From Chiloscyllium plagiosum (Eukaryota): 64,000 bases of DNA. The stretch is taken from NCBI RefSeq assembly GCF_004010195.1, contig NC_057718.1, positions 66,411,351 to 66,475,350 on the forward strand, given 5' to 3'. The position numbers and the translations under genes were made by a program. Positions 1-64,000 of this stretch are shown piece after piece (positions within the stretch are counted from its first letter, which is position 1; each line of letters begins with the position of its first letter). The notes under the pieces are model-generated. The model made no database searches and was not told the origin of the DNA. It saw only the letters and a list, made by a program, of their open reading frames with translations.

Positions 1-747
1 TTCCTTCAGCATATAAATATAGTGTTCCATATGGAAGAGAATACCTTAACACAAAGAAAGAGACTATTGGATGTTTAGTATGGGTGAGGGAAAGTATTTA
101 TTTAAACAGATTAAGTGCAGTTGAATTTCCGTCATTCAGCTTATTGTTTACTATTGCCATTTTTGTAGGAATAGGATCTTGTGTTGCTATTTTGGCTCTT
201 TGTGATGTAGGATGAAGTTTTCTAATCTCCAATTCTTTGAAGAACTTCTAGAAACCTGTAATATTATGTAATGGACAAAATTGCCCATCAACAACTAATA
301 CACATGTACTCTTCATGCCAAAAGAACCAAATACCAAATTTATCTTGTAGATGAGATGTATTGAATTTCCTATAACGAAACATTTACTAACAGGGATATT
401 GATATTAAAGTATGTGTTATAATTACAGGAATATGTCATGATGCAAATTAATCTTGCAGAAGTTAGTAGATAGCCAGTACATCTGGTCAATTCCTTGACT
501 ATTACAACTTATTTGTTGAGCTGTGTATTGAATTTCAAGTCACTTACAACATTTTAGGTGGACTCCTATAGCCTGAACAACATGAACTATGATGAGAAAT
601 CTGGGAGAATCACGTGAGAAATCCAGTGTTGGCATTCTAAATGTTGGGAACAACTGGCTGCATTTTTCACTCATTTTTCTGGGCATCAAGACAAGTTTCT
701 CAATTGGGAATAGCAAGGTTCTAATAAATAGGGATTATTGCTTGTTG

Positions 748-968
748 AGGAGAAAGTGAGGTCTGCAGATGCTGGAGATCAGAGATGGAAATGTGTTGCT
801 GGAAAAGCGCAGCAGGTCAGGCAGCATCTAGGGAACAGGAGAATCGACATTTCGGGCATTAGCCCTTCTTCAGGAACATTCCTGAAGAAGGGCTAATGCC
901 CGAAACGTCGATTCTCCGGTTCCCTAGATGCTGCCTGACCTGCTGCGCTTTTCCAGCAACACATTTCC
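748..968. mobile_element. Palindromic Penelope-like element terminal (pLTR) insertion, family A, with a hammerhead motif
   Basis: 91-bp inverted arms (786-876 and 879-969) with 2 mismatches and a 2-nt spacer. Direct repeat attattgcttgttg at 734-747 and 969-982. The same sequence family caps PLE bodies at 56470 and 63690. Confidence 0.8.
878..913 (+). ncRNA. Minimal type-I hammerhead ribozyme motif (predicted cleavage after C909)
   Basis: CUGAAGA (882-888), extra A, GGGC-UAAU-GCCC stem II, GAAA (902-905), CG, UC. Stem III is palindromic and loopless, as in PLE minimal hammerheads. Stem I is weak. Confidence 0.7.
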
Positions 969-2019
969 ATTATTGCTTGTTGTTGACCTCATTAACTATC
1001 ACCTTATATGCAGCCTCCTATTTAACTCTCACCACAAAGAAAATAAACATTGACAGATTCTCGACAAGAAAGTCAGAGCAGGAATCTGATAACTCCAGCT
1101 TGTCACTTGCTCCTTCACTCTATCTTGGACACCTTGTACCAGCATCTCCACGAATACTCGATGGGCTGTGGTTGCACGTGTTCCCCATCCACGAGCACTG
1201 GCATCTGACATCTGCCAACCTCTTGGAAGTCTCATGGTGTCTCTCTGATCCACTTCCTGGACACACCAACTTCTAAAAGCTGCTGTATGGAGGACACTGG
1301 CAAAGAACATTGCAATGCAGTGACATGTATCCACCTCTCTGTGGACAGGCTGCACACTCGCTGTCTTGATGCTCAATGTCTTTGCATCAGCCTACATGCT
1401 GTCAGCATCATTGCCATGCCTTGCGTCTTAGCATAGTCTCAAAGCCAGGCAGTTTGTCTTGCTGGTCAATAGGACAGATATAATGCACATCACTGTGCTA
1501 CATCAATCTGTCATCCTCCTCGTGTGCCAGCAGCTTGCTTGGTAAACAGATTGCATGTACTGCAAGTGTCAGTCCATGAGTTCCAGCACAGTAAGTCAAG
1601 AACGTTCTCTCCAATTAGTACAGGAATTAGCTGTTGTCAGGTGTCCAGTTGGAGTGTTCTTAGTGTGCGTCTGGAGTTTGGGCTGGGAGACATGGTCAGT
1701 TCATTTGGCTGCATAACAGACCTGGGGAGTAACACTAAAAGAGCTGGGGAGATTCTCTGTCTGGGGCTGTCTGGTTAGGTCACCTAAGGTGGTGGGCCAC
1801 TGCCAATCTGTTGAATCATCCAGCAAAAGCCAGGGGGAATGATGGAACAAAGGAGGCCACTGCTGTGGAAAAGAGATGAGGAACCCAGTACATAAAATCA
1901 CGTTCTATTATTTGGAACTATCTTCAGGAAGTCCCAAGTGAATGATACGTTTCTGCCTCTTCCTGTGGTATCCTGCATCATGAATGCTAATCTTCAGTCA
2001 ATTTACTTCACACGATTTT

Positions 2020-2375
2020 AAAAAATGGTCAAAGGTACTAGATGCTACAAAGACTATGGATCTTAATGGCATTCTGCCAGCAGTGCTGAAGAATGGCTAC
2101 AAATGTGGCTAATTCTGGAGCACAAACTACAACTTTAGCATCTACCCAATAATGTGAAAAATTACCCAGTTATGCACTGTTCACAAAAAAGCTGGATAAA
2201 TTCAATCTAGCCAGTTACCACCTAATCAGTCTACTCTCAATCATCAGCAAAGTGATGGGAGGGATTGTCAACTGTGGTAGCAAGTGACCCGTTTCTTGCC
2301 AGGAATTTGTTCATTGCATGGTTTGGGCTCTGTTAGGATGACTCAGCATCTGGGATGATTACAGCCTTTGTCTAA
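2020..2375 (+). mobile_element. Decayed CR1/L2-group LINE RT fragment
   Basis: 'aatctagccagttaccacctaatcagtctactctcaatcatcagcaaagtgatgg' is an NYRPISLLS..SKVME-like RT N-terminal motif. Confidence 0.6.
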
Positions 2376-2559
2376 ATGTGGTAGAAATTATCATGAAAGA
2401 GAAAATAAAATGTACTTATGACAGATGTCGAATAGGAAGTCCAACTAAAAGTCGGATTGAATATAAAAGGTTCAAAGCGGAGGAAGAGCAAATCAGGGAA
2501 GCCAGCAGCAAGTATGCAAACAACTGGCAGCTAACTTATAAGAAATTGTCAAACTCTTC

Positions 2560-4110
2560 TTCATTAAGTAGTAAAAAAAAAAGTGCGTGTGGCTGAAGTA
2601 TGAAATAAATATCACCTTATTGAACAAAGATGATGATGGTCATGGTGAAAGAGGTGGAAATGTCTCTAGTAGGGTTTGATTTTAAGCAGGTGTTGATATT
2701 GGATAAGGTTGTCTGTACTTAAAGTTGACAGGAGACTGGATGCGATTCATCCAAGGATACTGAGGGAAGTGAGAGTGGAAATTGTGGAGGCACTAGCAAT
2801 AATTTTTTCAGTCTTCCTTGGACATGGGTGGTTTCAGACAACTGGAGAATTGCAAATATTGCTCAAAAATAAGTGCAAGGACTCAACTTACCTGTTTAAC
2901 TTTGGTGGGAAAACCATTTAGAAACAACTAGAAACAATTCTGAACAAAAAAAAGTAGTCACGTGTACCAATACAGGTTAATTAAGGAGTGTCAGTATGAA
3001 TTTCTTACAGGAAAATCAGGTGTAACTAGTTTGGTTGCACTTTTTTGAAAAGGTTACAAAAGAGATTCATTAGTGCAATTAATTGATATGGTGGAAACTG
3101 AGTAATTGCAATTGTTAATGGATGCTTTTCAATTTGGAAATAAGTTTCTGTTACTTCCCCGAGGATTCAAATTAGGACTCTTGCTTTTCCTAATATTAAT
3201 GATTGGACATTTGTGTGCTGGTCCCAATTTCAAAGTTTGCAGATAATATGCAACTTTGAAGGTGGAAGCTTTTTAAACTGTGAAAAGGATAGACAATAGA
3301 CACATTAGAGAGGTGGCAGATGAAGTTTAACATGGGGATGTGTGAATTGATGCATTTTAGAAGGAAGACCATGGAGAGAATATAAAACCAAGTGTACAAC
3401 TGCAGCAGCAGAAGGACCATCTTCTGTTGTACTTGATATGACTCCAACCAATGAACCTTGCCCCAGTTCCCATTGACTTCAGTTTCTCCATGATTTCTTG
3501 ATATCACATGAAGTCAAATGTGACCTAATGTGGCAGGACAAATTGGGAAAGCAGGAAAGCTTAAAGTATCTTAAGTTTTTACAACCGGGAAATAGAATAC
3601 AAGAGTATGGGTATGTTGAACTTGTGCAAACAGTCCAGCCTCAGTTGGAATATAGTCAGGTTCTAGGCACTTTGGAAAGAATGAGAAAGAATCAAAGAGA
3701 CTGTGCAAGAGATTTACAAATTTGTTTCCAGACTGAAACTTCAGTAAAGAAGGTAGTCCCAATTCTCCAATCTTTTCCCACTTGGAGGAGAGAAAGCTAT
3801 GAGGAGATTTGATTGAAGTATTCAAAATCTGTAGAGTTTGGAACAGTAAACTGTGTTAAAATGTTTGCACTCATGAAAGGACTGTGATTGAGTGGGCACA
3901 GACTTCAAGTAATTAGTGAATGAAACTGAAGTTGATATCAGGAAAATGCTTTGCCATGAATTGATCAGTTTGGGTCTGGAATGAATTGCTTGAAAGTAGT
4001 GGAAGTGTATTCAATTGAGACATTCAGTAGGGAATATGACAGTTATTTGAAAGGAACAACATGCAGGAAAAAAACATAAGAAAGACACTAGGTTAAAAAT
4101 AAAACTCATT
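2560..4110 (+). mobile_element. Decayed CR1 LINE ORF2/3' fragment
   Basis: Remnants 'DAIHPRILREVRVEIVEALAIIF', 'SKFAD' and 'VQPQLEY', with many indels. Confidence 0.75.
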
Positions 4111-4504
4111 TGGACAGCTGCTTCTATTACAAATGACCAAATGCTGCTTCCTGCACTTTGAGCTATGTAATTTTTGGACAAGGAACTACCCTTGAGGTGA
4201 GAGGAAAGTAACTACCCTCAACATTAGTCCGCATTTGACTTAATGTGCTATCAGGAAGCCAGGAGGAAACTAAAGTTGGTTGGAGTCCGACCGAGCACAA
4301 AGATGTTTGTAGTGGTTGGAGGTCAATCTGTGGGCATTGCAGAATTTCTTCAGGGTAGTGACTAAGATTGAATCATCTTTAGCTGTTTCATAGACAACCA
4401 TCATAATGTCAGACATGGGGATGTTCACCTGATAATTGCGCAATATTCTGTCTCATTTGTGACTGCTCAGAAACTGATATAGTGCATGACTCTGAGCGAA
4501 ACTT

Positions 4505-5430
4505 AAGACCACAAGAAATAGGAGCAGGAGCAGGCCTTTCAGCCCCACAAACCTGCATTGCCATTCATTAGGCTTATGGCTGATCCCACATTCCACATGT
4601 CTACTTTCCTTTGTTTTCCCTGTAATCTCTAACTACTTCTTATCAAGAATCAGTCTATCTTAGCCTTAAATATACACAAGGACACTACTCTCATAGCTTT
4701 CTGTGGCAGGGAGTTCCAAAGGCGTTCAGCCATCATAGATGAAATTCTTAATCTTGAATTAGTGCCCCTTTATTCTGAGACTATGCTGGACTCTCTCATG
4801 AGGGGAAACCATCCTCTCAACATTTACCCTGTTAAGTCCCTTAAGAAGCCGATATGTTTCAATAAGATCGCCTCTCATTTTTTTAACCTCTAGTGAGTAG
4901 AGTCCCAGCCTAATTAGTCTTTGTTCATATGACAATCTCTCCATACCAGGAATCATCCTAGTGAACCTTCTCTGAACCTCCTCCAATGGAATAGTATCTT
5001 TCTGTAAATAAGGGGACCAAAACTGCTTACAATATTTCAGGATGTGGTCTCAGCAGTACCTCAAACAGTCACCGTAAGACTTGTCTACTCTTTATAGTTC
5101 AATCCTCTCGAAATAAGGGCCAACATTCCATTAGCATTGCTGATTACTGCTGCACATGTATGCTAGCTTTGTGTTTTATATACAAGTACCCCTAAATTGC
5201 TTTGTGTTACAACTTTCTGCAATTTTTCTCCATTTAAATAATATTCTGTTCTTTTGCTCTCCTTTCCAAAATTAACAGCTTCACATTTTGCCACATTATA
5301 CTCCATTTGCCAACACTTTGCCCTCTTAATCTATCAATATCTCTCTGTAAACTGTATGCCTCACTACCTTACTTTCCACATTTTTGTGTCTGTAAATTTG
5401 GCTCACTCTCTACCACCAATTCACTATCTA
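4505..5430 (-). mobile_element. CR1 LINE 3' fragment
   Basis: ORF 4759-4986 'VQRRFTRMIPGMERLSYEQRLIRLGLYSLE..RGDLIETY' is the CR1 ORF2 C-terminus. 3' tail near 4505. Confidence 0.9.
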
Positions 5431-8089
5431 CAAGATGCACTACATTAACTCACTCAAACTTCTTTAGTGATCTCTGTCATTTTAAACAATAAAGAACACC
5501 ACTGCTTGCAAGATCTCCTAAAAGCTGAATAACTTGGAACAATGTCACAGATTCTTCAATGTCAGTCAAAATTCTGCAACTCCTTTAACTAAAATTCTGT
5601 ACCTCCAAAACATGCACTGCAGTGGTTCAAAAAGCAGGCTTATCTCCACCTTTTGGGGGGAAATTAGGATTGGGCAACATATGTCCCAGCCATTATTGCT
5701 CATTCCCGTGAAAGAATTTAATGCAAAACTTTGACAGTCCTTATTCAACCAGAAATGTCATGCAGACCTTTTTTTCATTGAAGTACAGACTTTCTAAATA
5801 ATTTTCTTGTGTGAACAAAACGTTATGAGTCCTGATATCAGACAAGAACTCAGCACTGTACTCTGCTGTCACATATGTAGTTTTTTCCATCACTAATGCC
5901 ATTTTTGGGCATTTGGAGTCTGTGGAAGCCTTGTCACCCACTCGTTGCTTCCTGTTCACAGGTCCACACCTGACTGCAGCACTCCTAACTACTTGCCATT
6001 CTGCTCATCTTACTGCCCCATTCTCAACCCACTTGCCTTCCAGTCAGTGCCCAGCTCTGACTCCTCTCGTTATCCATCTCACCATTATGCATACTGAAGC
6101 AGCAAGAGTTTGGAGCAGAGTGAGTTTATGTGAGTTCTTCATATTTTAAAATTGTACATAAATCTCTTGATTTTGTAGTGGTTGTAATGAAGTCCAACCA
6201 TTGACGTTTCATTTTTAATACCATGCAACTCCTCCACTGCCCAAAGAAAGGCAAAACTAATTTTGCAGCCTTCTCCTCAGCCATAGGGTAGATTTCTTTT
6301 CTTCACTATAAAGTATTTAGTCTCCCTTTTATCTGTTGATTCAAAATTGGTCACTATTTTCCATACAAAGTTTGAATTTAGCATTAATAGTATTTACAGA
6401 ACACACATTTGAAAATGATAGTATTAATTTTAAAAACAATAACCCGATTAGACAGGGTCTGGATTGATTTTGTCAATCTATTTCAAATCTTCCAGCATTG
6501 TAAAAAAGAAAAATTTGTTTAATTGTTACGTGCATTACTACATACCAATAGTCAACCAGTGAGATGGAGGCATTAATTCTTAATTAGGTAATCATTACCA
6601 ACTAACTTGACATTTTGACTCTTCTGACTTTTAAATGGTATACTTAACAAATGGATTATTGTTGAGGTGTTGATTGCTAAGTGTACATTGATTTAGCAAA
6701 ATCCTGAGGTTCTTAAACAACTAAACAGTTCAAGGCTATAATGGTAAACTATCTTCTATTTCTGGCACATCTTTTCAGCCAGTGCGTTCATGGTTATAAT
6801 GCTACTTTATAATTTTGTTCTGGAAAGGATAGTCTGAATGTAACGAAAGCACAATAGGTAACAGATGCTTTAATTCAGCTCTATGCCTTAAATTTAAGTA
6901 TAAAAGTTGGTGCAAATTTCAGTTTTTCTGGTAAGTTGACATATTTGATTCTTACGTTGATGGCAGTTAATGATGTGCCAGTATTAACACTAAACTAATT
7001 TCTTTATCTCCTCCAATTTCTCCTCGCCTTCCTGCCACCCCATTCGCACCTAAACAGAAATATGTACTGCAGAATGTGCAATCTAAATGTAAATTACAGA
7101 TTTCCATTTAATTGAAACAGGACCATCCGTAAGATGGCCCTTTCTGTGCATAATTACCTCCTTGCATTCCATGAATGTTCAAAATTTTATATTTAAAAAA
7201 AAAGCACTGGTAACTTGAGTAAAAATAAAGTCAGCAACAGTAATTATTTCAAGTGCAAGATTACTATTGTTCAGAACTCTGATATACTTGATAAACTGTT
7301 ATTCTTAGTATCATGCTGATATTCAGCTACAAGTTAAATGTTTTTGCCATGTTTCTGTAACTGCTGCTGTAATTACTTTAGATTTTTGAGTGCAATGTCA
7401 ATCCGGTCTATGTTCCCTTACAGTTACTATTGACCTGCAATATTTTTGATGAGTTGAGGGAGCTGACATATCATCTGTACTTTGTGAATACATGCAGCAA
7501 AAGAACATTTCAGTTGTTTTGCAAATTACCAAATACGTTTAGTAATAATATTCACAAGATTTCCTTTGTAATATGCATGACTCCCCACACATCCCCAGAC
7601 AGTTTCATCACATGGATTACCTGTTTACACTCCTTTCTATCCCTACTAAAAAATGTTAGAATTGTCCCCAGTATGTCCCCTTACTCAGTGTTTTATAGGA
7701 ACTTGAAACACTATGCATATGTTTAATTTTCAAAAGCAGTCTTTTATTTCTCCATGATGTGTTATGTGGTTTGCCCCTTACATTCTCCTGTCTGTAAGCA
7801 TATTAAAGAAGGGTCTAAAATGAAGTTGAAGTAATTTTTGTTTTGCATATTTCATTTAGCTTTTGAGTTGCAGAATTTCTGAATGTTATATCTTTGAAAA
7901 TTTGGGCCTGTAGTTCCAATGTGATTTTGAAAATAATCTAGGGGTGGATGTTTTTTTCAAAAACAAGATAGACATTTTAAGCAGTGCTCAATTTACAGCT
8001 TCCAACATGAATGGCACTTTTATATGATTTTAGTGATTTTTGGAATCACTTTTTTTTTCAAACTAATAATACCGAAGCAGAAAGTGAAA

Positions 8090-8615
8090 TATAGAGTAAA
8101 ATATCCTTTATTGTCACACTTGCTCCATTATACAAGTAGAGTGAAAGGTTTTACAATGTCTGTCTCTTAGGTTCTTATACCTAAGATGGCGCCATAAGTA
8201 CAAATCTAGGATACAAAAGAGGAGTAAAAAGTAGTTGCACTGCTTTACAGACTTTAAAGAATAAGTTAGAAGTAAGACCTTGCTGGTAAACATTACATTG
8301 TATCAGCTCAGCACAGGGCCTCCACACGTGGTCTGATCTCCCGCACCAGACCCCAGTCTAATAGCCATCCCTGCTCTACTCCAAGCCTCCAGTCTGCTCT
8401 GTACCGGCACTCAGCTGCTCCAAGGTAAGTTCCAGGACTGCTTCCCCCATGCTGGTCTCTGCCCAGGGCTCTCTCCACCATGTGCTGCTCCGGGGTTCAT
8501 TGCCTGTGCCTGCTGCTGCTCCAGGATTTGCCTCTGGGGCTAAGGGGAGAGAAAAAGAGAGAGAGAAAAAGAACAGGCAGAGACCACAGGAGCTCTGGCA
8601 GCCATCTTGCCGCAA
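8090..8615 (-). mobile_element. Short non-coding retroposon with Rex1/Babar-like ends (tentative)
   Basis: The minus strand starts 'gcggcaagatggctgcc' and ends 'gtgacaataaagg' followed by a short-repeat tail. No coding capacity. Confidence 0.4.
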
Positions 8616-8929
8616 AATAGCTGATCAGACTGTAATTTTTATTTGGTAACTCTGAAATACTTTGATCAAACGTGAATATGGGTTTGTAACAAATGTGGGT
8701 TGGTAGAGCATGTGAGAGTGGTGACAATATGACTTTGTCACATTTAGGAAGGAGTCTTAAGGGAAAAATTCTTCTTTATGCATATAATACAGAACTGTTA
8801 CCATGTTACAAGAATTAATTGTCAATGTGTAGTAATAAGTGTGGAGTAAACAGTCCCAATTCATCCAGTCTTGCCTTAGTGAGCTATCTATTCAGTCATT
8901 GCATCCAGACAGTGAAACATTTCATCTTG

Positions 8930-11900
8930 TTTATATATTTTTTATTAAAACATTTTAAAAAATATTACAACAAATCCAAAACTAGACAATTCAAAATGGT
9001 ACAAAGAAAAAGCACAGAACTACATTTATGTATAAATACGTATAGATTATGTATACATATGTTTTAAAAAAAGGACCCACTAAATACATAATAACTAACA
9101 GCTAGACACTAACTAACAGCTTGGTGAGACAAAACAATAGCTCTCAACCATCGAGAGCATTAATTTATATGTATTCATATGTTTGTAATTTTTCCTCTTT
9201 GGGTATTAGATTCATTTAAACAATCGTTACGGCTATATAAAAATCCTTATTAATGTGGCAGACAAATCTGTGCCCAGATAATCCAAAAAGGGCCACCGCA
9301 TCTTATAGAAATTCTGCTTTATGGTGCACCGGACTTGTAAGATAATCTAAAGGGATGTGCTCCATGACTAGCTTACGCCAGTCCGACAACCCTGGAGGAC
9401 TTTCTGACACCCACCCTAACAGAATATCCGGTCTCGCACAAAAAGTAAGGATACTGAAAAGCTTTTTTTTTGTGCGTATCTAAAGGATGTACATTAGCCA
9501 GGTCAAGAAGAGGAGATACTTTCTGTCCTCGAGACCCCTTCTATTTCACCTACCACTGCGCTCCAGTGAGTGAGAGCACCTGTACTCATTTTGCACTTGG
9601 ACATATGAAAGATACTCCCACTTTAAATTTTGAGACATGATCTGGAGCTAAGTGGACCCTGTGGAGAAGCTTAAATTGCAAAGCATGGGGGTCCTATTGC
9701 AAATTGAGATGCTTCTTGCATTTTCCCAGATATCTTCCCATGTCTCAGAGGAGATCTCATCACCCAGCTCTCCCTCCCATGCCTTACAAAGCCACTCAGT
9801 CTCGTTCAAGGAGCCCTCTCACAACAGGTGATAAGGAGTGCTGACAGAAAGTGTGTTCTTAGCACTAAGCACTCTCTTCTCTGTGTCAGATCTATAGGAG
9901 TCAGTTAGAAATGTAGTTCTTTAAATGAAGTCCCTGGTTTGAAAAAAAAAGGAAGAGGTCCCTGCTAGGTGATTCGTATTTCTGAGCTAACTGGTCAAAA
10001 GCCATCAGTGTGTCCCCCTCAAATAGGTCACCTAGGCAAGACACCCCTAGCTGCCCAAAGTTTAAACCCTGAGTCCATCATCCCTAGTTGAAAACCCAGC
10101 ATATGTATGGATGTAAGAAATTATGATTTGGCAATATTGCCCTCCATGCTTCAACAGTATCGATAATTATTGGTTATGGCAATATTCCTTAACTGCCCTC
10201 ATTTTGTCCAAGAACAATAGTAAAGGGGCACCCTGCCTGAGAAGCTTCGATGTCTAACTATGGTGAGAGCGGGTCCCCACAGGCCCAGTCTCTCTCGTAA
10301 GGTAACAAAGAGTTTTTAATAGTTTTTAATAGTTTTTAGTATCTGGAAGGTGCACTCCTCCCAGTCTGTGGGATAGCTAATTTAATAAGGGGTCACTTCC
10401 TCAATGCCAGATGAAAGAACTGAACCAACTGTTCAGTCTCTTGAATATTTGCCTATTAAAGATCAAAGGGAGCATTCGCATAGGGTACAATAGGCGGGAG
10501 AGAATATTCATTTTAAAGAGTGCTATCTGACCTAACCAAGAAATCGGAAGCACCTCCCATCTTTGAAGGTCTTGTTTGATTTTGGCAAATAAATGGACAT
10601 AATCAGCTTTAAATAGCCGATCAAACACTGGAATAATGAATATACCTAAGTAAAGAAAATCCCCCTGTGACCAGTTAAAGAGAAATTGAGATTTGCCCTT
10701 GAGACCAGGTATTTTTGGGAGACCACCCATAGGCATGGCGTCCGATTTCGTAAAGTTAATCTCGTAACCGAAAAAATGCCAAACAAATTGATGTATTGTA
10801 TCAGAAGAGATACCAAAACTATTGGGTTTGACAAAAAGATAAGAACATAATTTGCATACAATGTGATCTTATGTGACTTTGTCCCCGCTTCTGGAGCAGA
10901 TAAATTGGGATGCCTACTTATTGCCTCTGCCAGTGGCTTAATCACCAATGTAAAACGTCCTGTTGACTGCCCCTAAGGATATTGAAATTGCTAAACCGCA
11001 CACCATTGGTGAGAACCGCACACCATTGATGAGGACCGCAGCAAGAGGGTCACTATAAAGAACTTTTACCCATCTGGTAAAGGCTTCACCCAAATCAAAC
11101 CGCTCCAAAGTATAAAAGAAAGAATGGCCACTCGACCCAATCAGAATCCTTTTCTGCATCTAGAGAGATCACTAATACCTGTACAGATTGTTGACATGCT
11201 TGGATCACATTGAGTAACCTCCTGACGTTGTTCGATGATCTGTGGCCCTTTATGAAGCCCACCTGGTCCTCCTCAATAATGGAAGGCAATACAGTTTCTA
11301 GCTGTAGTGCAAGAGTCTTGGGATTTTGAAATCAGCATTCAAAAGTGAGATAGGTCTATAGGAAGCACAATCATCTGGGGGCTTCCCCTTTTTAAGAATG
11401 CGAGATATTAGCATCTCTTAAAGATGGCGAGAGGAGGCCATGACTGTGCAAATCATTGAACAAACTAAGCATCGATCCTGACTGTATGTTGATAAATTCC
11501 TTAAAATTCACTGGGAGGTCTGTCAGGATCAGGCACCTTTTCACTTTTGGAGCTGCCTCCCAGCCTACTGCACCTCTTGCACTGACAATGGGACATGAAG
11601 GAAAGACTCTTGTTCAGGGGTTGCACCTGGGGATCCAGATTCCTGAAAAAAGGCTCCATCCTAACCCACCCATTCTCGCAACTTTCAGACTAGTATAATT
11701 CAGGGTAAAATCTCTGAAAGGCCACATTGATCCTTTTTGAATCACAGCTCTTTCCCTGATCAAGGTGATGGCTTGAGGGGCACTCCTTTTTCCTGGCAAG
11801 ATAAGCTAAGTACTTGCCTGGTTTATCACCATGATCAAACAACCTTTGTTTTGCAAAAGTAAGCCCTTTCTTAGCTGTCCATGTGAGCATGGAGTTCAGT

Positions 11901-14559
11901 GAGGACCAAAGCACTGTGATCCTCCGTAGTTTAACCAGCAAGGGCCAATCAAAGTATGCCTTCTCCACAGCCTTCAACTGTGTTTCGAGCAAATGTAGCT
12001 GCTCATCGTTCTGCCGTTTCTTACTGGCAGAGTAAGAAATAACTAACCCCTGGCATAGGCTTTAGCAGTTTCACAGAGAATGGATGGATTAGTGGCCGAC
12101 CCTGAATTAATGTCTAGGAAAGCCCTGAATTCATTGGAAAAGTACTGAAAAAACTTGATATCCTGAAGGATGAAGGGATCCAATTGCCATTGCCCCATAC
12201 CTGCTATAGTGTCCTTACTGTTAACCATTAGGTACATTGGAGCATGATCAGAGATAGTAATATTTCCAATTGTACAGGACACCACCAAGCCCAAGTCTGC
12301 TGCGGGAGTCAAAAAGAGATCAATCCTGGTATGACACCCTATGAATTGGAAAAAAAATATAAAATTCCTGCCTGTAGGGTGGAGACTCTTCCAGACATCC
12401 ACCAACCCTAGTTCAATACACAAATCCCTCAGTTGCTTAGAACGGGGTGCATTTGGGCAATCTGTCTATCGTGGGATCTGTTAGACAATTAAAATTTCTC
12501 CATATGATAATATGCTGAGATGCAAGGTTAATCAGTTTAGAACATGCATTTACCAGGAGTTTGAGGTGGGCTAGGGGACAGTAAACATTTAGGAGCCTGT
12601 GTTCTTCCCTATTTATCAAGGCTTTAAGGGTTATGAATCTCCTATTTGTCTTTAACACACTCTAGCACTTTAAATGGGAGATTCCCCCTAACAAGTAGGG
12701 CTACTCCGCTGTTCCTAGTATTAAAGGATGAGAAGTAAACCCAGTCATATCCATTCTGCTACAATTTCAAATGCTTTCTATCATCTCAGTGCATCTCCTG
12801 CACTAAGGCGATATCCACGCTTTCCTTTTTCCTCTTGACAGGCAAGTGGCTCCCCTTAATGTTCCAAATACACCATTTAAACACATCCTTAGCCATAACA
12901 TTCTGTAGCAATATTTCGACTCCAGAGAGGAAGAATTCTAATAACAAATCACTGAGCCTCAATGAAAGAAAATCCACAGAACATAGAAACTACATAAACA
13001 AAACCAGTTACAACTAACAAACCTACAAAACTTACAAAAACTATGTACACCAAAAACCAAAACCACATTTTAAGCGCCAATGGCACTGATTAGGGGAATT
13101 TACACCCTGCTCAAAGGGGGCATCTACACACCCCAAAATCCTATTTCCTACCCTATTGCCAATATGGCAGCCAGGGTAGTTAAATGTCAAAACTGGGTTT
13201 AAACTACCCATAAATAGGCAGCTAGCCATCCCAACCTTCTTGACTCCTCCTAGCTAGGGTCACATCACAAACACAGGCAGAGAAAGAAGAGAAAAAGAAA
13301 AGAAAGAATAGCAATATGGACAAATGAGTTAAAAGTAAATATGTCCGCAATCCCTGGTGTAGCTTAACTTAGAAACTAAAGATAAATACTCTGTCCATCC
13401 CTGAGCATAATTTAACACAATATATTACCAACAAAAAAAGAGACCCCAACAGAAACCTCCCTTAAGAAGAACAAACCCAAGCTATGCTATTATCTTTCCG
13501 ATTCAGTTGTCCAGTCTAAGTTAGCGGGTCCACAAAGTTTCTTGCTTTCTCTGGGAGTCAATTAAGTGTACAGGTAAGTCCACAGGTAAGCTGATGCACT
13601 TCTGGGTATCTTCGAAAGTACTGAATCCCAAGTGTGCTCAATCTTTTCTTGATGCCATCATAGGATTTTCTTTTTTGGATCACCACTGCTGAGAAGTCTT
13701 GAAAAAACATTACCCTTGAGCCCTTGCAAACCATACCACTCTGATCCTTCCCCTCAGCTCTGGAAGCTCCCACGACTCTGTTTGTCTTTATAATTATAGA
13801 ACTGCACCAGGATATGGTGAGGGCATTGGTCCATACCTGGCTTCCACGCCATGACCCAGTGAGCTCTTTCAATCTTCATTCTTCCAATTTCAACCTCCAG
13901 GCTAGGAAATTCCAGCAGCCACTTTGCAAAGAATTCCACTGGCCTTTCATCTTCCTTCCCCTCCGACAAACCGATGATACGAGGATTCTTCCTCCTGACC
14001 CTGTTCTCAAGATCATCAACCTGCTCAAATAAACCACGGACCTGCATTTCCATGGCTTCAGACCAGTGCTTAAATTAATCATTCTCGGTTTCCACTACTA
14101 TGACTTGGTGTTCAACCTTGTCTGACCTTTTCCTGTGGTCTCCCAGCTGCTATTCATGCTTCTGTAGCGTAACAGAGATCAGGGCCAGCTTTTCTTCAAT
14201 CTGCTTTCCCAGCACCTCGCAAGATTTGGCAAGCTCTGTGACCAAGGCCTGGTGAGTAAGCAGGCCCATCGCATCAGTAGATTGAGCCACAATCCCGGCC
14301 TTGGGCAAGCTCCCTCCTTTTTAACTAAGCATCTGTATCCCTGTGCTCCCCACCTACTCATGCATCTGTCCAGACTCTTTCTTAAGCATTTCCTCACAGC
14401 AAAAATGAAGGTAAGAGAAATTTTAATGTTTTATGACTCTTTTGCAGTATTTGTAAGTAAAATGACTTGCCTGGGGTGGTCTCTAGCTCTGTCTCATTGG
14501 TGTTGTAATGTGGAGCCCAGCAACATGATCCTTCTAGATCGCCGCCATCTTGGATCCCC
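8930..14559 (-). mobile_element. Essentially full-length but decayed L1-clade LINE, about 5.6 kb, with 5' UTR, ORF1, spacer, ORF2 (EN-RT-Cys) and a 3' AATAAA/A-rich end
   Basis: 5' end 'ggggatccaagatggcggcg'. ORF1 'DDLENRVRRKNPRIIGLSEG' and 'VMFFQDFSA'. EN 'WNIKG', 'ALVQEMH', 'TRIDLFL', 'ISDHAP'. RT 'DQVGFIKGH', 'SLDAEK', 'ITLYANYV', 'YLGIFI', 'ILSRLLY'. Numerous stops and frameshifts. Confidence 0.92.
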
Positions 14560-15299
14560 GACACTACTTCATTTTAAATTGCAAGTTTAAAACTTTATCT
14601 TTTGATTTTGCCGCAAGAGCAACTTGCATTCATGTAAATCTTTAATACAGTATAACATCTCTAGATACTTTTAGAAAGGCATAATCAGATACAAGTTGAC
14701 GTCAAGTCAAAGGAAACCTCAAGATCGATGATGAAAACTTTGGTTGAAGAACTGCATTTGATGGAAATTTTTAAAAACAGAGGCAAGTGTGTGTTGATGA
14801 GAAATTTCAGACCTTAGACCTACCAGTTGTAGTTGACCTTTTATATGATGCAAAGTTGATGATCTATTCAAATGATTCTGAGGTGATGTTGCACTCCTAA
14901 CCAATCAAACCGATGTTAGAATGAAAATATCAACAGGAAAAACTTCTTGTTCACACTGTTTCTGTTTTCAACAAGATGAAGACAAGTAACAGAATTAACA
15001 TAGAAATTTATTGGAAGAATTTTTCAAAATGTCCATATTTCACAATAAGGGTCATGAATTTCTTCAGGCTGGGGAATACTAGATTCTTGTCTCAAAATCT
15101 GAGCATGCATTATATTTTATTACATGCCATATCTGCCTCATCGTTACCATCTTTCCATTTGTGGAAGACAATGAACATGCAGCTAAGCAAATCCATTCAA
15201 TACGCTAGCTTTATATGGAGCATTTTTGCCTATGTCTGAAAAAATAAACTTGTGGGCAGATTCTGCCACAAGTACTGCATGTAAAATGGTTATCCTATG

Positions 15300-15900
15300 A
15301 CTGTTGTCAGGCTGTTATATTATCCATTGTAGATAACCATGTTGGCACGTGCTAGCCATGTAAGGGTGCCACTTTCCTCTGTCAGCTAGTTGTATTCTAG
15401 GTTTGAGAATCCATGTTTAGGGTTTTCATAATTTGCAAGAAGCCTTGAGGAGTCCTGGGTAACTTGTTGGTTATTGTGGTCTGGATACTATGCCATACAG
15501 AAACAGTCCTGCATCCTGCAGACCAGCTTGGAGAGGACTACAATATTTGTGATTAATGTTTTTGAGTTGTCCAGAAAGGAAGCATCATAGCTTTCCTTTC
15601 TTCATTTGAAAAGCTGTCCACATTTCACAAAAGACAAGACTGAGAACATGGGCCTCATAAACCAGCATCTTGAAAATTAAATACCTTGATGTTGTTCATG
15701 CATGCTTTGAGTTGGCCATAAGTGGTTGCTGCTTTCCCAATGTTTGTATTGAGTTCTGAATCAAAAGACAAAATCCAGGGAAACAATATTTGCTAACCAC
15801 TTCCAATGGAGTGTTATTTCGTATGATGAGGGGTAGGGGAGGATGTGAGTTTTGTCCCTTGACCATAGTTTTATGATGCTTGAAGTCAGGGAGAATTAGT
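15300..15900 (-). mobile_element. Decayed RTE-clade LINE fragment (RT C-terminal region)
   Basis: Minus-strand remnants 'LEVVSKY' and 'DSELNTNIGKAATTYGQL'. Confidence 0.6.
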
Positions 15901-17248
15901 TACAGGTATGGGAGAGATTGACATCCCTTTAGACATGCAAATGTTTTCCAATAAGTCCTTCTCCCTTGGAGAGTAATACTGGAAGAATTTGAAAGATTAT
16001 TAAATGTTTGTGCAAGTCCAGCACAAGTTACAGCACAACTTAAAGGGTAGAATCCACCCTCGAGTTAGACTGTTCTGTAGGTGACAATATGACCATTTTG
16101 CTATTCTTGTTAACAACTGTTGTGATGACTTGTTCCGGTTTAACTTGAGTTGCGTACTTGGTTTTCTTCCTTTAAGGCACTGCGATTAATCATTTGGTAT
16201 GCATTAGTTTTGATCATTAATGGAGAGATTGTCACTAAAGTTTGTGCAGGGAAAATCTAAAGGTTCTATTATTCTAAAATCAAAATGTTCTATCAATTAC
16301 TGTACTATGGTAATTACTACTAAATAATTACTAATCATCATGTATCTTCATCACAGAAAATCTAGTCAGTTTTTACGCGATAGACGAAAAACTATATATT
16401 TTTAAGTCAAAAGTCATGGTCTCAACATTTGTACCATGTCAACATTTAGGTACGGTACATATTGTATTAATTTATTATACACGTATCTTTTTGCTGAAAT
16501 TTCTTATGGTAGCTGAACCCAATCACAGTGCACAGTTAGTACATTATCTCTACAAAACTTAACAAAGCTGGTTCTTTCTAAATATTCTAATTTGGAACTC
16601 GGGAGGAATACAAGCCTGTAGATAAATTTAAGAATGCGTACTTAATGTTAATATTGTTGTTTCTGCTTCAGATTAAATCTCCAAGGATTGGTATACAGTG
16701 ATTAATACAATTGCTGTGGAACAGAATTTCCAGAAATTAGTTACACTTTCCATTAATTAAAATTAAAGCCTTTCATTTTTATTCTTGAGCCCTCTGATTA
16801 TTGCTTTGTTATAAAGTCATAGGAGCAGGCTCTTCAGCCCATGGTTATCACAGAAACAAGTAAAAACCAAACTATACTTAGCCCATTTACCTGCACGTGG
16901 TCTGTAGCCTGCTATGCCCTGGCATTTTAAGAGCTCATCCAGAAGCTGCTTTAACGTTGTGACAGTACCAGCATCTTGAGCAGCATGTTCCATTTTTTTA
17001 CCACCCTCTAGTTTAGAAAACATGTTTTGAGATCTAAATCACTTAGTCCTCACCTTACTTTATGCTCTCTGGTCTTAGACACATCAGCCATGGGGAAACG
17101 AGTCTCACCATCTACCCTATCTATGCCCCTCATAATTCTTTATATCTCGATCAGAAACTCCGCTCAACTCTTTAGCTCCAGGGAAAACAAATGCAGCCTA
17201 TCCAGTCTCCTTATCACTGAAACTTCCTATCTCAGACAACATCTTGGT

Positions 17249-18020
17249 AAAAAGTGAAAATTGTTGGAGAATCTCAGCAGGTCTGGCAGCATCTATGGAT
17301 TGAAAGCAAAGTCAACGTTTTGGATCTAGTGACCCTTCTGCAGAACTGATTGTGGCTAACAAGGCGACATATGAAGGAACCTCGATTATCTGAAGGAAAC
17401 GAATACCAGCATTCAGTTAATCAAATTCCAGATAATTGAATGCCGGATAACATAGTTTAGCTGAGCATCGGGATCTTGCGATTTTGCTGGATAATCTAAT
17501 ATTCGGAAAATCAAATTCCAAATAATTGAGGTTCCTCTCTTATGTACCGAAGATTGGGGTGAGGAGGGTATGGGGTGAGGGGAAGGAGTAAAAGGTTGAT
17601 GGAGATGGAGCCCAGAGAGAGAACAGATAAAAGGAACAGATAATGGTGAGCCAAGCAGAGAGAAAAGCTGCTCATGGGGACTATTGGGTGAAAATGAATT
17701 AGCTGTGAATAAAGCAGCCCATGTGATGACAAGGCCTGGGGAGTAGGAGTGGGTAAAGGACATGGAAGAACGTGCTCAAGCCCTAAAATTGTTGAACTCT
17801 GTATCGACTTCTAAGGACTGTAGGATTCCCAAGTAAAAAATGAAATGTTCTTCTGGCTCTCACTGAGCCTCACTGGTACACGGCAGCAGGCCTGAGAAAC
17901 GTGTTGGCCAGGCAATTGGAAGTTCAGGGTCATTTTTGAGAACAGAGTGCGAGGTCTGCATTTAGTCTCCCCAGTGTAGATGAAACCATATTGTGAGCAG
18001 TGAATGCAATAGACTAGGTT
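17249..18020 (-). mobile_element. Penelope-like element 3' portion: GIY-YIG endonuclease remnant plus family B pLTR with a hammerhead motif
   Basis: Minus strand 'CIHCSQYGFIYTGETKCR' (GIY-YIG). Terminal 'agttctgcagaagggtcactagatccaaaacgttgact' is a degenerate hammerhead. Confidence 0.8.
17372..17540. mobile_element. Tigger/pogo-type MITE nested in the Penelope-like element
   Basis: TIRs aggaacctcgattat / ataattgaggttcct with TA flanks. Same TIR family as 48065-48221. Confidence 0.75.
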
Positions 18021-19225
18021 AATTCATTGTGTAAATCCTTCCTTATTCGGCCTGCCAAAATACATCATCTTACACTTATCAGGATTAAATTCCACCTACC
18101 ATTGTTCTACCCAATTTACCAGCTGATCGATATCACACTGTAGCCTGAGTCCATCCTCCTTACTATCAACAATGCTATTAACTTTCATGTCATCTGAAAA
18201 CTTACTAATTATGCCTACTACGTTTTCATCTAAGTCATTGATGTACAAAAAATGCAAGGGTCCCAATACTGATCCCTATGGTGCACTGTTGATTACAGGC
18301 TTCCAATCACAAAAACAACCCTTCTATTTGTAAACCAATTTTCAATCCAGGTTGCCAACTTATCTTGGATTCGGTGGGCTCTTACCTTCTGGGACAGCCT
18401 TACTAAAGTCCATGTAAACCATAGCAGCTGTACTCCACTCATCAAAATATTTATTCGCACTTCCTAAAAACATGATTAAATTATTCAGAAAGGATCTCCC
18501 TCCAACAAATCTCTGCTGACCATTCCTGATCAATCCTGACCTTTGCAATCCTGTTACTCAAAATTTTGCCAATAATTTCCCTACCACCAACTAACTGGTC
18601 CATAATTGCCTGGCCTATCCCTGCTGCCTCCAGTCATCTGGCACTTCACCTGTGGCCAAATAGGGCATTAAATATAGCCACGGCCCCAGCCTTGCCTGCC
18701 TTACCTCTCATAGCACCCTGGGATCTCAACAGGCACCGGGGATTTATGCACCTTTTATGTCCTTTAAAGCATCTAATATCCCCTCCTTATTAATCATAAT
18801 GATTTTGTGCTAGGTTACAACTTCTCTTCAGAATCTTTCTTCATGGTTTCATCAGTTTGCTGACATTGTTGGCTTTAGCAAAAATGAAGCTTAAATGAAA
18901 TTACTCAAATCATTTTAATAGTAACCTGTTCTCTTCTGCTTTCACATTAGCAAACTGGGAAGACTGTTTCATTTGATCATCATTCCTTTGGGAAAATGCT
19001 TTGTAGTTTTATGTTGTGGCAGACCTCTCCCAGTGCCAATGAGTTTCCCAAAGCTGACATTGAGAAACCATTCACGTGTGAAATATGACTACCAGAACTA
19101 AGAGGGATTCTTTCTGTGGGCCTTACTGTTTGTCTGTGAATTGCAGTAATTTTACGTTTTAGTTTGTATCCGGGTTGCAAGAGTTCCACAGTTGGGTAAT
19201 AAATACATCATATAAAATTGACACA

Positions 19226-21357
19226 ATAGAACATAGAACAGTACAGCACAGAACAGGCCCTTCAGCCCACGATGTTGTGCCGACCATTGATCCTCATGTA
19301 TACACCCTCAAATTTCTGTGACCATGTCCAGCAGTCTCTCAAATGTCCCCAATGACCTTGCTTCCACAACTGCTGCTGGCAACGCATTCCATGCTCTCTC
19401 CACACTCTGTGTAAAGAACCTGCCTCTGACATCCCCTCTATACTTTCCTCCAATCAGCTTAACACTATGGCCCCTTCGTATTAGCCATTTCTGCCCTGGG
19501 AATTAGTCTCTGGCTATCGACTCTATCTATGCCTCTCATTATCTTGTATACCTCAATTAGGTCCCCTCTCCTCCTCCTTTTCTCCAATGAAAAAAGTCCG
19601 AGCTCAGTCAACCTCTCTTCATAAAATAAGCCCTCCAGTCCAGGCAGCATCCTGGTAAACCTCCTCTGAACCCCCTCCAAAGCACCAGCATCTTTCCTAT
19701 AATAGGGCGACCAGAACTGGACGCAATATTCCAAGTGCGATCTAACCAAAGTTTTATAGAGCTGCAACAAGATCTCATGACTCTTAAACTCAATCCCCCT
19801 GTTAATGAAAGCCAAAACACCATATGCTTTCTTAACAACCCTGTCCACTTGGGTGGCCATTTTAAGGGATCTATGTACCTGCACACCAAGATCCCTCTGT
19901 TCCTCCACACTGCCAAGAATCCTATCCTTAACCCTGTACTCAGCTTTCAAATTCGACCTTCCAAAATGCATCACCTCGCACTTATCCAGGTTGAACNNNN
20001 NNNNNNNNNNNNNNNNNNNNNNNNNNNNNNNNNNNNNNNNNNNNNNNNNNNNNNNNNNNNNNNNNNNNNNNNNNNNNNNNNNNNNNNNNNNNNNNNNNNN
20101 NNNNNNNNNNNNNNNNNNNNNNNNNNNNNNNNNNNNNNNNNNNNNNNNNNNNNNNNNNNNNNNNNNNNNNNNNNNNNNNNNNNNNNNNNNNNNNNNNNNN
20201 NNNNNNNNNNNNNNNNNNNNNNNNNNNNNNNNNNNNNNNNNNNNNNAGACGTGAGACTTACTGGTCTGTAATTGCCAGGGATTTCCCTATTTCCTTTTTT
20301 GAAGAGAGGAATTACATTTGCCTCTCTCCAGTCCTCAGGTACGACTCCAGTGGAGAGCGAGGATGCAAAGATCTTCGCAAGTGGCAAAGCAATTGCATTT
20401 CTCATTTCCCAAAGCAGCCGAGGACAAGTCTGGTCTGGGCCTGGCGACTTGTCAATCTTAATGTTTGACAAAATTTTCAGCACATCAGCTTCCTCTATCT
20501 CTATCCATTCCAGCATGCTTTTCAAAGGTTTCATTTACTACAAAGTTCATTTCTTTTGTAAAGACAGAAACTAAAAATTCATTTAGGGCTCCCCCTACAT
20601 CCTTAGACTCCACACACCAGTTCCCTATGCTATCCCTGATCGGCCCTACTCTTTCTTTGACCATTCTCTTATGCCTCTCATAAGTGTAAAATGCCTTTGT
20701 GTTCTCCCTAATCCGTTCTGCCAAGCATTTCTCGTGCCCCCTCCTGGCTCTCCTCAGACCATTTTTGAGCTCCTTCCTTGCCTGCCTGTAATCCTCTAGA
20801 GCTGAGCTTGACCCTAGCTTCCTCCACCTTATGTGAGCTACCTTCTTCCTTTTGACGAGAAGCTCCACCGCTCTCGTCATCCAAGGTTCCTTTATCTTAC
20901 CACTTCTTGCCTGTCTCAGAGGGACGTATTTATTCATCACTTGCAACAACTGTTCCTTAAACAGTCTCCACATGTCTATAGTGCCTTTATCATGGAACAA
21001 TTGCTCCCAGTCCATGCTTCCTAAATCATGTCTAATTGCATCATAGTGTCCTCTTCCCCAAGTAAATATCCTCCCATTTTGCCTAATCCTCCTCCTCCTC
21101 CATAGCTATGTAGAATGTGAGGCAGTTATGGTCACTATCACCAAAATGCTCTCTCACCACAAGATCTGATACCTGCCCCGGCTCGTTTCCAAGCACCAAG
21201 TCTAGAATGGCCTCTCCCCCTCCCCTTGTCGGCCTGTCAATGTACTGAGTTAGGAAATCCTCCTGAGAACACCTTACAAAAACAATATTGATTGGAACCT
21301 CTGCTCGAAAGAGGTTCCAATCAATATTGGGAAAGTTAGTCACCCATGACAACAACA
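19226..21357 (-). mobile_element. Young 5'-truncated CR1 (HER1-like) LINE containing an assembly gap
   Basis: Long open ORF2 segments ('KSPGPDQ', 'EDWREANVIPLFKKG', 'NYRPVSLTS', 'LEYCVQFWSPYYRKD'). (catagaa)-type 3' tail. Confidence 0.95.
19997..20246. other. Assembly gap (250 N)
   Basis: Run of N inside the RT region of a young CR1. Confidence 1.
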
Positions 21358-22287
21358 ATATATGAAGTATTCAGGATAAATTATGAATTTCATGCATATT
21401 AGAAGAATAATTTACTGATCAGGTTTTTTCAGGTTCTGGCTATAGATAAATGAAAATCAAAAGTTTCTTCTGAAACGTCCACCAGTGATTAAGAGGCTGA
21501 ATTCCAGTTTCAGGTGGCCTGTGATGTTGCATGTACTGTGTCTCAACCGTAACCTTTAAGCTTGGAATGAAAGGTTTCTAGATGTTGTTCAAATCAATCT
21601 TTGAGTGGTCAGATTATAACCCTTTGAGTCTCTTAAACAATTTTGTTCCATGTGTGTCTCCTTCCCATGAGCCCTCAACAAATATACTCCGCTTTGTGTC
21701 CCAGTATAGAAGCTAGCTGCAGCCATATTAATAATACTTCCAGTTTTTGACTGGCAAAAAGAAAAATGGTTTTGGAGTCTGGTATTAGGCAACTACAACC
21801 ATCATAAAAGTTATGGGACTAACTTATAAACATCATGGGAATAATTTTAGAAAAACTATTTCCTCCACCAAAGTGAAAGTTGAGAATCTAGGGGAAAGTG
21901 CACACACCATTTTAAAAAATTATATAAAATTTTGGAAGACTAAAAGTAAGAATGTTCCAAATGACACATTAAGATAAATAATGATCTTTCATACTAAATT
22001 GTTGGCATCTATTCTTATTCAGTGTAAATGCAATAAAAGAACTACTGTTTGAGACTTTTTTCTTTGGTTTTTGGAACACGCAACATGAGTTGAAAATTTC
22101 AAAGTTATTAGACCATTAGAGACGCTTTGAGTCTGTCAGCAATTTCAATAATTAGCTTATTATTGGCAGCATGTTCTCGTAACATATGTTAGATTATTTG
22201 GCAAGCTTCATGTATTCAGTATTTTTGGATACTTAAGAATTCATAACTCTTTGTTATTCTCAAATGTACACTTTTTTTATTTGCGTT

Positions 22288-22420
22288 ACACTAATATCCT
22301 TTAGGAAATGTAGCTGCCATTCTTACCTGGTGTAGCCTACATGTGACTCCAGATCTACAGCAATGGTTGACTCTTAACTGCCTTCTGGGCAATTAGGGAT
22401 GTGCAATAAATGCTGGCAGA
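22288..22420 (+). mobile_element. 3' part of a shark SINE sharing its tail with a CR1/L2-group LINE
   Basis: 'ggttgactcttaactgcc..ggcaattagggatgtgcaataaatgctggc'. Related copies at 50135 (+) and at 42800, 60745 and 61120 (-). Confidence 0.65.
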
Positions 22421-22633
22421 AAATGGATAAAAATAAGTTTTAAAAAAAAAAACACTTTTTCATCATTTACAGGGTTAGTTATTTTGAAGTGCAGCACTTA
22501 ATCACCTTTAATCAAAACAAGTTAGTAACTATTTTGTCCAGCAACAGGATAGTCTAAAACTACTTAACCTGACGAGCACAGGTGATACTACAAAAGAATG
22601 GTTTTCTCATTTGCCAAAAGGTCAGTATGTTAT

Positions 22634-22956
22634 GATTACATTCCCTTCAGTGTGGAAACAGGCCCTTCGGCCCAACAAGTCCACACCGACCCTCCAATGA
22701 GCAACCCACCCAGACCCATTCCCCTACATTCACCCCTGACTAATGCACCTAACTACGGGCAATTTAGCATGGCCAATTCACCTAACCTGCACATCTTTGG
22801 ACTATGGGAGGAAACCGAAGCACCCGGAGGAAACCCATGCAGACACTGGGAGAATGTGCAAACTCCACACACAGTTGCCCGAGGCGGGAATTGAACCCGG
22901 GTCCCTGGCGCTGTGAGGCAGCAGTGCTGACCACTGAGCGAGCCACCATACCGCCC
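22634..22956 (-). mobile_element. HE1 V-SINE
   Basis: tRNA-like head with A/B boxes, V-domain 'gtgtggagtttgcacattctccc' and CR1-like tail 'gggccgaagggcctgtttccacactg'. Confidence 0.93.
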
Positions 22957-23214
22957 AAAACGCCTTAACTTCATTTTAAATTTCTATAAATGTTAGAACT
23001 AAAACTTAGATTTGATTCTTAACCATGTTGACTATGTCCAACCTCCTCCTGATGACCAAATGGATTTTGCCTGTTGGACAAAAAGCTATATTTTATTGCC
23101 AAGGTAAAATCTACAATGGCATGGTCATTTTAACGTCATGCTGCCACAGCTTTAACTATCTGATTTAAGTAATGCTATCGACAGTTTGAGTAGAAATTGA
23201 TATTTTTGGAAGTA

Positions 23215-23800
23215 CTGTGTTTACTAGTATATAAGGGTCAAATTGTTTAGACTATGTTTTAAGGTTAAATTTCTGAGGTTGACTATTACATGGATATTCC
23301 TTTTGAGGGGCTGAAATTCATGTCCGTTAAAATTTATACTCTATCATTAGAAGCCCAGATGGTCTCTAAGCGAATAAAGAAAAATACACCATGAATTACA
23401 GTAATTATTGGATAAAGAGAATAGAAAATAAAATGAATTAGTAATTATTCCATCTGCCTTTTTTATTTTTTCTTGTTATTTTCTCTTTTTATAAAACAAA
23501 ACTTACCTTGGAGCAGCAATGACATCATCGGTGCAGCTGAGGGCTAGACTGGAATCCCAGACCGGAGCGGGACGACCGGCAGACCGGAGTCCCGGAGCGG
23601 AGCCACTGTACAAAAAGTGAATGCTAATTGTACTAATTATAGTGCTCACTCAATAATAAACTTGTGCAGTCTGAAGCCTAACGTCGGTGTGAATTATGCG
23701 AAGGACTAGGGTCAATTTTTATAAAAGATTCCAGATTTTTTTGGCCAAAAACAGGAGGTTGGTTTTTACTTGAGACGAACCTTTGCTTGCATATTTCGGG
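23215..23800. mobile_element. Non-autonomous Tc1/mariner-superfamily (Tc2/pogo-like) DNA element, decayed
   Basis: TA-flanked ends 'ta|ctgtgtttactagtatataag' and 'cttgcatatttcggg|ta'. GC-rich internal repeats (gaccggag). Confidence 0.5.
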
Positions 23801-23853
23801 TATATTAATACATTTTCAATTTACATCTTTGAAAACGTATTCCCCATCCCTCT

Positions 23854-24160
23854 TAGATTCTCAGTGTGGAACAGGCCATTCAGCCCATTGAGTCCATTTG
23901 GGTCCTCTTAAGAGTATCCCACACAGACCCACTCCCTACGCTACCACTGTATCCCTGCATTCCCTATGTCTAATCCACCCAGCCAGTATATCCCTAGTCA
24001 CAATGGACACGTTACCATGGCCAATCCACCTAACCTACATATATTTGGACAGTGGGAGGAAATCGATGCAGACACAGGGAGAATATGCAAACTCCACACA
24101 GACAGTCGCTCAAGTGTGGAATCGAATCAGATCTCTGGCTTTCTGCAGTTGTGAGAGCAC
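23854..24160 (-). mobile_element. HE1 V-SINE (diverged)
   Basis: Same V-domain and tail as the other HE1 copies. Confidence 0.85.
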
Positions 24161-24938
24161 TGTATAAATACAAGTTTTTTTTTTGGCTGAAATTGGTTTT
24201 GCTAATAAAATAAAAATCATTCAGCACATTTTTCCCTTGATCTCTGGGGAGGAACTTAGTAACTTTGAAGAATGTAAAACAGACTGAGTAATAGCAATAA
24301 CCTTTGTGACCTCCAACACAATAGTCATCCCCAAAGTATGTCACTGGAGCATTCAAAAGCAATTTGAAACTATCCTGTTGCTGGACAACATGTAAGATTA
24401 GTTGGCCAATGGCCTGGTCAAAGATGTGAATTTTGAGGAATTCCTTAAGAAAGAAGTGTGAGGTGAAGAAGTGTGAGAGGGGCATTCTAATGCTTGGGTC
24501 CAAGGGAACTGAATGGGTGGCCACTAATGGTAGAGTAGTTAAACTCACGCTGCTCTGAGGCTACAATTAGGGGAATGCACATGTATCAGATTGGAGGACA
24601 TGCAAGGCAAGGATGAGAATTAAAATTCAAGATGTTGTTTGACTAGGAGGTCAGTGTACAATTTAGTAGCCGTGAAGGTGGTGATATGGCAGGTGGTGGT
24701 AGAGTTCGGAATAATAGCACATATCCAACTCTGTTGTATTCAGTGTATTTTCATAAATTGAATGTACACAAGTACATATGTACGCTTTGGACCTCTTATT
24801 TCGATTTACAGTTGCGTTGTTGAATCTATGCCAATCATTGTACAATGTAATATCTTAATCTTTTCCATATGAAGATGGATATTCTGCTAATGAGTCTTTT
24901 CTGTAGCTTTTCTAACAAATGTTGGGTCAGATTTTTCA

Positions 24939-25088
24939 TCGGAGCAGGAGAATCGATGTTTCGGGAAAAAACCCTCTTGTGTGAAATGTTGATTCTCCTG
25001 ATCCTTGGATCCTGTCAGACCAGCTGTGCTTTTCCAGCACCACACTCTTGACTCTGATCGCCAGAATCTGCAGTCCTCACTTTCTCCT
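24939..25088 (+). mobile_element. PLE pLTR family A insertion with a short inverted 5' segment
   Basis: TSD agatttttca at 24929-24938 and 25089-25098. 'caggagaatcgatgtttc' is inverted relative to 'gaaatgttgattctcctg'. Confidence 0.75.
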
Positions 25089-26269
25089 AGATTTTTCACT
25101 GGCCAGAATCATTATTCCAGTGTACATTGGAATTTGCATATGGGAGCCCTGTGGAATCCCAATCATAGCACAGTCTGGAGGAATTGTTTGGGAAGTTTAA
25201 TTTTCGGCTGGGCATTTCCTCTAATCCTGGAACCCTCTGAAAATCTCTGTAAAAAAAAAAAATGGAGACTTCAGATGGTTCAGATAAAATTAAGTAAAAT
25301 AGTTAGTTATTCAGGAAATGTTAGACTACTAAGGGCATAGTCTAACTCTTGAGTAACTATTAAGCAAACCCCATTGTTGCCTCACTTATAATATCAAGAG
25401 CAGGACTCCACAGCCTAGGTCCCCCGCTATAAATATTGAGCAATAGACAAAATAGATCTAAGATTAAAAGCTGTGTACAGCAGACTGTATTTTAATAGAC
25501 TAATGCTGACCGAGGTTTGTATGTGAGCCTGGATGTTGCTTAGTCTGTTGAGACAGGCATATGCATACGAAGGCATTTCATAATTGACAGCATTTTCTCT
25601 TGAATCTATTTTGTCAGTTGCTCAGAGTTAACTTATGCAAGACACAAAGGTGTCAAGTATATGTAGTTTCCGCTATTTAAAGGTCTTGTTGATACTTTTA
25701 GAAGGTGTTCTAACAGCAGATTTGCGAAGAATACACTGCATTTATAATAAGGTTCATTGGATCTATGCTGAGGTGTTTATTGGGTGAATGGATATAGAAG
25801 TGTAATGCAATATATAAGTGCTGTTGGTGTGTGGAGTGAAATTAACATGGAGCATAGGAGGGAATGCTGGGGAGATTGAAGCATGAATGGGCATGTTGTA
25901 TAGAATTAATGAGGACTATAGGGTCTAATATTGAATGAAGCCACCTTTAGACTCAGCCAATGGTGGGCAAGGGGACCCACCCACCTCCTTCCACAATTGA
26001 AAATCCCACTTTCTCAGATTCCTCTTCTGAGGCAGCCATGCTAATTTGAGTCCAATCTCACATGAAAATCCAGTCCAATGTCTCCACAAAACATACTTTT
26101 TACTTTTTCTATTCCTCGTACTTTAGTCATATACCAAAAAAATGGCTAGCGTCACCATCATTTCACACAGGAGTGGCTATGTTTTGGCTTTCCTTTTGCA
26201 ATTAATTAACATCAATGAGCCTTAGTACTAAAACTAATGCTCAACTGGAGGCATGTAGGTAACATGAAG

Positions 26270-27140
26270 CAGAAATTCTGGCAGCTTGTTCCATACATGC
26301 ACTACCCTCTGCGGTTAAAAGGTTATGCCTCAGGTCCTTTTAAAGCTTCACTCTTTCATTTAAACCTATGCACTCTAGTATTGGACCCTTCCCCCACCAC
26401 CCTTGGGATGAGGGTTGGTGGGGGAGAAACCTTGCCTATTTGTTCTATCCATGCCCCTCATGATTTTATAAATCTCTACAAAATCACCCCTTGGTGTCTG
26501 ACACTCCAGGAAACATAGTCACAGTCTTTCTTTAGAACTCAAACCCTTCAGTCCTGACAAAATCCTTGTAAATCTTTTCTGCACTTTCATAATTTTAAGA
26601 ACATCTTCCCCATAGAAGGGCGACCAAAATTGTGCACGGTATTCTGAAAGTGGCCTCACCAATGTCCCGTGCAGCTGCACCATAACATCCTAACAAATAT
26701 ATTAAATGCTCTGACAAATGAAGGCAAGTGTGCCAAATACATGCCTCCTGTTTCTTGACCAGAGCCTCAATTTCTCTAGTGATCCAGCATCCCCGTACCT
26801 ACCAGCCTTGCCTTTCACCTTAACAGAAACATACTGTCTCTGGACTCTTAGTTACCTCATTTTTAAGACTTGCCACTTCCCAACCATCCTTTTACCCATG
26901 AATAACCTCCCCCAATCAACTTTTGAAAGTTCCAGTCTAATACTCTCAAAATTGGTCTTATTCCAATTTAGAACTTTCACCTTTTAGATCAGTCATGTCG
27001 TGTTCCATCACTATTTTAAAGCTAATAGAGTTATGATCACTTACCCCAAAGTGCTCCCCTATTGACACCATAATCACTTGCCCTGCTTTGTTTCTCAACA
27101 GAAGGTGAATATTCCTCCTTGTCTGGTAGGTACTTATTGT
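26270..27140 (-). mobile_element. CR1 LINE fragment, internally deleted
   Basis: ORF2 C-terminal DNA joined to an endonuclease-tether remnant ('gagcactttggggtaagtgatcataactct' = EHFGVSDHNS). Confidence 0.8.
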
Positions 27141-27908
27141 AAGAATTCAACAAAAATAATTTAGCTACCAAGTGTTCAGAATTTTTCCATTTTTGATATT
27201 ATTCAAATACTGTTGTCTTAGTGAAACCTGAATTGAATCCACGCCTAAAGATGATATGTTTAACGTTTAATTCTTGAAGAGCTAAGTATTAGTACAGTTA
27301 GTATCACAGATATTGAAAAATTTAGATATTTTATGGATGGTAATAGATATCTGGAACTGATCACAAGATAGTAATTGAGTCAGTGGGTTCCAGATAAAAT
27401 CTTAACTTGAGAATAAGCCAACAGCCTTTTATAATTGAAATTTCAAATCCGAGTTCAGATGAAAAAAGCTGGGAGAGTAAATAACCATCTCAGCGACTAA
27501 TTTTTTTCACCTTTTAATTTCGAATTTTATTTGAATTTTTATGAAGGGCTATATCTTTCCAGAGGTAGGTTTCTATGCTTAAGTTACAACTCTTCCACTA
27601 CCACCACCACCAATTTATTGGGGAATGCCAATGTAATACAGGTGTATCCAGAGATAATCTGCAGTTGTTTACACTGATGTCTTAAACTTGATTTGCATTT
27701 ATAAAAGTTGAGAACTTGTAACCACAGTAATTCTGCAAGTGAGGATTTGTTTTGCACAAACACAATAATTTGCAATAAATCAAATTTTTCATTTTAATTC
27801 AACAATATTAAATGTTCAGCATGTCTTTCTGATCCTTGGCTGAAGGTAATAGAATTATCTCTTATGGAGGGAAATTAATTTGATTAATTGATATGAACTT
27901 TATTTCAG

Positions 27909-28076
27909 CATGAGCAAGAAGGATCTTTGAACATCCACTTTCCAGCACCAGAGGGTACAATCTGGGACAGCTCTTCAGAGTCGACCGTTCGTGTCTGCTT
28001 TCCTGATAACCAAGTAGTGAGCATGGCTATTAAACCAGACCATACGGTGGGAGATGTACTGCTTATGGCATGCAAG
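27909..28076 (+). CDS. TIAM2: Internal exon of a TIAM2-like Rac1 GEF gene: linker plus N-terminal part of the RBD (HEQEGSLNIHFPAPEGTIWDSSSESTVRVCFPDNQVVSMAIKPDHTVGDVLLMACK)
   Basis: Acceptor tatttcag| and donor AAG|gtattt. 168 nt, phase 0-0, open frame. The peptide resembles recalled TIAM2 'TYVHFQDNHGVTVGIKPEHRVEDILTLACK'. Confidence 0.85.
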
Positions 28077-28217
28077 GTATTTATTATGAAGCTGAGAAAA
28101 AATAATTTTATGAAAGGATTAAAAAAAATCTTTTTAAAACTGGCTGGATGGGTGAGTGTATCATGTTGGTTTTATTGAGGGGTCGAGCGAAGGTGGGACA
28201 ATATACCAGGTCTGGCT

Positions 28218-30250
28218 GGATTGGGGATACTTAGTTTTAGAGTCATAGAGTTGTACAACATGGAAACTGACCCTATGGACCAACTTGTCCATGCTGACCA
28301 GATATCCTATATTGAAAGTCCCATTTGCCAGCATTTGGCCCATATCCCTCTAAGTCCTTCCTATTCAAATACCCATCCAGATGCCTTTTAAATGTTGTTG
28401 CCAGCCTCCACCACTTCCACTGGCAGCTTGTTCCATGCACACACCATCATCTTCTGTGTGAAAAAGCTGCCCCTTACCCTTTTAAATCTTTCCCCTTTCA
28501 CCTTAAACCTATGCCCTCTAGTTTTGGACTTCCTTACCCTGGGGAAAAACCTTGACTATTCACCGTATCTATGCTCCACATGATATTATAAACTATAAGG
28601 TCACCCCTCAGCCTCTGACGGTCCATGGAAAATAGACCATCATATTCAGCCTCTCCCAATAGCTCAAACCCTCCAAACCTGGAGACATTCTTAACTCTTT
28701 TCTGAACTCTTTCAAGTTTAATAAGATCTTTCCTATAGCGGGGAAACCAAAGTTGTATACAGTATTCCAAAAGTAGCCTAAATAATGTCCTGTGCAGGTG
28801 CAACATGAATTCCCAACTCCTATACTCAATGCACTGACCAATAAAGGCAAGCGTACCAAATGCTGCCTTCACTATCCTGTCTACCTTACACTCCACTTTC
28901 AAAGAATTATGCACCTGCACTCTAAGGTCTCTTTGTTTGGCAACACTCCCCAGGACCTCACCATTCAGTGTATAAGTTCTGCCCTGATTTGCCCTACCCC
29001 CCAAAGTGGAGCACGTCACAGTTAACTAAATTAAACTCCATCTCAAGCAACCACCTTCACTCTCCACTACGCCTCCAATTTTGGTGTCATTTGCAAATTT
29101 ACTAACCATACCTCCTATATTCACATCTGAATAATTTATATAAATGACAAAAAGCAGTGGACCCAGCACCAATCCTTTCTGTGCGCTGCTGGTCACAGGC
29201 CTCTAGTCTGAAAACCAATCCACCACCACCCTCTGTCTCCTATCTTTTTGAGGTCAATTTTGTATCCATATGGCTAGTTCTCCTTGTATTCCATGTAATC
29301 CAACCTTGCTAACCAGTCTACCATGCAAAACCTTGTTGAATACTATGCTGCAGTCCATATAGATGAAGTCCACTGCTCTGACCTCAGCAATCTTTTTTAC
29401 TTCTTCAAAAAACTCAATCAGAATCCCATCCAACAACCTGCCCACCACTGATGTCATTCTCATTAATCCTATTTGCCAAATGTATCTCATGTCCCCTTTT
29501 TGTCCTCCTGATTTCCCACGTAAGTTCACTCCTACTGCCCTTATTCTCCTCCAGGGGTTCACTTGATCCCTGCTGTCTAAGCTTGACTTATGCTCCTTTC
29601 TTTTTCTTGACCAGAACCTCACTTTCTCTCATCATCCAGCATCTACCAGCTTTACCCTTCACTCTAACAGGAACATATTGTCTCTGGACTCCCAACTGGA
29701 CAATTTTGAAGCCTCCCCACTCTCCCACAGTTCCTTTACCTGCGAATATCTCCTCCCAATCAACTTTTTCGAAAGTTCTTGTCTAATACCAGCAAAATTA
29801 ACCTTCCTCTAACTTTAACTTTTTAATTCGGTCTATCCTTTTCCATCACTATTTTAAAACCAATAGAATTATGATTAAAAGGCCCAAAGTACATCCCCAT
29901 TAACACCTCAGCCACCTGCCCTGCCTTATTTCCCAAGAGTAGGTCACATTTTGCTCTTTCTCGAGTAATAATGACCACTTTTAAATCAGAAAACTTTCTT
30001 GTACACACTTTACAAATTCCTCTCCAACTGTAAAATCCCCTACTATAGCCACCCTATTATTCTTAGAGATAACTGAGACCTCCTTATAAATGTGCTTCTC
30101 AATTTCCTGCTGACTATTGGGTGTCGATAGTACAGTCCCGTAAAATGATTGTCCCTTTCTTATTTCTCAGTTCCACCCAAATAACTTCACTGGACATACA
30201 TGTTGGAATATCCTGTTTAAGAACAGATGTAATGTTATCACTGATCAAAA
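28218..30250 (-). mobile_element. CR1 LINE fragment
   Basis: ORFs 28534-29019, 29254-29622 and 29823-30008 carry CR1 ORF2 motifs. 'gagtcatagag' tail. Confidence 0.9.
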
Positions 30251-32214
30251 CTATTGATGCACTGATATGAACTCGTGGCACTGTGTCCACCAGAATAGTT
30301 CAGACACATTGACCGAATAATTATGACTGTGATGCATTCATTAGAAGTTTCTTATCTGTTGTGTGACATTGTCAAAGTTGGTCACTGTATTCTAGAAATA
30401 CTCAATTAGCCTTGAATTTAACCTCTTTTGATGACTTCTCAAACAAATAATATTTATGCTGATTATTTTGATATTTTGTTTATGATAGGCTATTTCACTT
30501 GGAAATTTTTGAATTGTGATAATCGAAGACAAAGATTATTAACATGCTTTGTCTGTGAATATTTTAAATTACTGCTTGCTATAGCTTTCAATTTTTAAAA
30601 ATGTATTTGTAGCTTTAACGATTGCATGTATGTTGGCAGACATTAAATATATACTTGCCCCAATGACCTAAAACTGCAGTTTACTGCAATTCTGAACTGT
30701 ACTGACCATAGGATTCAACCCTTAGACGCACAAACTTTGCAGAACCATCATTTAACCTGATAATTGCTGGCTGTAGAAAGAGAAAGATCAAATGGTGTTT
30801 CTGTTTCTGCTCCTGAGCACAATCCATGACCCTTTCTGGTAAATATATGCACATAAGAATATTGGGTAAGTGTTAGATCTGAGTTTGATCTGATGGTCTC
30901 AAAGTAAATTGATTCACTGGCTACTTTTGTTTTGATGACCAGGTACAGTGGGCATAACTGATTGTGGGGAGAAAGGTTGATCGTTACGTCAGATTTTTGC
31001 TCATAAGCATCATTCCATTGTTTCAGTAGAAGTTTCTGAGATTAATTGTTAGTGATATTGCGCTTGTGTGTCCTGGCAATGTCAATCTAATTCCTACTGT
31101 TTCCCTGTATTTAAGCTGGCATAGTGCTCTGTCATCTCCTCCTATCGCAAATGGCTGTCGGGTTATGCTTTTTAAAAGTTTATTGAAAGAAACCTACAGC
31201 TGGTTGCAGCACAATAAAGAATCATCTCATGACCTTTGCCCAGTTTCTAAAAGTCCCTTTTTTCAAGTTGGCTTTAGTTCAGTGATAAGGAATGAGCTCT
31301 GGTTGAGGCATGAGAGGGTGGTGGGACTCAAAGTTCTATATCCAAAAAGAAGAAGAATGCAAAGCAGTAGAAAGTTGGAAGTCAAAAACAAGCCTTAAAA
31401 AGTACTCCTATCAATCGTATGGGGTTAAAGATTTGGTGCAGTTTATTTTGCAGCCTGTGGCTCTAGGTCTGGGATTTGAAATCCCTGCACCTGTCATTTT
31501 CCAAATGAGGACAATAGTGCACATATTATTATTTTGTTTCATTTCAAATTCTCTGCATTTTATTTATTCATCGCAAGTTTTGCTTTGGCGTTGCTATCTG
31601 TTAAGGAAATTAATGCTATTCAATGATGTATCATTCATTAGGAAGATAATTTCTCTAAGTCTGTAGCATTTACAGCAATCATTGCAAATTAACTTGAAAC
31701 AATTGAAATGGCTTTTTATGTAATCAGCAATTTAAATCAATTAATCATGGCAAAATATTTATACTGCATATTTTAATAAAAATTGAAAGAAAATTTGGAG
31801 AGTTTCATATTGGCTGCAGTGGCTCATTGCAAGGTATTGATTTGCTAAATGTATGTTATTATTAGAAAATGCAATTATGATGAAATGGAGCTGCAATGAT
31901 TGAAACTTTCATTATTTCATAAATTTTATAAACCAGGCAAATTATTTTTCATGTTCTGGTTCTTGTATAAAAAAGCAAATCGACTTAATGTATTCATAAG
32001 TGTCTGATCTTTCAAAATTGGAATTGCTTATCAGACTGAACTCCTCACATTAGATTGTGATATTCATTCGCTTTTAGACAAGGGCAGTGACTTGCTTCAA
32101 GATTATATCCATGAATTATTAATGCTAAAGTTTGAGTGAAACTTAGTTAAAATAACTCTATTAGCTTGATCTGCTAACATTAACATTTTAATTACTGGGA
32201 AGAACTGTTTTTAG

Positions 32215-32412
32215 CAGGGTATCAGTTAACTTAGTTGCTGGACAGCTGGCTTGCAAAACAGAGTGATGCAAACAGTGTAGGTTCAGTTGTTGTAAAAGCT
32301 GAGGCTACTATGAAGTACCTGAGGTGGAGTGACTTTCCAGTTGAACTACTTATCTTCCCACTGAGAGAGCATCCATATGGTCTTTTGTGACTATGGCAAC
32401 TTTACCTTACCT
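32215..32412 (+). mobile_element. tRNA-derived SINE with a (ttacc)-type tail
   Basis: Head 'gttaacttagttgctggacagctgg..ggttcagtt' and tail 'gactatggcaacttttaccttacct'. Second copy at 35560-35925. Confidence 0.6.
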
Positions 32413-33019
32413 TGTCAACAATTACAGAACTGCGATGTCCCATTGATAAAAGAATGTTGCTGTGAACATTATGTGGGCGAAATAAAATAAACTGGAAAAA
32501 AGAGAAAAGGAAGTGCAGATTTCTTCGTGTGTTTAGGACACCTGTCTAATTAAAAATAATGAGAGGAATTGACACTTGGAAAAAAGTCACAGAAGGTAAA
32601 AGAATGAAATAGAGAACAGCATTTGGGCACTGATGATGTAAATGATTTAGCAAAATGCAATTAAAACAAAAGAAAACAAGGAGTAGTTGAGGTGACTAAG
32701 ATAAGTGCTTTTAAGGAGAGCTAGTGAAGAAATTTGATGCATCCTAATCCTGATGAGTGCAAGACAAAAAAGTTGGCATATCTCCTTTTAACAATGTTTA
32801 TATAGAAGTTTGAATCCTAGACTTAAAAGAAGAGAGATGAGAGGAGTCTCAAATGGGGCATAGATTCTGTCACAGACAAGTTGACCCAAATAGCCTGTAT
32901 GTGTTCTTTTGATTCTATGTAACGCTACCTGCATGAAGCTACATTGGCCAACTTTAAATTTTAGTGATTCAAATAACTAATGCAGCACTTTGCATCGTTG
33001 CGAAATAAATCCAACATCA

Positions 33020-33810
33020 AACCATTTTTGATAATTGGCTCCACATCTTTCATTTCTTTTTCGTTTTTGCCCCTTTTTGTGCTTTCCTTCTCCATTAACT
33101 CCATATTTAAATCTCTCTAATCAGACTCCTGTCCATGCCCCTGTGCCAAAGTGGAGCTGATTCTCTCTCAAATGAAATCTGACAGGACTATAGTAAAGGT
33201 AAACTATTTTATGCAAACTTCTCGACCAGTCTGCAGCCTTTTAACTTGATTGATCACATTGTCTTCCTTCAATACTATCCCCAGTTGGGTGGGACTGAAC
33301 TTATTTGGTTCCATTTATGTTTACATAAAGTAACCAAAGATAATCTGCAATAGCTTCTCTGCCCCTGCCACAGTGATGTCATTGGTGCACTTTCCTTATT
33401 TCTCACCTACATGTTGCCTCAGATATTATTTTTATCTATGCAAGTTCCCACATGGCCTTGACATAGCTGTTGTCTCCTACAGTGTCTCAACCACCCAAAG
33501 TATCTAGACTCAATTAATTCAGAGTCATATTTGTCACAGAAAAGAAAGGCACCAATGGTGCAAGCAATCCACTTCAATTGCTCATCTTTGTTCATTAGCT
33601 GTCTAAGCTCTGGAAATTCCTTATTAAAACTTGCCATCTCTCTACCCTTCTTCCCTCCTTTTTAAGCTGTTGCTTAAACCCAGTCTTTACTTAAACTTTT
33701 AATCATTGGTCCAATACTACTTGATGTTGCTTGGTTTCATATCTTTTATAATGCTCCATTGAATGCTCTGAAATGTCTAATACATTAAAGATACAATACA
33801 AATACAAGTT
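33020..33810 (+). mobile_element. Decayed L2 LINE fragment
   Basis: 'cttctcgaccagtctgcagcct..gatcac' is an LLDLSAAF..DH-like RT motif. L2-like 3' end 'tacattaaagatacaatacaaatacaagttgt'. Confidence 0.55.
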
Positions 33811-34634
33811 GTTTCACTCGTTCCCTCATTTCTCCTCCTAGTCTTATTCCCCTACTTTTATCCCCTCCCCACACCATGTTGTGATTGCTATTTCAGCATT
33901 TCTGTTCTTCAGTGAGAGAAACAAGAAAAAAAAGTGATTGCAAGTTACTCCTCATTTGAGGTGTGAGACTGAAATTGCGAATCTGTACTCATGTCATGAA
34001 TTCTGAAATGGTGCTCTTCTACAGCATTATTTCATATCTTTGACTCTCTAGGATTTAAGGTATGTGTACAAACATGTGCATTGGATTAGAATTGGGCCAT
34101 TTGGCTCCTTAAGCCTGCTCCGTTACTCAAGGAGTTCATGGGTGACTCAATTACTCAACATCCCACTAACCCATAATAATCTTTCATTCCCTTCCTTATC
34201 ATGAATCTGTCATCTTTTGCCTTAATAATATTCAAAATCTCCCCTTCCACCACCTTTTAAGGAAGAGATTACCACAGACTTTCAACCCTCTGAGAAAACA
34301 ATTCTTCTCTACTGTCTTAAATGGCTGCCCCCTTATTTTGAAACAGTGACCCAACATTTTAGGTTCTCCCATAAGCGAAGCATCTTTTCCAGATGCACCC
34401 TCCTAAAATCTTTCAGATTCTTGTGTGTTTCAAACAAGTTAGTTTTTATTTTTCAAAACTCCAGTGGATACAAACTTAGTCTATCCAACCTTTCCTTCTT
34501 AGACAACCCAACTATTACTGAGATTCATCTGATAAATTGTGTCTGAATTGCTTCCAATATATTTACATTTCCTTTAAATAAGGAAACGAATGTCATACAC
34601 AGTACTCCAAACGCGGTCTCAACAGTGTCCTGTA

Positions 34635-35304
34635 CAGGTAGTTTTCAGATAACACATTCTGGCAGTGCAATTTGCTTACCAGGTCTCTGAAGAATTAGGG
34701 AATGGGAGTTTTGAGAACCCTTATCTATGTTTGCAATAATACGATTCTAGCAGCAATCATTTCATGTGCTTCATTCTGCGCATGCGCCGGTGTCCGCAGC
34801 CAACAGAGCAGCGTTCCATGAGAGAAATATTGTACAGAGAGCAGCTTTTGAGAGAAATACTTCGAGCAGCTTCCTATGAAAGATAGACTACTCCTAGATT
34901 GTCCCTTTTTTTTGAAAAGATAGAGGGGCATCTTGACAAAATCTTAACAAAAAGCGTCCTGGTGATAAAATTGCAAGTGGCAAAAGCAAAAGAAAGGCTA
35001 TAACACTGGGAAGAAAAGCTATAAGTTATAAAGTCTTTTGAGCATAAGGAGAGAATATGCAATATAGCTCGCTTAGCAGGAATGAGGGAGTCTACCTTAT
35101 GCACCATGATGACCATCTGTCAATACATTAACAACATTTTTTAAATGACTGTGTTAAGTTTACTTGTATACATGGTGTTAGACCTTTGGGTGATTTTTCA
35201 GCAATCGTGAGTGATTTTTTTTTGCTGGTCTGCCCCAAATTTCGCATTTCCTGTAGGCCCCATTATTTCTATTACGTGAGGTTTTACTGGAATGCAACTA
35301 CTTT
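34635..35304 (+). mobile_element. Tigger/pogo DNA transposon deletion derivative with a transposase N-terminal HTH remnant
   Basis: Inserted at TA in the CR1. Starts 'caggtagttt'. Encodes 'KAITL/EEKL*VIKSFEHKERICNIARLAGMRESTLCT' (CENP-B/psq-type HTH). Confidence 0.75.
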
Positions 35305-35559
35305 TATAACTGTAACATAACTTCCTCAGTTTGTACAGTTTCCCTACTAATATAGATAACATTCTATTAGCTTTCCTAATGACTTGCTATATCTGCTATT
35401 ATTTTGGTGCATGAATTACAAAAGGACGCCCAGGTCTAACTGCATCTCCGAGATCTACGTTCTCTTAACATTTAGATAATATGCTGCTGCTTTATTCTTT
35501 CTGCGGAAATGGACAATTTCACATTTTCTTGCATTATACTCCATTTGCCAGATCTTTAT

Positions 35560-35925
35560 TCGGTTATCTCAGTTAGTTTGATGGCTGGTTTGCAAAGCAG
35601 TGTGATGGAGGAGAAAGTGAGGACTGCAGATGCTGGAGATCAGAGCTGAAAATGTATTGCTGGAAAAGCACAGCACGTCAGGCAGCATCCAAGGAACAGG
35701 AGAATCGACATTTCGGGCATAAGCCCTTCTTCAGGAAATTTCTTCAGGAAAGCAATGTGATGCCAGTGTTCAGTTTCCACACTGGCTGAAGTTACTATGA
35801 AGGACTGCCCATTTCAACCTATGTCCTCGCATGGTGACCCTCTGATTAAACCACCACCAATTGTCTCTCTAATGATTGAACAACTTTGTGGTCCATTAGG
35901 ACTATAGTGACTTTATCTTACCTAC
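35560..35925 (+). mobile_element. tRNA-derived SINE (same family as 32215) interrupted by a PLE pLTR
   Basis: Head 'ggttatctcagttagtttgatggctggtttgc' and tail 'ggactatagtgactttatcttacct'. Confidence 0.65.
35608..35748 (-). mobile_element. PLE pLTR family A insertion with a hammerhead motif
   Basis: TSD aaagcagtgtgatg / aaagcaatgtgatg (35594-35607 and 35749-35762). Minus strand 'ctgaagaagggcttatgcccgaaatgtc'. Confidence 0.8.
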
Positions 35926-35984
35926 TCAATTAACATAACTTGTAGCTTCCTTAGCTCCTATTCACAACTTAATTTCCTACTGTA

Positions 35985-38900
35985 CATATGACAGGCTCTT
36001 CAGCCCTCTATGTTGTGTTGGTCTTCTAACCTATGTGAAGATCAGTCTAACATACATACCCTTCATTGTATTAACTTGCATGTACCTGTCCAAGAGTCGC
36101 TAAAGTGTTCCTAATATATCTGACTCTACCACCACTGGCAGTGCATTCCACACACCAACCACTTTGAGTAAAGAACCTATCTCTGACATCTCCCCTAAAC
36201 CTTCCTCCAATTACCTTAAAATTATGCCCTCTTGTGATAGACAATTCCGCCATGGGAAAATGTCTCTGGCTATCCACTCAATCTGTGCCTCTCATCATCT
36301 TGTACACCTCTATCAAGTCACCTTTCATCCTTCTTTATTCAATGAGAAAAGCTCTAGCTCCCTCAACCTTTCTTCATAAGACATGCCCTCCAATTTAGGC
36401 AGCATCCTGACAAATCTCCTCTGCACCCTATCTAAAGCTTCCACATCTTTCCTATAATGAGGCAACCAGAACTGAACACAGTATTTCAAGTGTGGTCGAA
36501 CCAGGACTCCATAGATCTGCACTGTAACCTTGCAGCTCTTAAACTCAATCCCCTTGTTAATGAAAGCCAACACACCATATGCCTTCTTAACAACCCTGTC
36601 AACTTGGGTGGCAACTTTGAGGGATCAATAGACATGGACCCCAAGATCCCTCTGTTCATCCACACTGCCAAGAATCCTGCCTTTAACCCAGTATTCTGCA
36701 TTCAGATTCGACCTTCCAGAGTGAACGATTTCACATTTTTTCAGGTTGAACTACAACTGCCACTTATCAGCCCAGTTCTGCATCCTGTCAATGTCTCATT
36801 GCAACCTGCAACAGCCCTCCACACTATCCACAACTCCTCCAGCCTTTTGCATCATTAACAAACTTACTAACCCACCCGTCCACTTCCTCATCTAAGTCAT
36901 TTATAAAAATCACAGTAAAGGTCGCAGAACCAATCCCTGCAGAACACCACTGGTGACTGAGCTCCAGTCTGAATCCTCTCCATCTACTACCACTTTCTGT
37001 CTTCTATGAGCCAGCCAATTCTGTATCCAGACAGGTTTCCCTGTGATCCATGCCTCCTTACTTTCTGAATGAGCCGACCATGGGGAACCTTATCAAATGG
37101 GGAACCTTATCTAAAATCCATGTACACCACATTGACTGCTCTACCTTCATCAATGTGTTTTGTTACACTCTCAAAGAATTCAGTAAGGTTTGTGAGGCAT
37201 GACCTGCCCCCCTCAAAGCCATACTATCTGTAATCAAACAATGGTTTCCCAAATTATAAAATATTCCTGTCTCTCAGAATCCTCTCCAATACTTTGCCAA
37301 TCACAGACATAAGACTGTCTAGGCTGTAATTCCTAGGTTTATCCCTATTTCTTGAGCAAGGAAATACCATTTGCCAACCTCCGATCATCTCGCACTACTT
37401 CAGTGGACAGGTGAGGATGCAAAGATCTTTGCCAAACGCGCAGCAATATCTTCCCTTGCTTCCTGTTGTAACCTAGGGTATATCCCAACTGGCCTGTGGG
37501 ATTTATCTATTCTTGTGTTTTTCAAGATTTTCAGCACATCCTCCTTCCTAACATAAACCTGTTCTAGCATATCAGTCAGTTTCACGCTATCTTCAAACAT
37601 CAACTTCAGTGAATACTGAAGCAAAGTATTCATTAAGAACCTTCCTACTTCCTCCGACACAAAGAGCAAGTTCCCTCCATTATACCTGATTGGCCCTACC
37701 CTCACATGGCCATCCTCTTGTTCCTCACATAAATGTAGAATGCTTTAGGGTTTTCCTTAATCCTAACCGCTAAAGCTTTCTCATGTCTCCTTCTAGCTCA
37801 CCTAAGTCCATTCTTCAGTTCCTTCCTGGCTACCTTGTAACCTTCTAAAGCCCTATCTGATCCTTGCCTTCTCAACCTTAAGTAAGCTTCCTTCTACCTC
37901 TTGGCTGGATGTTCCACATTCTTTGTCACCCAAGGTTCTTTCAACCTACCATCCCTTCCTTGCCTCAGTAGAACAAACCAGCCCAGCATTATCAGCAGGT
38001 GCTTCCTAAAATTTGGTTCTTTGCCAAACACCAAATCCAATATGGCCTCCCCTCTAGTCAGCCTATCTACATATTGCATGAGGAACTCTTCCTAGACACA
38101 CCTGACAAAAATTGCTCCATTCAAACTATTTGAACTAAGTAGGTTCTGATCAATATTAGGAAAGTTATAGTCACCTATGACAACAACCCTGTTACTTCTA
38201 CACATTTTCAAACTCTGTCTCTCAATATGCTCCTCTGGTCTCTGTCGCTACTGGGGGGAAAACTTTGAATAAAGTGACTGCTCCTTTCCTGTTTCTGACT
38301 CTATAGACAAACCATCCCTTTCTGCAGCTGTGATACTATCCCTGATTGGCAATGCCACTCCTCCACCTCTTTTACTTCCCTATTCCTTATGAAGCATCTA
38401 AACCCTGGAACATCCAACAACTATTCCTGCCCCTATGATATCCAAGTCTCTGTAATGGTCACAGCATCATTGTTCCAAGTACTGATACATGCTGAGGGTT
38501 TGTCACCCGTATTCTTGATACTTGTATCCATCACACTGACTGTACCTTTGTCCTATCAAGTGCCTGTCACTCCTTATAGACTCTGCACGCTGTATCTGGC
38601 TGTTCACTATCTACTCCATCATCTGATCTGTAGCTCAGGTTCCACCTCCCTGCCAAACTAGTTTTAAGCCCTCCCAAAGATCTCTAGCAAACCACCTGCC
38701 CAGGATATTGGTGACCCTCCAGTTCAGGTACAACCCATCCTTGTACAGTTCCCACTTTCCCCAGCAGGTAGTCCAATGATTCACGTATCTGAAGCCCTCA
38801 TTTTTACACCAGCCCTACAGCCACATGTTCATCTGCACTCACTCTGAATTCCTAGCCACACTAGACTGTGGCACTGGTAGCAATCCTGAAATTACTACTC

Positions 38901-39960
38901 TACTCGTTCTGCCTTCTGGGTTCCAACCTAACTCCCAGTATTCACTTTTCAGGTCTTTCTCCCTTTCCCTACTTATGTCATTGGTACCGATGTGTACCAC
39001 AACTTCTGGCTGCTCTCCCTCCTCCTTAAGAATTCTGTAGATGTGATCAGAGACTCCCTGACCCTGGCACCTGGGAGGCAACGCACCATCTGGGAGTTTT
39101 GCTCTCGACTACAGAATTTCCTAGGCAGAAGTGGCCATTCCTGATGAAGTGCTTTTGCCTGAAATGTTGATTTTTTTCCTGCCTCTCAGATGCTGCCTGA
39201 CCTTCCGTGCTTTTCCAGCACCACTCTAATCTTGACACAGAATCTCCTGTCTGTTCCTGTCACAATTGAATTTTCTATCACTATTGCTCTCCTATTCTCT
39301 CCCCTTCCCTTCTAAGCCACAGAGCCATGCTCAGCGCCAGAAACCTGGCTGCTGTGGCTTTCCCCTGGTAGGACCTCCCAACAGTATCCAAAATAGTATG
39401 CTTATTATTGAGGGGAGCGGCCACAGGGGCTCCCTGCATAGTCTACCTATTACCTTTCCCCTTGTGACAGTCACCCAGCTACCTTTTGTCCTGTAACTTA
39501 GGTGTGCTCCCAATAAGTCCTCTCTATCACAACCTCTGCCTCCCAAATTGTCCGAAGTTCATCCATCTCTGGTTCTCGTTCCCCTAACCTGGTCTGTGAG
39601 GAGCTGGAGTTGGGTGTGCTTCTCACAGGCAAAGTCAGCAGGGGTGCCAGTGGTGACCCTTACGTCTCACATCCTGCAAGAAGAGCATACAACTGCCCTA
39701 GCCTCCATCCCCTCTGCCCTAAATTATCAAGAAAGATTGAATAAATGAAAAAAAAACTTACCAATTCTCCAAACACTGTCTTTTTTTTGGTTAGAGGAGC
39801 AGGACTGTGGCTTGTTTAGCCACAGTGCGCAAACATCAGTTCACATGCCCAGCAATCTCCATGCCCATGTACCCTCCTGTTGAGCCTTCAGTTCATGAGG
39901 TAAGTCTTTAAGAGGAAAACTTCACCTTCCTGACAGCTCCCTGGTCCTCAATGTCACCGC
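35985..39960 (-). mobile_element. Near full-length decayed CR1 LINE: ORF1 (zinc finger plus SGNH esterase) and ORF2 (EN-RT)
   Basis: ORF1 'VCSSCRM' and 'EQPEVVVHIGTNDI..SRVVISGLLPVP'. ORF2 'TRGEAILDLVFG' and 'VRPHLKYCVQFW'. Confidence 0.92.
39123..39236 (+). mobile_element. PLE pLTR family A insertion inside CR1 ORF1
   Basis: TSD acagaatttcct / acagaatctcct (39111-39122 and 39237-39248). 'ctgatgaagtgcttttgcctgaaatgtt' is a degenerate hammerhead. Confidence 0.8.
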
Positions 39961-40559
39961 TCTTACTGTTGCTAAAATAGAGGAAATATCTGTGTCATCA
40001 GTAAAGTTAGCAACCAAAAGCTTGGTCCCTTCATTAAAGTTGTTTATATAAATTTTAGAAGTTGAGGTACCAGCACTGATCACTGTGGCACACCACATCA
40101 TGCCAGCTGGAAAATGACCTATGTTTCACTACTTCCTGTTTCTGCTAGCCAATCTTCTATCCAAAGAATTAAGAGAAGGGCCGATTTTTTTTTTTAAAGA
40201 TTATTATGCACCTGATTCCACATCCCACCATCCCATTGCCCTGCTCTGAATATTTTAGTTCAATCAAAACCAGGCACCAGGCATACCTAAAAAGGAGAAA
40301 TTAATATGATGCATGTACAACACAGGTCTGTGTCTGTGCTTAAAAAGCAGATGCAGTATGGTCTTAAGTGATCCCATGACGAGCAGATCAGTTAAAACTC
40401 TGAAGTCCTGTCACATCCAACCTTGCATAGTGGTGAACAATTAAACACCTAACTGGAGGAGAAAGGCACTATACATGTCCCCAACCTCGGTGATGGCAGA
40501 GAATGGCATATTAGTGCAAAAGACAGCACTGAAGCATTGAAAGTGGGAGTGTTTGCTGA

Positions 40560-41165
40560 TTTCGTAATCAGTATAGGCCCAATCTACCTGACCTCTCCTC
40601 ATAAGACAAGCCTTCTATACCTGGTGTCAGCCCAGTGAACATTCTCCTATATGCCTCCAATGTCTGATAACTTTGCTTAGATATGGGGGGCATAACTGTT
40701 CACAGTATTTCAGCTGTGGTCTATCTGGTTTCTTGTGGAGCTAACTAAAACTACCTTCATTTAATACTCCATTCCCTTTGAGGTAAAGGCCACAATTCCA
40801 TTTGCTTTCCCTATTACCCACTGGACATGAATGCTAGCTTTTTTGAGACTCATTGACAAGGACTCCCAAATCCCTTTGTTCTGTAATTTGTGTATTCTTA
40901 CTCCATTTATATAATATTCAATTGCTTGGTTCTTTGCTAAAGAGCATTACCTCATATTTCCACACAATTGTATTCCATCTACTAAGTTTTTGTCCACTCA
41001 CTTAGCCTGTCTTCCTCTGCAGACTGTGTGTCATCCTCATTGCTGGCTTTCCAAGCTACTTTTGTCATCTACAAACTTGGCCATAGTATATTTACTTTCC
41101 TTGTCCAAGCCATTTAATATATATTGAAATTATATGACTCTAGCATTGATTCCTATGGTATACAC
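40560..41165 (-). mobile_element. CR1 LINE fragment
   Basis: ORF2 C-terminal DNA and an RT remnant ('tttgtagatgacaaa'). Confidence 0.75.
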
Positions 41166-42799
41166 CTTAGCTGCAGAAGTAGTCTATGCCCACATGTAAC
41201 AATGACACTGATATTATTCAACTTTGACTAAGGTGTTAAGTATCACTTATGACACAAGTGCAAGGGATGACATGTAGCATTAAGTTCAGGGAATATAGGT
41301 AGAACAGATATGATAAGAATCCATATTACAGGGTCTACCTGTGTATATGGTATAGCCAAATACCTTTGCTTGATACCAAGCCAGTATCTATAAACTCCTG
41401 GAACACAAGGGGATAGAGCAATATAATGACTCCAGCAAGAGGGAATCTATATATCTCCCCTTGACACAAAAGCATTTTTCATCACTTAATGTTCTACCAT
41501 CAACAGCCTGGACATTAGCACTTACAAGAAATTAAACTGTGGATCAGCCATATAATTGTAACTGAAAGAGCAGGGCAGAGGTTGTGAATTATGTAGTAAG
41601 TCACTCACTATCTGACTCCCCAAACTCAGGACATGCTGTACTTGTGTTATAGTGTGCCTTGACAAACCAGGAGATCAAATGGTACAGCTTATGATTTTTT
41701 TCCCCAAGTGTATACATCAAGTCAGACTATACTCCTGAAAAGGCACAAATGTTCATTCACTCTATGCACCTCAAGTCAGTGGGCATATTCTTACTCGGCT
41801 CTAATCATCAATTTGCAATTGCATCTTAAACAGATCTCCTGGCATTAGTGTATTTAATTCCTATGGTAAATTAATCAAGAATTATTCTTATCTTTCCAAG
41901 GTTTCCCATATCTCTTAGACGGTGCAGACGAGGCTACCTCCTTGATTCGATCATCCACTCCAGGGCCTGGCCCATTACCCAAGCATAATTGCTTATACTG
42001 TCTTCTGCTTAATCTTATTTGCTAAAAGACATTTCAATAAAAAAAAATATCCATTTCAGTTGTCACTTTGGCAATTGGTGTAGCCAAGGTAGCCAATCGA
42101 ACTGTGTTGATCTTTCCCCTTGTGTTCCACCAGTTCATAGATACTGACTTGGTCTAAGGCTTAGGGTTGTAAAGGTATTTGGTTATACCTTCTGTACAGG
42201 TTGGCCCTACAGTATGGATTCTTACCACATCTGTTCAGCCCTGCATTCCCTGAATTCAATGCTTCTTGCAATCTCTTCTGTATCCTTCTGATGCGGTGAC
42301 CCAAATATGTTAAATGTAGAACCAATACCAATTGACCAACAGCCGATACTTGAGGTGATCCTAATGCATGGGTGTACCTGTATATTTGATCTCCGATTTC
42401 AAAAATCCTCCCAACAATTGGTATTTACTTGCTTTGTATCATCAGCAGTGTTCTCTCTTTTTTTTTCCTTCAGCGCAGACCTCAGAGGTCCATGCACAGG
42501 TGCTTCCAGATGTAAGAGCTGTGCATTGGCATGCCATTTGATGAGGGTGGAACTTCCCAGTATCTGCACAGCCTTGCAACTTGAAGTGTTTATCATCAGC
42601 AGATGTCCTATCTTGCTGCTGCATTGTGATATGTTCTATATGTTTGCTAGACTGCATTTTGAATAACGTAAGGTGGTCAGGCACAATAATAATTTAGAGG
42701 GGAACTGGCTCTAAGTCTGTGTCAGGCTTTTCTTAATGCCTACTTTCAGTTATATGTTGCTTATACCATAGGACATGTAGGCCAGACCAAATAAAAATA

Positions 42800-43005
42800 G
42801 CAGTTTCCTTCTCTAAAGGACTTTAGTGAACCAGATGTTTTTTTCTGAGAATTGATAATGGATTTGTCATTATCATTAGACTCTTAATTCCAGATTTTTA
42901 TTGAATTCAAATTGCACCCTCTATCCATGGCAGAATTTGACCTGGGTACCCAGAATATTACCTAGGTCTCTGGATTAGCAGTCCAGTGATAATACCACTA
43001 GGCAA
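42800..43005 (-). mobile_element. tRNA-derived shark SINE fragment
   Basis: Reverse complement of the family at 50135-50495. Confidence 0.6.
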
Positions 43006-43264
43006 TGTTGGGCAAGTTTATTTGTTACTCGCGGTCTCCGTATCTTTCCCTTTACTGTTTAATACTGTTGTTGTGGGTTGGGTCCATGGTTTGATATTTT
43101 CATGTGCAAAGCTGCCTAGGCTCTTGTCCAGGATGGTGGGGTATGTCGCTGTCACAAGTCAATGTACTCTAAGGCTACTTAACATGGGAGCTCTCGTTTC
43201 TTGATCAATTCAAGTCTCTCACTCTCTGTCTCTCTCTCTCTTCACCCCTTTAAATGAGCGTCGT

Positions 43265-44500
43265 TACCCAGTGCAATCTCCTGCTTTTTCCCCATATGCT
43301 TGTGCACTATTTATACCTGAATAGTCATTCAATGCCTGCTTGAATGCATCAATTGAACTTGGCTGTAGTGCATTCCTTACCCTAACTACTTGATGTGTGA
43401 AAATGTTTTTTGCTTCACATTTGCTTAGGATGCACATCACTTTCAATCTATGCCCTCTTATTCTTGTTCTTGTTATGAGCTACAAAAACTTCTATGTATT
43501 CTAACTATCTATCTCATGATTTTGAAAATCCCTATCAAATTTCCTCTCAGCCTTCCTCTCTCCAAAGAGTACAGTTTTAATTACTTTAATTATACCCTCA
43601 GTTGAAGGTTCTTCTTTCTGGTGCCATTCTTGTAAATCACTTCTGAACTTTCTCCAATACATTCATATCTTGTCTATCATGTGGCAGCCACAGCTAAACA
43701 TCATATTCCAAATGAGGTCTAACACGTTTCTTCCAAAAGTTCAACATCATTCCCCATAGTCTTGTATTCTATTTTAAGGGCAGCATGGTGGCTCAGTGGT
43801 GAGCAGTGCTGCCTCACATGCCAGGACCCGGGTAATTCCCACCTCAATTCCCACCTCGGGTAACTGTCTGTGTGGTGTTTGCACATTCTCCCCATGTCTG
43901 CGTGGATTTCATCTAGGTCCTCCGGTTTCCTCCCACAATCCAAAGATGTGCAGGTCAGGTGACTTGGTCATGCTAAATTGCCTGTAGGTTTGGGTGCATT
44001 AGTCAGGACTAAATATAGGGTAGGGGAATGGGTCTGGATGGGTTATTCTTTGGAGGGTCCATGTGGACTTGCTTGGCCAAAATGGTCTGTTTCCATATTG
44101 TAGGGAATCCAATCTATGCTCCTATTAATAAAGGTGAAGACATTGTATGCTTTATTAACTGCTGTCTCCACATGTCCTGTCACCTTCAGTGATCTGTGCA
44201 TATATACACCCACGTTCCCCAGCCCTTGAACCCCCTTAGAATTGTAACTCCCCTTTTTATGTTGTAGTTCAATGTTCTTCCTATCAAAGTACATAATTTC
44301 CTATTTCTCAGTATTGAACCTCATCTGTCACCTATCCGCCCATTCTGCTATCATCTCAATATCCTTCTAGAGTGCCACACTGTACTGCTCACAGTTTATA
44401 ATTTGTAAGCTTTGCATAAGCTGCAAAATTTGAACTTGTCCCCTGCACACCAAGATCCAGATCATTAAGTCATGAAAGGGAAGAGTCCCAAACATCAATC
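43265..44500 (-). mobile_element. Decayed CR1 LINE with a nested HE1
   Basis: ORF remnants 'IFTHQVVRVRNAL' and 'GVYMHRSLKVTGHVETAVNKAY'. Confidence 0.8.
43778..44116 (+). mobile_element. HE1 V-SINE
   Basis: Head gggcagcatggtggctcagtgg, V-domain and tail. Confidence 0.9.
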
Positions 44501-44519
44501 CCCCATGAAACTCTATAAT

Positions 44520-45158
44520 TCCATAAATAGGAATAAGAGTAGGCCAATTGAGCCAGCTCCGCCATTTAATCGGATCATGGCTGATCCGACAATCTTCACA
44601 CCCAATTTCATGACTCCTCTACTGATCAAAAATCTGTCTATTTCATCCTTCAATATACCCAAGGATTCTGTCCCCATAGCTCCCTGGGGTTCCAAAGACA
44701 CTGAACTCTCAGGGAAGAGATTTCTCCTCATCTCCGTCTTAAATTGGTGACCCTTTGTTAGATTAGATTACTTAGTGTGGAAACACGCCCTTCGGCCCAA
44801 CAAGTCCACACCGACCCTCTGAAGCGCAACCCACCCATACCCCTACATTTACCCCTTCACCTAACACTACGGGCAATTTAGCATGGCCAATTCACCTGAC
44901 CTGCACATCTTTGGACTGTGGGAGGAAACCCACGCAGACACTGGGAGAATGTGCAAACTCCACACAGTCAGTCGCCTGAGGTGGGAATTGAACCTGGGTC
45001 TCTGGCACTGTGAGGCCGCAGTGCTAACCACTGTGCCACCGTGTCTTTCGGTCCGAGACACACACATGAGGGGCAACATCCTCTCTGCAGTTACCATGTC
45101 AAGCCCCTTAAAAGTCCTGTAGGTTTCAATGTGATCACCTCTCATTCTTCTAAACTCC
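44520..45158 (-). mobile_element. CR1 3' end with a nested HE1 (44757-45042, minus strand)
   Basis: 'MRGDHIETYRTFKGLD' is interrupted by HE1 sequence. CR1 3' UTR at 44520-44755. Confidence 0.85.
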
Positions 45159-45159
45159 A

Positions 45160-45672
45160 GGCACTACTGGCACTAGAGGAGGTGCAGAGGAGGTTCATGA
45201 GGTTGATTCCTGAGGTGAGGGGTTGGCTTATGAGGCAAAACAGAGTAGACTGGGATTATATTCATTGGAATTTAGAAGAAATGGGGGGGGGGGGAGGAGG
45301 AATGGGTCTTGCAGAAACATGTAAAATTATGAAGGGAATAGATAAGATAGACTTGGAGAGAATGTTTCCACTGACAGGTAGAACTAGGACAAGAAGGCAT
45401 AGCCACAAAATTAGGGGGAGCACATATAGAACTGAATTGAGAAGGAACTTGTGAATCTATGGAATTCCCTGCCAAGTGAAGTAGTTGACACTACTTAAGT
45501 AAAAGCTTTTAAAGTCAAGATAAACTTTTTTTGAACAATAAAGGAATTAAGGGTTACGGTGAGAGGGCGGGTAAGTGGAGCTGAGTCCACAAAAAGATCA
45601 GCCATGATGCTATTGAATGGCGGAGAAGCTTGAAGGGCCAGATGGTCTACTCCTGCTCCTAGTTTTTAAAGT
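45160..45672 (+). mobile_element. CR1 3' end
   Basis: 'LALEEVQRRFMRLIPEVRG..ETCKIMKGIDKID' followed by a 3' UTR ending 'ctactcctgctcctagtt'. Confidence 0.88.
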
Positions 45673-45699
45673 TCTTATTATTCTGACACTGGGTACTAT

Positions 45700-46600
45700 T
45701 CTGTTCTGTTCCTGTCCTACGTGCATGTAAAATGTGATCTGCTGATTCTAAATCTCTCCTCCATCCATACAGCTGCTTGCAAAGCTTTCTCATGAACTGT
45801 TAACCACACTTTCTCGATGGTCCTACTTCCTTGCCAGCATTCATAATGTCCCCTATCAATCACATCACTTTTTTCTTGCCATTAACTTTGTTATGGAGTT
45901 AATGTGATTGTGCTACTGATTGTTGTCTTGAGTCACAGGGTGTTAACCAACGGATCAGTCTAATCTTGTGTCAGCTAAAGACATTCAAGAGACATTCTTT
46001 AACGTCCAAATCATTGGGAACCATGGCCGAGCTCTGTGAATGCCTGGGAATATGACACTTTTTTTTATTCCTAGCAACTTGCAAACTTCCCTATCACTGA
46101 TCCTGTAAAATGTGTTGGCTAATCCAAATCCATCTGCAATAATATTCTCCTTCACCATTATGTTTCCTACTTTAGACATTGCTTTCTTCATTGCTGTAGT
46201 TATGGGACTAATGTTTTCCCTCTCACAGTCATGCTGTGTGGGCCACTCTTTCAATACAGTGGTTCTTCCCTGTACTTGGTCACCATTTCCCCTAAACTTG
46301 CTCAGTCAATTTCCTCCTCATCAATAACAAGGCATACTGGCACCAATGTCTAATATTTTGTTTTCTTCGACTGTTTTATTTTGACATTTGCTTGACATTT
46401 GCTCAAATGCACAGTTGTGAATACATAATGGTAATAATAACTGTCCCTTTCTATCTTCTGTCTTACTTTTGGCCTTCTCTGCTTTTTTTTCTTTTCCTTG
46501 GGGTATTTCCCCTCTAGGTTCCATCTATCTTTGTGTTTTGGTCTTTTCTGGTGCTCTTTTGTGAACTTCATTATAGAGCCCTAGAGTCCTCAATCAGAGC
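45700..46600 (-). mobile_element. Decayed LTR retroelement (retrovirus-like) integrase remnant
   Basis: Minus strand across frameshifts: 'VKENIIADGFGLANTFYRISD', 'EVCKLLGIK', 'CHIPRHSQSSAMV', 'MIWTLKN'. These resemble the integrase core KEIIPRFGLP..SD / HxPYHPQSSGxVERMNRTLK. Confidence 0.6.
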
Positions 46601-46635
46601 CATAACGTCCTTATAAAAGCCACGTTGGAAACCTG

Positions 46636-46785
46636 AAACAAGCATGGAAATTGTTAGAGAAATTTAGCGAGTCTGGCAGCATCTGTGGAAAGAGAAAAAT
46701 CAAGTTTGAACTTAAAAATAACTTTGTTCCTCTCTTCACAGATACTGCCAGACCTTCTGAGTTTCTTCAGCATTTCCTTTTGTTC
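46636..46785. mobile_element. Decayed palindromic PLE pLTR (family B)
   Basis: Inverted arms 'gtctggcagcatctgtggaaagag' and 'ctcttcacagatactgccagac'. Confidence 0.7.
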
Positions 46786-48064
46786 CACAACACCCTCTGT
46801 CACTTCCTCCTTTCCTGAAAACGTTTTTATCTTTTATTTAGACATATGCCCTCTCTGTGTGGTGTTAATTTCTCAACTTGTGTCTTTGGTTGATCTGTTC
46901 TCTTTGTGAGTTCTAGGAATCTAACCTAACTGCATGGTTTTGGCTTCCCATAGTGTCCCTTGTCTCAACTTTTTATTTAAATTTTTGGAATTTCATCACG
47001 TCAGTTTGGTGAGGTGATATGTAAAATAAGCTGGTCCTGATGACGTGATAAAGATCCTTTTGTTGACTCCAGTGTCATTGTGGTGTAGCTTTGCTGAGAA
47101 ACCACCAGTGTACTAAGCACAGATTACCATCATTTATTAAATTGTACACAGACAGTTTGAGACTTTACTCTGAAAAGCCACAAGTGCTTATTTCTTTTAT
47201 ACATCTAAAGTAATGTATACATACCCTTGCTCAACTTTAAACTTGTCAACTACCAATTGCATGTAACAGACATCTGTTTACTTAGCTCCTGTGGTACATG
47301 TATCAAGTATTGTTCTTATCCTAGGTCTCCCATTTCGCAATGATTATGCAGTCCAGGCTGCCTCCTTATTTTTAAATCACCAACTCCCTAGCAAGGCCCT
47401 TTGTTGTAGTCTGTGTTTATCCTGTCTAATGTACATCTGTGAATCACTTTATGTTCTGTCTCTTCCTGATCAATTACCAAAAAAGGTCATAAGACTACCT
47501 CTGTTATGTTGTGACGATGACTCCTAATAAGAATGTTATTTAGTAATGATTGTTTGTCCAGTTTCAAATTGTCTACTATGCATTATTTTTGAAGGATGAA
47601 TGTTCTCAAACTGATTAGTATCCATATCCCTGATAGAAAATGCTGTAACAATTTGCATGCACATTTTACACATTTGGAAATCAGCCTAGTATGTTGCTAT
47701 TCTACTTTCCAGGGAAAAACAATCTCTACAGCTAGGTCATAGTTGATTTGCTGTTTCTTTTCTTTCATCCTTTCCTGTACTTCATGATTCCTTTCTCCAG
47801 TGATTTCTACTGTCTGCTGCTTCTGAGCTGATTTATTTCATTCTCGCGTTTCAATTCTGCAGGTGAGTGTTTGGAGAGCATGAATGTTTGTGAGATCCCA
47901 TTGCTTTGCTGCCTGCATGAGTGAGAATGCCTAGTTAACTTCCCTTCATAAAAAGATCAGTGTTATGATGGAGATTTGAAACATTATGTTGTTTTTTTTT
48001 GCACTGAGCAAATTAGCTGAGAAAACAAATCAAATTGCATTAATTTTGAATTAATTACTGATTA

Positions 48065-48221
48065 CAGAGGAACCTCAATTATCCGACATTCGATTAACCG
48101 AATTTCGGATTATCTGAATAAGGTCACAAGGTCCAGATGCTTGGCTAACTGTTATCCAACGTTTGATTAACCGAATGAAGTACTCCTTGCCTGTCCCCTT
48201 CGGATAATCAAGGTTCCTCTG
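48065..48221. mobile_element. Tigger/pogo-type MITE (157 bp)
   Basis: TIRs cagaggaacctcaattatccga / tcggataatcaaggttcctctg. TA duplication at 48063-64 and 48222-23. Internal attaaccgaa repeats. Confidence 0.9.
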
Positions 48222-49699
48222 TAATTGTAATATGCATGTTTACTTCATTTTAAAAAAAAAGTAAATACCATCGCCATTCACTGGTGATATCTCTGTTGCC
48301 TGTCCGTAGTTATGATTTGCTCTAACTTTGGAGGAAGAAAACTGTTTCTTCAATTGCTTTGCTGATATTGCCAAGCAGAAACAAGTCAACTTTTCTCTTC
48401 AGCTCTGCCTTCGTAAGGTGCAGAGGGAACCAGATTAAATTGCTTTTAATTGTGCATGATTATTGGTGATGAATTACGGTGATGCTGTAATTGGAATGAA
48501 AGTGCTTTAATTGGCTAAAATTGTAAGTTTGTAGTCAATTTATCATTTAATTCCTGAACATTGCTGGAGAAAAAAATATGCTGTTGAAACTTTTGTGATC
48601 AGTGCAAAATAAATAGACACACACTGTCCAATGATGAAACCACACCCAAAATGCAATGACGCATCTTGAATTTTTAGAGTATGCTGAAGACATTTACCTA
48701 TTACAAACAGCCAAAAGAGTATGCTATTTTATGCAATCTACAGTTGTTTGGATGTATGGTTTACATTTTTGAACAATTCCAAGTGTGTAAAGAATTACAG
48801 CAATAACTAATTTAAGGTTATCGCATCAGGTTTACAAAGTAACTCATTTTATGCGTGCTAGAACTTATATATATTTATACAACAGATGTATTCATCACAA
48901 ACAAAAGGAACTTGTCCAGACATTGTGCCTCCTTTTTAAATTAAAGGAAATGTCTGGGGGCGGTCGTTTCACAGTATGGCACCGCATTGACCAATAAGAG
49001 TCAACTTGTCAATGTATCATCACTTGTTTCTCTTTCAGTGTATGTTGTTGATTCCTTTCAAGTTTGGTATTCTTGCATCTGTCCTGATGAGTGCAAGATG
49101 AAATTCTTCTACAGTGTATCCCTTTTTTTCCAACAGCTCTTGAGTTCTATACTACCGTGCAACTGTTGCATTCTTCTTAAATATTGATGAATGAATATGT
49201 TTTATAATTTGAGAAGATAGCCAAGTGTTTTGACTGCATTATTATGTTCATTATCATTTCCCACTGTGTTGGAAAATTTCATAACTGGTAATTCCTAAGA
49301 ACAGATTCTCTTTCTCCTTGTGGAGATTTTAAAAAAGAAAGGCTTGGATTTGTTTTGTTCTTCATGACCTCAGCATCCTAAAGTGCTTGATACCGAAGAA
49401 CATACTTCTTGGAAATGTTGTTACCTTTATAATGTAGAAAATATGGCAGTTAAATAATGCTCCCCAAAAGCAGTGACGTAATAATAACCAGGTATGCTGG
49501 AGGTGTGTTAAAAGATGTTTGTTGGTTTCCAATGTTGGATGGTACTGAATTATTCTGATCTGTTCATTCTGCTAACAAGTGCAAATTGATTACCTGCTGT
49601 ATTAATGTGGAATTGTGTGGTGTGAGAAAAAAAGAAAATAATTTCACGTCAGACATTACAAATCTTGGAATAATTAACTAATATTTGTGTCCAATGCAG

Positions 49700-49804
49700 A
49701 TAAGACAACTGGATCCAATTCATCACTGTGTTCGTCTTAGAAGAACGGAGTACAATAATGTGGAATATTATGTTCCTAACAGTTTGGACTATATACAGGA
49801 ACAG
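49700..49804 (+). CDS. TIAM2: Internal exon of the TIAM2-like gene: C-terminal RBD (IRQLDPIHHCVRLRRTEYNNVEYYVPNSLDYIQEQ)
   Basis: Acceptor ccaatgcag| and donor CAG|gtaata. 105 nt, phase 0-0, in frame with the previous exon. Resembles recalled TIAM2 'MRQLEPSHYGLQLRKLVDDNVEYCIPAPYEYMQQQ'. Not present in the ORF track. Confidence 0.85.
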
Positions 49805-50134
49805 GTAATATTTGATACAATATTTTATATAAATAAAGGTCACTTTCCTGATTTGAAATGATTATTCATATTCCATTTCATACTTCCATAGATATCTGCA
49901 TTCCTTAGGCCTTTCTATGCATAAACTTCAGCTGCAAGTATGGAGAATATTGTAGGCAGAATTAATATAAACTGATTCAATCAATGCAATGCTGACAAGC
50001 ACTTTATTAAAGTAGTAATGAGTATTAATCCAAAAAGATGTTTTAAAATGCCTCATTATCATGTCTTACCATAATTGGTATTTTTCAAAGCTTTTCCTAA
50101 CCAATTAATCTCTGTAACTTAGGCTAATGTTGTT

Positions 50135-50495
50135 GGGGACACGGTGGCATTGTGGTTATTTCACTAGACTAGAAATCGAAGGGTGTTAGTATTCTGGAAT
50201 TGTAAACTAGCCTCTTTAATGATGACCATGACACTATCATTGTCGATTGTGTGGTGCTGGAAAAACACAGTAAGTCAGGCAGCATCCGAACAGTAGGAGA
50301 ATAGAGGTTTCAGGCATAAGCCCTTCATCAAGAATGACACAATCTTTGTTTGTTATGAATATCCAGGTTTCACTAATGCATTTTAGTGAAGAAAGTCTGC
50401 TGTTCTGACCTTAACTCTTTAATTTAGTTCAAGCTTAATTAGGGATGGACAACAAATATTGGCCTTGCCTTGACATCCACATCCCATGAAAAATG
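50135..50495 (+). mobile_element. tRNA-derived shark SINE with a nested PLE pLTR fragment (about 50250-50335, minus strand)
   Basis: Head 'cacggtggcattgtggttatttcactagactag' and tail 'agggatggacaacaaatattggcc..cacatcccatgaa'. The insert is flanked by atgacac repeats. Confidence 0.7.
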
Positions 50496-51208
50496 CCAGT
50501 TAAACAGAAGCTCCTACAGTTCGATGAAATAAATAACTAACTAACCTGTAGTAAATAGCGTTGCTCAGTTCTCTTGTGCAAGTAAGTGGTGCCTTGGTTT
50601 CATATGTCACTCTAAAAGGTGATATCCAGTAAAATCTGGAAACTTATATTGTGATCAAATCTGGGAGCATAGTGTGAAGCCAAAATCTTCTGAATAAACC
50701 CAGAAGGAACAGTGTTTTTCAGATGTGCTGAGGATAGCAGTAACATTTTAATTGTTCATCAGAAAATTGTTAACTCAGGATACACTAAACATAACTAGAA
50801 ATTTCTGCATAGGGTTATAATTTATACTCGCCAGGTTATTAAGGGAGTTGTCAATTATTAACCTCATTAACTATAATGCCATCAATTATTTTCTACATGA
50901 TTGTTATATATTGCTCCTCTTAATTTCCTTGACTTCGTTGCATGCCTTTCTTACAAGGCAGCCAGGCTACCTGGATTCTCTACTCTGCCTTCTAGTATTT
51001 TCCTCAAAACGTCCATTATTTTTCGGTCCAGTTGTAGCCAGTATATCTGGAGCAACACCATGTTCTCCTCTTGCCTGATTACTTTTCGGAAGGATCCATC
51101 CCTCAATTCCTGCTCATCTTCAACATGCTGCCCCTTGATGACATCCATTGTCACAGCATCAATTGAAAGCTCTCAGCATGCACATCATGCCTACTTTCTT
51201 GAGAGGAG

Positions 51209-51466
51209 TCATGATTTGGAGATACCGGTGTTGGACTGGGGCATACAAAGTTAAAATTCACACAACACCAGGTTATAGTCCAACAGGTTTAATTGAAAGC
51301 ACGCTAGCTTTTGGTGCGTCACTCCTTCATTAGGTGGTAATGGAGGGCTCATTCCTAGGATTGAGCCCTCCACTACCATCTGATGAAGGAGCGACACTGC
51401 GAAAGCTAGTGTGCTTCCAATTAAATCTGTTGGACTATAACCTGGTGTTGTGATTTTTAACTTTGT
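51209..51466. mobile_element. Palindromic PLE pLTR insertion, family C, with a hammerhead motif
   Basis: Arms of about 110 bp (51245-51356 and 51357-51466) centred on cct|agg. The + arm reads cat-CUGAUGA-A-ggagcgacacugc-GAAA-GC-UA-gug. Confidence 0.8.
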
Positions 51467-52239
51467 TGAGAAGAACTAAGTTGTATGTAATTTCTGACAA
51501 ATTTGTTAAAGTGCTGAACCTTAACCCCTGTATCCTATTATCACCACTCTTGTCTTACCATATTATGACTGAACTTCGTATAATTATCTTTGGCATATCT
51601 GAACCCTGTTGCTGATGTCTTTCTCTTCACGCTCCATAAGTTTCCAAGTCATCCAAATGTAATAATCTTGCACGACCATCACCAATCTACGTGCCCATCT
51701 TTGTTTCAAGGCATCAAATTTAAGATCGGTTCCTGATTCAAAATTGTTTCATGGTTCATTCCTAACTTGAATCTATGACTTTCTATGGTTCCATGTACCC
51801 TTTATCTCTAGCTACCCTTCCATTTCAGTTCAGTTCTCTTTTTTTGTGTCAGAACCTTGACCATTTGGACCTTATCTTTTGGAACACCCTCCCTCAACCC
51901 TGCCATTTCTCCACTTGTCTTCCCATCTTTCAAAAACATCTCAAAATCCAAAAATTTCAGCTTTTGATCTCTTAATAAAATTTTCCAGACTTAATAACCA
52001 TTCCTTTCATTTCTGCAATATCATGGATAATATTCTACCTTAAAGGGTCTAAATCATATAACATAAATAATGTAAGTGCTAGTCTTGTCTCACTTCCAGT
52101 ACCTTCATTGGAATGAAGGTAGCATGTATTTAACTCTTAACATTAGCAATTTCAATGTTGTACAAAATTATTTTAACAATTAGTTAAGCATGCTAAAATT
52201 AAATTTGGAAAACTGATCACATAGATATTTTGTTTTCTT

Positions 52240-52795
52240 CAGTCATGATATGTGGGCATCACTAGCTGGTCCCGAGATGCCCTTTAGAAAGCGTTGGTGA
52301 GCTGTCTTCTTGAACAGCTGCAGTCCATGCATGTCCCATAATACTCTTAGGGAGGGATTTCCAGAATATTGATACAATGACACTGAAAGAATGGCAATAT
52401 ATTTCCAAGTCAGGATGTTGAGAGGCTTGGAGGGGAACTTGCAGGTGATGGCATTGCGTGTACATGCTGCCCTTGTCTTTTTAGGTGGAAGTAGTCATGG
52501 ATTTGGAAGGTATGTCTGAGGATCTTTGGTGAATTTCTGCAGTGCATCTTGTAGTTGGTACACACTGCTGTTACTGAGCAGTGGTGAGGGAGTGAATGTT
52601 TGTGGTTGTCGTGCCAATTAAGTTGGCTGTTTTCATCTGGATGATGTCATGCGTGTTGAAACTGCACTCACCCAGACAAGTGGGGAATATTCCATCACAC
52701 TCCTGACTTGTGTCTTGAAGGTGGTGGACAGGCTTTGGGTAGTCAGTGGTGAGTTACTGCAGTAGCTGCACAGCCAACGAACTGCCTGCCTGCTG
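52240..52795 (-). mobile_element. CR1/L2-group LINE 3' fragment
   Basis: Typical 3' region 'ccagaatattgatacaatgacactgaaagaatggcaatatatttccaagtcagg'. Related copy at 61830-62155. Confidence 0.7.
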
Positions 52796-52844
52796 AAGCT
52801 CCAGTTGCTGCTGCAGTGACATTTTTGTAACGCTTCCCAATCCT

Positions 52845-53460
52845 GAGTCTAGTGTTTATATAATGCCCCCCCTCCCCCAAAGTTTTTACCACAGCTCTTC
52901 CAGCCCAGTGTTTATATGACTCCCAATCATTTTGTAACAATCACCCCAGCCCAGTATTTTTTTTATAACTCCAGCGCCACACCCCAGTCCAGTGTTTACA
53001 TAACAAGCCGCCTGACATATCCAGTATTTTTATCAACCCCACCCCCAGTAATTTTATAACACCCACAGCTCAGTAATATCAAAACACACTCCCAGCCCAA
53101 TGTTTATATAACTGTCTCCCAGCCCAGCATTTGTACCTTTAATCCCCCCCAATAAACTTTTATCATATCACCCAGCCTAGTGATCATTTTTATTAACAAC
53201 GTCTGAGCCCAATGTTTTATAAAACACCCCACCCAGTTGCACGGTTTGTATAAATGCCCCAGCCCAATTATCTTAACAGCTTCCCAGCCCAGTGCTTATA
53301 CAGGTATAACCTTCTACCAGCCCAGTAATTTTATAAACTAATCACCTACCAGTTCAGTGATTTTATAAAAAAATCCAACCCAGTTTATTGTTTACTTTTT
53401 CTATAAACTCCCCCACCCCAGTGATTGCTTTTACAGATCCGCACCCCAAGCCAAGTGATC
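52845..53460. repeat. Degenerate minisatellite with units of roughly 30-40 bp and core ccccagcccagtRtttatataa
   Basis: More than 15 visible cccag(c/t)ccag/cccagt cores alternating with ttta(t/c)a(t/a)aa tracts. Confidence 0.85.
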
Positions 53461-53739
53461 TCTCAACCACAAACTGAGAATGACCAGCACAGTAACAGGA
53501 AGCACACTGACCTTGTCCTCCCCTCAGACCTTGCACTAACCCATTGGGAGGTGCTGCTGAGCGCAGAATGGTTTGTCTGAACTCCACTGCAGGCAATCTA
53601 AGGCTAAACTGCAGTGCCTGGTGTCCAGTTGTCTTGGAACCCCTTCGCCACTGGACTAATATCTTGCGCTGCTCAGCCTGTGTGGTAGCTGATGTGCAAT
53701 AGTTTCCCCACGTTAGAAGAATTCCCACACAGGCTCCTT

Positions 53740-56385
53740 CCACATCCTTTGAATGAAGTTTAGCAGGATTGTCCAAAGATCCCAGATCACTGCACCACAA
53801 TTTTTGCTGGGGATCTTAGGCACTCTGACATTGACATCACCGCCCTGAGTGAAGCCTGATGAGCAGGGGAAGAGCAGCTCTGAGAAAAAGGTAGTGGCTG
53901 CACCATTTTCTGGAAAGATAAGGCCAAAAATGTGCTGTATCCATGGAGTCAGCTTCGCCATCAAAAACCAACTTGTGGACCAACTCAAAGACGCCCTCCT
54001 TTGGAATAAGTGAATGCCTTATGACACTCCAATTCACCCTTGTTCAGAATCAGTATGTCTCCATACTCTGTGCGTATGCACCAATGCTCAATGTAACAGC
54101 TGAGGATGAGAAATTCTATTCCAGCCTTGACCAATCTCACGCATGGGTCCCTACAGTGGACAAACTAATTGGCCTTGGTGATTTCATTGCCAGAGTCAGC
54201 AAAAGAGCAGACCTTTGGGTGTTGTAATCAGGATAGAGGTAGTAGGGAAGCAACAGCACCCTTCCTTGACCAAATACTGCAAATATAACCACCTCATCAC
54301 CAATACATTGTTTTGCCAAAGGGACAAATACAAGACAACGAGGAAACACCGAGACTGGTTTGATGAGAATGATCAGAAGATCCAAGAACTGTTAAACCAG
54401 AAGCACGTGGCATTTGAGTATAAAACAACAACTGCATTTGGAAAAGAAAAGGCAGGCCTACAGTGACTGAAGGCTGAGCTTCAACAACAAATCCATGGCA
54501 AAAAGACCTGGTGGTAGGTGGAGAAAGCACTGGAGGCCCAATGAATGGCTGACAACTATGACATGCAGGGTTTCTTCTATGCTGTCAAGACCACATATTG
54601 ACAAAATATCCAAGTCCCCACCCTATTGCCGGCCAAGGGTGGAGTGACTCTTATCAAAGATAAAGGAGCCATCAAACGATGCTGGAGGGAGCATTTCAGA
54701 GACCTCCTCAACCAGGGCTCAGTTATCAATCCAAGCATCCTTGAATACATCCCACAGCATACTACATGCCATGTGTTCATGCAACACACCAGCCTTGCAT
54801 GAAGTAGACAAAGCCATCGCCAGCTTAACTAGGCTGCTGGAGCAGACAGTATCCTCACTGAGGCATTGAAGTGTGGAGGCAAACAGCTTCTGCTGCAGCT
54901 GCATCCCTTGACTGTCTTATCTGTAAGGAGGACAGCATCCCGGGAGAGCTCCAAGATGCTGCAGTCATGAGTATTTTCAAAAAAGGGAACAAGTCTGACT
55001 GTGATAACTACAGGAGAATCTTCCTGCAGTCGACTATTGGAAAAGCCATTGCCAAGGTCCTCCTGAATGGTCTCCTCCCAGAGTAGCAGTGTAGCTTACA
55101 GTCACTGGCACAATTGACATGATTTTCACCAAGCAACAGCTGCAAGAGAAAAACAGAGAAAAGAACCTACCCCTGTACGTGGCTGCCTTCAACCTTACAA
55201 AGGCCTTTAGCACCGTCAATCAGCAAGCATTATGGAACGTCCTTCTCCACTTTGGTTGTACCATGAAGTTTGGTGCCATCTTTCACCTGCCTGACGACAA
55301 CATGGAAGTCATAATGACAAATGTCTCCACCACTGACCCCTTCCCTGAATGGTGTCAAGCAGAGCTGTGTCATCGCCCCACCACTGTTCTCAATGTACTT
55401 CACTGCAATGCTTTACCTCACCACCCACAAGCTCCCCGCTGGAGTGGAGCTAACTTACAGAACCTGCAGGAAGTTATTCAACTTCCGCCATCAAGCCAAA
55501 ACCAAAGTCACCCCAACCAATGTCATTGAGCTGCAGTATGCAGATGATTAATGCATACGTGCAATCTCAGGATGTACTCCAGACCTTACTCTCATATGCC
55601 TTCGTAAAGGTAAAAATTATGTATCTCTCCCCAAACATCCACAAGATGAAGATCCTCCTCCAACCTGACCTGGCACTGTGGAACAAACCCTCGGTCATTC
55701 AGGTCCACAGGGAGGCCAGGGACAGCATTGACTGCTTCCAGTCCTTTGGGAGTTTCCTGTTGGCCAAAGCAGCTATTGGAGAGATCCAGCACTGCCTCCC
55801 TATGTGCTAGCACAGCCTTCAGTCACCTGAGGAAATGGGTGTTCGAGGCAAACGACATCAGATCCCACACTGAGATCCCGGTTTACAGAGCTGTGGTGGT
55901 TCCTGCCCTCTGATTATGGAATGGACTGTATACAGCAGACACCTCAAGGCACTAGATCGGTACCACCAACGTTGCCTGTGCAAGATCCTACCAATCTATC
56001 TATTGGGAAGAAAGATGCAACAACACCATAGGTTGGGCACATCATCTGCATGACTGATACGAGTCTCCCCAAGCAGGTACTCTACTCCCAGCTTCAAAAC
56101 AGCAGGTGAGCCCCAGATGGACAGAGGAAATGCTTCAGTGAGACTTCCAAGGCCTCGCTGGTGATGTGCAGCATTCCAACAGACACTGGGAATCACAGCC
56201 CAAGACCCTCCAAATTGGAGGAGGAGCATCCAGGAAGGCAACGGGCACTCCAAGACATGCTTTTGGGAAAATGTAGAAGCCGCACCCACCCCTTCCTGCA
56301 TCCACTACCTGTCCCAATTGTAACAGAGCCTGCGGTGGCTGCACTGGTCTGTATAGCCATCTGCAGACTCCTTGAGAGTGGAATA
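53740..56385 (+). mobile_element. Decayed RTE-clade LINE (EN-RT)
   Basis: EN 'HGVSFAIK', 'SILCAYAPML', 'LIGLGDFIARV'. RT 'YVAAFNLTKAFSTV', 'NGVKQSCVIAPPLF', 'ELQYADD'. C-terminal 'CPNCNRAC'. Confidence 0.9.
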
Positions 56386-56466
56386 GAGTCTGCAAGGGTG
56401 AATGCATGAATGATGGCAGTATTCTTAGCCTCTGATCTGCTGTTGTAGCCACTGTATTTATGAATG

Positions 56467-57465
56467 AAAAAGTGTGGTGCTAGAAAAGCACAGCAGGTCA
56501 GACAGCATCCGACGATCAGGAGAGGAGACATTTCGGGCATAAGCTCTTCTTCAGGAATGCGGAGGAGGAAGGGGGCTGAGAGATACACAGGAGGGTGTGG
56601 GTAGGGCTGTGGGGAAGGTAGGTTATTTTGGTGATCAGTGGATGCAGGTAAGAGGTGATTATGGTACGTCGGAGGGGAGGGTGGAGTGGATAGGCGGGAA
56701 GGAAGATGGACAGATCAAGAGGACGATGCCGAGTTGGAGGGTTGGATCTCGATGGTGCAAGGGGAGATTTGGAAACTAGTGAAGTCAATGTTGATATCGT
56801 GTGGTTGTAGGTTCCAAGGTTGACAATGAGGCATTCTTCCTCCAGTTGGCAGGTGGCTTTGATTTGGCTGTGGAAGAGGTCCAAGATTTGCATGTCCTTG
56901 GGGGAGTGTTAGGGGAAATTGAAGTGATTGGCCACAGGGCGGCACGGTGGCACAGTGGTTAGCACTGCTGCCTCACAGCGCCAGAGACCCGGGTTCAATT
57001 CCCGCCTCAGGCGACTGACTGTGTGGAGTTTGCACGTTCTCCCCGTGTCTGCGTGGGTTTCCTCCGGGTGCTCCGGTTTCCTCCCACAGTCCAAAGATGT
57101 GCAGGTGAGGTGAATTGGCCATGCTAAATTGTCCGTAGTGTTAGTTAGGGGGTAAATGTAGGGGTATGGGTGGGTTGCGCTTCGGCGGGTCGGTGTGGAC
57201 TTGTTGGGCCGAAGGGCCTGTTTCCACACTGTAAAGTAATCTAACCTAATCTAAGGGCAGTGGAGTTGTTTGGTGTGTGTGGACCAGAGATGTTTCCTGA
57301 ACCACTGTGTGAGTTGGCATCCCAGATATAGAAGAGACCACATCGGGCTTATATGCGAAACTCTGACTCTCCTGCTCCTTGGATGTTGCCCAGCCTGCTA
57401 TGTTTTTCCAGCACCACACTTTTTGACTCTGACTCTCCAGCTTCTGCAGTCTTCACTTTTTCCTA
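56467..57465 (-). mobile_element. Penelope-like element fragment with inverted pLTRs (about 56470-56557 minus, about 57355-57465 plus), interrupted by HE1
   Basis: GIY-YIG C-terminal remnant 'PVANHFN..MQILDL..QLEEECLIVNLGT'. Family A pLTR at both ends in opposite orientation. Confidence 0.8.
56937..57254 (+). mobile_element. Young full-length HE1 V-SINE
   Basis: A box tggcacagtgg (56948-56958), B box ggttcaattcc (56992-57002), CpG-rich V-domain and (taatc)n tail. Confidence 0.95.
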
Positions 57466-57714
57466 TCCACTACTTATGTATGGCAAGTTCAGTTGAGTTG
57501 CTGGTCAATGGTAATCCCAGGATGTTCAGTGATAGTAACAACATTGAACGCCAAGGAGCGATGGTTAGATTGCTTCTTATTGGAGGTGCTGGCATTTGTG
57601 TAATGTGAATGTTACATGCTGTTTGTCAGCCAAGTCTGAATATTGTCCAGGTCTTGCTGCATTTAGGCATGGAGTGCTTCAGTATCTAAGGAGTCTGACC
57701 TTATGGGGATGGAA

Positions 57715-58165
57715 CCCAAAGTGAGAGAAGAATAGTTAGGACAGACAAAGGAGTGGATAACAATCTGGCTAGGAGAGTGAATAGCTGTTAATGGAGACTG
57801 TTAGTGGCTAACAATCAGTTGTGTGTAATGACATTCTGTGATCCTGTGTGTGCGGTTGGGGGCTGGGACATAAGAGTTCAAGCCCAAAATTTATTGAACT
57901 CGATATTTAAGTCCTGAAGGTTGCAGGGTCTCTTTGGGCTCTGTTCCTACGTATCCTTTAATCTTTAACCCCTTCCTCCCAACCCTCTCTTTTGCACGTA
58001 AACTGACATTTTCCTACATACAATCAATTCTGAGGCAGGGTCACCAGATCTGAAACATTAACTCTGATTTTTCTTCAGATGCTGCCAGACCTGCTGAGCT
58101 TTTCCAACAACTTCTGTGTTTGTTTTGATTTACAGCATCTGCAGTTCTTTTGGTTTTTGTTTGGT
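57715..58165. mobile_element. PLE family B terminal fragment with an internal inversion
   Basis: A minus-strand PLE 3' region is followed by a plus-strand pLTR 'ttctgaggcagggtcaccagatctgaaacattaactc..gcatctgcag'. Confidence 0.65.
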
Positions 58166-58397
58166 AATCAGCCAGGTTGCGTTTGTTCTGTTTTTTATGT
58201 ATACGATATGCCTGAGCAATGTTCTACATTATTGTGTAAATGTCACTGTTGTAACCATACCGGAACAGCTTGACTACGAGTGCAGCAAGTTCTGGAGCAC
58301 ATATCTCTGTACTATTGCCAGGATGTTGTCAAGGACCAAAGCTTTCGTATGGAGAGAATCAAATTATGAATCAAAGACTGGCATCTGCTGAGCACTT

Positions 58398-59765
58398 AGA
58401 GTCATAGAGATGTACAGCATGGAAACAGACCCTTCAGTCCAACTTGTCCATACCAACCAGATATTTTTTAGATTAGATTACTTAGTGTGGAAACCTTCGG
58501 CCCAACAAGTCCACACTGACCCGCCGAAGCGCACCCACCCTGACCCATTCCCCTACATTTACCCCTGCACCTAACACTACGGGCAATTTAGCATGGCCAA
58601 TTCACCTAACCTGCACATTTTTTTTGGACTGTGGGAAGAAACCGGAGCACCCGAAGGAAACCCACGCAGACGCTGGGAGAATGTGCAAACTCCACACAGA
58701 CAGTCACCTGAGGTGGGAATTGAACCTGGGTCTCTGGCGTTGTGAGGCTGTGAGGCAGCAGTGCTAACCATTGTGCCACCTTGCCGCCCACCGTGGCCCA
58801 GTGGCAGCACCTGGCCCATATCCCTCAAAATCCTTCTTATTCATATACCCATCCAGATGCCTTTTAACTGTTGCAATTGTACCAGCCTCCACCATTTCAT
58901 CTGCCAGACCATTGCACACATGTACCACCCTCTACATGAAAAGGTTACCCCTTAGGTCTCTTTTATATCTTTCCCCCCTCACCCTAAATCTATGTATTCT
59001 AGTGGCCTCCCCCACCCCAGGGAAAAGACCTTGTCTATTTACCCTATCCATGCTCCTCATAATTTTATAAACTTCTATGAGGTCACCCCTCAGCCTCCGA
59101 TGCTCCAGGGAAAACAGCCCCAGCCTATTCAACCTCTCCCGATAGCTCAAATCCTCTAACCCTGGCAATATCCTTGTAAATCTTCTCTGGACGCTTTCAG
59201 GTTTCATAACATCTTTCCGATAGGAAGGAAACCAGAATTACATGCAATGTTCCAAAAGTGGCCTAACCAATGTCCTGTACAGCTGCAACATGATCTCCCA
59301 ACTCCTAAATTCAGTACTCTGAGCAATTAGGGAAAGTATACCAAACGCCGTCTTCACTATCCTATCTACCTGCAACTCCAAGGTCTCTTTGTTTAGCAAC
59401 ATTCCCTAGGACCTTACCATTAAGTGTATAAGTCCTGCTAAGATTTGCTTTCCCAAAATGCAGACCTCACATTTATCTGAATTAAACTCCATCTGCCTGT
59501 CCTCAGTCCATTGGCCCATCTGATCAAGATCCCATTGTAATCCGAGGTAACCTTCTTCGCTGTCCACTACACCTTCCAATTTTGGTGTTATCTGCAAACT
59601 TACGAACTATACCTCTTATGCTCACATCCAAATCCAAAACATAAATGACAAAAAGTAGTGGACCCAGCACCAATCCTTGTGGCATTCCATGGGTCACAGG
59701 CCTCCAGTCTGAAAAACAACCCTCCACCACCACCCTCTGTCTTCTACCTTTTGAGCCAGTTCTGT
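58398..59765 (-). mobile_element. CR1 LINE 3' portion with a nested HE1 (58468-58789, minus strand)
   Basis: 'GMPQGLVLGPLLFVIYV', 'KFADNTK' and 'VQRRFTRILPGL'. Confidence 0.92.
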
Positions 59766-59769
59766 TCTG

Positions 59770-60730
59770 GGCGAAGATTTTTGCATTCGCAAAAGCATCT
59801 TCTTTTGCATTGACGTGATGATTCCCCCATCTTTGGGGATATTTGTGGAACCACTACCTCCAGTGAGTTGTTTAATTATCATCCACCATTCATGACTAGA
59901 TAAAGCAATACTGGAGAGCTTAAATCTGATATGCTGGTTTTGGAATCAGTTGTCTGTCAGTTGCTGCATATGTTGGTAAGAATTGGGAATATGCCAGGCC
60001 AGAAGTCTGTAGATTATGTTGCAGTATGATTTTGCTGATGATGGCCCATGGCGCACAATGAATGCACATGGTTGAAAATATTATCAGTGTTAAGATGGAA
60101 CCTCATCTCAACAAGAAGTCTGCAGTGGTCACTCTTACTGATACTATCATGGACAGTTGCCTCTACAATAGGATGAGGATGAGGTCCCTCCTTGGTTCCC
60201 TTACCACCTAGCACAGACTCAAATTCCAGCAGTTATGTCCTCTATCACTTGACCATCTTGATGAGTAGTGGTCCTACTGAGCCATTCTTGGTGAACATTG
60301 AAGTTTTGACCCACAGTGCATCCTGTGCCCTTGCCACCCTCAGTGCTTCCTCTGAGTGTTGATAAATTAGTGCTGTTCCACATTGATCTGCTGAGGGAAG
60401 ATATTCTACAATAATTAGCAGGGGATTTTCTTTCCCATGACACTTCATTGTATCTGGAGTCAATGCTGAGAGCCTCCAAAGCAACTGTCTCTCATCTGTA
60501 TGCTATTAAGCTGCCACTTCTGCTGGTCTACCTTGCCGGTTGGATAGGATAGTGATGCTGGTGTGTCTGGGAGTTTGTGACATATGATTCCATGAGTATG
60601 ATGATTTCAGGCTATTGCTTGGTTAATCTGAAATACAGCTGTCCCAATTTTCACACTAGTTCACAAGATGTTAGTAAGGGGACTTTGCAGGGTTATTGGG
60701 GTTGTGTTTGCCACTGTCATTTCCCATGCT
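59770..60730 (-). mobile_element. Decayed CR1/L2-group LINE endonuclease region (other pieces at about 57480-57700 and 58170-58390)
   Basis: Remnants 'FNVHQEWL' and 'ATVHDSISKSDHCRLLVE'. Confidence 0.65.
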
Positions 60731-61383
60731 TAGGTTGATCGGCAGCTTCCTTCTCTAAAGGAGATTAGTACATAATAATTAAGTATTTTATCATTATTAA
60801 AACTTTGATTTCAGATTTTGAAAATTAAATTCAAATCCCATTACCTGAGTTTTAAACCCAGTTCCTCGAGCATTACCTATGTCTCTGGATTACTAGTCCA
60901 ACAACAATACAACCAGGGCATCACATCCTCCTAAATTAGGCTTGCAGTGCACGTATTTGAGAATACGGATGTGGCAGATGAGTTTCATATGCTACAGACA
61001 TGTGCAGAAATATAATGATGGTGGAAGAGTGCAATTTGCATTTGTTTCTAAATATGCATCTAAAAACATTGTAAAATAAAAATCAGGTTAAAAATAAAAC
61101 ATGGATAAAATGATCTTTTAAGGACATCAACCAGGTTGATTTTTCAAACAATTGATAGTGGTTTCATAGTCATCATTAGACTCTTAATTTTAGGTTTTTA
61201 TTGCATTCACACCACAATCTGCCATGATGAATTTGTATCTAGATCCCCAGAATGTTCTTTGGATTAATAGTAGAGCAGTAATACCATTAGGCCATCATGT
61301 TCCCTGTATTTGTAGATTGGACATCCCTAACATCTTACAAGAGATTTTAGCCTGTAGCCATCTATTGCCTAAATTTCATGATA

Positions 61384-61386
<3 letters not shown>

Positions 61387-61414
<28 letters not shown>
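61387..61414 (+). repeat. (TC)14 microsatellite forming the polypyrimidine tract of exon 61425
   Basis: Direct read. The repeat ends 10 nt before the exon start. Confidence 0.95.
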
Positions 61415-61418
<4 letters not shown>

Positions 61419-61424
61419 GTGCAG

Positions 61425-61503
61425 ATATTTGATGAAATAGAAATCACCATGATGAATATTTACCACTTACACCTTGAGAGGAATGGATCTGGAACTGCCT
61501 TTG
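61425..61503 (+). CDS. TIAM2: Internal exon of the TIAM2-like gene: end of RBD and start of PDZ (IFDEIEITMMNIYHLHLERNGSGTAF-G)
   Basis: Acceptor (tc)n tttggtgcag| and donor G|gtaagt. 79 nt, phase 0-1. Resembles recalled TIAM2 'VYDEIEVFPLNVYDVQLTKTGSVCDFG'. Confidence 0.85.
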
Positions 61504-61829
61504 GTAAGTGGTTAAGATTATGATCGGTACTTTGTCAACTTTTCTTACAATTTATTTTAAGCAACATTCAGCAGCTCTCTTGTACTATTGTCTTGCACTT
61601 AGGACTTCTGTTTCATGGTACTTCAATGTTCTAACATTACTGCAAACCATGTCCCATTTTTCAGTTTGTGAATCAATGAATTAAATAACTGGAAATGGTC
61701 TATGTTTTAACCCCCTAACTCTGTGGTCAAGAAATCTACAGCAGCAGACTTTTGAGATTTTATTTATAAAATGATTGTTTATGTTCAGAAATACTAAAGC
61801 TGAAAAAATTAATGCTTTTTTTAAAAAAA

Positions 61830-62155
61830 AATCAGCCATGGGATATGGGCATTGCTGGCTGGCCAGCATTTATTGCCCAGCCCTGATTGCCGTTCAGAAG
61901 GTGGTGAGCTACTTCTTCAATTCACTGCAGTCCATTTGGTTAGGTAAACCCACAATGCCAGGGAATTCCAGGATTTTGACCCAGCAACAGTGAAGGAATG
62001 GCGACATATTTCCAAGTAAGGATAGTGAGTGGCTTGGAGTGGAACTTGGTGGGAGTGGTGTTTCCATGTATCTGTTACCCTTGTTCTTCTAGACTGTAGT
62101 GGTTGTGGGTTGGTAAGGTGCTGTATTAGGAACCTTTTAGTGAATTTCTGCAGAA
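61830..62155 (-). mobile_element. CR1/L2-group LINE 3' end
   Basis: Tail 'ggccagcatttattgccc' followed by 3' ORF DNA. Confidence 0.75.
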
Positions 62156-62294
62156 GATGGGACTTCATGCACTGATTTCTTCATACAAATGAGCACACTC
62201 AAGAAATGTTTGTGCGGTACTTTAACAACTTAAGTAAAAGGGAAATGTTAATGTTTCACTTACTTACTTAAAGCTGCAGTTCACACAATTTAGT

Positions 62295-63690
62295 TAGAGG
62301 AAAAAATACTGCAGTGGCTAGAAGAACACAGCAAGTCAAGCGGCATCAAGAGATAGAGAAGTCAATTTTTGGGTACAACCATTCTTCAGGACTGGTGATG
62401 GGGGGGTGAGGGGAGTTGCAGATAAAGGGGGTAGGGCATGAGGGTTTTGGGTGGGGAAAGAGGTGGAGTAGCGAGGTAGTGATAGGTAAACACAGATAGC
62501 TGGTACAATGTGGTTGGTTGATTGGAAGGAAGGAAGGGTCAGTAAGTGGACTGGAAGGGAGCGGGAGGGGCTGGAAAGGGAGTCAGGGATGGGAAGGGAG
62601 GTTATTTGAAATTGGAGAACTCCATGAACCTCTGTCTCACCTGGAAGAACTATTTGGGGCCTTGGATGGAGGTGAGGGAATGATGTGCTGGCAGGTTTTG
62701 CACCAGGAAGGAAATGTACCAGAGTGGTGGGGAGAGTGGTGCGAACCACGGTAGGGGCCCTTGTGAAAGGCAGAGGGGATGGAGAGGGGGAGATGTTCTT
62801 GGTGGTGAGGTCTGGTTGGAATTGGCAGAAGTGTTTAACAATGATACGTTGGATGCAGAGACTGGTTGGGGTACAAGGTGAGGACAAAGGGGACCCTGTC
62901 ATTATTATATTTGGAAGGGGGTGGGGTTTAGAGCAGTGGAGCATGAAATGGAGAGGCAGTGGAGGGCTGTCTGGATGATGGAGGGGGAAAGCACATTGTT
63001 CAAAATAGGTGGACATCTGGGATGCTTGGGAGTGGAATGTCTCCTTGTCCAAACAGATGAAATGGAAGAATTGGGAAAACAGGATGGAGTTCTTGGAGGA
63101 TAATGGGTGGGAAGAGGTGTAGTTTTTAGATTAGATTAGATTAGATTAGATTACTTACAGTGTGGAAACAGGCCCTTCGGCCCAACAAGTCCACACCGAC
63201 CCGCCGAAGCGCAACCCACCCATACCCCTACCTTTACCCCTTTAACCTAACACTACGGGCAATTTAGCATGGCCAATTCACCTGACCCGCACATCTTTGG
63301 ACTGTGGGAGGAAACCGGAGCACCCGGAGGAAACCCACGCAGACACGGGGAGAATGTGCAAACTCCACACAGTCAGTCGCCTGAGTCGGGAATTGAACCC
63401 GCTGTGAGGCAGCTGTGAGGCAGCAGTGCTAACCACTGGGCCACCGTGCCCTGCTGGTAGTGGTAGTCTGGTTCTGGTAGTTGTGGGAGTCTGAGAGTTT
63501 ATAATAAATGTATGTCTGTAGACTGTCACCAGAGATGGAAACAAAGAGGTCAAGAAAGGGGAGGGAGGTGTCCGAAATTGACTATGTGAATTTAAAGGCA
63601 GGGTGGAAGTTGTTGACAAAGTCAATGAACTGCTCTAGTTCAACCTGGGTGCAGGATGCAGCACTGACACCATCATTGACGTACATAATC
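62295..63690 (-). mobile_element. Penelope-like element: RT C-terminus, thumb, GIY-YIG remnants and pLTR, interrupted by HE1
   Basis: Minus strand 'YVNDGVSAASCTQVELEQFIDFVNNFHPAFKFT..SLPFLDL..IYYKLSDSHNY', 'SQFFH', 'FHSQASQM'. Confidence 0.85.
63126..63451 (-). mobile_element. Young HE1 V-SINE
   Basis: (ttaga)n tail, V-domain and tRNA-like head. Confidence 0.95.
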
Positions 63691-63691
63691 T

Positions 63692-64000
63692 TGGCGAAAG
63701 TGAGGACTGCAGATGCTGGAGATTAGAATCGAAAGTGTGGTGCTGGAAGGCAAAAGCCTGATGAAGGGCCTTTGCCCAAAAAGTCGATTCTCCTGCTCCT
63801 CGGATGCTGCCTGACCTGCACATGATTTAGTCTACTGCATTCGCTGCACTCAATGTGGTCTCAATAACATTGGGGAAATAAAGTGTAGATTGGGTGACCA
63901 CATTGCAGAACACCTACATTCTGACTTTAAAAGATCCTGTGCTTCCAGTTGCCTGTCACTTCACCGCACCACCCTCTTGCCTGGCCAACACCTCTGTCAA
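63692..64000 (+). mobile_element. Inverted PLE pLTR pieces (family A) followed by a plus-strand GIY-YIG fragment running off the window
   Basis: 'ctgatgaagggcctttgcccaaaaagtc' is a degenerate hammerhead. Downstream 'LVYCIRCTQCGLNNIGEIKCRLGDHIAEHL'. Confidence 0.8.

Follow-up and report, generated by a model that had tools for sequence, protein, structure and literature searches.

A hammerhead-bearing inverted insertion in Chiloscyllium plagiosum as a probable stump of a Penelope-like element

What kind of element leaves a short, mostly palindromic insertion with a hammerhead ribozyme motif, and how did its two arms come to face each other? The locus considered here lies in a 64,000-nt stretch of Chiloscyllium plagiosum DNA (contig NC_057718.1, positions 66,411,351 to 66,475,350; hereafter the window), and all positions below are window positions. 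The original prediction described a self-contained palindrome with an intact minimal hammerhead core, both arms of which were copied from one RNA of a Penelope-like element (PLE). The reading preferred here, with a probability of roughly 0.8, is that of a young, dead-on-arrival insertion of an endonuclease-bearing (EN+) PLE, cut down to its pseudo-LTR end module.

The insertion is delimited by an exact 14-bp target-site duplication, ATTATTGCTTGTTG, with a left copy at 734-747 and a right copy at 969-982 (both + strand). This pair is the sole exact 14-mer direct repeat at a spacing of 219-251 in the window (1 match in an exhaustive count), and random placement returned such a duplication in 5 of 20,000 draws, about the rate expected from draws falling on the insert itself. 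Between the duplications lie 221 bp (748-968), in which an ORF is now absent. The inverted arms lie at 786-876 and 879-969, and a comparison over 91 positions shows two mismatches between them (837/918 and 849/906); G918 is a private change of arm 2, where approximately 94-98% of the depth in the three DNA runs reads T, and A849 is a CpG change that is present in four other window copies too. The predicted repeat, insert, and arms with their two differences all keep their coordinates on rechecking; the 91st arm position, A969, is already base 1 of the right duplication, and arm and target overlap by 2 nt (785-786/969-970).

The 38 bp at 748-785 (− strand) have no partner in the other arm. They are the remainder of a family unit of about 129 nt, which reads from 876 to 748 on the − strand; the tail is shared with the copies at 35609, 25088, 57464, and 63693. 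Position 748 is the distal 3' end of the unit, and the largest piles of loose ends fall at 748-749 in all four sequencing runs. A 221-bp insert was described correctly, but the duplications do not enclose a self-contained palindrome, because one end of the insert is this unpaired PLE tail. The apparent spacer between the arms, CA (877-878), is family sequence as well, since the copies at 56470, 50250, and 39138 carry CATTCCTGA; the right arm is thus 92 nt long and the head-to-head junction is blunt. Arm 1 (786-876, − strand) is a pseudo-LTR end module whose hammerhead core, at 873-846, has UG instead of CG in helix III. Arm 2 (877-968, + strand) is an inverted, tail-less module that opens with CATTCCTGA and extends as far as the proximal 3' end of the unit. 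At 882-909 (+ strand) it contains a minimal type-I hammerhead motif, the activity of which is putative.

The age of the insertion can be judged from four sequencing runs (three DNA, one RNA) that were aligned to 450-1300 at 85% likeness. In related species B, a 1,320-nt contig (run X9, record 18) matches 633-747 and 1004-1300; 28 letters separate the two matches, vs 256 here. An empty allele predicts 27 letters, made up of 21 and a 6-nt insertion that the other B run has after 998. The empty site, and with it the single copy of the duplication in B, is called from the geometry of this one contig, not from junction letters. A B contig in run X12 fits 969-1250, and the four letters at its end depart from the insert sequence. 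Both insert junctions occur with 0 differences in a second sample of the source species (X3). The flanks differ between the source species and B at 25 of approximately 611 positions, and the arms differ from each other at the lower rate given above. On this contig geometry the insertion took place after the lineage had separated from that of related species B; the empty site that was to be sought in related sharks has a fitting candidate, and the proposed single insertion event agrees with both the duplication and that site.

The insert belongs to a family. When it is compared with the rest of the window by BLAST, the unit of about 129 nt is recovered, whole or partial, at 35609, 24941-25088, 39138, 50250, 56470, 57345, and 63693-63819 (76-93% alike), with remoter relatives at 17261 and 58077 and another, at 62336, recognized by eye. 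Two copies are solo, that at 35608 having a 14-bp duplication with 1 mismatch and that at 50250 a 16-bp duplication with 2 mismatches. The inverted, head-to-head layout recurs at 24941-25088, 56470-57464, and 63693-63819. The second of these (− strand) is a longer insertion of the same family and serves as the reference for layout; it was delineated by tblastn with the PLE proteins P0014/P0015. It contains a tail-less module (56559-56470, −) followed upstream by 3' UTR, a GIY-YIG C-terminus (56938-56760 and 57334-57254, −; tblastn E 1e-10, 2e-7, and 0.002), a 317-bp repeat (56937-57253) that was inserted later into the PLE fragment, and an inverted module with tail (57345-57464, +). As the GIY-YIG C-terminus at 56938-56760 lies directly upstream of the module on the same strand, 56470-57464 is a 5'-truncated PLE with the tail-less module at its 3' end and the inverted, tailed module at its 5' end; this is the layout of the insert under study, but with approximately 0.45 kb of body between the arms. 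The candidate duplication around it has decayed, and 43 of 1,987 random flanks score equally well. The module thus forms the 3' terminus of a PLE that codes for GIY-YIG, and the PLE origin put forward in the original prediction is borne out.

At the protein level, P0014 (RT, CxxC linker, GIY-YIG) continues beyond its endonuclease and ends in LMKGLRPKRQ, which is the translation of the hammerhead motif; the window copy at 63757 translates as LMKGLCPKSR. The frame at 63815-64000 has 13 relatives by phmmer (of the eight looked up, four are labelled whale shark and one little skate), and one of them leads to longer proteins, labelled Stegostoma and Chiloscyllium, with RT, CxxC linker, and GIY-YIG. 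These homologues match GIY-YIG and RVT_1 mostly under the Pfam cut-off (1 of 13 above it), and the frame falls into an Atlas GIY-YIG cluster at 0.94, with PF01541 on 20% of the cluster members. RT itself is found only in the neighbouring PLE fragment at 63689-63432, which ends in the diverged module at 62336. The PLE fragments of the window are short and decayed and hence give Pfam too little to work on: none of five matched at a useful E, with one chance row at E 0.14. A word-based homologue search with 63815-64000 gave three candidates, none of them significant, and a structure search with P0016 matched no solved structure. A CX2-5CxxC linker is present in the homologues P0009, P0015, and P0016 and lies outside the family's window fragment; by the linker of these homologues, the element is tentatively placed in the Neptune clade.

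Several other copies have features of their own. The family insertion at 63693-63819 sits between the RT (63689-63432, −) and endonuclease (63820-63998, +) fragments of an older PLE and consists of non-overlapping inverted halves, the tail half on the − and the hammerhead half on the + strand, an arrangement like twin priming; about 8 nt are missing and an 8-nt filler is present. An inverted family insertion at 24929-25098 is flanked by a duplication of 10 bp; its filler measures 18 nt and its second arm 25 nt, and both of its arms are without the CUGANGA half. At 35727-35751 the 5' end of a solo copy shows a tandem repeat of the final 13 nt, which would suit slippage of a telomerase-like RT on reaching the end of its template. 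Diverged PLE end modules at 17261-17345, 58036-58150, and 62330-62400, with stem II of GGGUC/GAUCY or GGU/ACC, point to at least two further families.

The + arm motif reads CUGAAGA-A-GGGC(UAAU)GCCC-GAAA-CG-UC at 882-909, letter for letter as predicted. It is composed of C3-A9 (882-888), an extra A (889), stem II (890-893/898-901), GAAA (902-905), a palindromic CG (906-907), and UC (908-909), with predicted cleavage after C909 and a helix I of merely 2 bp plus U.U plus 1 bp. The core, the extra base after A9, the G10.1-C11.1 pair, and the palindromic 15.2-16.2 are those of the minimal hammerheads (min-HHRs) of metazoan PLEs, for which PMC4209133 gives CUGANGA, GAAA-NN-UC, the extra nucleotide 9/10.1, and the absence of loop 3; the predicted minimal type-I anatomy is in line with that account. 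Helix II has 4 bp here vs 7-8 bp in the schistosome min-HHR described there, and helix I has 2-3 bp here. The − arm has GAAA-UG-UC in place of GAAA-CG-UC (UG at 15.2-16.2), so that the core is intact in the + arm and helix III is not intact in the − arm; the helix III duplex is predicted at −1.7 kcal/mol for ACGU and +2.6 for the AUGU of the − arm. A descriptor scan of the window finds three intact-looking cores, at +882, −873, and −35734. The TTAT loop reported for the copies at 35608 and about 56520 was seen again at both (the latter at 56470-56559).

Variants of the motif sit at N7, in loop II, and at CpG among the 40 variants listed (45 more lie outside that list). Pair 4 of stem II is CG in three and UA in three of six window copies, a score reached by 27-31 of 500 shuffles, which at most hints at covariation. 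The Rfam search proposed earlier as a check gave no hammerhead match at gathering score across the window, and none among the 11 matches at E<=10 within 700-1020. The best Rfam matches were miRNA hairpin models, far below threshold; they reflect the palindrome.

In its present place the hammerhead motif would be shut inside a hairpin and structurally silenced. The whole insert is predicted to fold as one hairpin (−187.6 kcal/mol, z −24.5), in which 10 of 10 tested core positions are paired on either strand (P unpaired 0.00-0.01). A read-through transcript, if made, would be a 90-bp duplex hiding the ribozyme core, which makes the insert a passenger rather than a working ribozyme; to call it a ribozyme-bearing hairpin in the functional sense is misleading. 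In the experiments reported by Cervera and De la Pena, monomers gave no cleavage and dimers low cleavage (PMC4209133); here the motifs are on opposite strands, so that a tandem dimer cannot form in cis. The segment 870-925, proposed as a cleavage test RNA, is itself predicted to misfold: it contains 7 nt of the opposite arm, 870-875 pairs with 880-885, and C3-U4-G5 is buried (P unpaired 0.00-0.01). This test and the Rfam check would each come out negative on trivial grounds. In a single poly(A) single-cell RNA run (2% read), a library ill-suited to show cleavage, the flanks have a depth of 0-0.21 without a start or end pile, and 2,807 of 12.96 million records match the module. The run speaks neither for nor against cleavage or expression at this locus; a search of sequencing runs listed no RNA run as carrying the locus. 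Elsewhere in the genome, contigs with the joint 917->877 contain a 43-nt head-to-tail hammerhead repeat that could form a cis dimer, and contigs with the joint 782->747 contain a doubled tail.

For the origin of the two arms we lean towards a two-primer insertion. The PLE protein would nick both target strands 14 nt apart, and each nicked 3' end would prime reverse transcription inside the RNA. Priming at the distal site would give arm 1 with its 38-bp tail; priming approximately 38 nt upstream, where 2 nt match the target, would give arm 2. The two cDNAs would each extend through the uncleaved hammerhead to a common 5' point, CAUUC (877-881), which is probably the RNA start, and would then be joined head to head.

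The ends of the family copies bear on these steps. Taking the hammerhead strand as sense, the 3' ends of 11 window arms fall at the tail end in five, 39-45 nt inside in four, and elsewhere in two, and their 5' ends fall at 877-881 in six and at 890-951 in four and run on into a longer body in one; these counts include arms 76-84% alike, in which local alignments may stop early, and the ends of old copies are uncertain by a few bases. None of the 11 arms begins at the cleavage site (G910), which argues for an uncleaved template RNA. At 24941-25088 and 63693-63819, the second arm ends 64-84 nt inside, away from the proximal site, which speaks against this reading. Among the joints listed, 12 of 15 (with 372 more beyond these) lead in both species from the − arm into 877-889, which suggests that head-to-head units are common, and the reference + arm starts at 877, which biases joints toward that position. 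The common 5' point may be a transcription start. In the loose-end consensus, the last family letters before 877 are CCT, giving TCATTCC, which we take to fit the initiator consensus. The signs of a Pol III promoter are no more than a weak B-box likeness, seen by eye, and a TTTT within the unit, and no tRNA was identified by ARAGORN. For Penelope, an internal promoter within the pseudo-LTR is described in PMC2377424.

The arms stem from one event, but their descent from one RNA is unproven, and two RNAs of one young subfamily explain them equally. The original prediction had drawn a single RNA from the shared TAAT loop, which is a subfamily trait and not private to the insert. In X3, the share of the summed contig depth for which no other letter is listed is approximately 14% at 895 and 21% at 860. 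Contigs matching the module, which are not a measure of copy number, amount to 46,755-53,748 per DNA run in both species; at least 99% alike are 6,653 of 53,748 in X3, vs 1,824 and 1,966 in the B runs.

The layout has published counterparts. The rotifer element Pen2a_Av, as described by Arkhipova et al. (2013; PMC3846280), has an inverted pseudo-LTR that is 37 bp shorter (38 bp here), an optional 31-bp tail, and duplications of 8-10 bp, one of 9 bp among them (14 bp here). Together with the units in Fig. 2 of Craig et al. (2021; PMC8557442), where an inverted repeat with a 30-40-bp tail at one end and a duplication is given as the typical PLE layout, it shares with the insert the head-to-head inverted pseudo-LTR, the tail at one end, and the unit-wide duplication. 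Unlike Pen2a_Av, the insert is without an ORF and a second direct pseudo-LTR, its arms being the last 92-129 nt. Four features looked for as marks of an EN+ PLE insertion were found: a module terminal to RT/GIY-YIG, a head-to-head copy, a 30-40-bp tail, and a duplication with an empty site.

A biochemical parallel is offered by PAc (Poseidon, Anolis carolinensis), whose protein, modelled as a dimer, nicks and extends both strands; in vitro, two internal RNA start sites bound the tail and the RNA is unprocessed, and the hammerhead cleaves only with protein and is dispensable for insertion, according to Frangieh et al. (2024; PMC11167929). Here, as in PAc, two 3' ends bound the tail, an uncleaved hammerhead was copied, and an AT-rich target gave a duplication that begins with ATT, whereas ATT is absent at two other duplications in the window. 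PAc is a Poseidon element, whereas the homologues here carry a Neptune-type CxxC linker and the mechanism is read from the letters of the locus.

From the same PLE origin, the second arm could also have been made by self-priming, in which one cDNA came to the 5' end of the RNA, turned back, copied itself over 92 nt, and then joined the target; a single RNA would then suffice, as the original prediction supposed. Arkhipova et al. (2013) read head-to-head PLE junctions in this way (PMC3846280), and fold-back would yield the same sequence with arms as alike as the 98% seen; the copy at 35608, whose last 13 nt are repeated in a way that suggests slippage where the template runs out, is in keeping with it. 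Fold-back does not predict, however, that arm 2 ends where three unrelated tail-less copies end (the distance from the tail end is 39 nt in arm 2 and 41-45 nt in those copies), and arm 2 has the family CA that arm 1 lacks, so that arm 1 was not its sole template. On balance we regard self-priming as improbable.

The module of about 130 nt might instead be a non-autonomous retroelement of its own, SINE- or retrozyme-like, that starts at CAUUC and is moved in trans by PLE proteins; we hold this to be distinctly unlikely. It would suit the six of 11 arms starting at 877-881, the abundance of matching DNA contigs and RNA records, the 14-16-bp duplications of the solo copies at 35608 and 50250, and the short tandem hammerheads suggested by the 917->877 joints. 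Internal initiation in the 5' pseudo-LTR of an ordinary PLE transcript, however, gives identical stumps, and many contigs do not stop at 877 but carry on upstream, where they have a 3'-UTR-like consensus in common. Non-LTR retrozymes, as characterized in PMC7229834 and bioRxiv 10.64898/2026.07.22.740005, are likewise short, non-coding, PLE-related, and equipped with a type-I hammerhead, and that 2026 preprint lists them in one chondrichthyan; they are head-to-tail tandems with mostly canonical hammerheads, whereas a head-to-head pair with a minimal motif is found here, and the tandem array that they require is absent for this unit from the window (6 tandem rows). A DNA element, either MITE or fold-back transposon, is likewise short, non-coding, mostly palindromic, and flanked by a duplication, but there is hardly any chance of it here: the 38-bp unpaired end leaves the inverted arms non-terminal, other copies are single-armed or have different arm lengths, and it is an RT/GIY-YIG element that the module terminates. 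This identity was rejected, and the earlier remark that a MITE finder would misclassify the insert carries little force, with arms that are not terminal and below-threshold matches that were miRNA hairpins.

The insert is an ordinary PLE stump of a described kind, not a new ribozyme or element class. Paired min-HHR motifs on opposite strands, separated by 100-700 bp, are reported in PMC4209133, along with a majority of solo motifs that derive from truncated PLEs; in that paper, the main-text parts and two supplementary files searched do not name sharks. A literature search on PLEs and hammerheads in sharks, which did not cover Repbase and Dfam, found no paper on this family; the family may well be catalogued already in repeat databases. 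The value of the insert is mostly as a clean specimen: with a duplication, a tail, and two arms, it is nearly as small as a complete PLE insertion can be, and its orthologous site is empty. The 3' ends of its two arms agree with the in vitro initiation sites of the anole PLE, and the insert lends support to the idea that the RNA serving as template keeps its hammerhead uncut. Annotators should note that stumps of this type escape Rfam hammerhead models and resemble miRNA hairpins. More speculatively, and with little expectation on our part, the module could be non-autonomous and self-transcribed from the initiator-like CAUUC, the palindromes could record a dimeric PLE enzyme priming both sites at once, and read-through dsRNA of 90 bp could silence the family; if true, a high-copy shark family would make the two-primer mechanism and an in vivo role of the minimal hammerhead testable by end counts.

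Other features of the window include a SINE-like repeat of about 315 bp (56937-57253, 63137-63450, 44758-45043, 58468-58789, 22636-22956, and 43778-44116; 76-94% alike), two copies of which interrupt PLE fragments. An assembly gap (N run) at approximately 20000-20250 lies within a LINE-like RT fragment, and further LINE-like fragments occur elsewhere in the window. At approximately 27980-28080 (+ strand) there is a probable host exon encoding a Ras-binding domain (Pfam RBD, E 3.7e-5, under the cut-off).

What the first reader, a model, noticed from the sequence alone, without database searches (positions are those of the whole stretch)
748..63820. Three distinct hammerhead-bearing PLE-terminus families, about ten copies in 64 kb, many inserted alone with their own TSDs
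Seen: family A (ctgaWgaagggc..gcccgaaacgtc) at 748, 24939, 35608, 39123, 50250, 56470/57355 and 63692. Family B (ctgaagaagggtc..gacccgaaacgtt-like) at 17249, 46636 and 58029. Family C (ctgatgaaggag..gaaagcta) at 51209. The flanking sequences are dissimilar but the core layout is shared: an extra A after CUGANGA, different stem II pairs, and a palindromic ACGU or AGCU stem III. Four family A copies of about 110-220 bp have 10-14-bp TSDs and no coding sequence, and two (748 and 35608) end at the same point (gaggagaaagtgagg). Inference: this may be a very high-copy non-autonomous ribozyme-processed retroposon population (retrozyme/SINE-like) mobilised by PLE proteins, rather than only random truncations.
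Basis: partly seen in the sequence, partly recalled or inferred. Interest (0 to 1): 0.7.

Follow-up and report, generated by a model that had tools for sequence, protein, structure and literature searches.

The report
Hammerhead-headed Penelope retroelement end stubs
The window holds a dozen end-pieces of Penelope-like jumping genes, many starting just before a small, mostly decayed hammerhead ribozyme motif and none at its predicted cut site; they are likely dead-end short copies of the parent elements rather than a separate ribozyme-processed mobile family.

Summary
They are terminal repeats (pLTRs) of Penelope-like elements (PLEs); the closest proteins come from sharks and rays. Seven of 12 loci are solo, five touch RT or endonuclease remains, and all five family A solos have 10-14 bp TSDs. 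Only the two arms at 748 pass a strict minimal-hammerhead descriptor; 24939 and 46636 lack CUGANGA.

The shared end of 748 and 35608 is the known PLE 'tail': 9 of 11 family A arms end at two sites about 37 nt apart, body-attached ones included. The retrozyme reading fails its tests: 0 of 11 arms begin within 5 nt of the cut site, and there are no head-to-tail arrays.

Likely mechanism: RT starts at two fixed sites and runs off the 5' end of uncleaved element RNA (inferred). The read lay was confounded for 5' ends and could not test discrete RNAs. The scan noted this kind before on other DNA of this genome.

The parts
748..968 (.). Family A head-to-head palindrome: long-tailed arm on - (748-876), short arm on + (877-968); arms 98% complementary; min-HHR C3 at 882(+) and 873(-), predicted cut after 909(+); TSD 734-747 / 969-982
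17249..18020 (-). Family B pLTR (17249-17350; core with two substitutions) attached to 3' UTR and GIY-YIG remains, interrupted by a small inverted-repeat element at about 17365-17540
24939..25088 (+). Family A solo, long end, short fold-back arm, CUGANGA lost; TSD 10 bp exact
35608..35748 (-). Family A solo, long end, begins at -3; 13-nt direct repeat of its first bases; TSD 14 bp with one mismatch
39122..39236 (+). Family A variant solo, short end, homology begins at -5 behind 13-14 unassigned bases; TSD 11 bp with one mismatch
46636..46790 (.). Family B palindrome with the centre (core) missing; no clear TSD found
50239..50333 (-). Family A solo, short end, begins at -5 (overlapping the TSD); core broken; TSD 11 bp with one mismatch
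51209..51460 (.). Family C palindrome with a 36-nt tail on the left arm; arms 88% complementary; C3 at 51380(+); arms begin about 23 nt before the core; possible 8-11 bp TSD
56468..57466 (.). One inverted unit: short-ended family A arm on - (56468-56560), 3' UTR and endonuclease C-terminus on - (to about 57345, SINE inserted about 56940-57245), long-ended arm on + (57345-57466) beginning at stem II
57690..58150 (.). Family B pLTR on + (58025-58150, long end, core decayed) with upstream 3' UTR and a probable inverted body piece on - (57690-57935)
   Evidence: weak: E 0.008 and reading by eye
62317..63695 (-).
63692..64000 (.). Family A long tail on - (63692-63748), arm on + from -1 to +61 (63757-63820), joined to GIY-YIG remains on + that run to the window end

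Best explanation
These are terminal repeats of endonuclease-bearing Penelope-like retrotransposons, inserted as 90-250 bp stubs that keep both sides of the predicted hammerhead cut site, likely because the element's protein starts reverse transcription at two fixed sites downstream of the ribozyme and likely runs off the 5' end of an uncleaved RNA that would begin at the ribozyme's first bases. Shown: PLE identity, TSDs, two 3' end sites about 37 nt apart, 5' ends clustered at -5 to -3 in family A, no ends at the cut. Taken from published work on another PLE (anole Poseidon, in vitro): two internal RT start sites make the tail, both target strands are nicked and extended, and uncleaved RNA is the substrate. 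Inferred: priming in the upstream pLTR of the transcript gives a short 'strong-stop-like' solo, and priming in the downstream pLTR gives a body-attached, 5'-truncated copy. Priming on both target strands, one start site each, gives the head-to-head palindrome with a tail at one end only. Inferred: the stubs are mostly dead ends.
For: PLE body: the ORF behind 62317 finds 10 proteins at E<=0.001; the 6 looked up are from whale shark, stingray and horn shark. P0008 shows RT motifs, a CX4CX2C linker and GIY-YIG and hits 63477-63695 (E 3e-23), 62711-63124, 63827-63925, 56759-56941 (E 2e-6) and 17818-18017 (E 2e-4). 3' ends: of 11 family A arms, 5 end at +124 to +126, 4 at +86 to +89 (two of these read by eye) and 2 elsewhere. 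The family C tail is 36 nt. A 30-40 nt tail and an inverted pLTR are standard (PMC8557442, PMC3846280) and match two RT start sites (PMC11167929). 5' ends: 4 of 7 independent breaks lie in one 5-nt window, approximate P 0.008 to 4e-5 for 100-600 nt uniform nulls. The stop lies at the far edge of the fold, after RT would have passed it, which favours a physical RNA end (inference). Positions -6 to -1 read YCAKTY (initiator consensus, recalled) in family B (17249), family D (62317) and the family A majority (56560 C>A in 59 of 64 and 34 of 40 RNA reads). The first bases of 35608 are repeated. The arms of 748 share variants absent from 35608 (98% versus 90-93%).
Against: No RNA 5' end was observed. 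The four bases at -4 to -1 are also the 5' strand of stem I, so the initiator match may be incidental. Family C arms begin about 23 nt upstream and do not fit. 5 of 11 family A arms begin elsewhere (+3, +8/10, +20, +69, in the body) and one at -1. In Drosophila virilis Penelope the start site lies 46 nt upstream of a 75-nt intron whose 3' end meets helix I, so a start at the ribozyme is not general. The window sample is small, and I left the centre-deleted loci 24939 and 63692 out of the P value. In one search depth collapses just upstream of the core (RNA 412 reads at 56545, 104 at 56560, 2 at 56566), but the reference's own 3' UTR is diverged and low in complexity, so this is not a clean test. 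The anole results are from another clade. pLTRs alone can mobilise sequence in trans (PMC3846280).
Confidence: 0.62

Rival explanations
1. Same PLE stubs, but the 5' cluster comes from RT pausing, folding back or being released at the hammerhead fold (or bound protein) on a longer RNA, not from a transcript start.
For: Three arms begin inside the core (+3, +8/10, +20). The sister arm of 57355 ran several hundred bases into the body. Family C begins at about -23. Self-priming at inverted junctions was proposed in PMC3846280.
Against: The main cluster lies at the exit side of the fold. The monomer fold is weak: in MFE folds of the family A arms only stem II forms. An initiator-like motif sits at the cluster in three families.
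Confidence: 0.2
2. A non-autonomous, SINE-like population: long-tailed solos or palindromes act as masters, are transcribed and are re-copied by PLE protein, without ribozyme cleavage.
For: 7 of 12 loci are solo. 748 and 35608 are a subfamily seen only as solos here (n=2). 39123 carries 13-14 unassigned 5' bases. pLTR depth exceeds the best body bin about 3-fold (X1), 7-fold (X5) and 6-fold (RNA X21) at the hammerhead bin. In-trans mobilisation by pLTRs is published.
Against: 748 and 35608 differ in build. The commonest genome-wide letters resemble the type seen in both solo and body-attached arms. The anole protein needs RNA to +172, beyond its main start at +111-118, and a stub would lack that stretch. 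No exact A/B-box motif was found.
Confidence: 0.13
3. Retrozyme-like family: the hammerhead cuts out unit-length RNAs, perhaps circular, which are reinserted.
For: The family majority has an intact core (56530 A>G in 262 of 308 and 165 of 193 RNA reads). Retrozymes related to pLTRs are reported in vertebrates, including one cartilaginous fish (10.64898/2026.07.22.740005).
Against: 0 of 11 arms begin within 5 nt of the cut, and none is permuted around it. No head-to-tail arrays. The motifs are minimal, not canonical type I. Palindromes put the two cores on opposite strands and are predicted to fold into one long hairpin that hides the core (-188 and -160 kcal/mol).
Confidence: 0.04
4. Plain random 5' truncation of autonomous PLEs.
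For: PLE copies are generally 5'-truncated; 5 of 12 loci keep body.
Against: 4 of 7 independent breaks fall in 5 nt (approximate P<=0.008).
Confidence: 0.01

Closest known systems
Minimal hammerheads (min-HHR) in pLTRs of metazoan PLEs (Cervera and De la Pena 2014, PMC4209133)
   Same: Extra base between positions 9 and 10.1, palindromic 15.2-16.2, short helix I, several families per genome, mostly single motifs tied to truncated PLEs, some pairs on opposite strands 100-700 bp apart.
   Different: Stem II is 4-5 bp here, against 7-8 in Schistosoma. Local density is 12 loci per 64 kb. The parts of that paper I read do not map copy ends against the ribozyme.
Insertion architecture of EN+ PLEs: pLTR, adjacent inverted copy, 30-40 bp tail (Arkhipova 2013 PMC3846280; Craig 2021 PMC8557442); Neptune/Nematis-type linker
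   Same: Inverted pLTR, tail on one end, TSDs of about 10 bp, RT-linker-GIY-YIG order.
   Different: Here many units are reduced to the pLTR alone yet keep TSDs; the solo pLTRs noted in the rotifer lacked TSDs.
Anole Poseidon PAc, internal RT initiation (Frangieh 2024, PMC11167929)
   Same: Two adjacent start sites give the tail, uncleaved RNA is copied, and both target strands are extended. Its main start is 111-118 nt past the start of stem II; the long end here is about 117 nt past stem II.
   Different: Different clade; no protein or RNA was tested here.
Animal non-LTR retrozymes (Cervera and De la Pena 2020, PMC7229834; Li et al. preprint 10.64898/2026.07.22.740005)
   Same: Hammerhead-bearing, non-coding, related to pLTRs, monomers dispersed.
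   Different: Defined by head-to-tail repeats with a type I hammerhead in each unit and by cleaved, circular RNAs. The window's units are single or head to head and end at tail sites, not at the cut.

Membership tests
EN+ Penelope-like element | RT followed by GIY-YIG endonuclease with CxxC between GIY and YIG | tested here: met
   tblastn of P0008 on the window. Pfam itself gave no informative hit on 8 decayed window fragments and only a weak RVT_1 hit on 1 of 9 relatives.
EN+ Penelope-like element | pLTR with inverted copy and 30-40 nt tail, TSDs | tested here: met
Neptune/Nematis clade | CX2-5CxxC linker between RT and EN | tested here: inconclusive
   Present in relative P0008; decayed in the window copy (one CxxC visible). 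No RT tree was built.
PLE minimal hammerhead | CUGANGA, extra base, stem II, GAAA, palindromic pair, UH, short stem I | tested here: met
   Strict descriptor: both arms of 748, 0 hits in 200 shuffles. Stems pair with different letters across families A-D (by eye). Most other copies are decayed.
PLE minimal hammerhead | self-cleavage, usually as a dimer | not testable with these tools
   needs an in vitro assay
Non-LTR retrozyme | head-to-tail tandem units each with a hammerhead | tested here: not met
   0 of 21 TRF rows has such a period; the window only
Non-LTR retrozyme | unit boundaries at, or permuted around, the cut site | tested here: not met
   0 of 11 family A arms
Non-LTR retrozyme | abundant unit-length linear and circular RNAs | tested here: inconclusive
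   Poly(A) single-cell reads cannot show them; no end pile-ups were listed.
SINE | Pol III internal promoter (A and B boxes) from tRNA, 5S or 7SL, and an A-rich or simple-repeat tail | tested here: not met
   No exact A-box, B-box or A6 in 11 family A arms (motifs recalled, exact match only)
SINE | copies descend from non-autonomous master copies (solo-specific subfamilies) | not testable with these tools
   no genome held; the window sample is too small

The most novel reading that the evidence does not exclude
In shark PLEs the transcript starts at the first base of the hammerhead, with an initiator overlapping stem I. Each RNA then yields a retrovirus-like 'strong-stop' cDNA that is itself inserted. 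Because such a stub would carry its own start signal, long-tailed stubs could be transcribed and re-copied, making a Pol II, ribozyme-headed SINE-like population that amplifies without the ribozyme ever cutting.
Probability: 0.13. Interest if true: 0.6.

Novelty: new member of a known kind. Interest (0 to 1): 0.3.

Why it matters
How PLEs build their pseudo-LTRs, tails and inverted ends, and what their hammerheads do, is still open. A genome with very many short stubs records both ends of each cDNA. If the 5' cluster is a transcript start, it would explain solo and palindromic pLTRs as run-off products of the two known RT start sites, and would suggest the ribozyme is not cut in the templates that insert. 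That is a useful, testable detail of a known element class, not a new system. Practically, these palindromes could be mistaken for MITEs or microRNA hairpins: Rfam gave sub-threshold miRNA hits at 46636.

Tried and rejected
- No whole genome is held, so the genome-wide end plot could not be made.
- Rfam: 5 weak matches, none a hammerhead.
- Metagenome scans: 0 matches for the core pattern; 48 loci for a 19-mer, whose longest alignments to family A were 28 nt or less, judged chance.
- Two word-index protein searches scored nothing. Pfam on window fragments was uninformative.
- Sequencing runs: no RNA holder was listed for 2000-9000.
- Read lay on 56430-56935: run X22 gave 0 reads and is no test. 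X21 gave 1661 of 12.96 million records on both strands (797 versus 562 at the peak) with no end pile-ups, but a poly(A) single-cell library cannot show 5' ends, cut ends or circles. Summed contig depth is no copy number and was used only as a rough ratio.
- Two automatic offsets were artefacts and were replaced by reading the sequence: 748R 5' at -19 ran into the mirror arm, and 39123 3' at +111 ran into the TSD.
- A two-strand fold of the core paired only the palindromic 3' part and is uninformative.
- Formal covariation statistics were not run: too few intact copies.
- MITE reading rejected: the arms are asymmetric (tail), and the same sequence is attached to RT/EN remains.
- A DPE at +28 to +32 did not match by eye (recalled consensus).
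- Lunse et al. on dimeric PLE hammerheads is not held; seen only as cited in PMC6765202.
- Literature searches listed no paper whose title or abstract start describes these shark stubs or their 5' clustering. Subscription papers and Repbase/Dfam entries were not searchable, so this is not proof of absence.
Full report
OBSERVATION. That makes 12 loci, 1780 of 64000 bases or 2.8%. In sense orientation the layout is stem I 5' strand, CUGANGA, an extra A, stem II, GAAA, a palindromic pair, UH, stem I 3' strand. Families A-D pair their stems with different letters (by eye), which supports the fold. A strict descriptor hits only the two arms of 748 (C3 at 882+ and 873-), against 0 hits in 200 approximate dinucleotide shuffles. 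The other copies are decayed: 24939 and 46636 lack CUGANGA, 57355 begins at stem II, and 50250, 63757, 17249 and 58029 have core changes. Reads from other copies show that the family A majority has the intact ACGU stem III (56530 A>G in 262 of 308 and 165 of 193 reads). Rfam lists no hammerhead at E<=1. All five family A solos have TSDs: 14 and 10 bp exact; 14, 11 and 11 bp with one mismatch.

IDENTITY. The ORF behind 62317 finds 10 proteins at E<=0.001. The six looked up are from whale shark, a stingray and a horn shark, so the host is likely an elasmobranch. P0008 shows RT motifs, a CX4CX2C linker and a GIY-YIG domain. Craig et al. (PMC8557442; passages) give such a linker for Neptune and Nematis but not Penelope/Poseidon; no tree was built. 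P0008 aligns to 63477-63695 (E 3e-23), 62711-63124 and 63827-63925, and its C-terminal part aligns to 56759-56941 and 17818-18017. So 56470/57355, 62317, 63692 and 17249 are attached to coding remains, and 58029 probably is (weak evidence). Seven of 12 loci are solo.

3' ENDS. Of 11 family A arms, five end at +124 to +126 from C3, four at +86 to +89 (50250 and 39123 read by eye) and two elsewhere. Both sites are used by solo and body-attached arms alike. The family C tail is 36 nt. A 30-40 nt tail on one end of an inverted pLTR pair is standard PLE anatomy (PMC8557442 and PMC3846280; passages). Frangieh et al. (PMC11167929; parts 1-2 of 4 read; three text supplements searched without hits, figures not seen) show for an anole element that the tail lies between two internal RT start sites. 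They also show that both target strands are nicked and extended, that ribozyme mutants insert normally, and that uncleaved RNA is the main substrate. The shared end of 748 and 35608 therefore says nothing about a separate family. In one search the loose ends at 56467-56471 in DNA contigs are a mix of tail and unrelated sequence (agreement 0.40-0.44), as two end sites would give.

5' ENDS. Five of 11 family A arms begin at -5 to -3 (748 both arms, 35608, 50250, 39123). One begins at -1, three inside the core (+3, +8/10, +20), one at +69, and one runs into the body. None begins within 5 nt of the predicted cut after +27. Counting 748 once, adding 62317, and leaving out the centre-deleted loci 24939 and 63692, 4 of 7 breaks fall in 5 nt. 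The approximate P is 0.008, 0.001 or 4e-5 for uniform nulls of 100, 200 or 600 nt. Positions -6 to -1 match the initiator consensus YCAKTY (recalled) in 17249, 62317 and the family A majority (56560 C>A in 59 of 64 and 34 of 40 reads). These bases also form stem I, and family C begins about 23 nt upstream, so the match is a lead only. In D. virilis the start lies upstream of an intron that ends at helix I (PMC2377424 passages; PMC4209133 parts 1-2 of 4). The read lay shows a collapse upstream of the core (RNA depth 412, 104 and 2 at 56545, 56560 and 56566). It also shows a 3- to 7-fold excess of the hammerhead bin over the best body bin in three runs. The reference's 3' UTR is diverged, however, and body bins differ among themselves by more than 100-fold, so this fits the cluster without proving it.

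MECHANISM. Shown: PLE identity, TSDs, two 3' sites, a 5' cluster, and an uncut motif in the copies that keep it. Inferred: the transcript has a pLTR at each end. Priming in the upstream one runs off after 90-130 nt and gives a solo; priming in the downstream one gives a body-attached copy. Priming on both target strands, one start site each, with the two cDNA ends then joined, gives the head-to-head palindrome with one tail. The arms of 748 are 98% alike and share variants absent from 35608 (90-93% alike), as expected if the mirror half is made at insertion; later conversion between arms is not excluded. Read-through of such palindromes is predicted to form one long hairpin that hides the core. 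The anole protein needs RNA to +172, beyond its main start site, so stubs are likely poor templates. Against that, pLTRs have moved unrelated DNA in a rotifer, so some re-copying stays possible.

COMPARISON. Min-HHRs occurring mostly as single motifs of truncated PLEs, some on opposite strands, are described in PMC4209133. Retrozymes are defined by head-to-tail repeats and cleaved, circular RNAs (PMC7229834, passages; preprint 10.64898/2026.07.22.740005, parts 1-3 of 5; its supplements are closed and may list cartilaginous-fish families). The window has no such array (0 of 21 TRF rows) and no end at the cut. No exact Pol III box was found. It works like an ordinary EN+ PLE insertion product and is not a member of the retrozyme or SINE classes on the features tested. 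Other papers seen: PMC8969392 and PMC6765202 (passages); all others as search listings only.

EARLIER NOTES. My run-off reading was written down before I saw the scan's notes. Those show the same kind of element reported from other windows of this genome (156 of 266 notes fit the words), several with the same 5' cluster. They are unchecked AI notes and are not counted as support.

VERDICT. Real and abundant, of a known kind. Interest 0.3.

Noticed in passing
window 62317-64000: The minus-strand body of 62317 skips most of the endonuclease (break near 62626). An endonuclease piece starting at about the skipped point lies on the plus strand from 63815, joined to the family A arm through a short shared stretch. 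Possibly one event with template switches, or a later rearrangement.
   Followed up: partly
window 57690-58150: The family B copy appears to have its upstream body inverted with little overlap, like an L1-type 5' inversion rather than a pLTR fold-back.
   Followed up: partly
window 35727-35751: 13-nt direct repeat of the first bases of the solo, as if copying reached the same end twice; a later local duplication is also possible.
   Followed up: partly
window 17365-17540 and 48061-48225: A small element with terminal inverted repeats (MITE-like); one copy sits in the 3' UTR of the 17249 PLE.
   Followed up: no
window 56940-57245, 58400-58790, 63125-63455: Copies of a ~300 bp SINE (HE1-like, name recalled), two of them inserted in PLE bodies.
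   Followed up: no
window 41262-42277 and 43844-44991: Long inverted repeat pairs with 700-1000 bp between the arms, unrelated to the hammerhead arms.
   Followed up: no
window about 19995-20254: A run of 250 N inside a CR1-like LINE fragment; further CR1-like and L1-like ORF remains at 10401-12465, 19465-21105 and 28534-29628 (names recalled).
   Followed up: no
window 46638-46785: The core-less family B palindrome gives sub-threshold Rfam microRNA-precursor matches (33 bits against a cut-off of 73), probably because it is a hairpin.
   Followed up: partly
window 39122-39135: 13-14 bases between the TSD and the start of pLTR homology have no assigned source.
   Followed up: no
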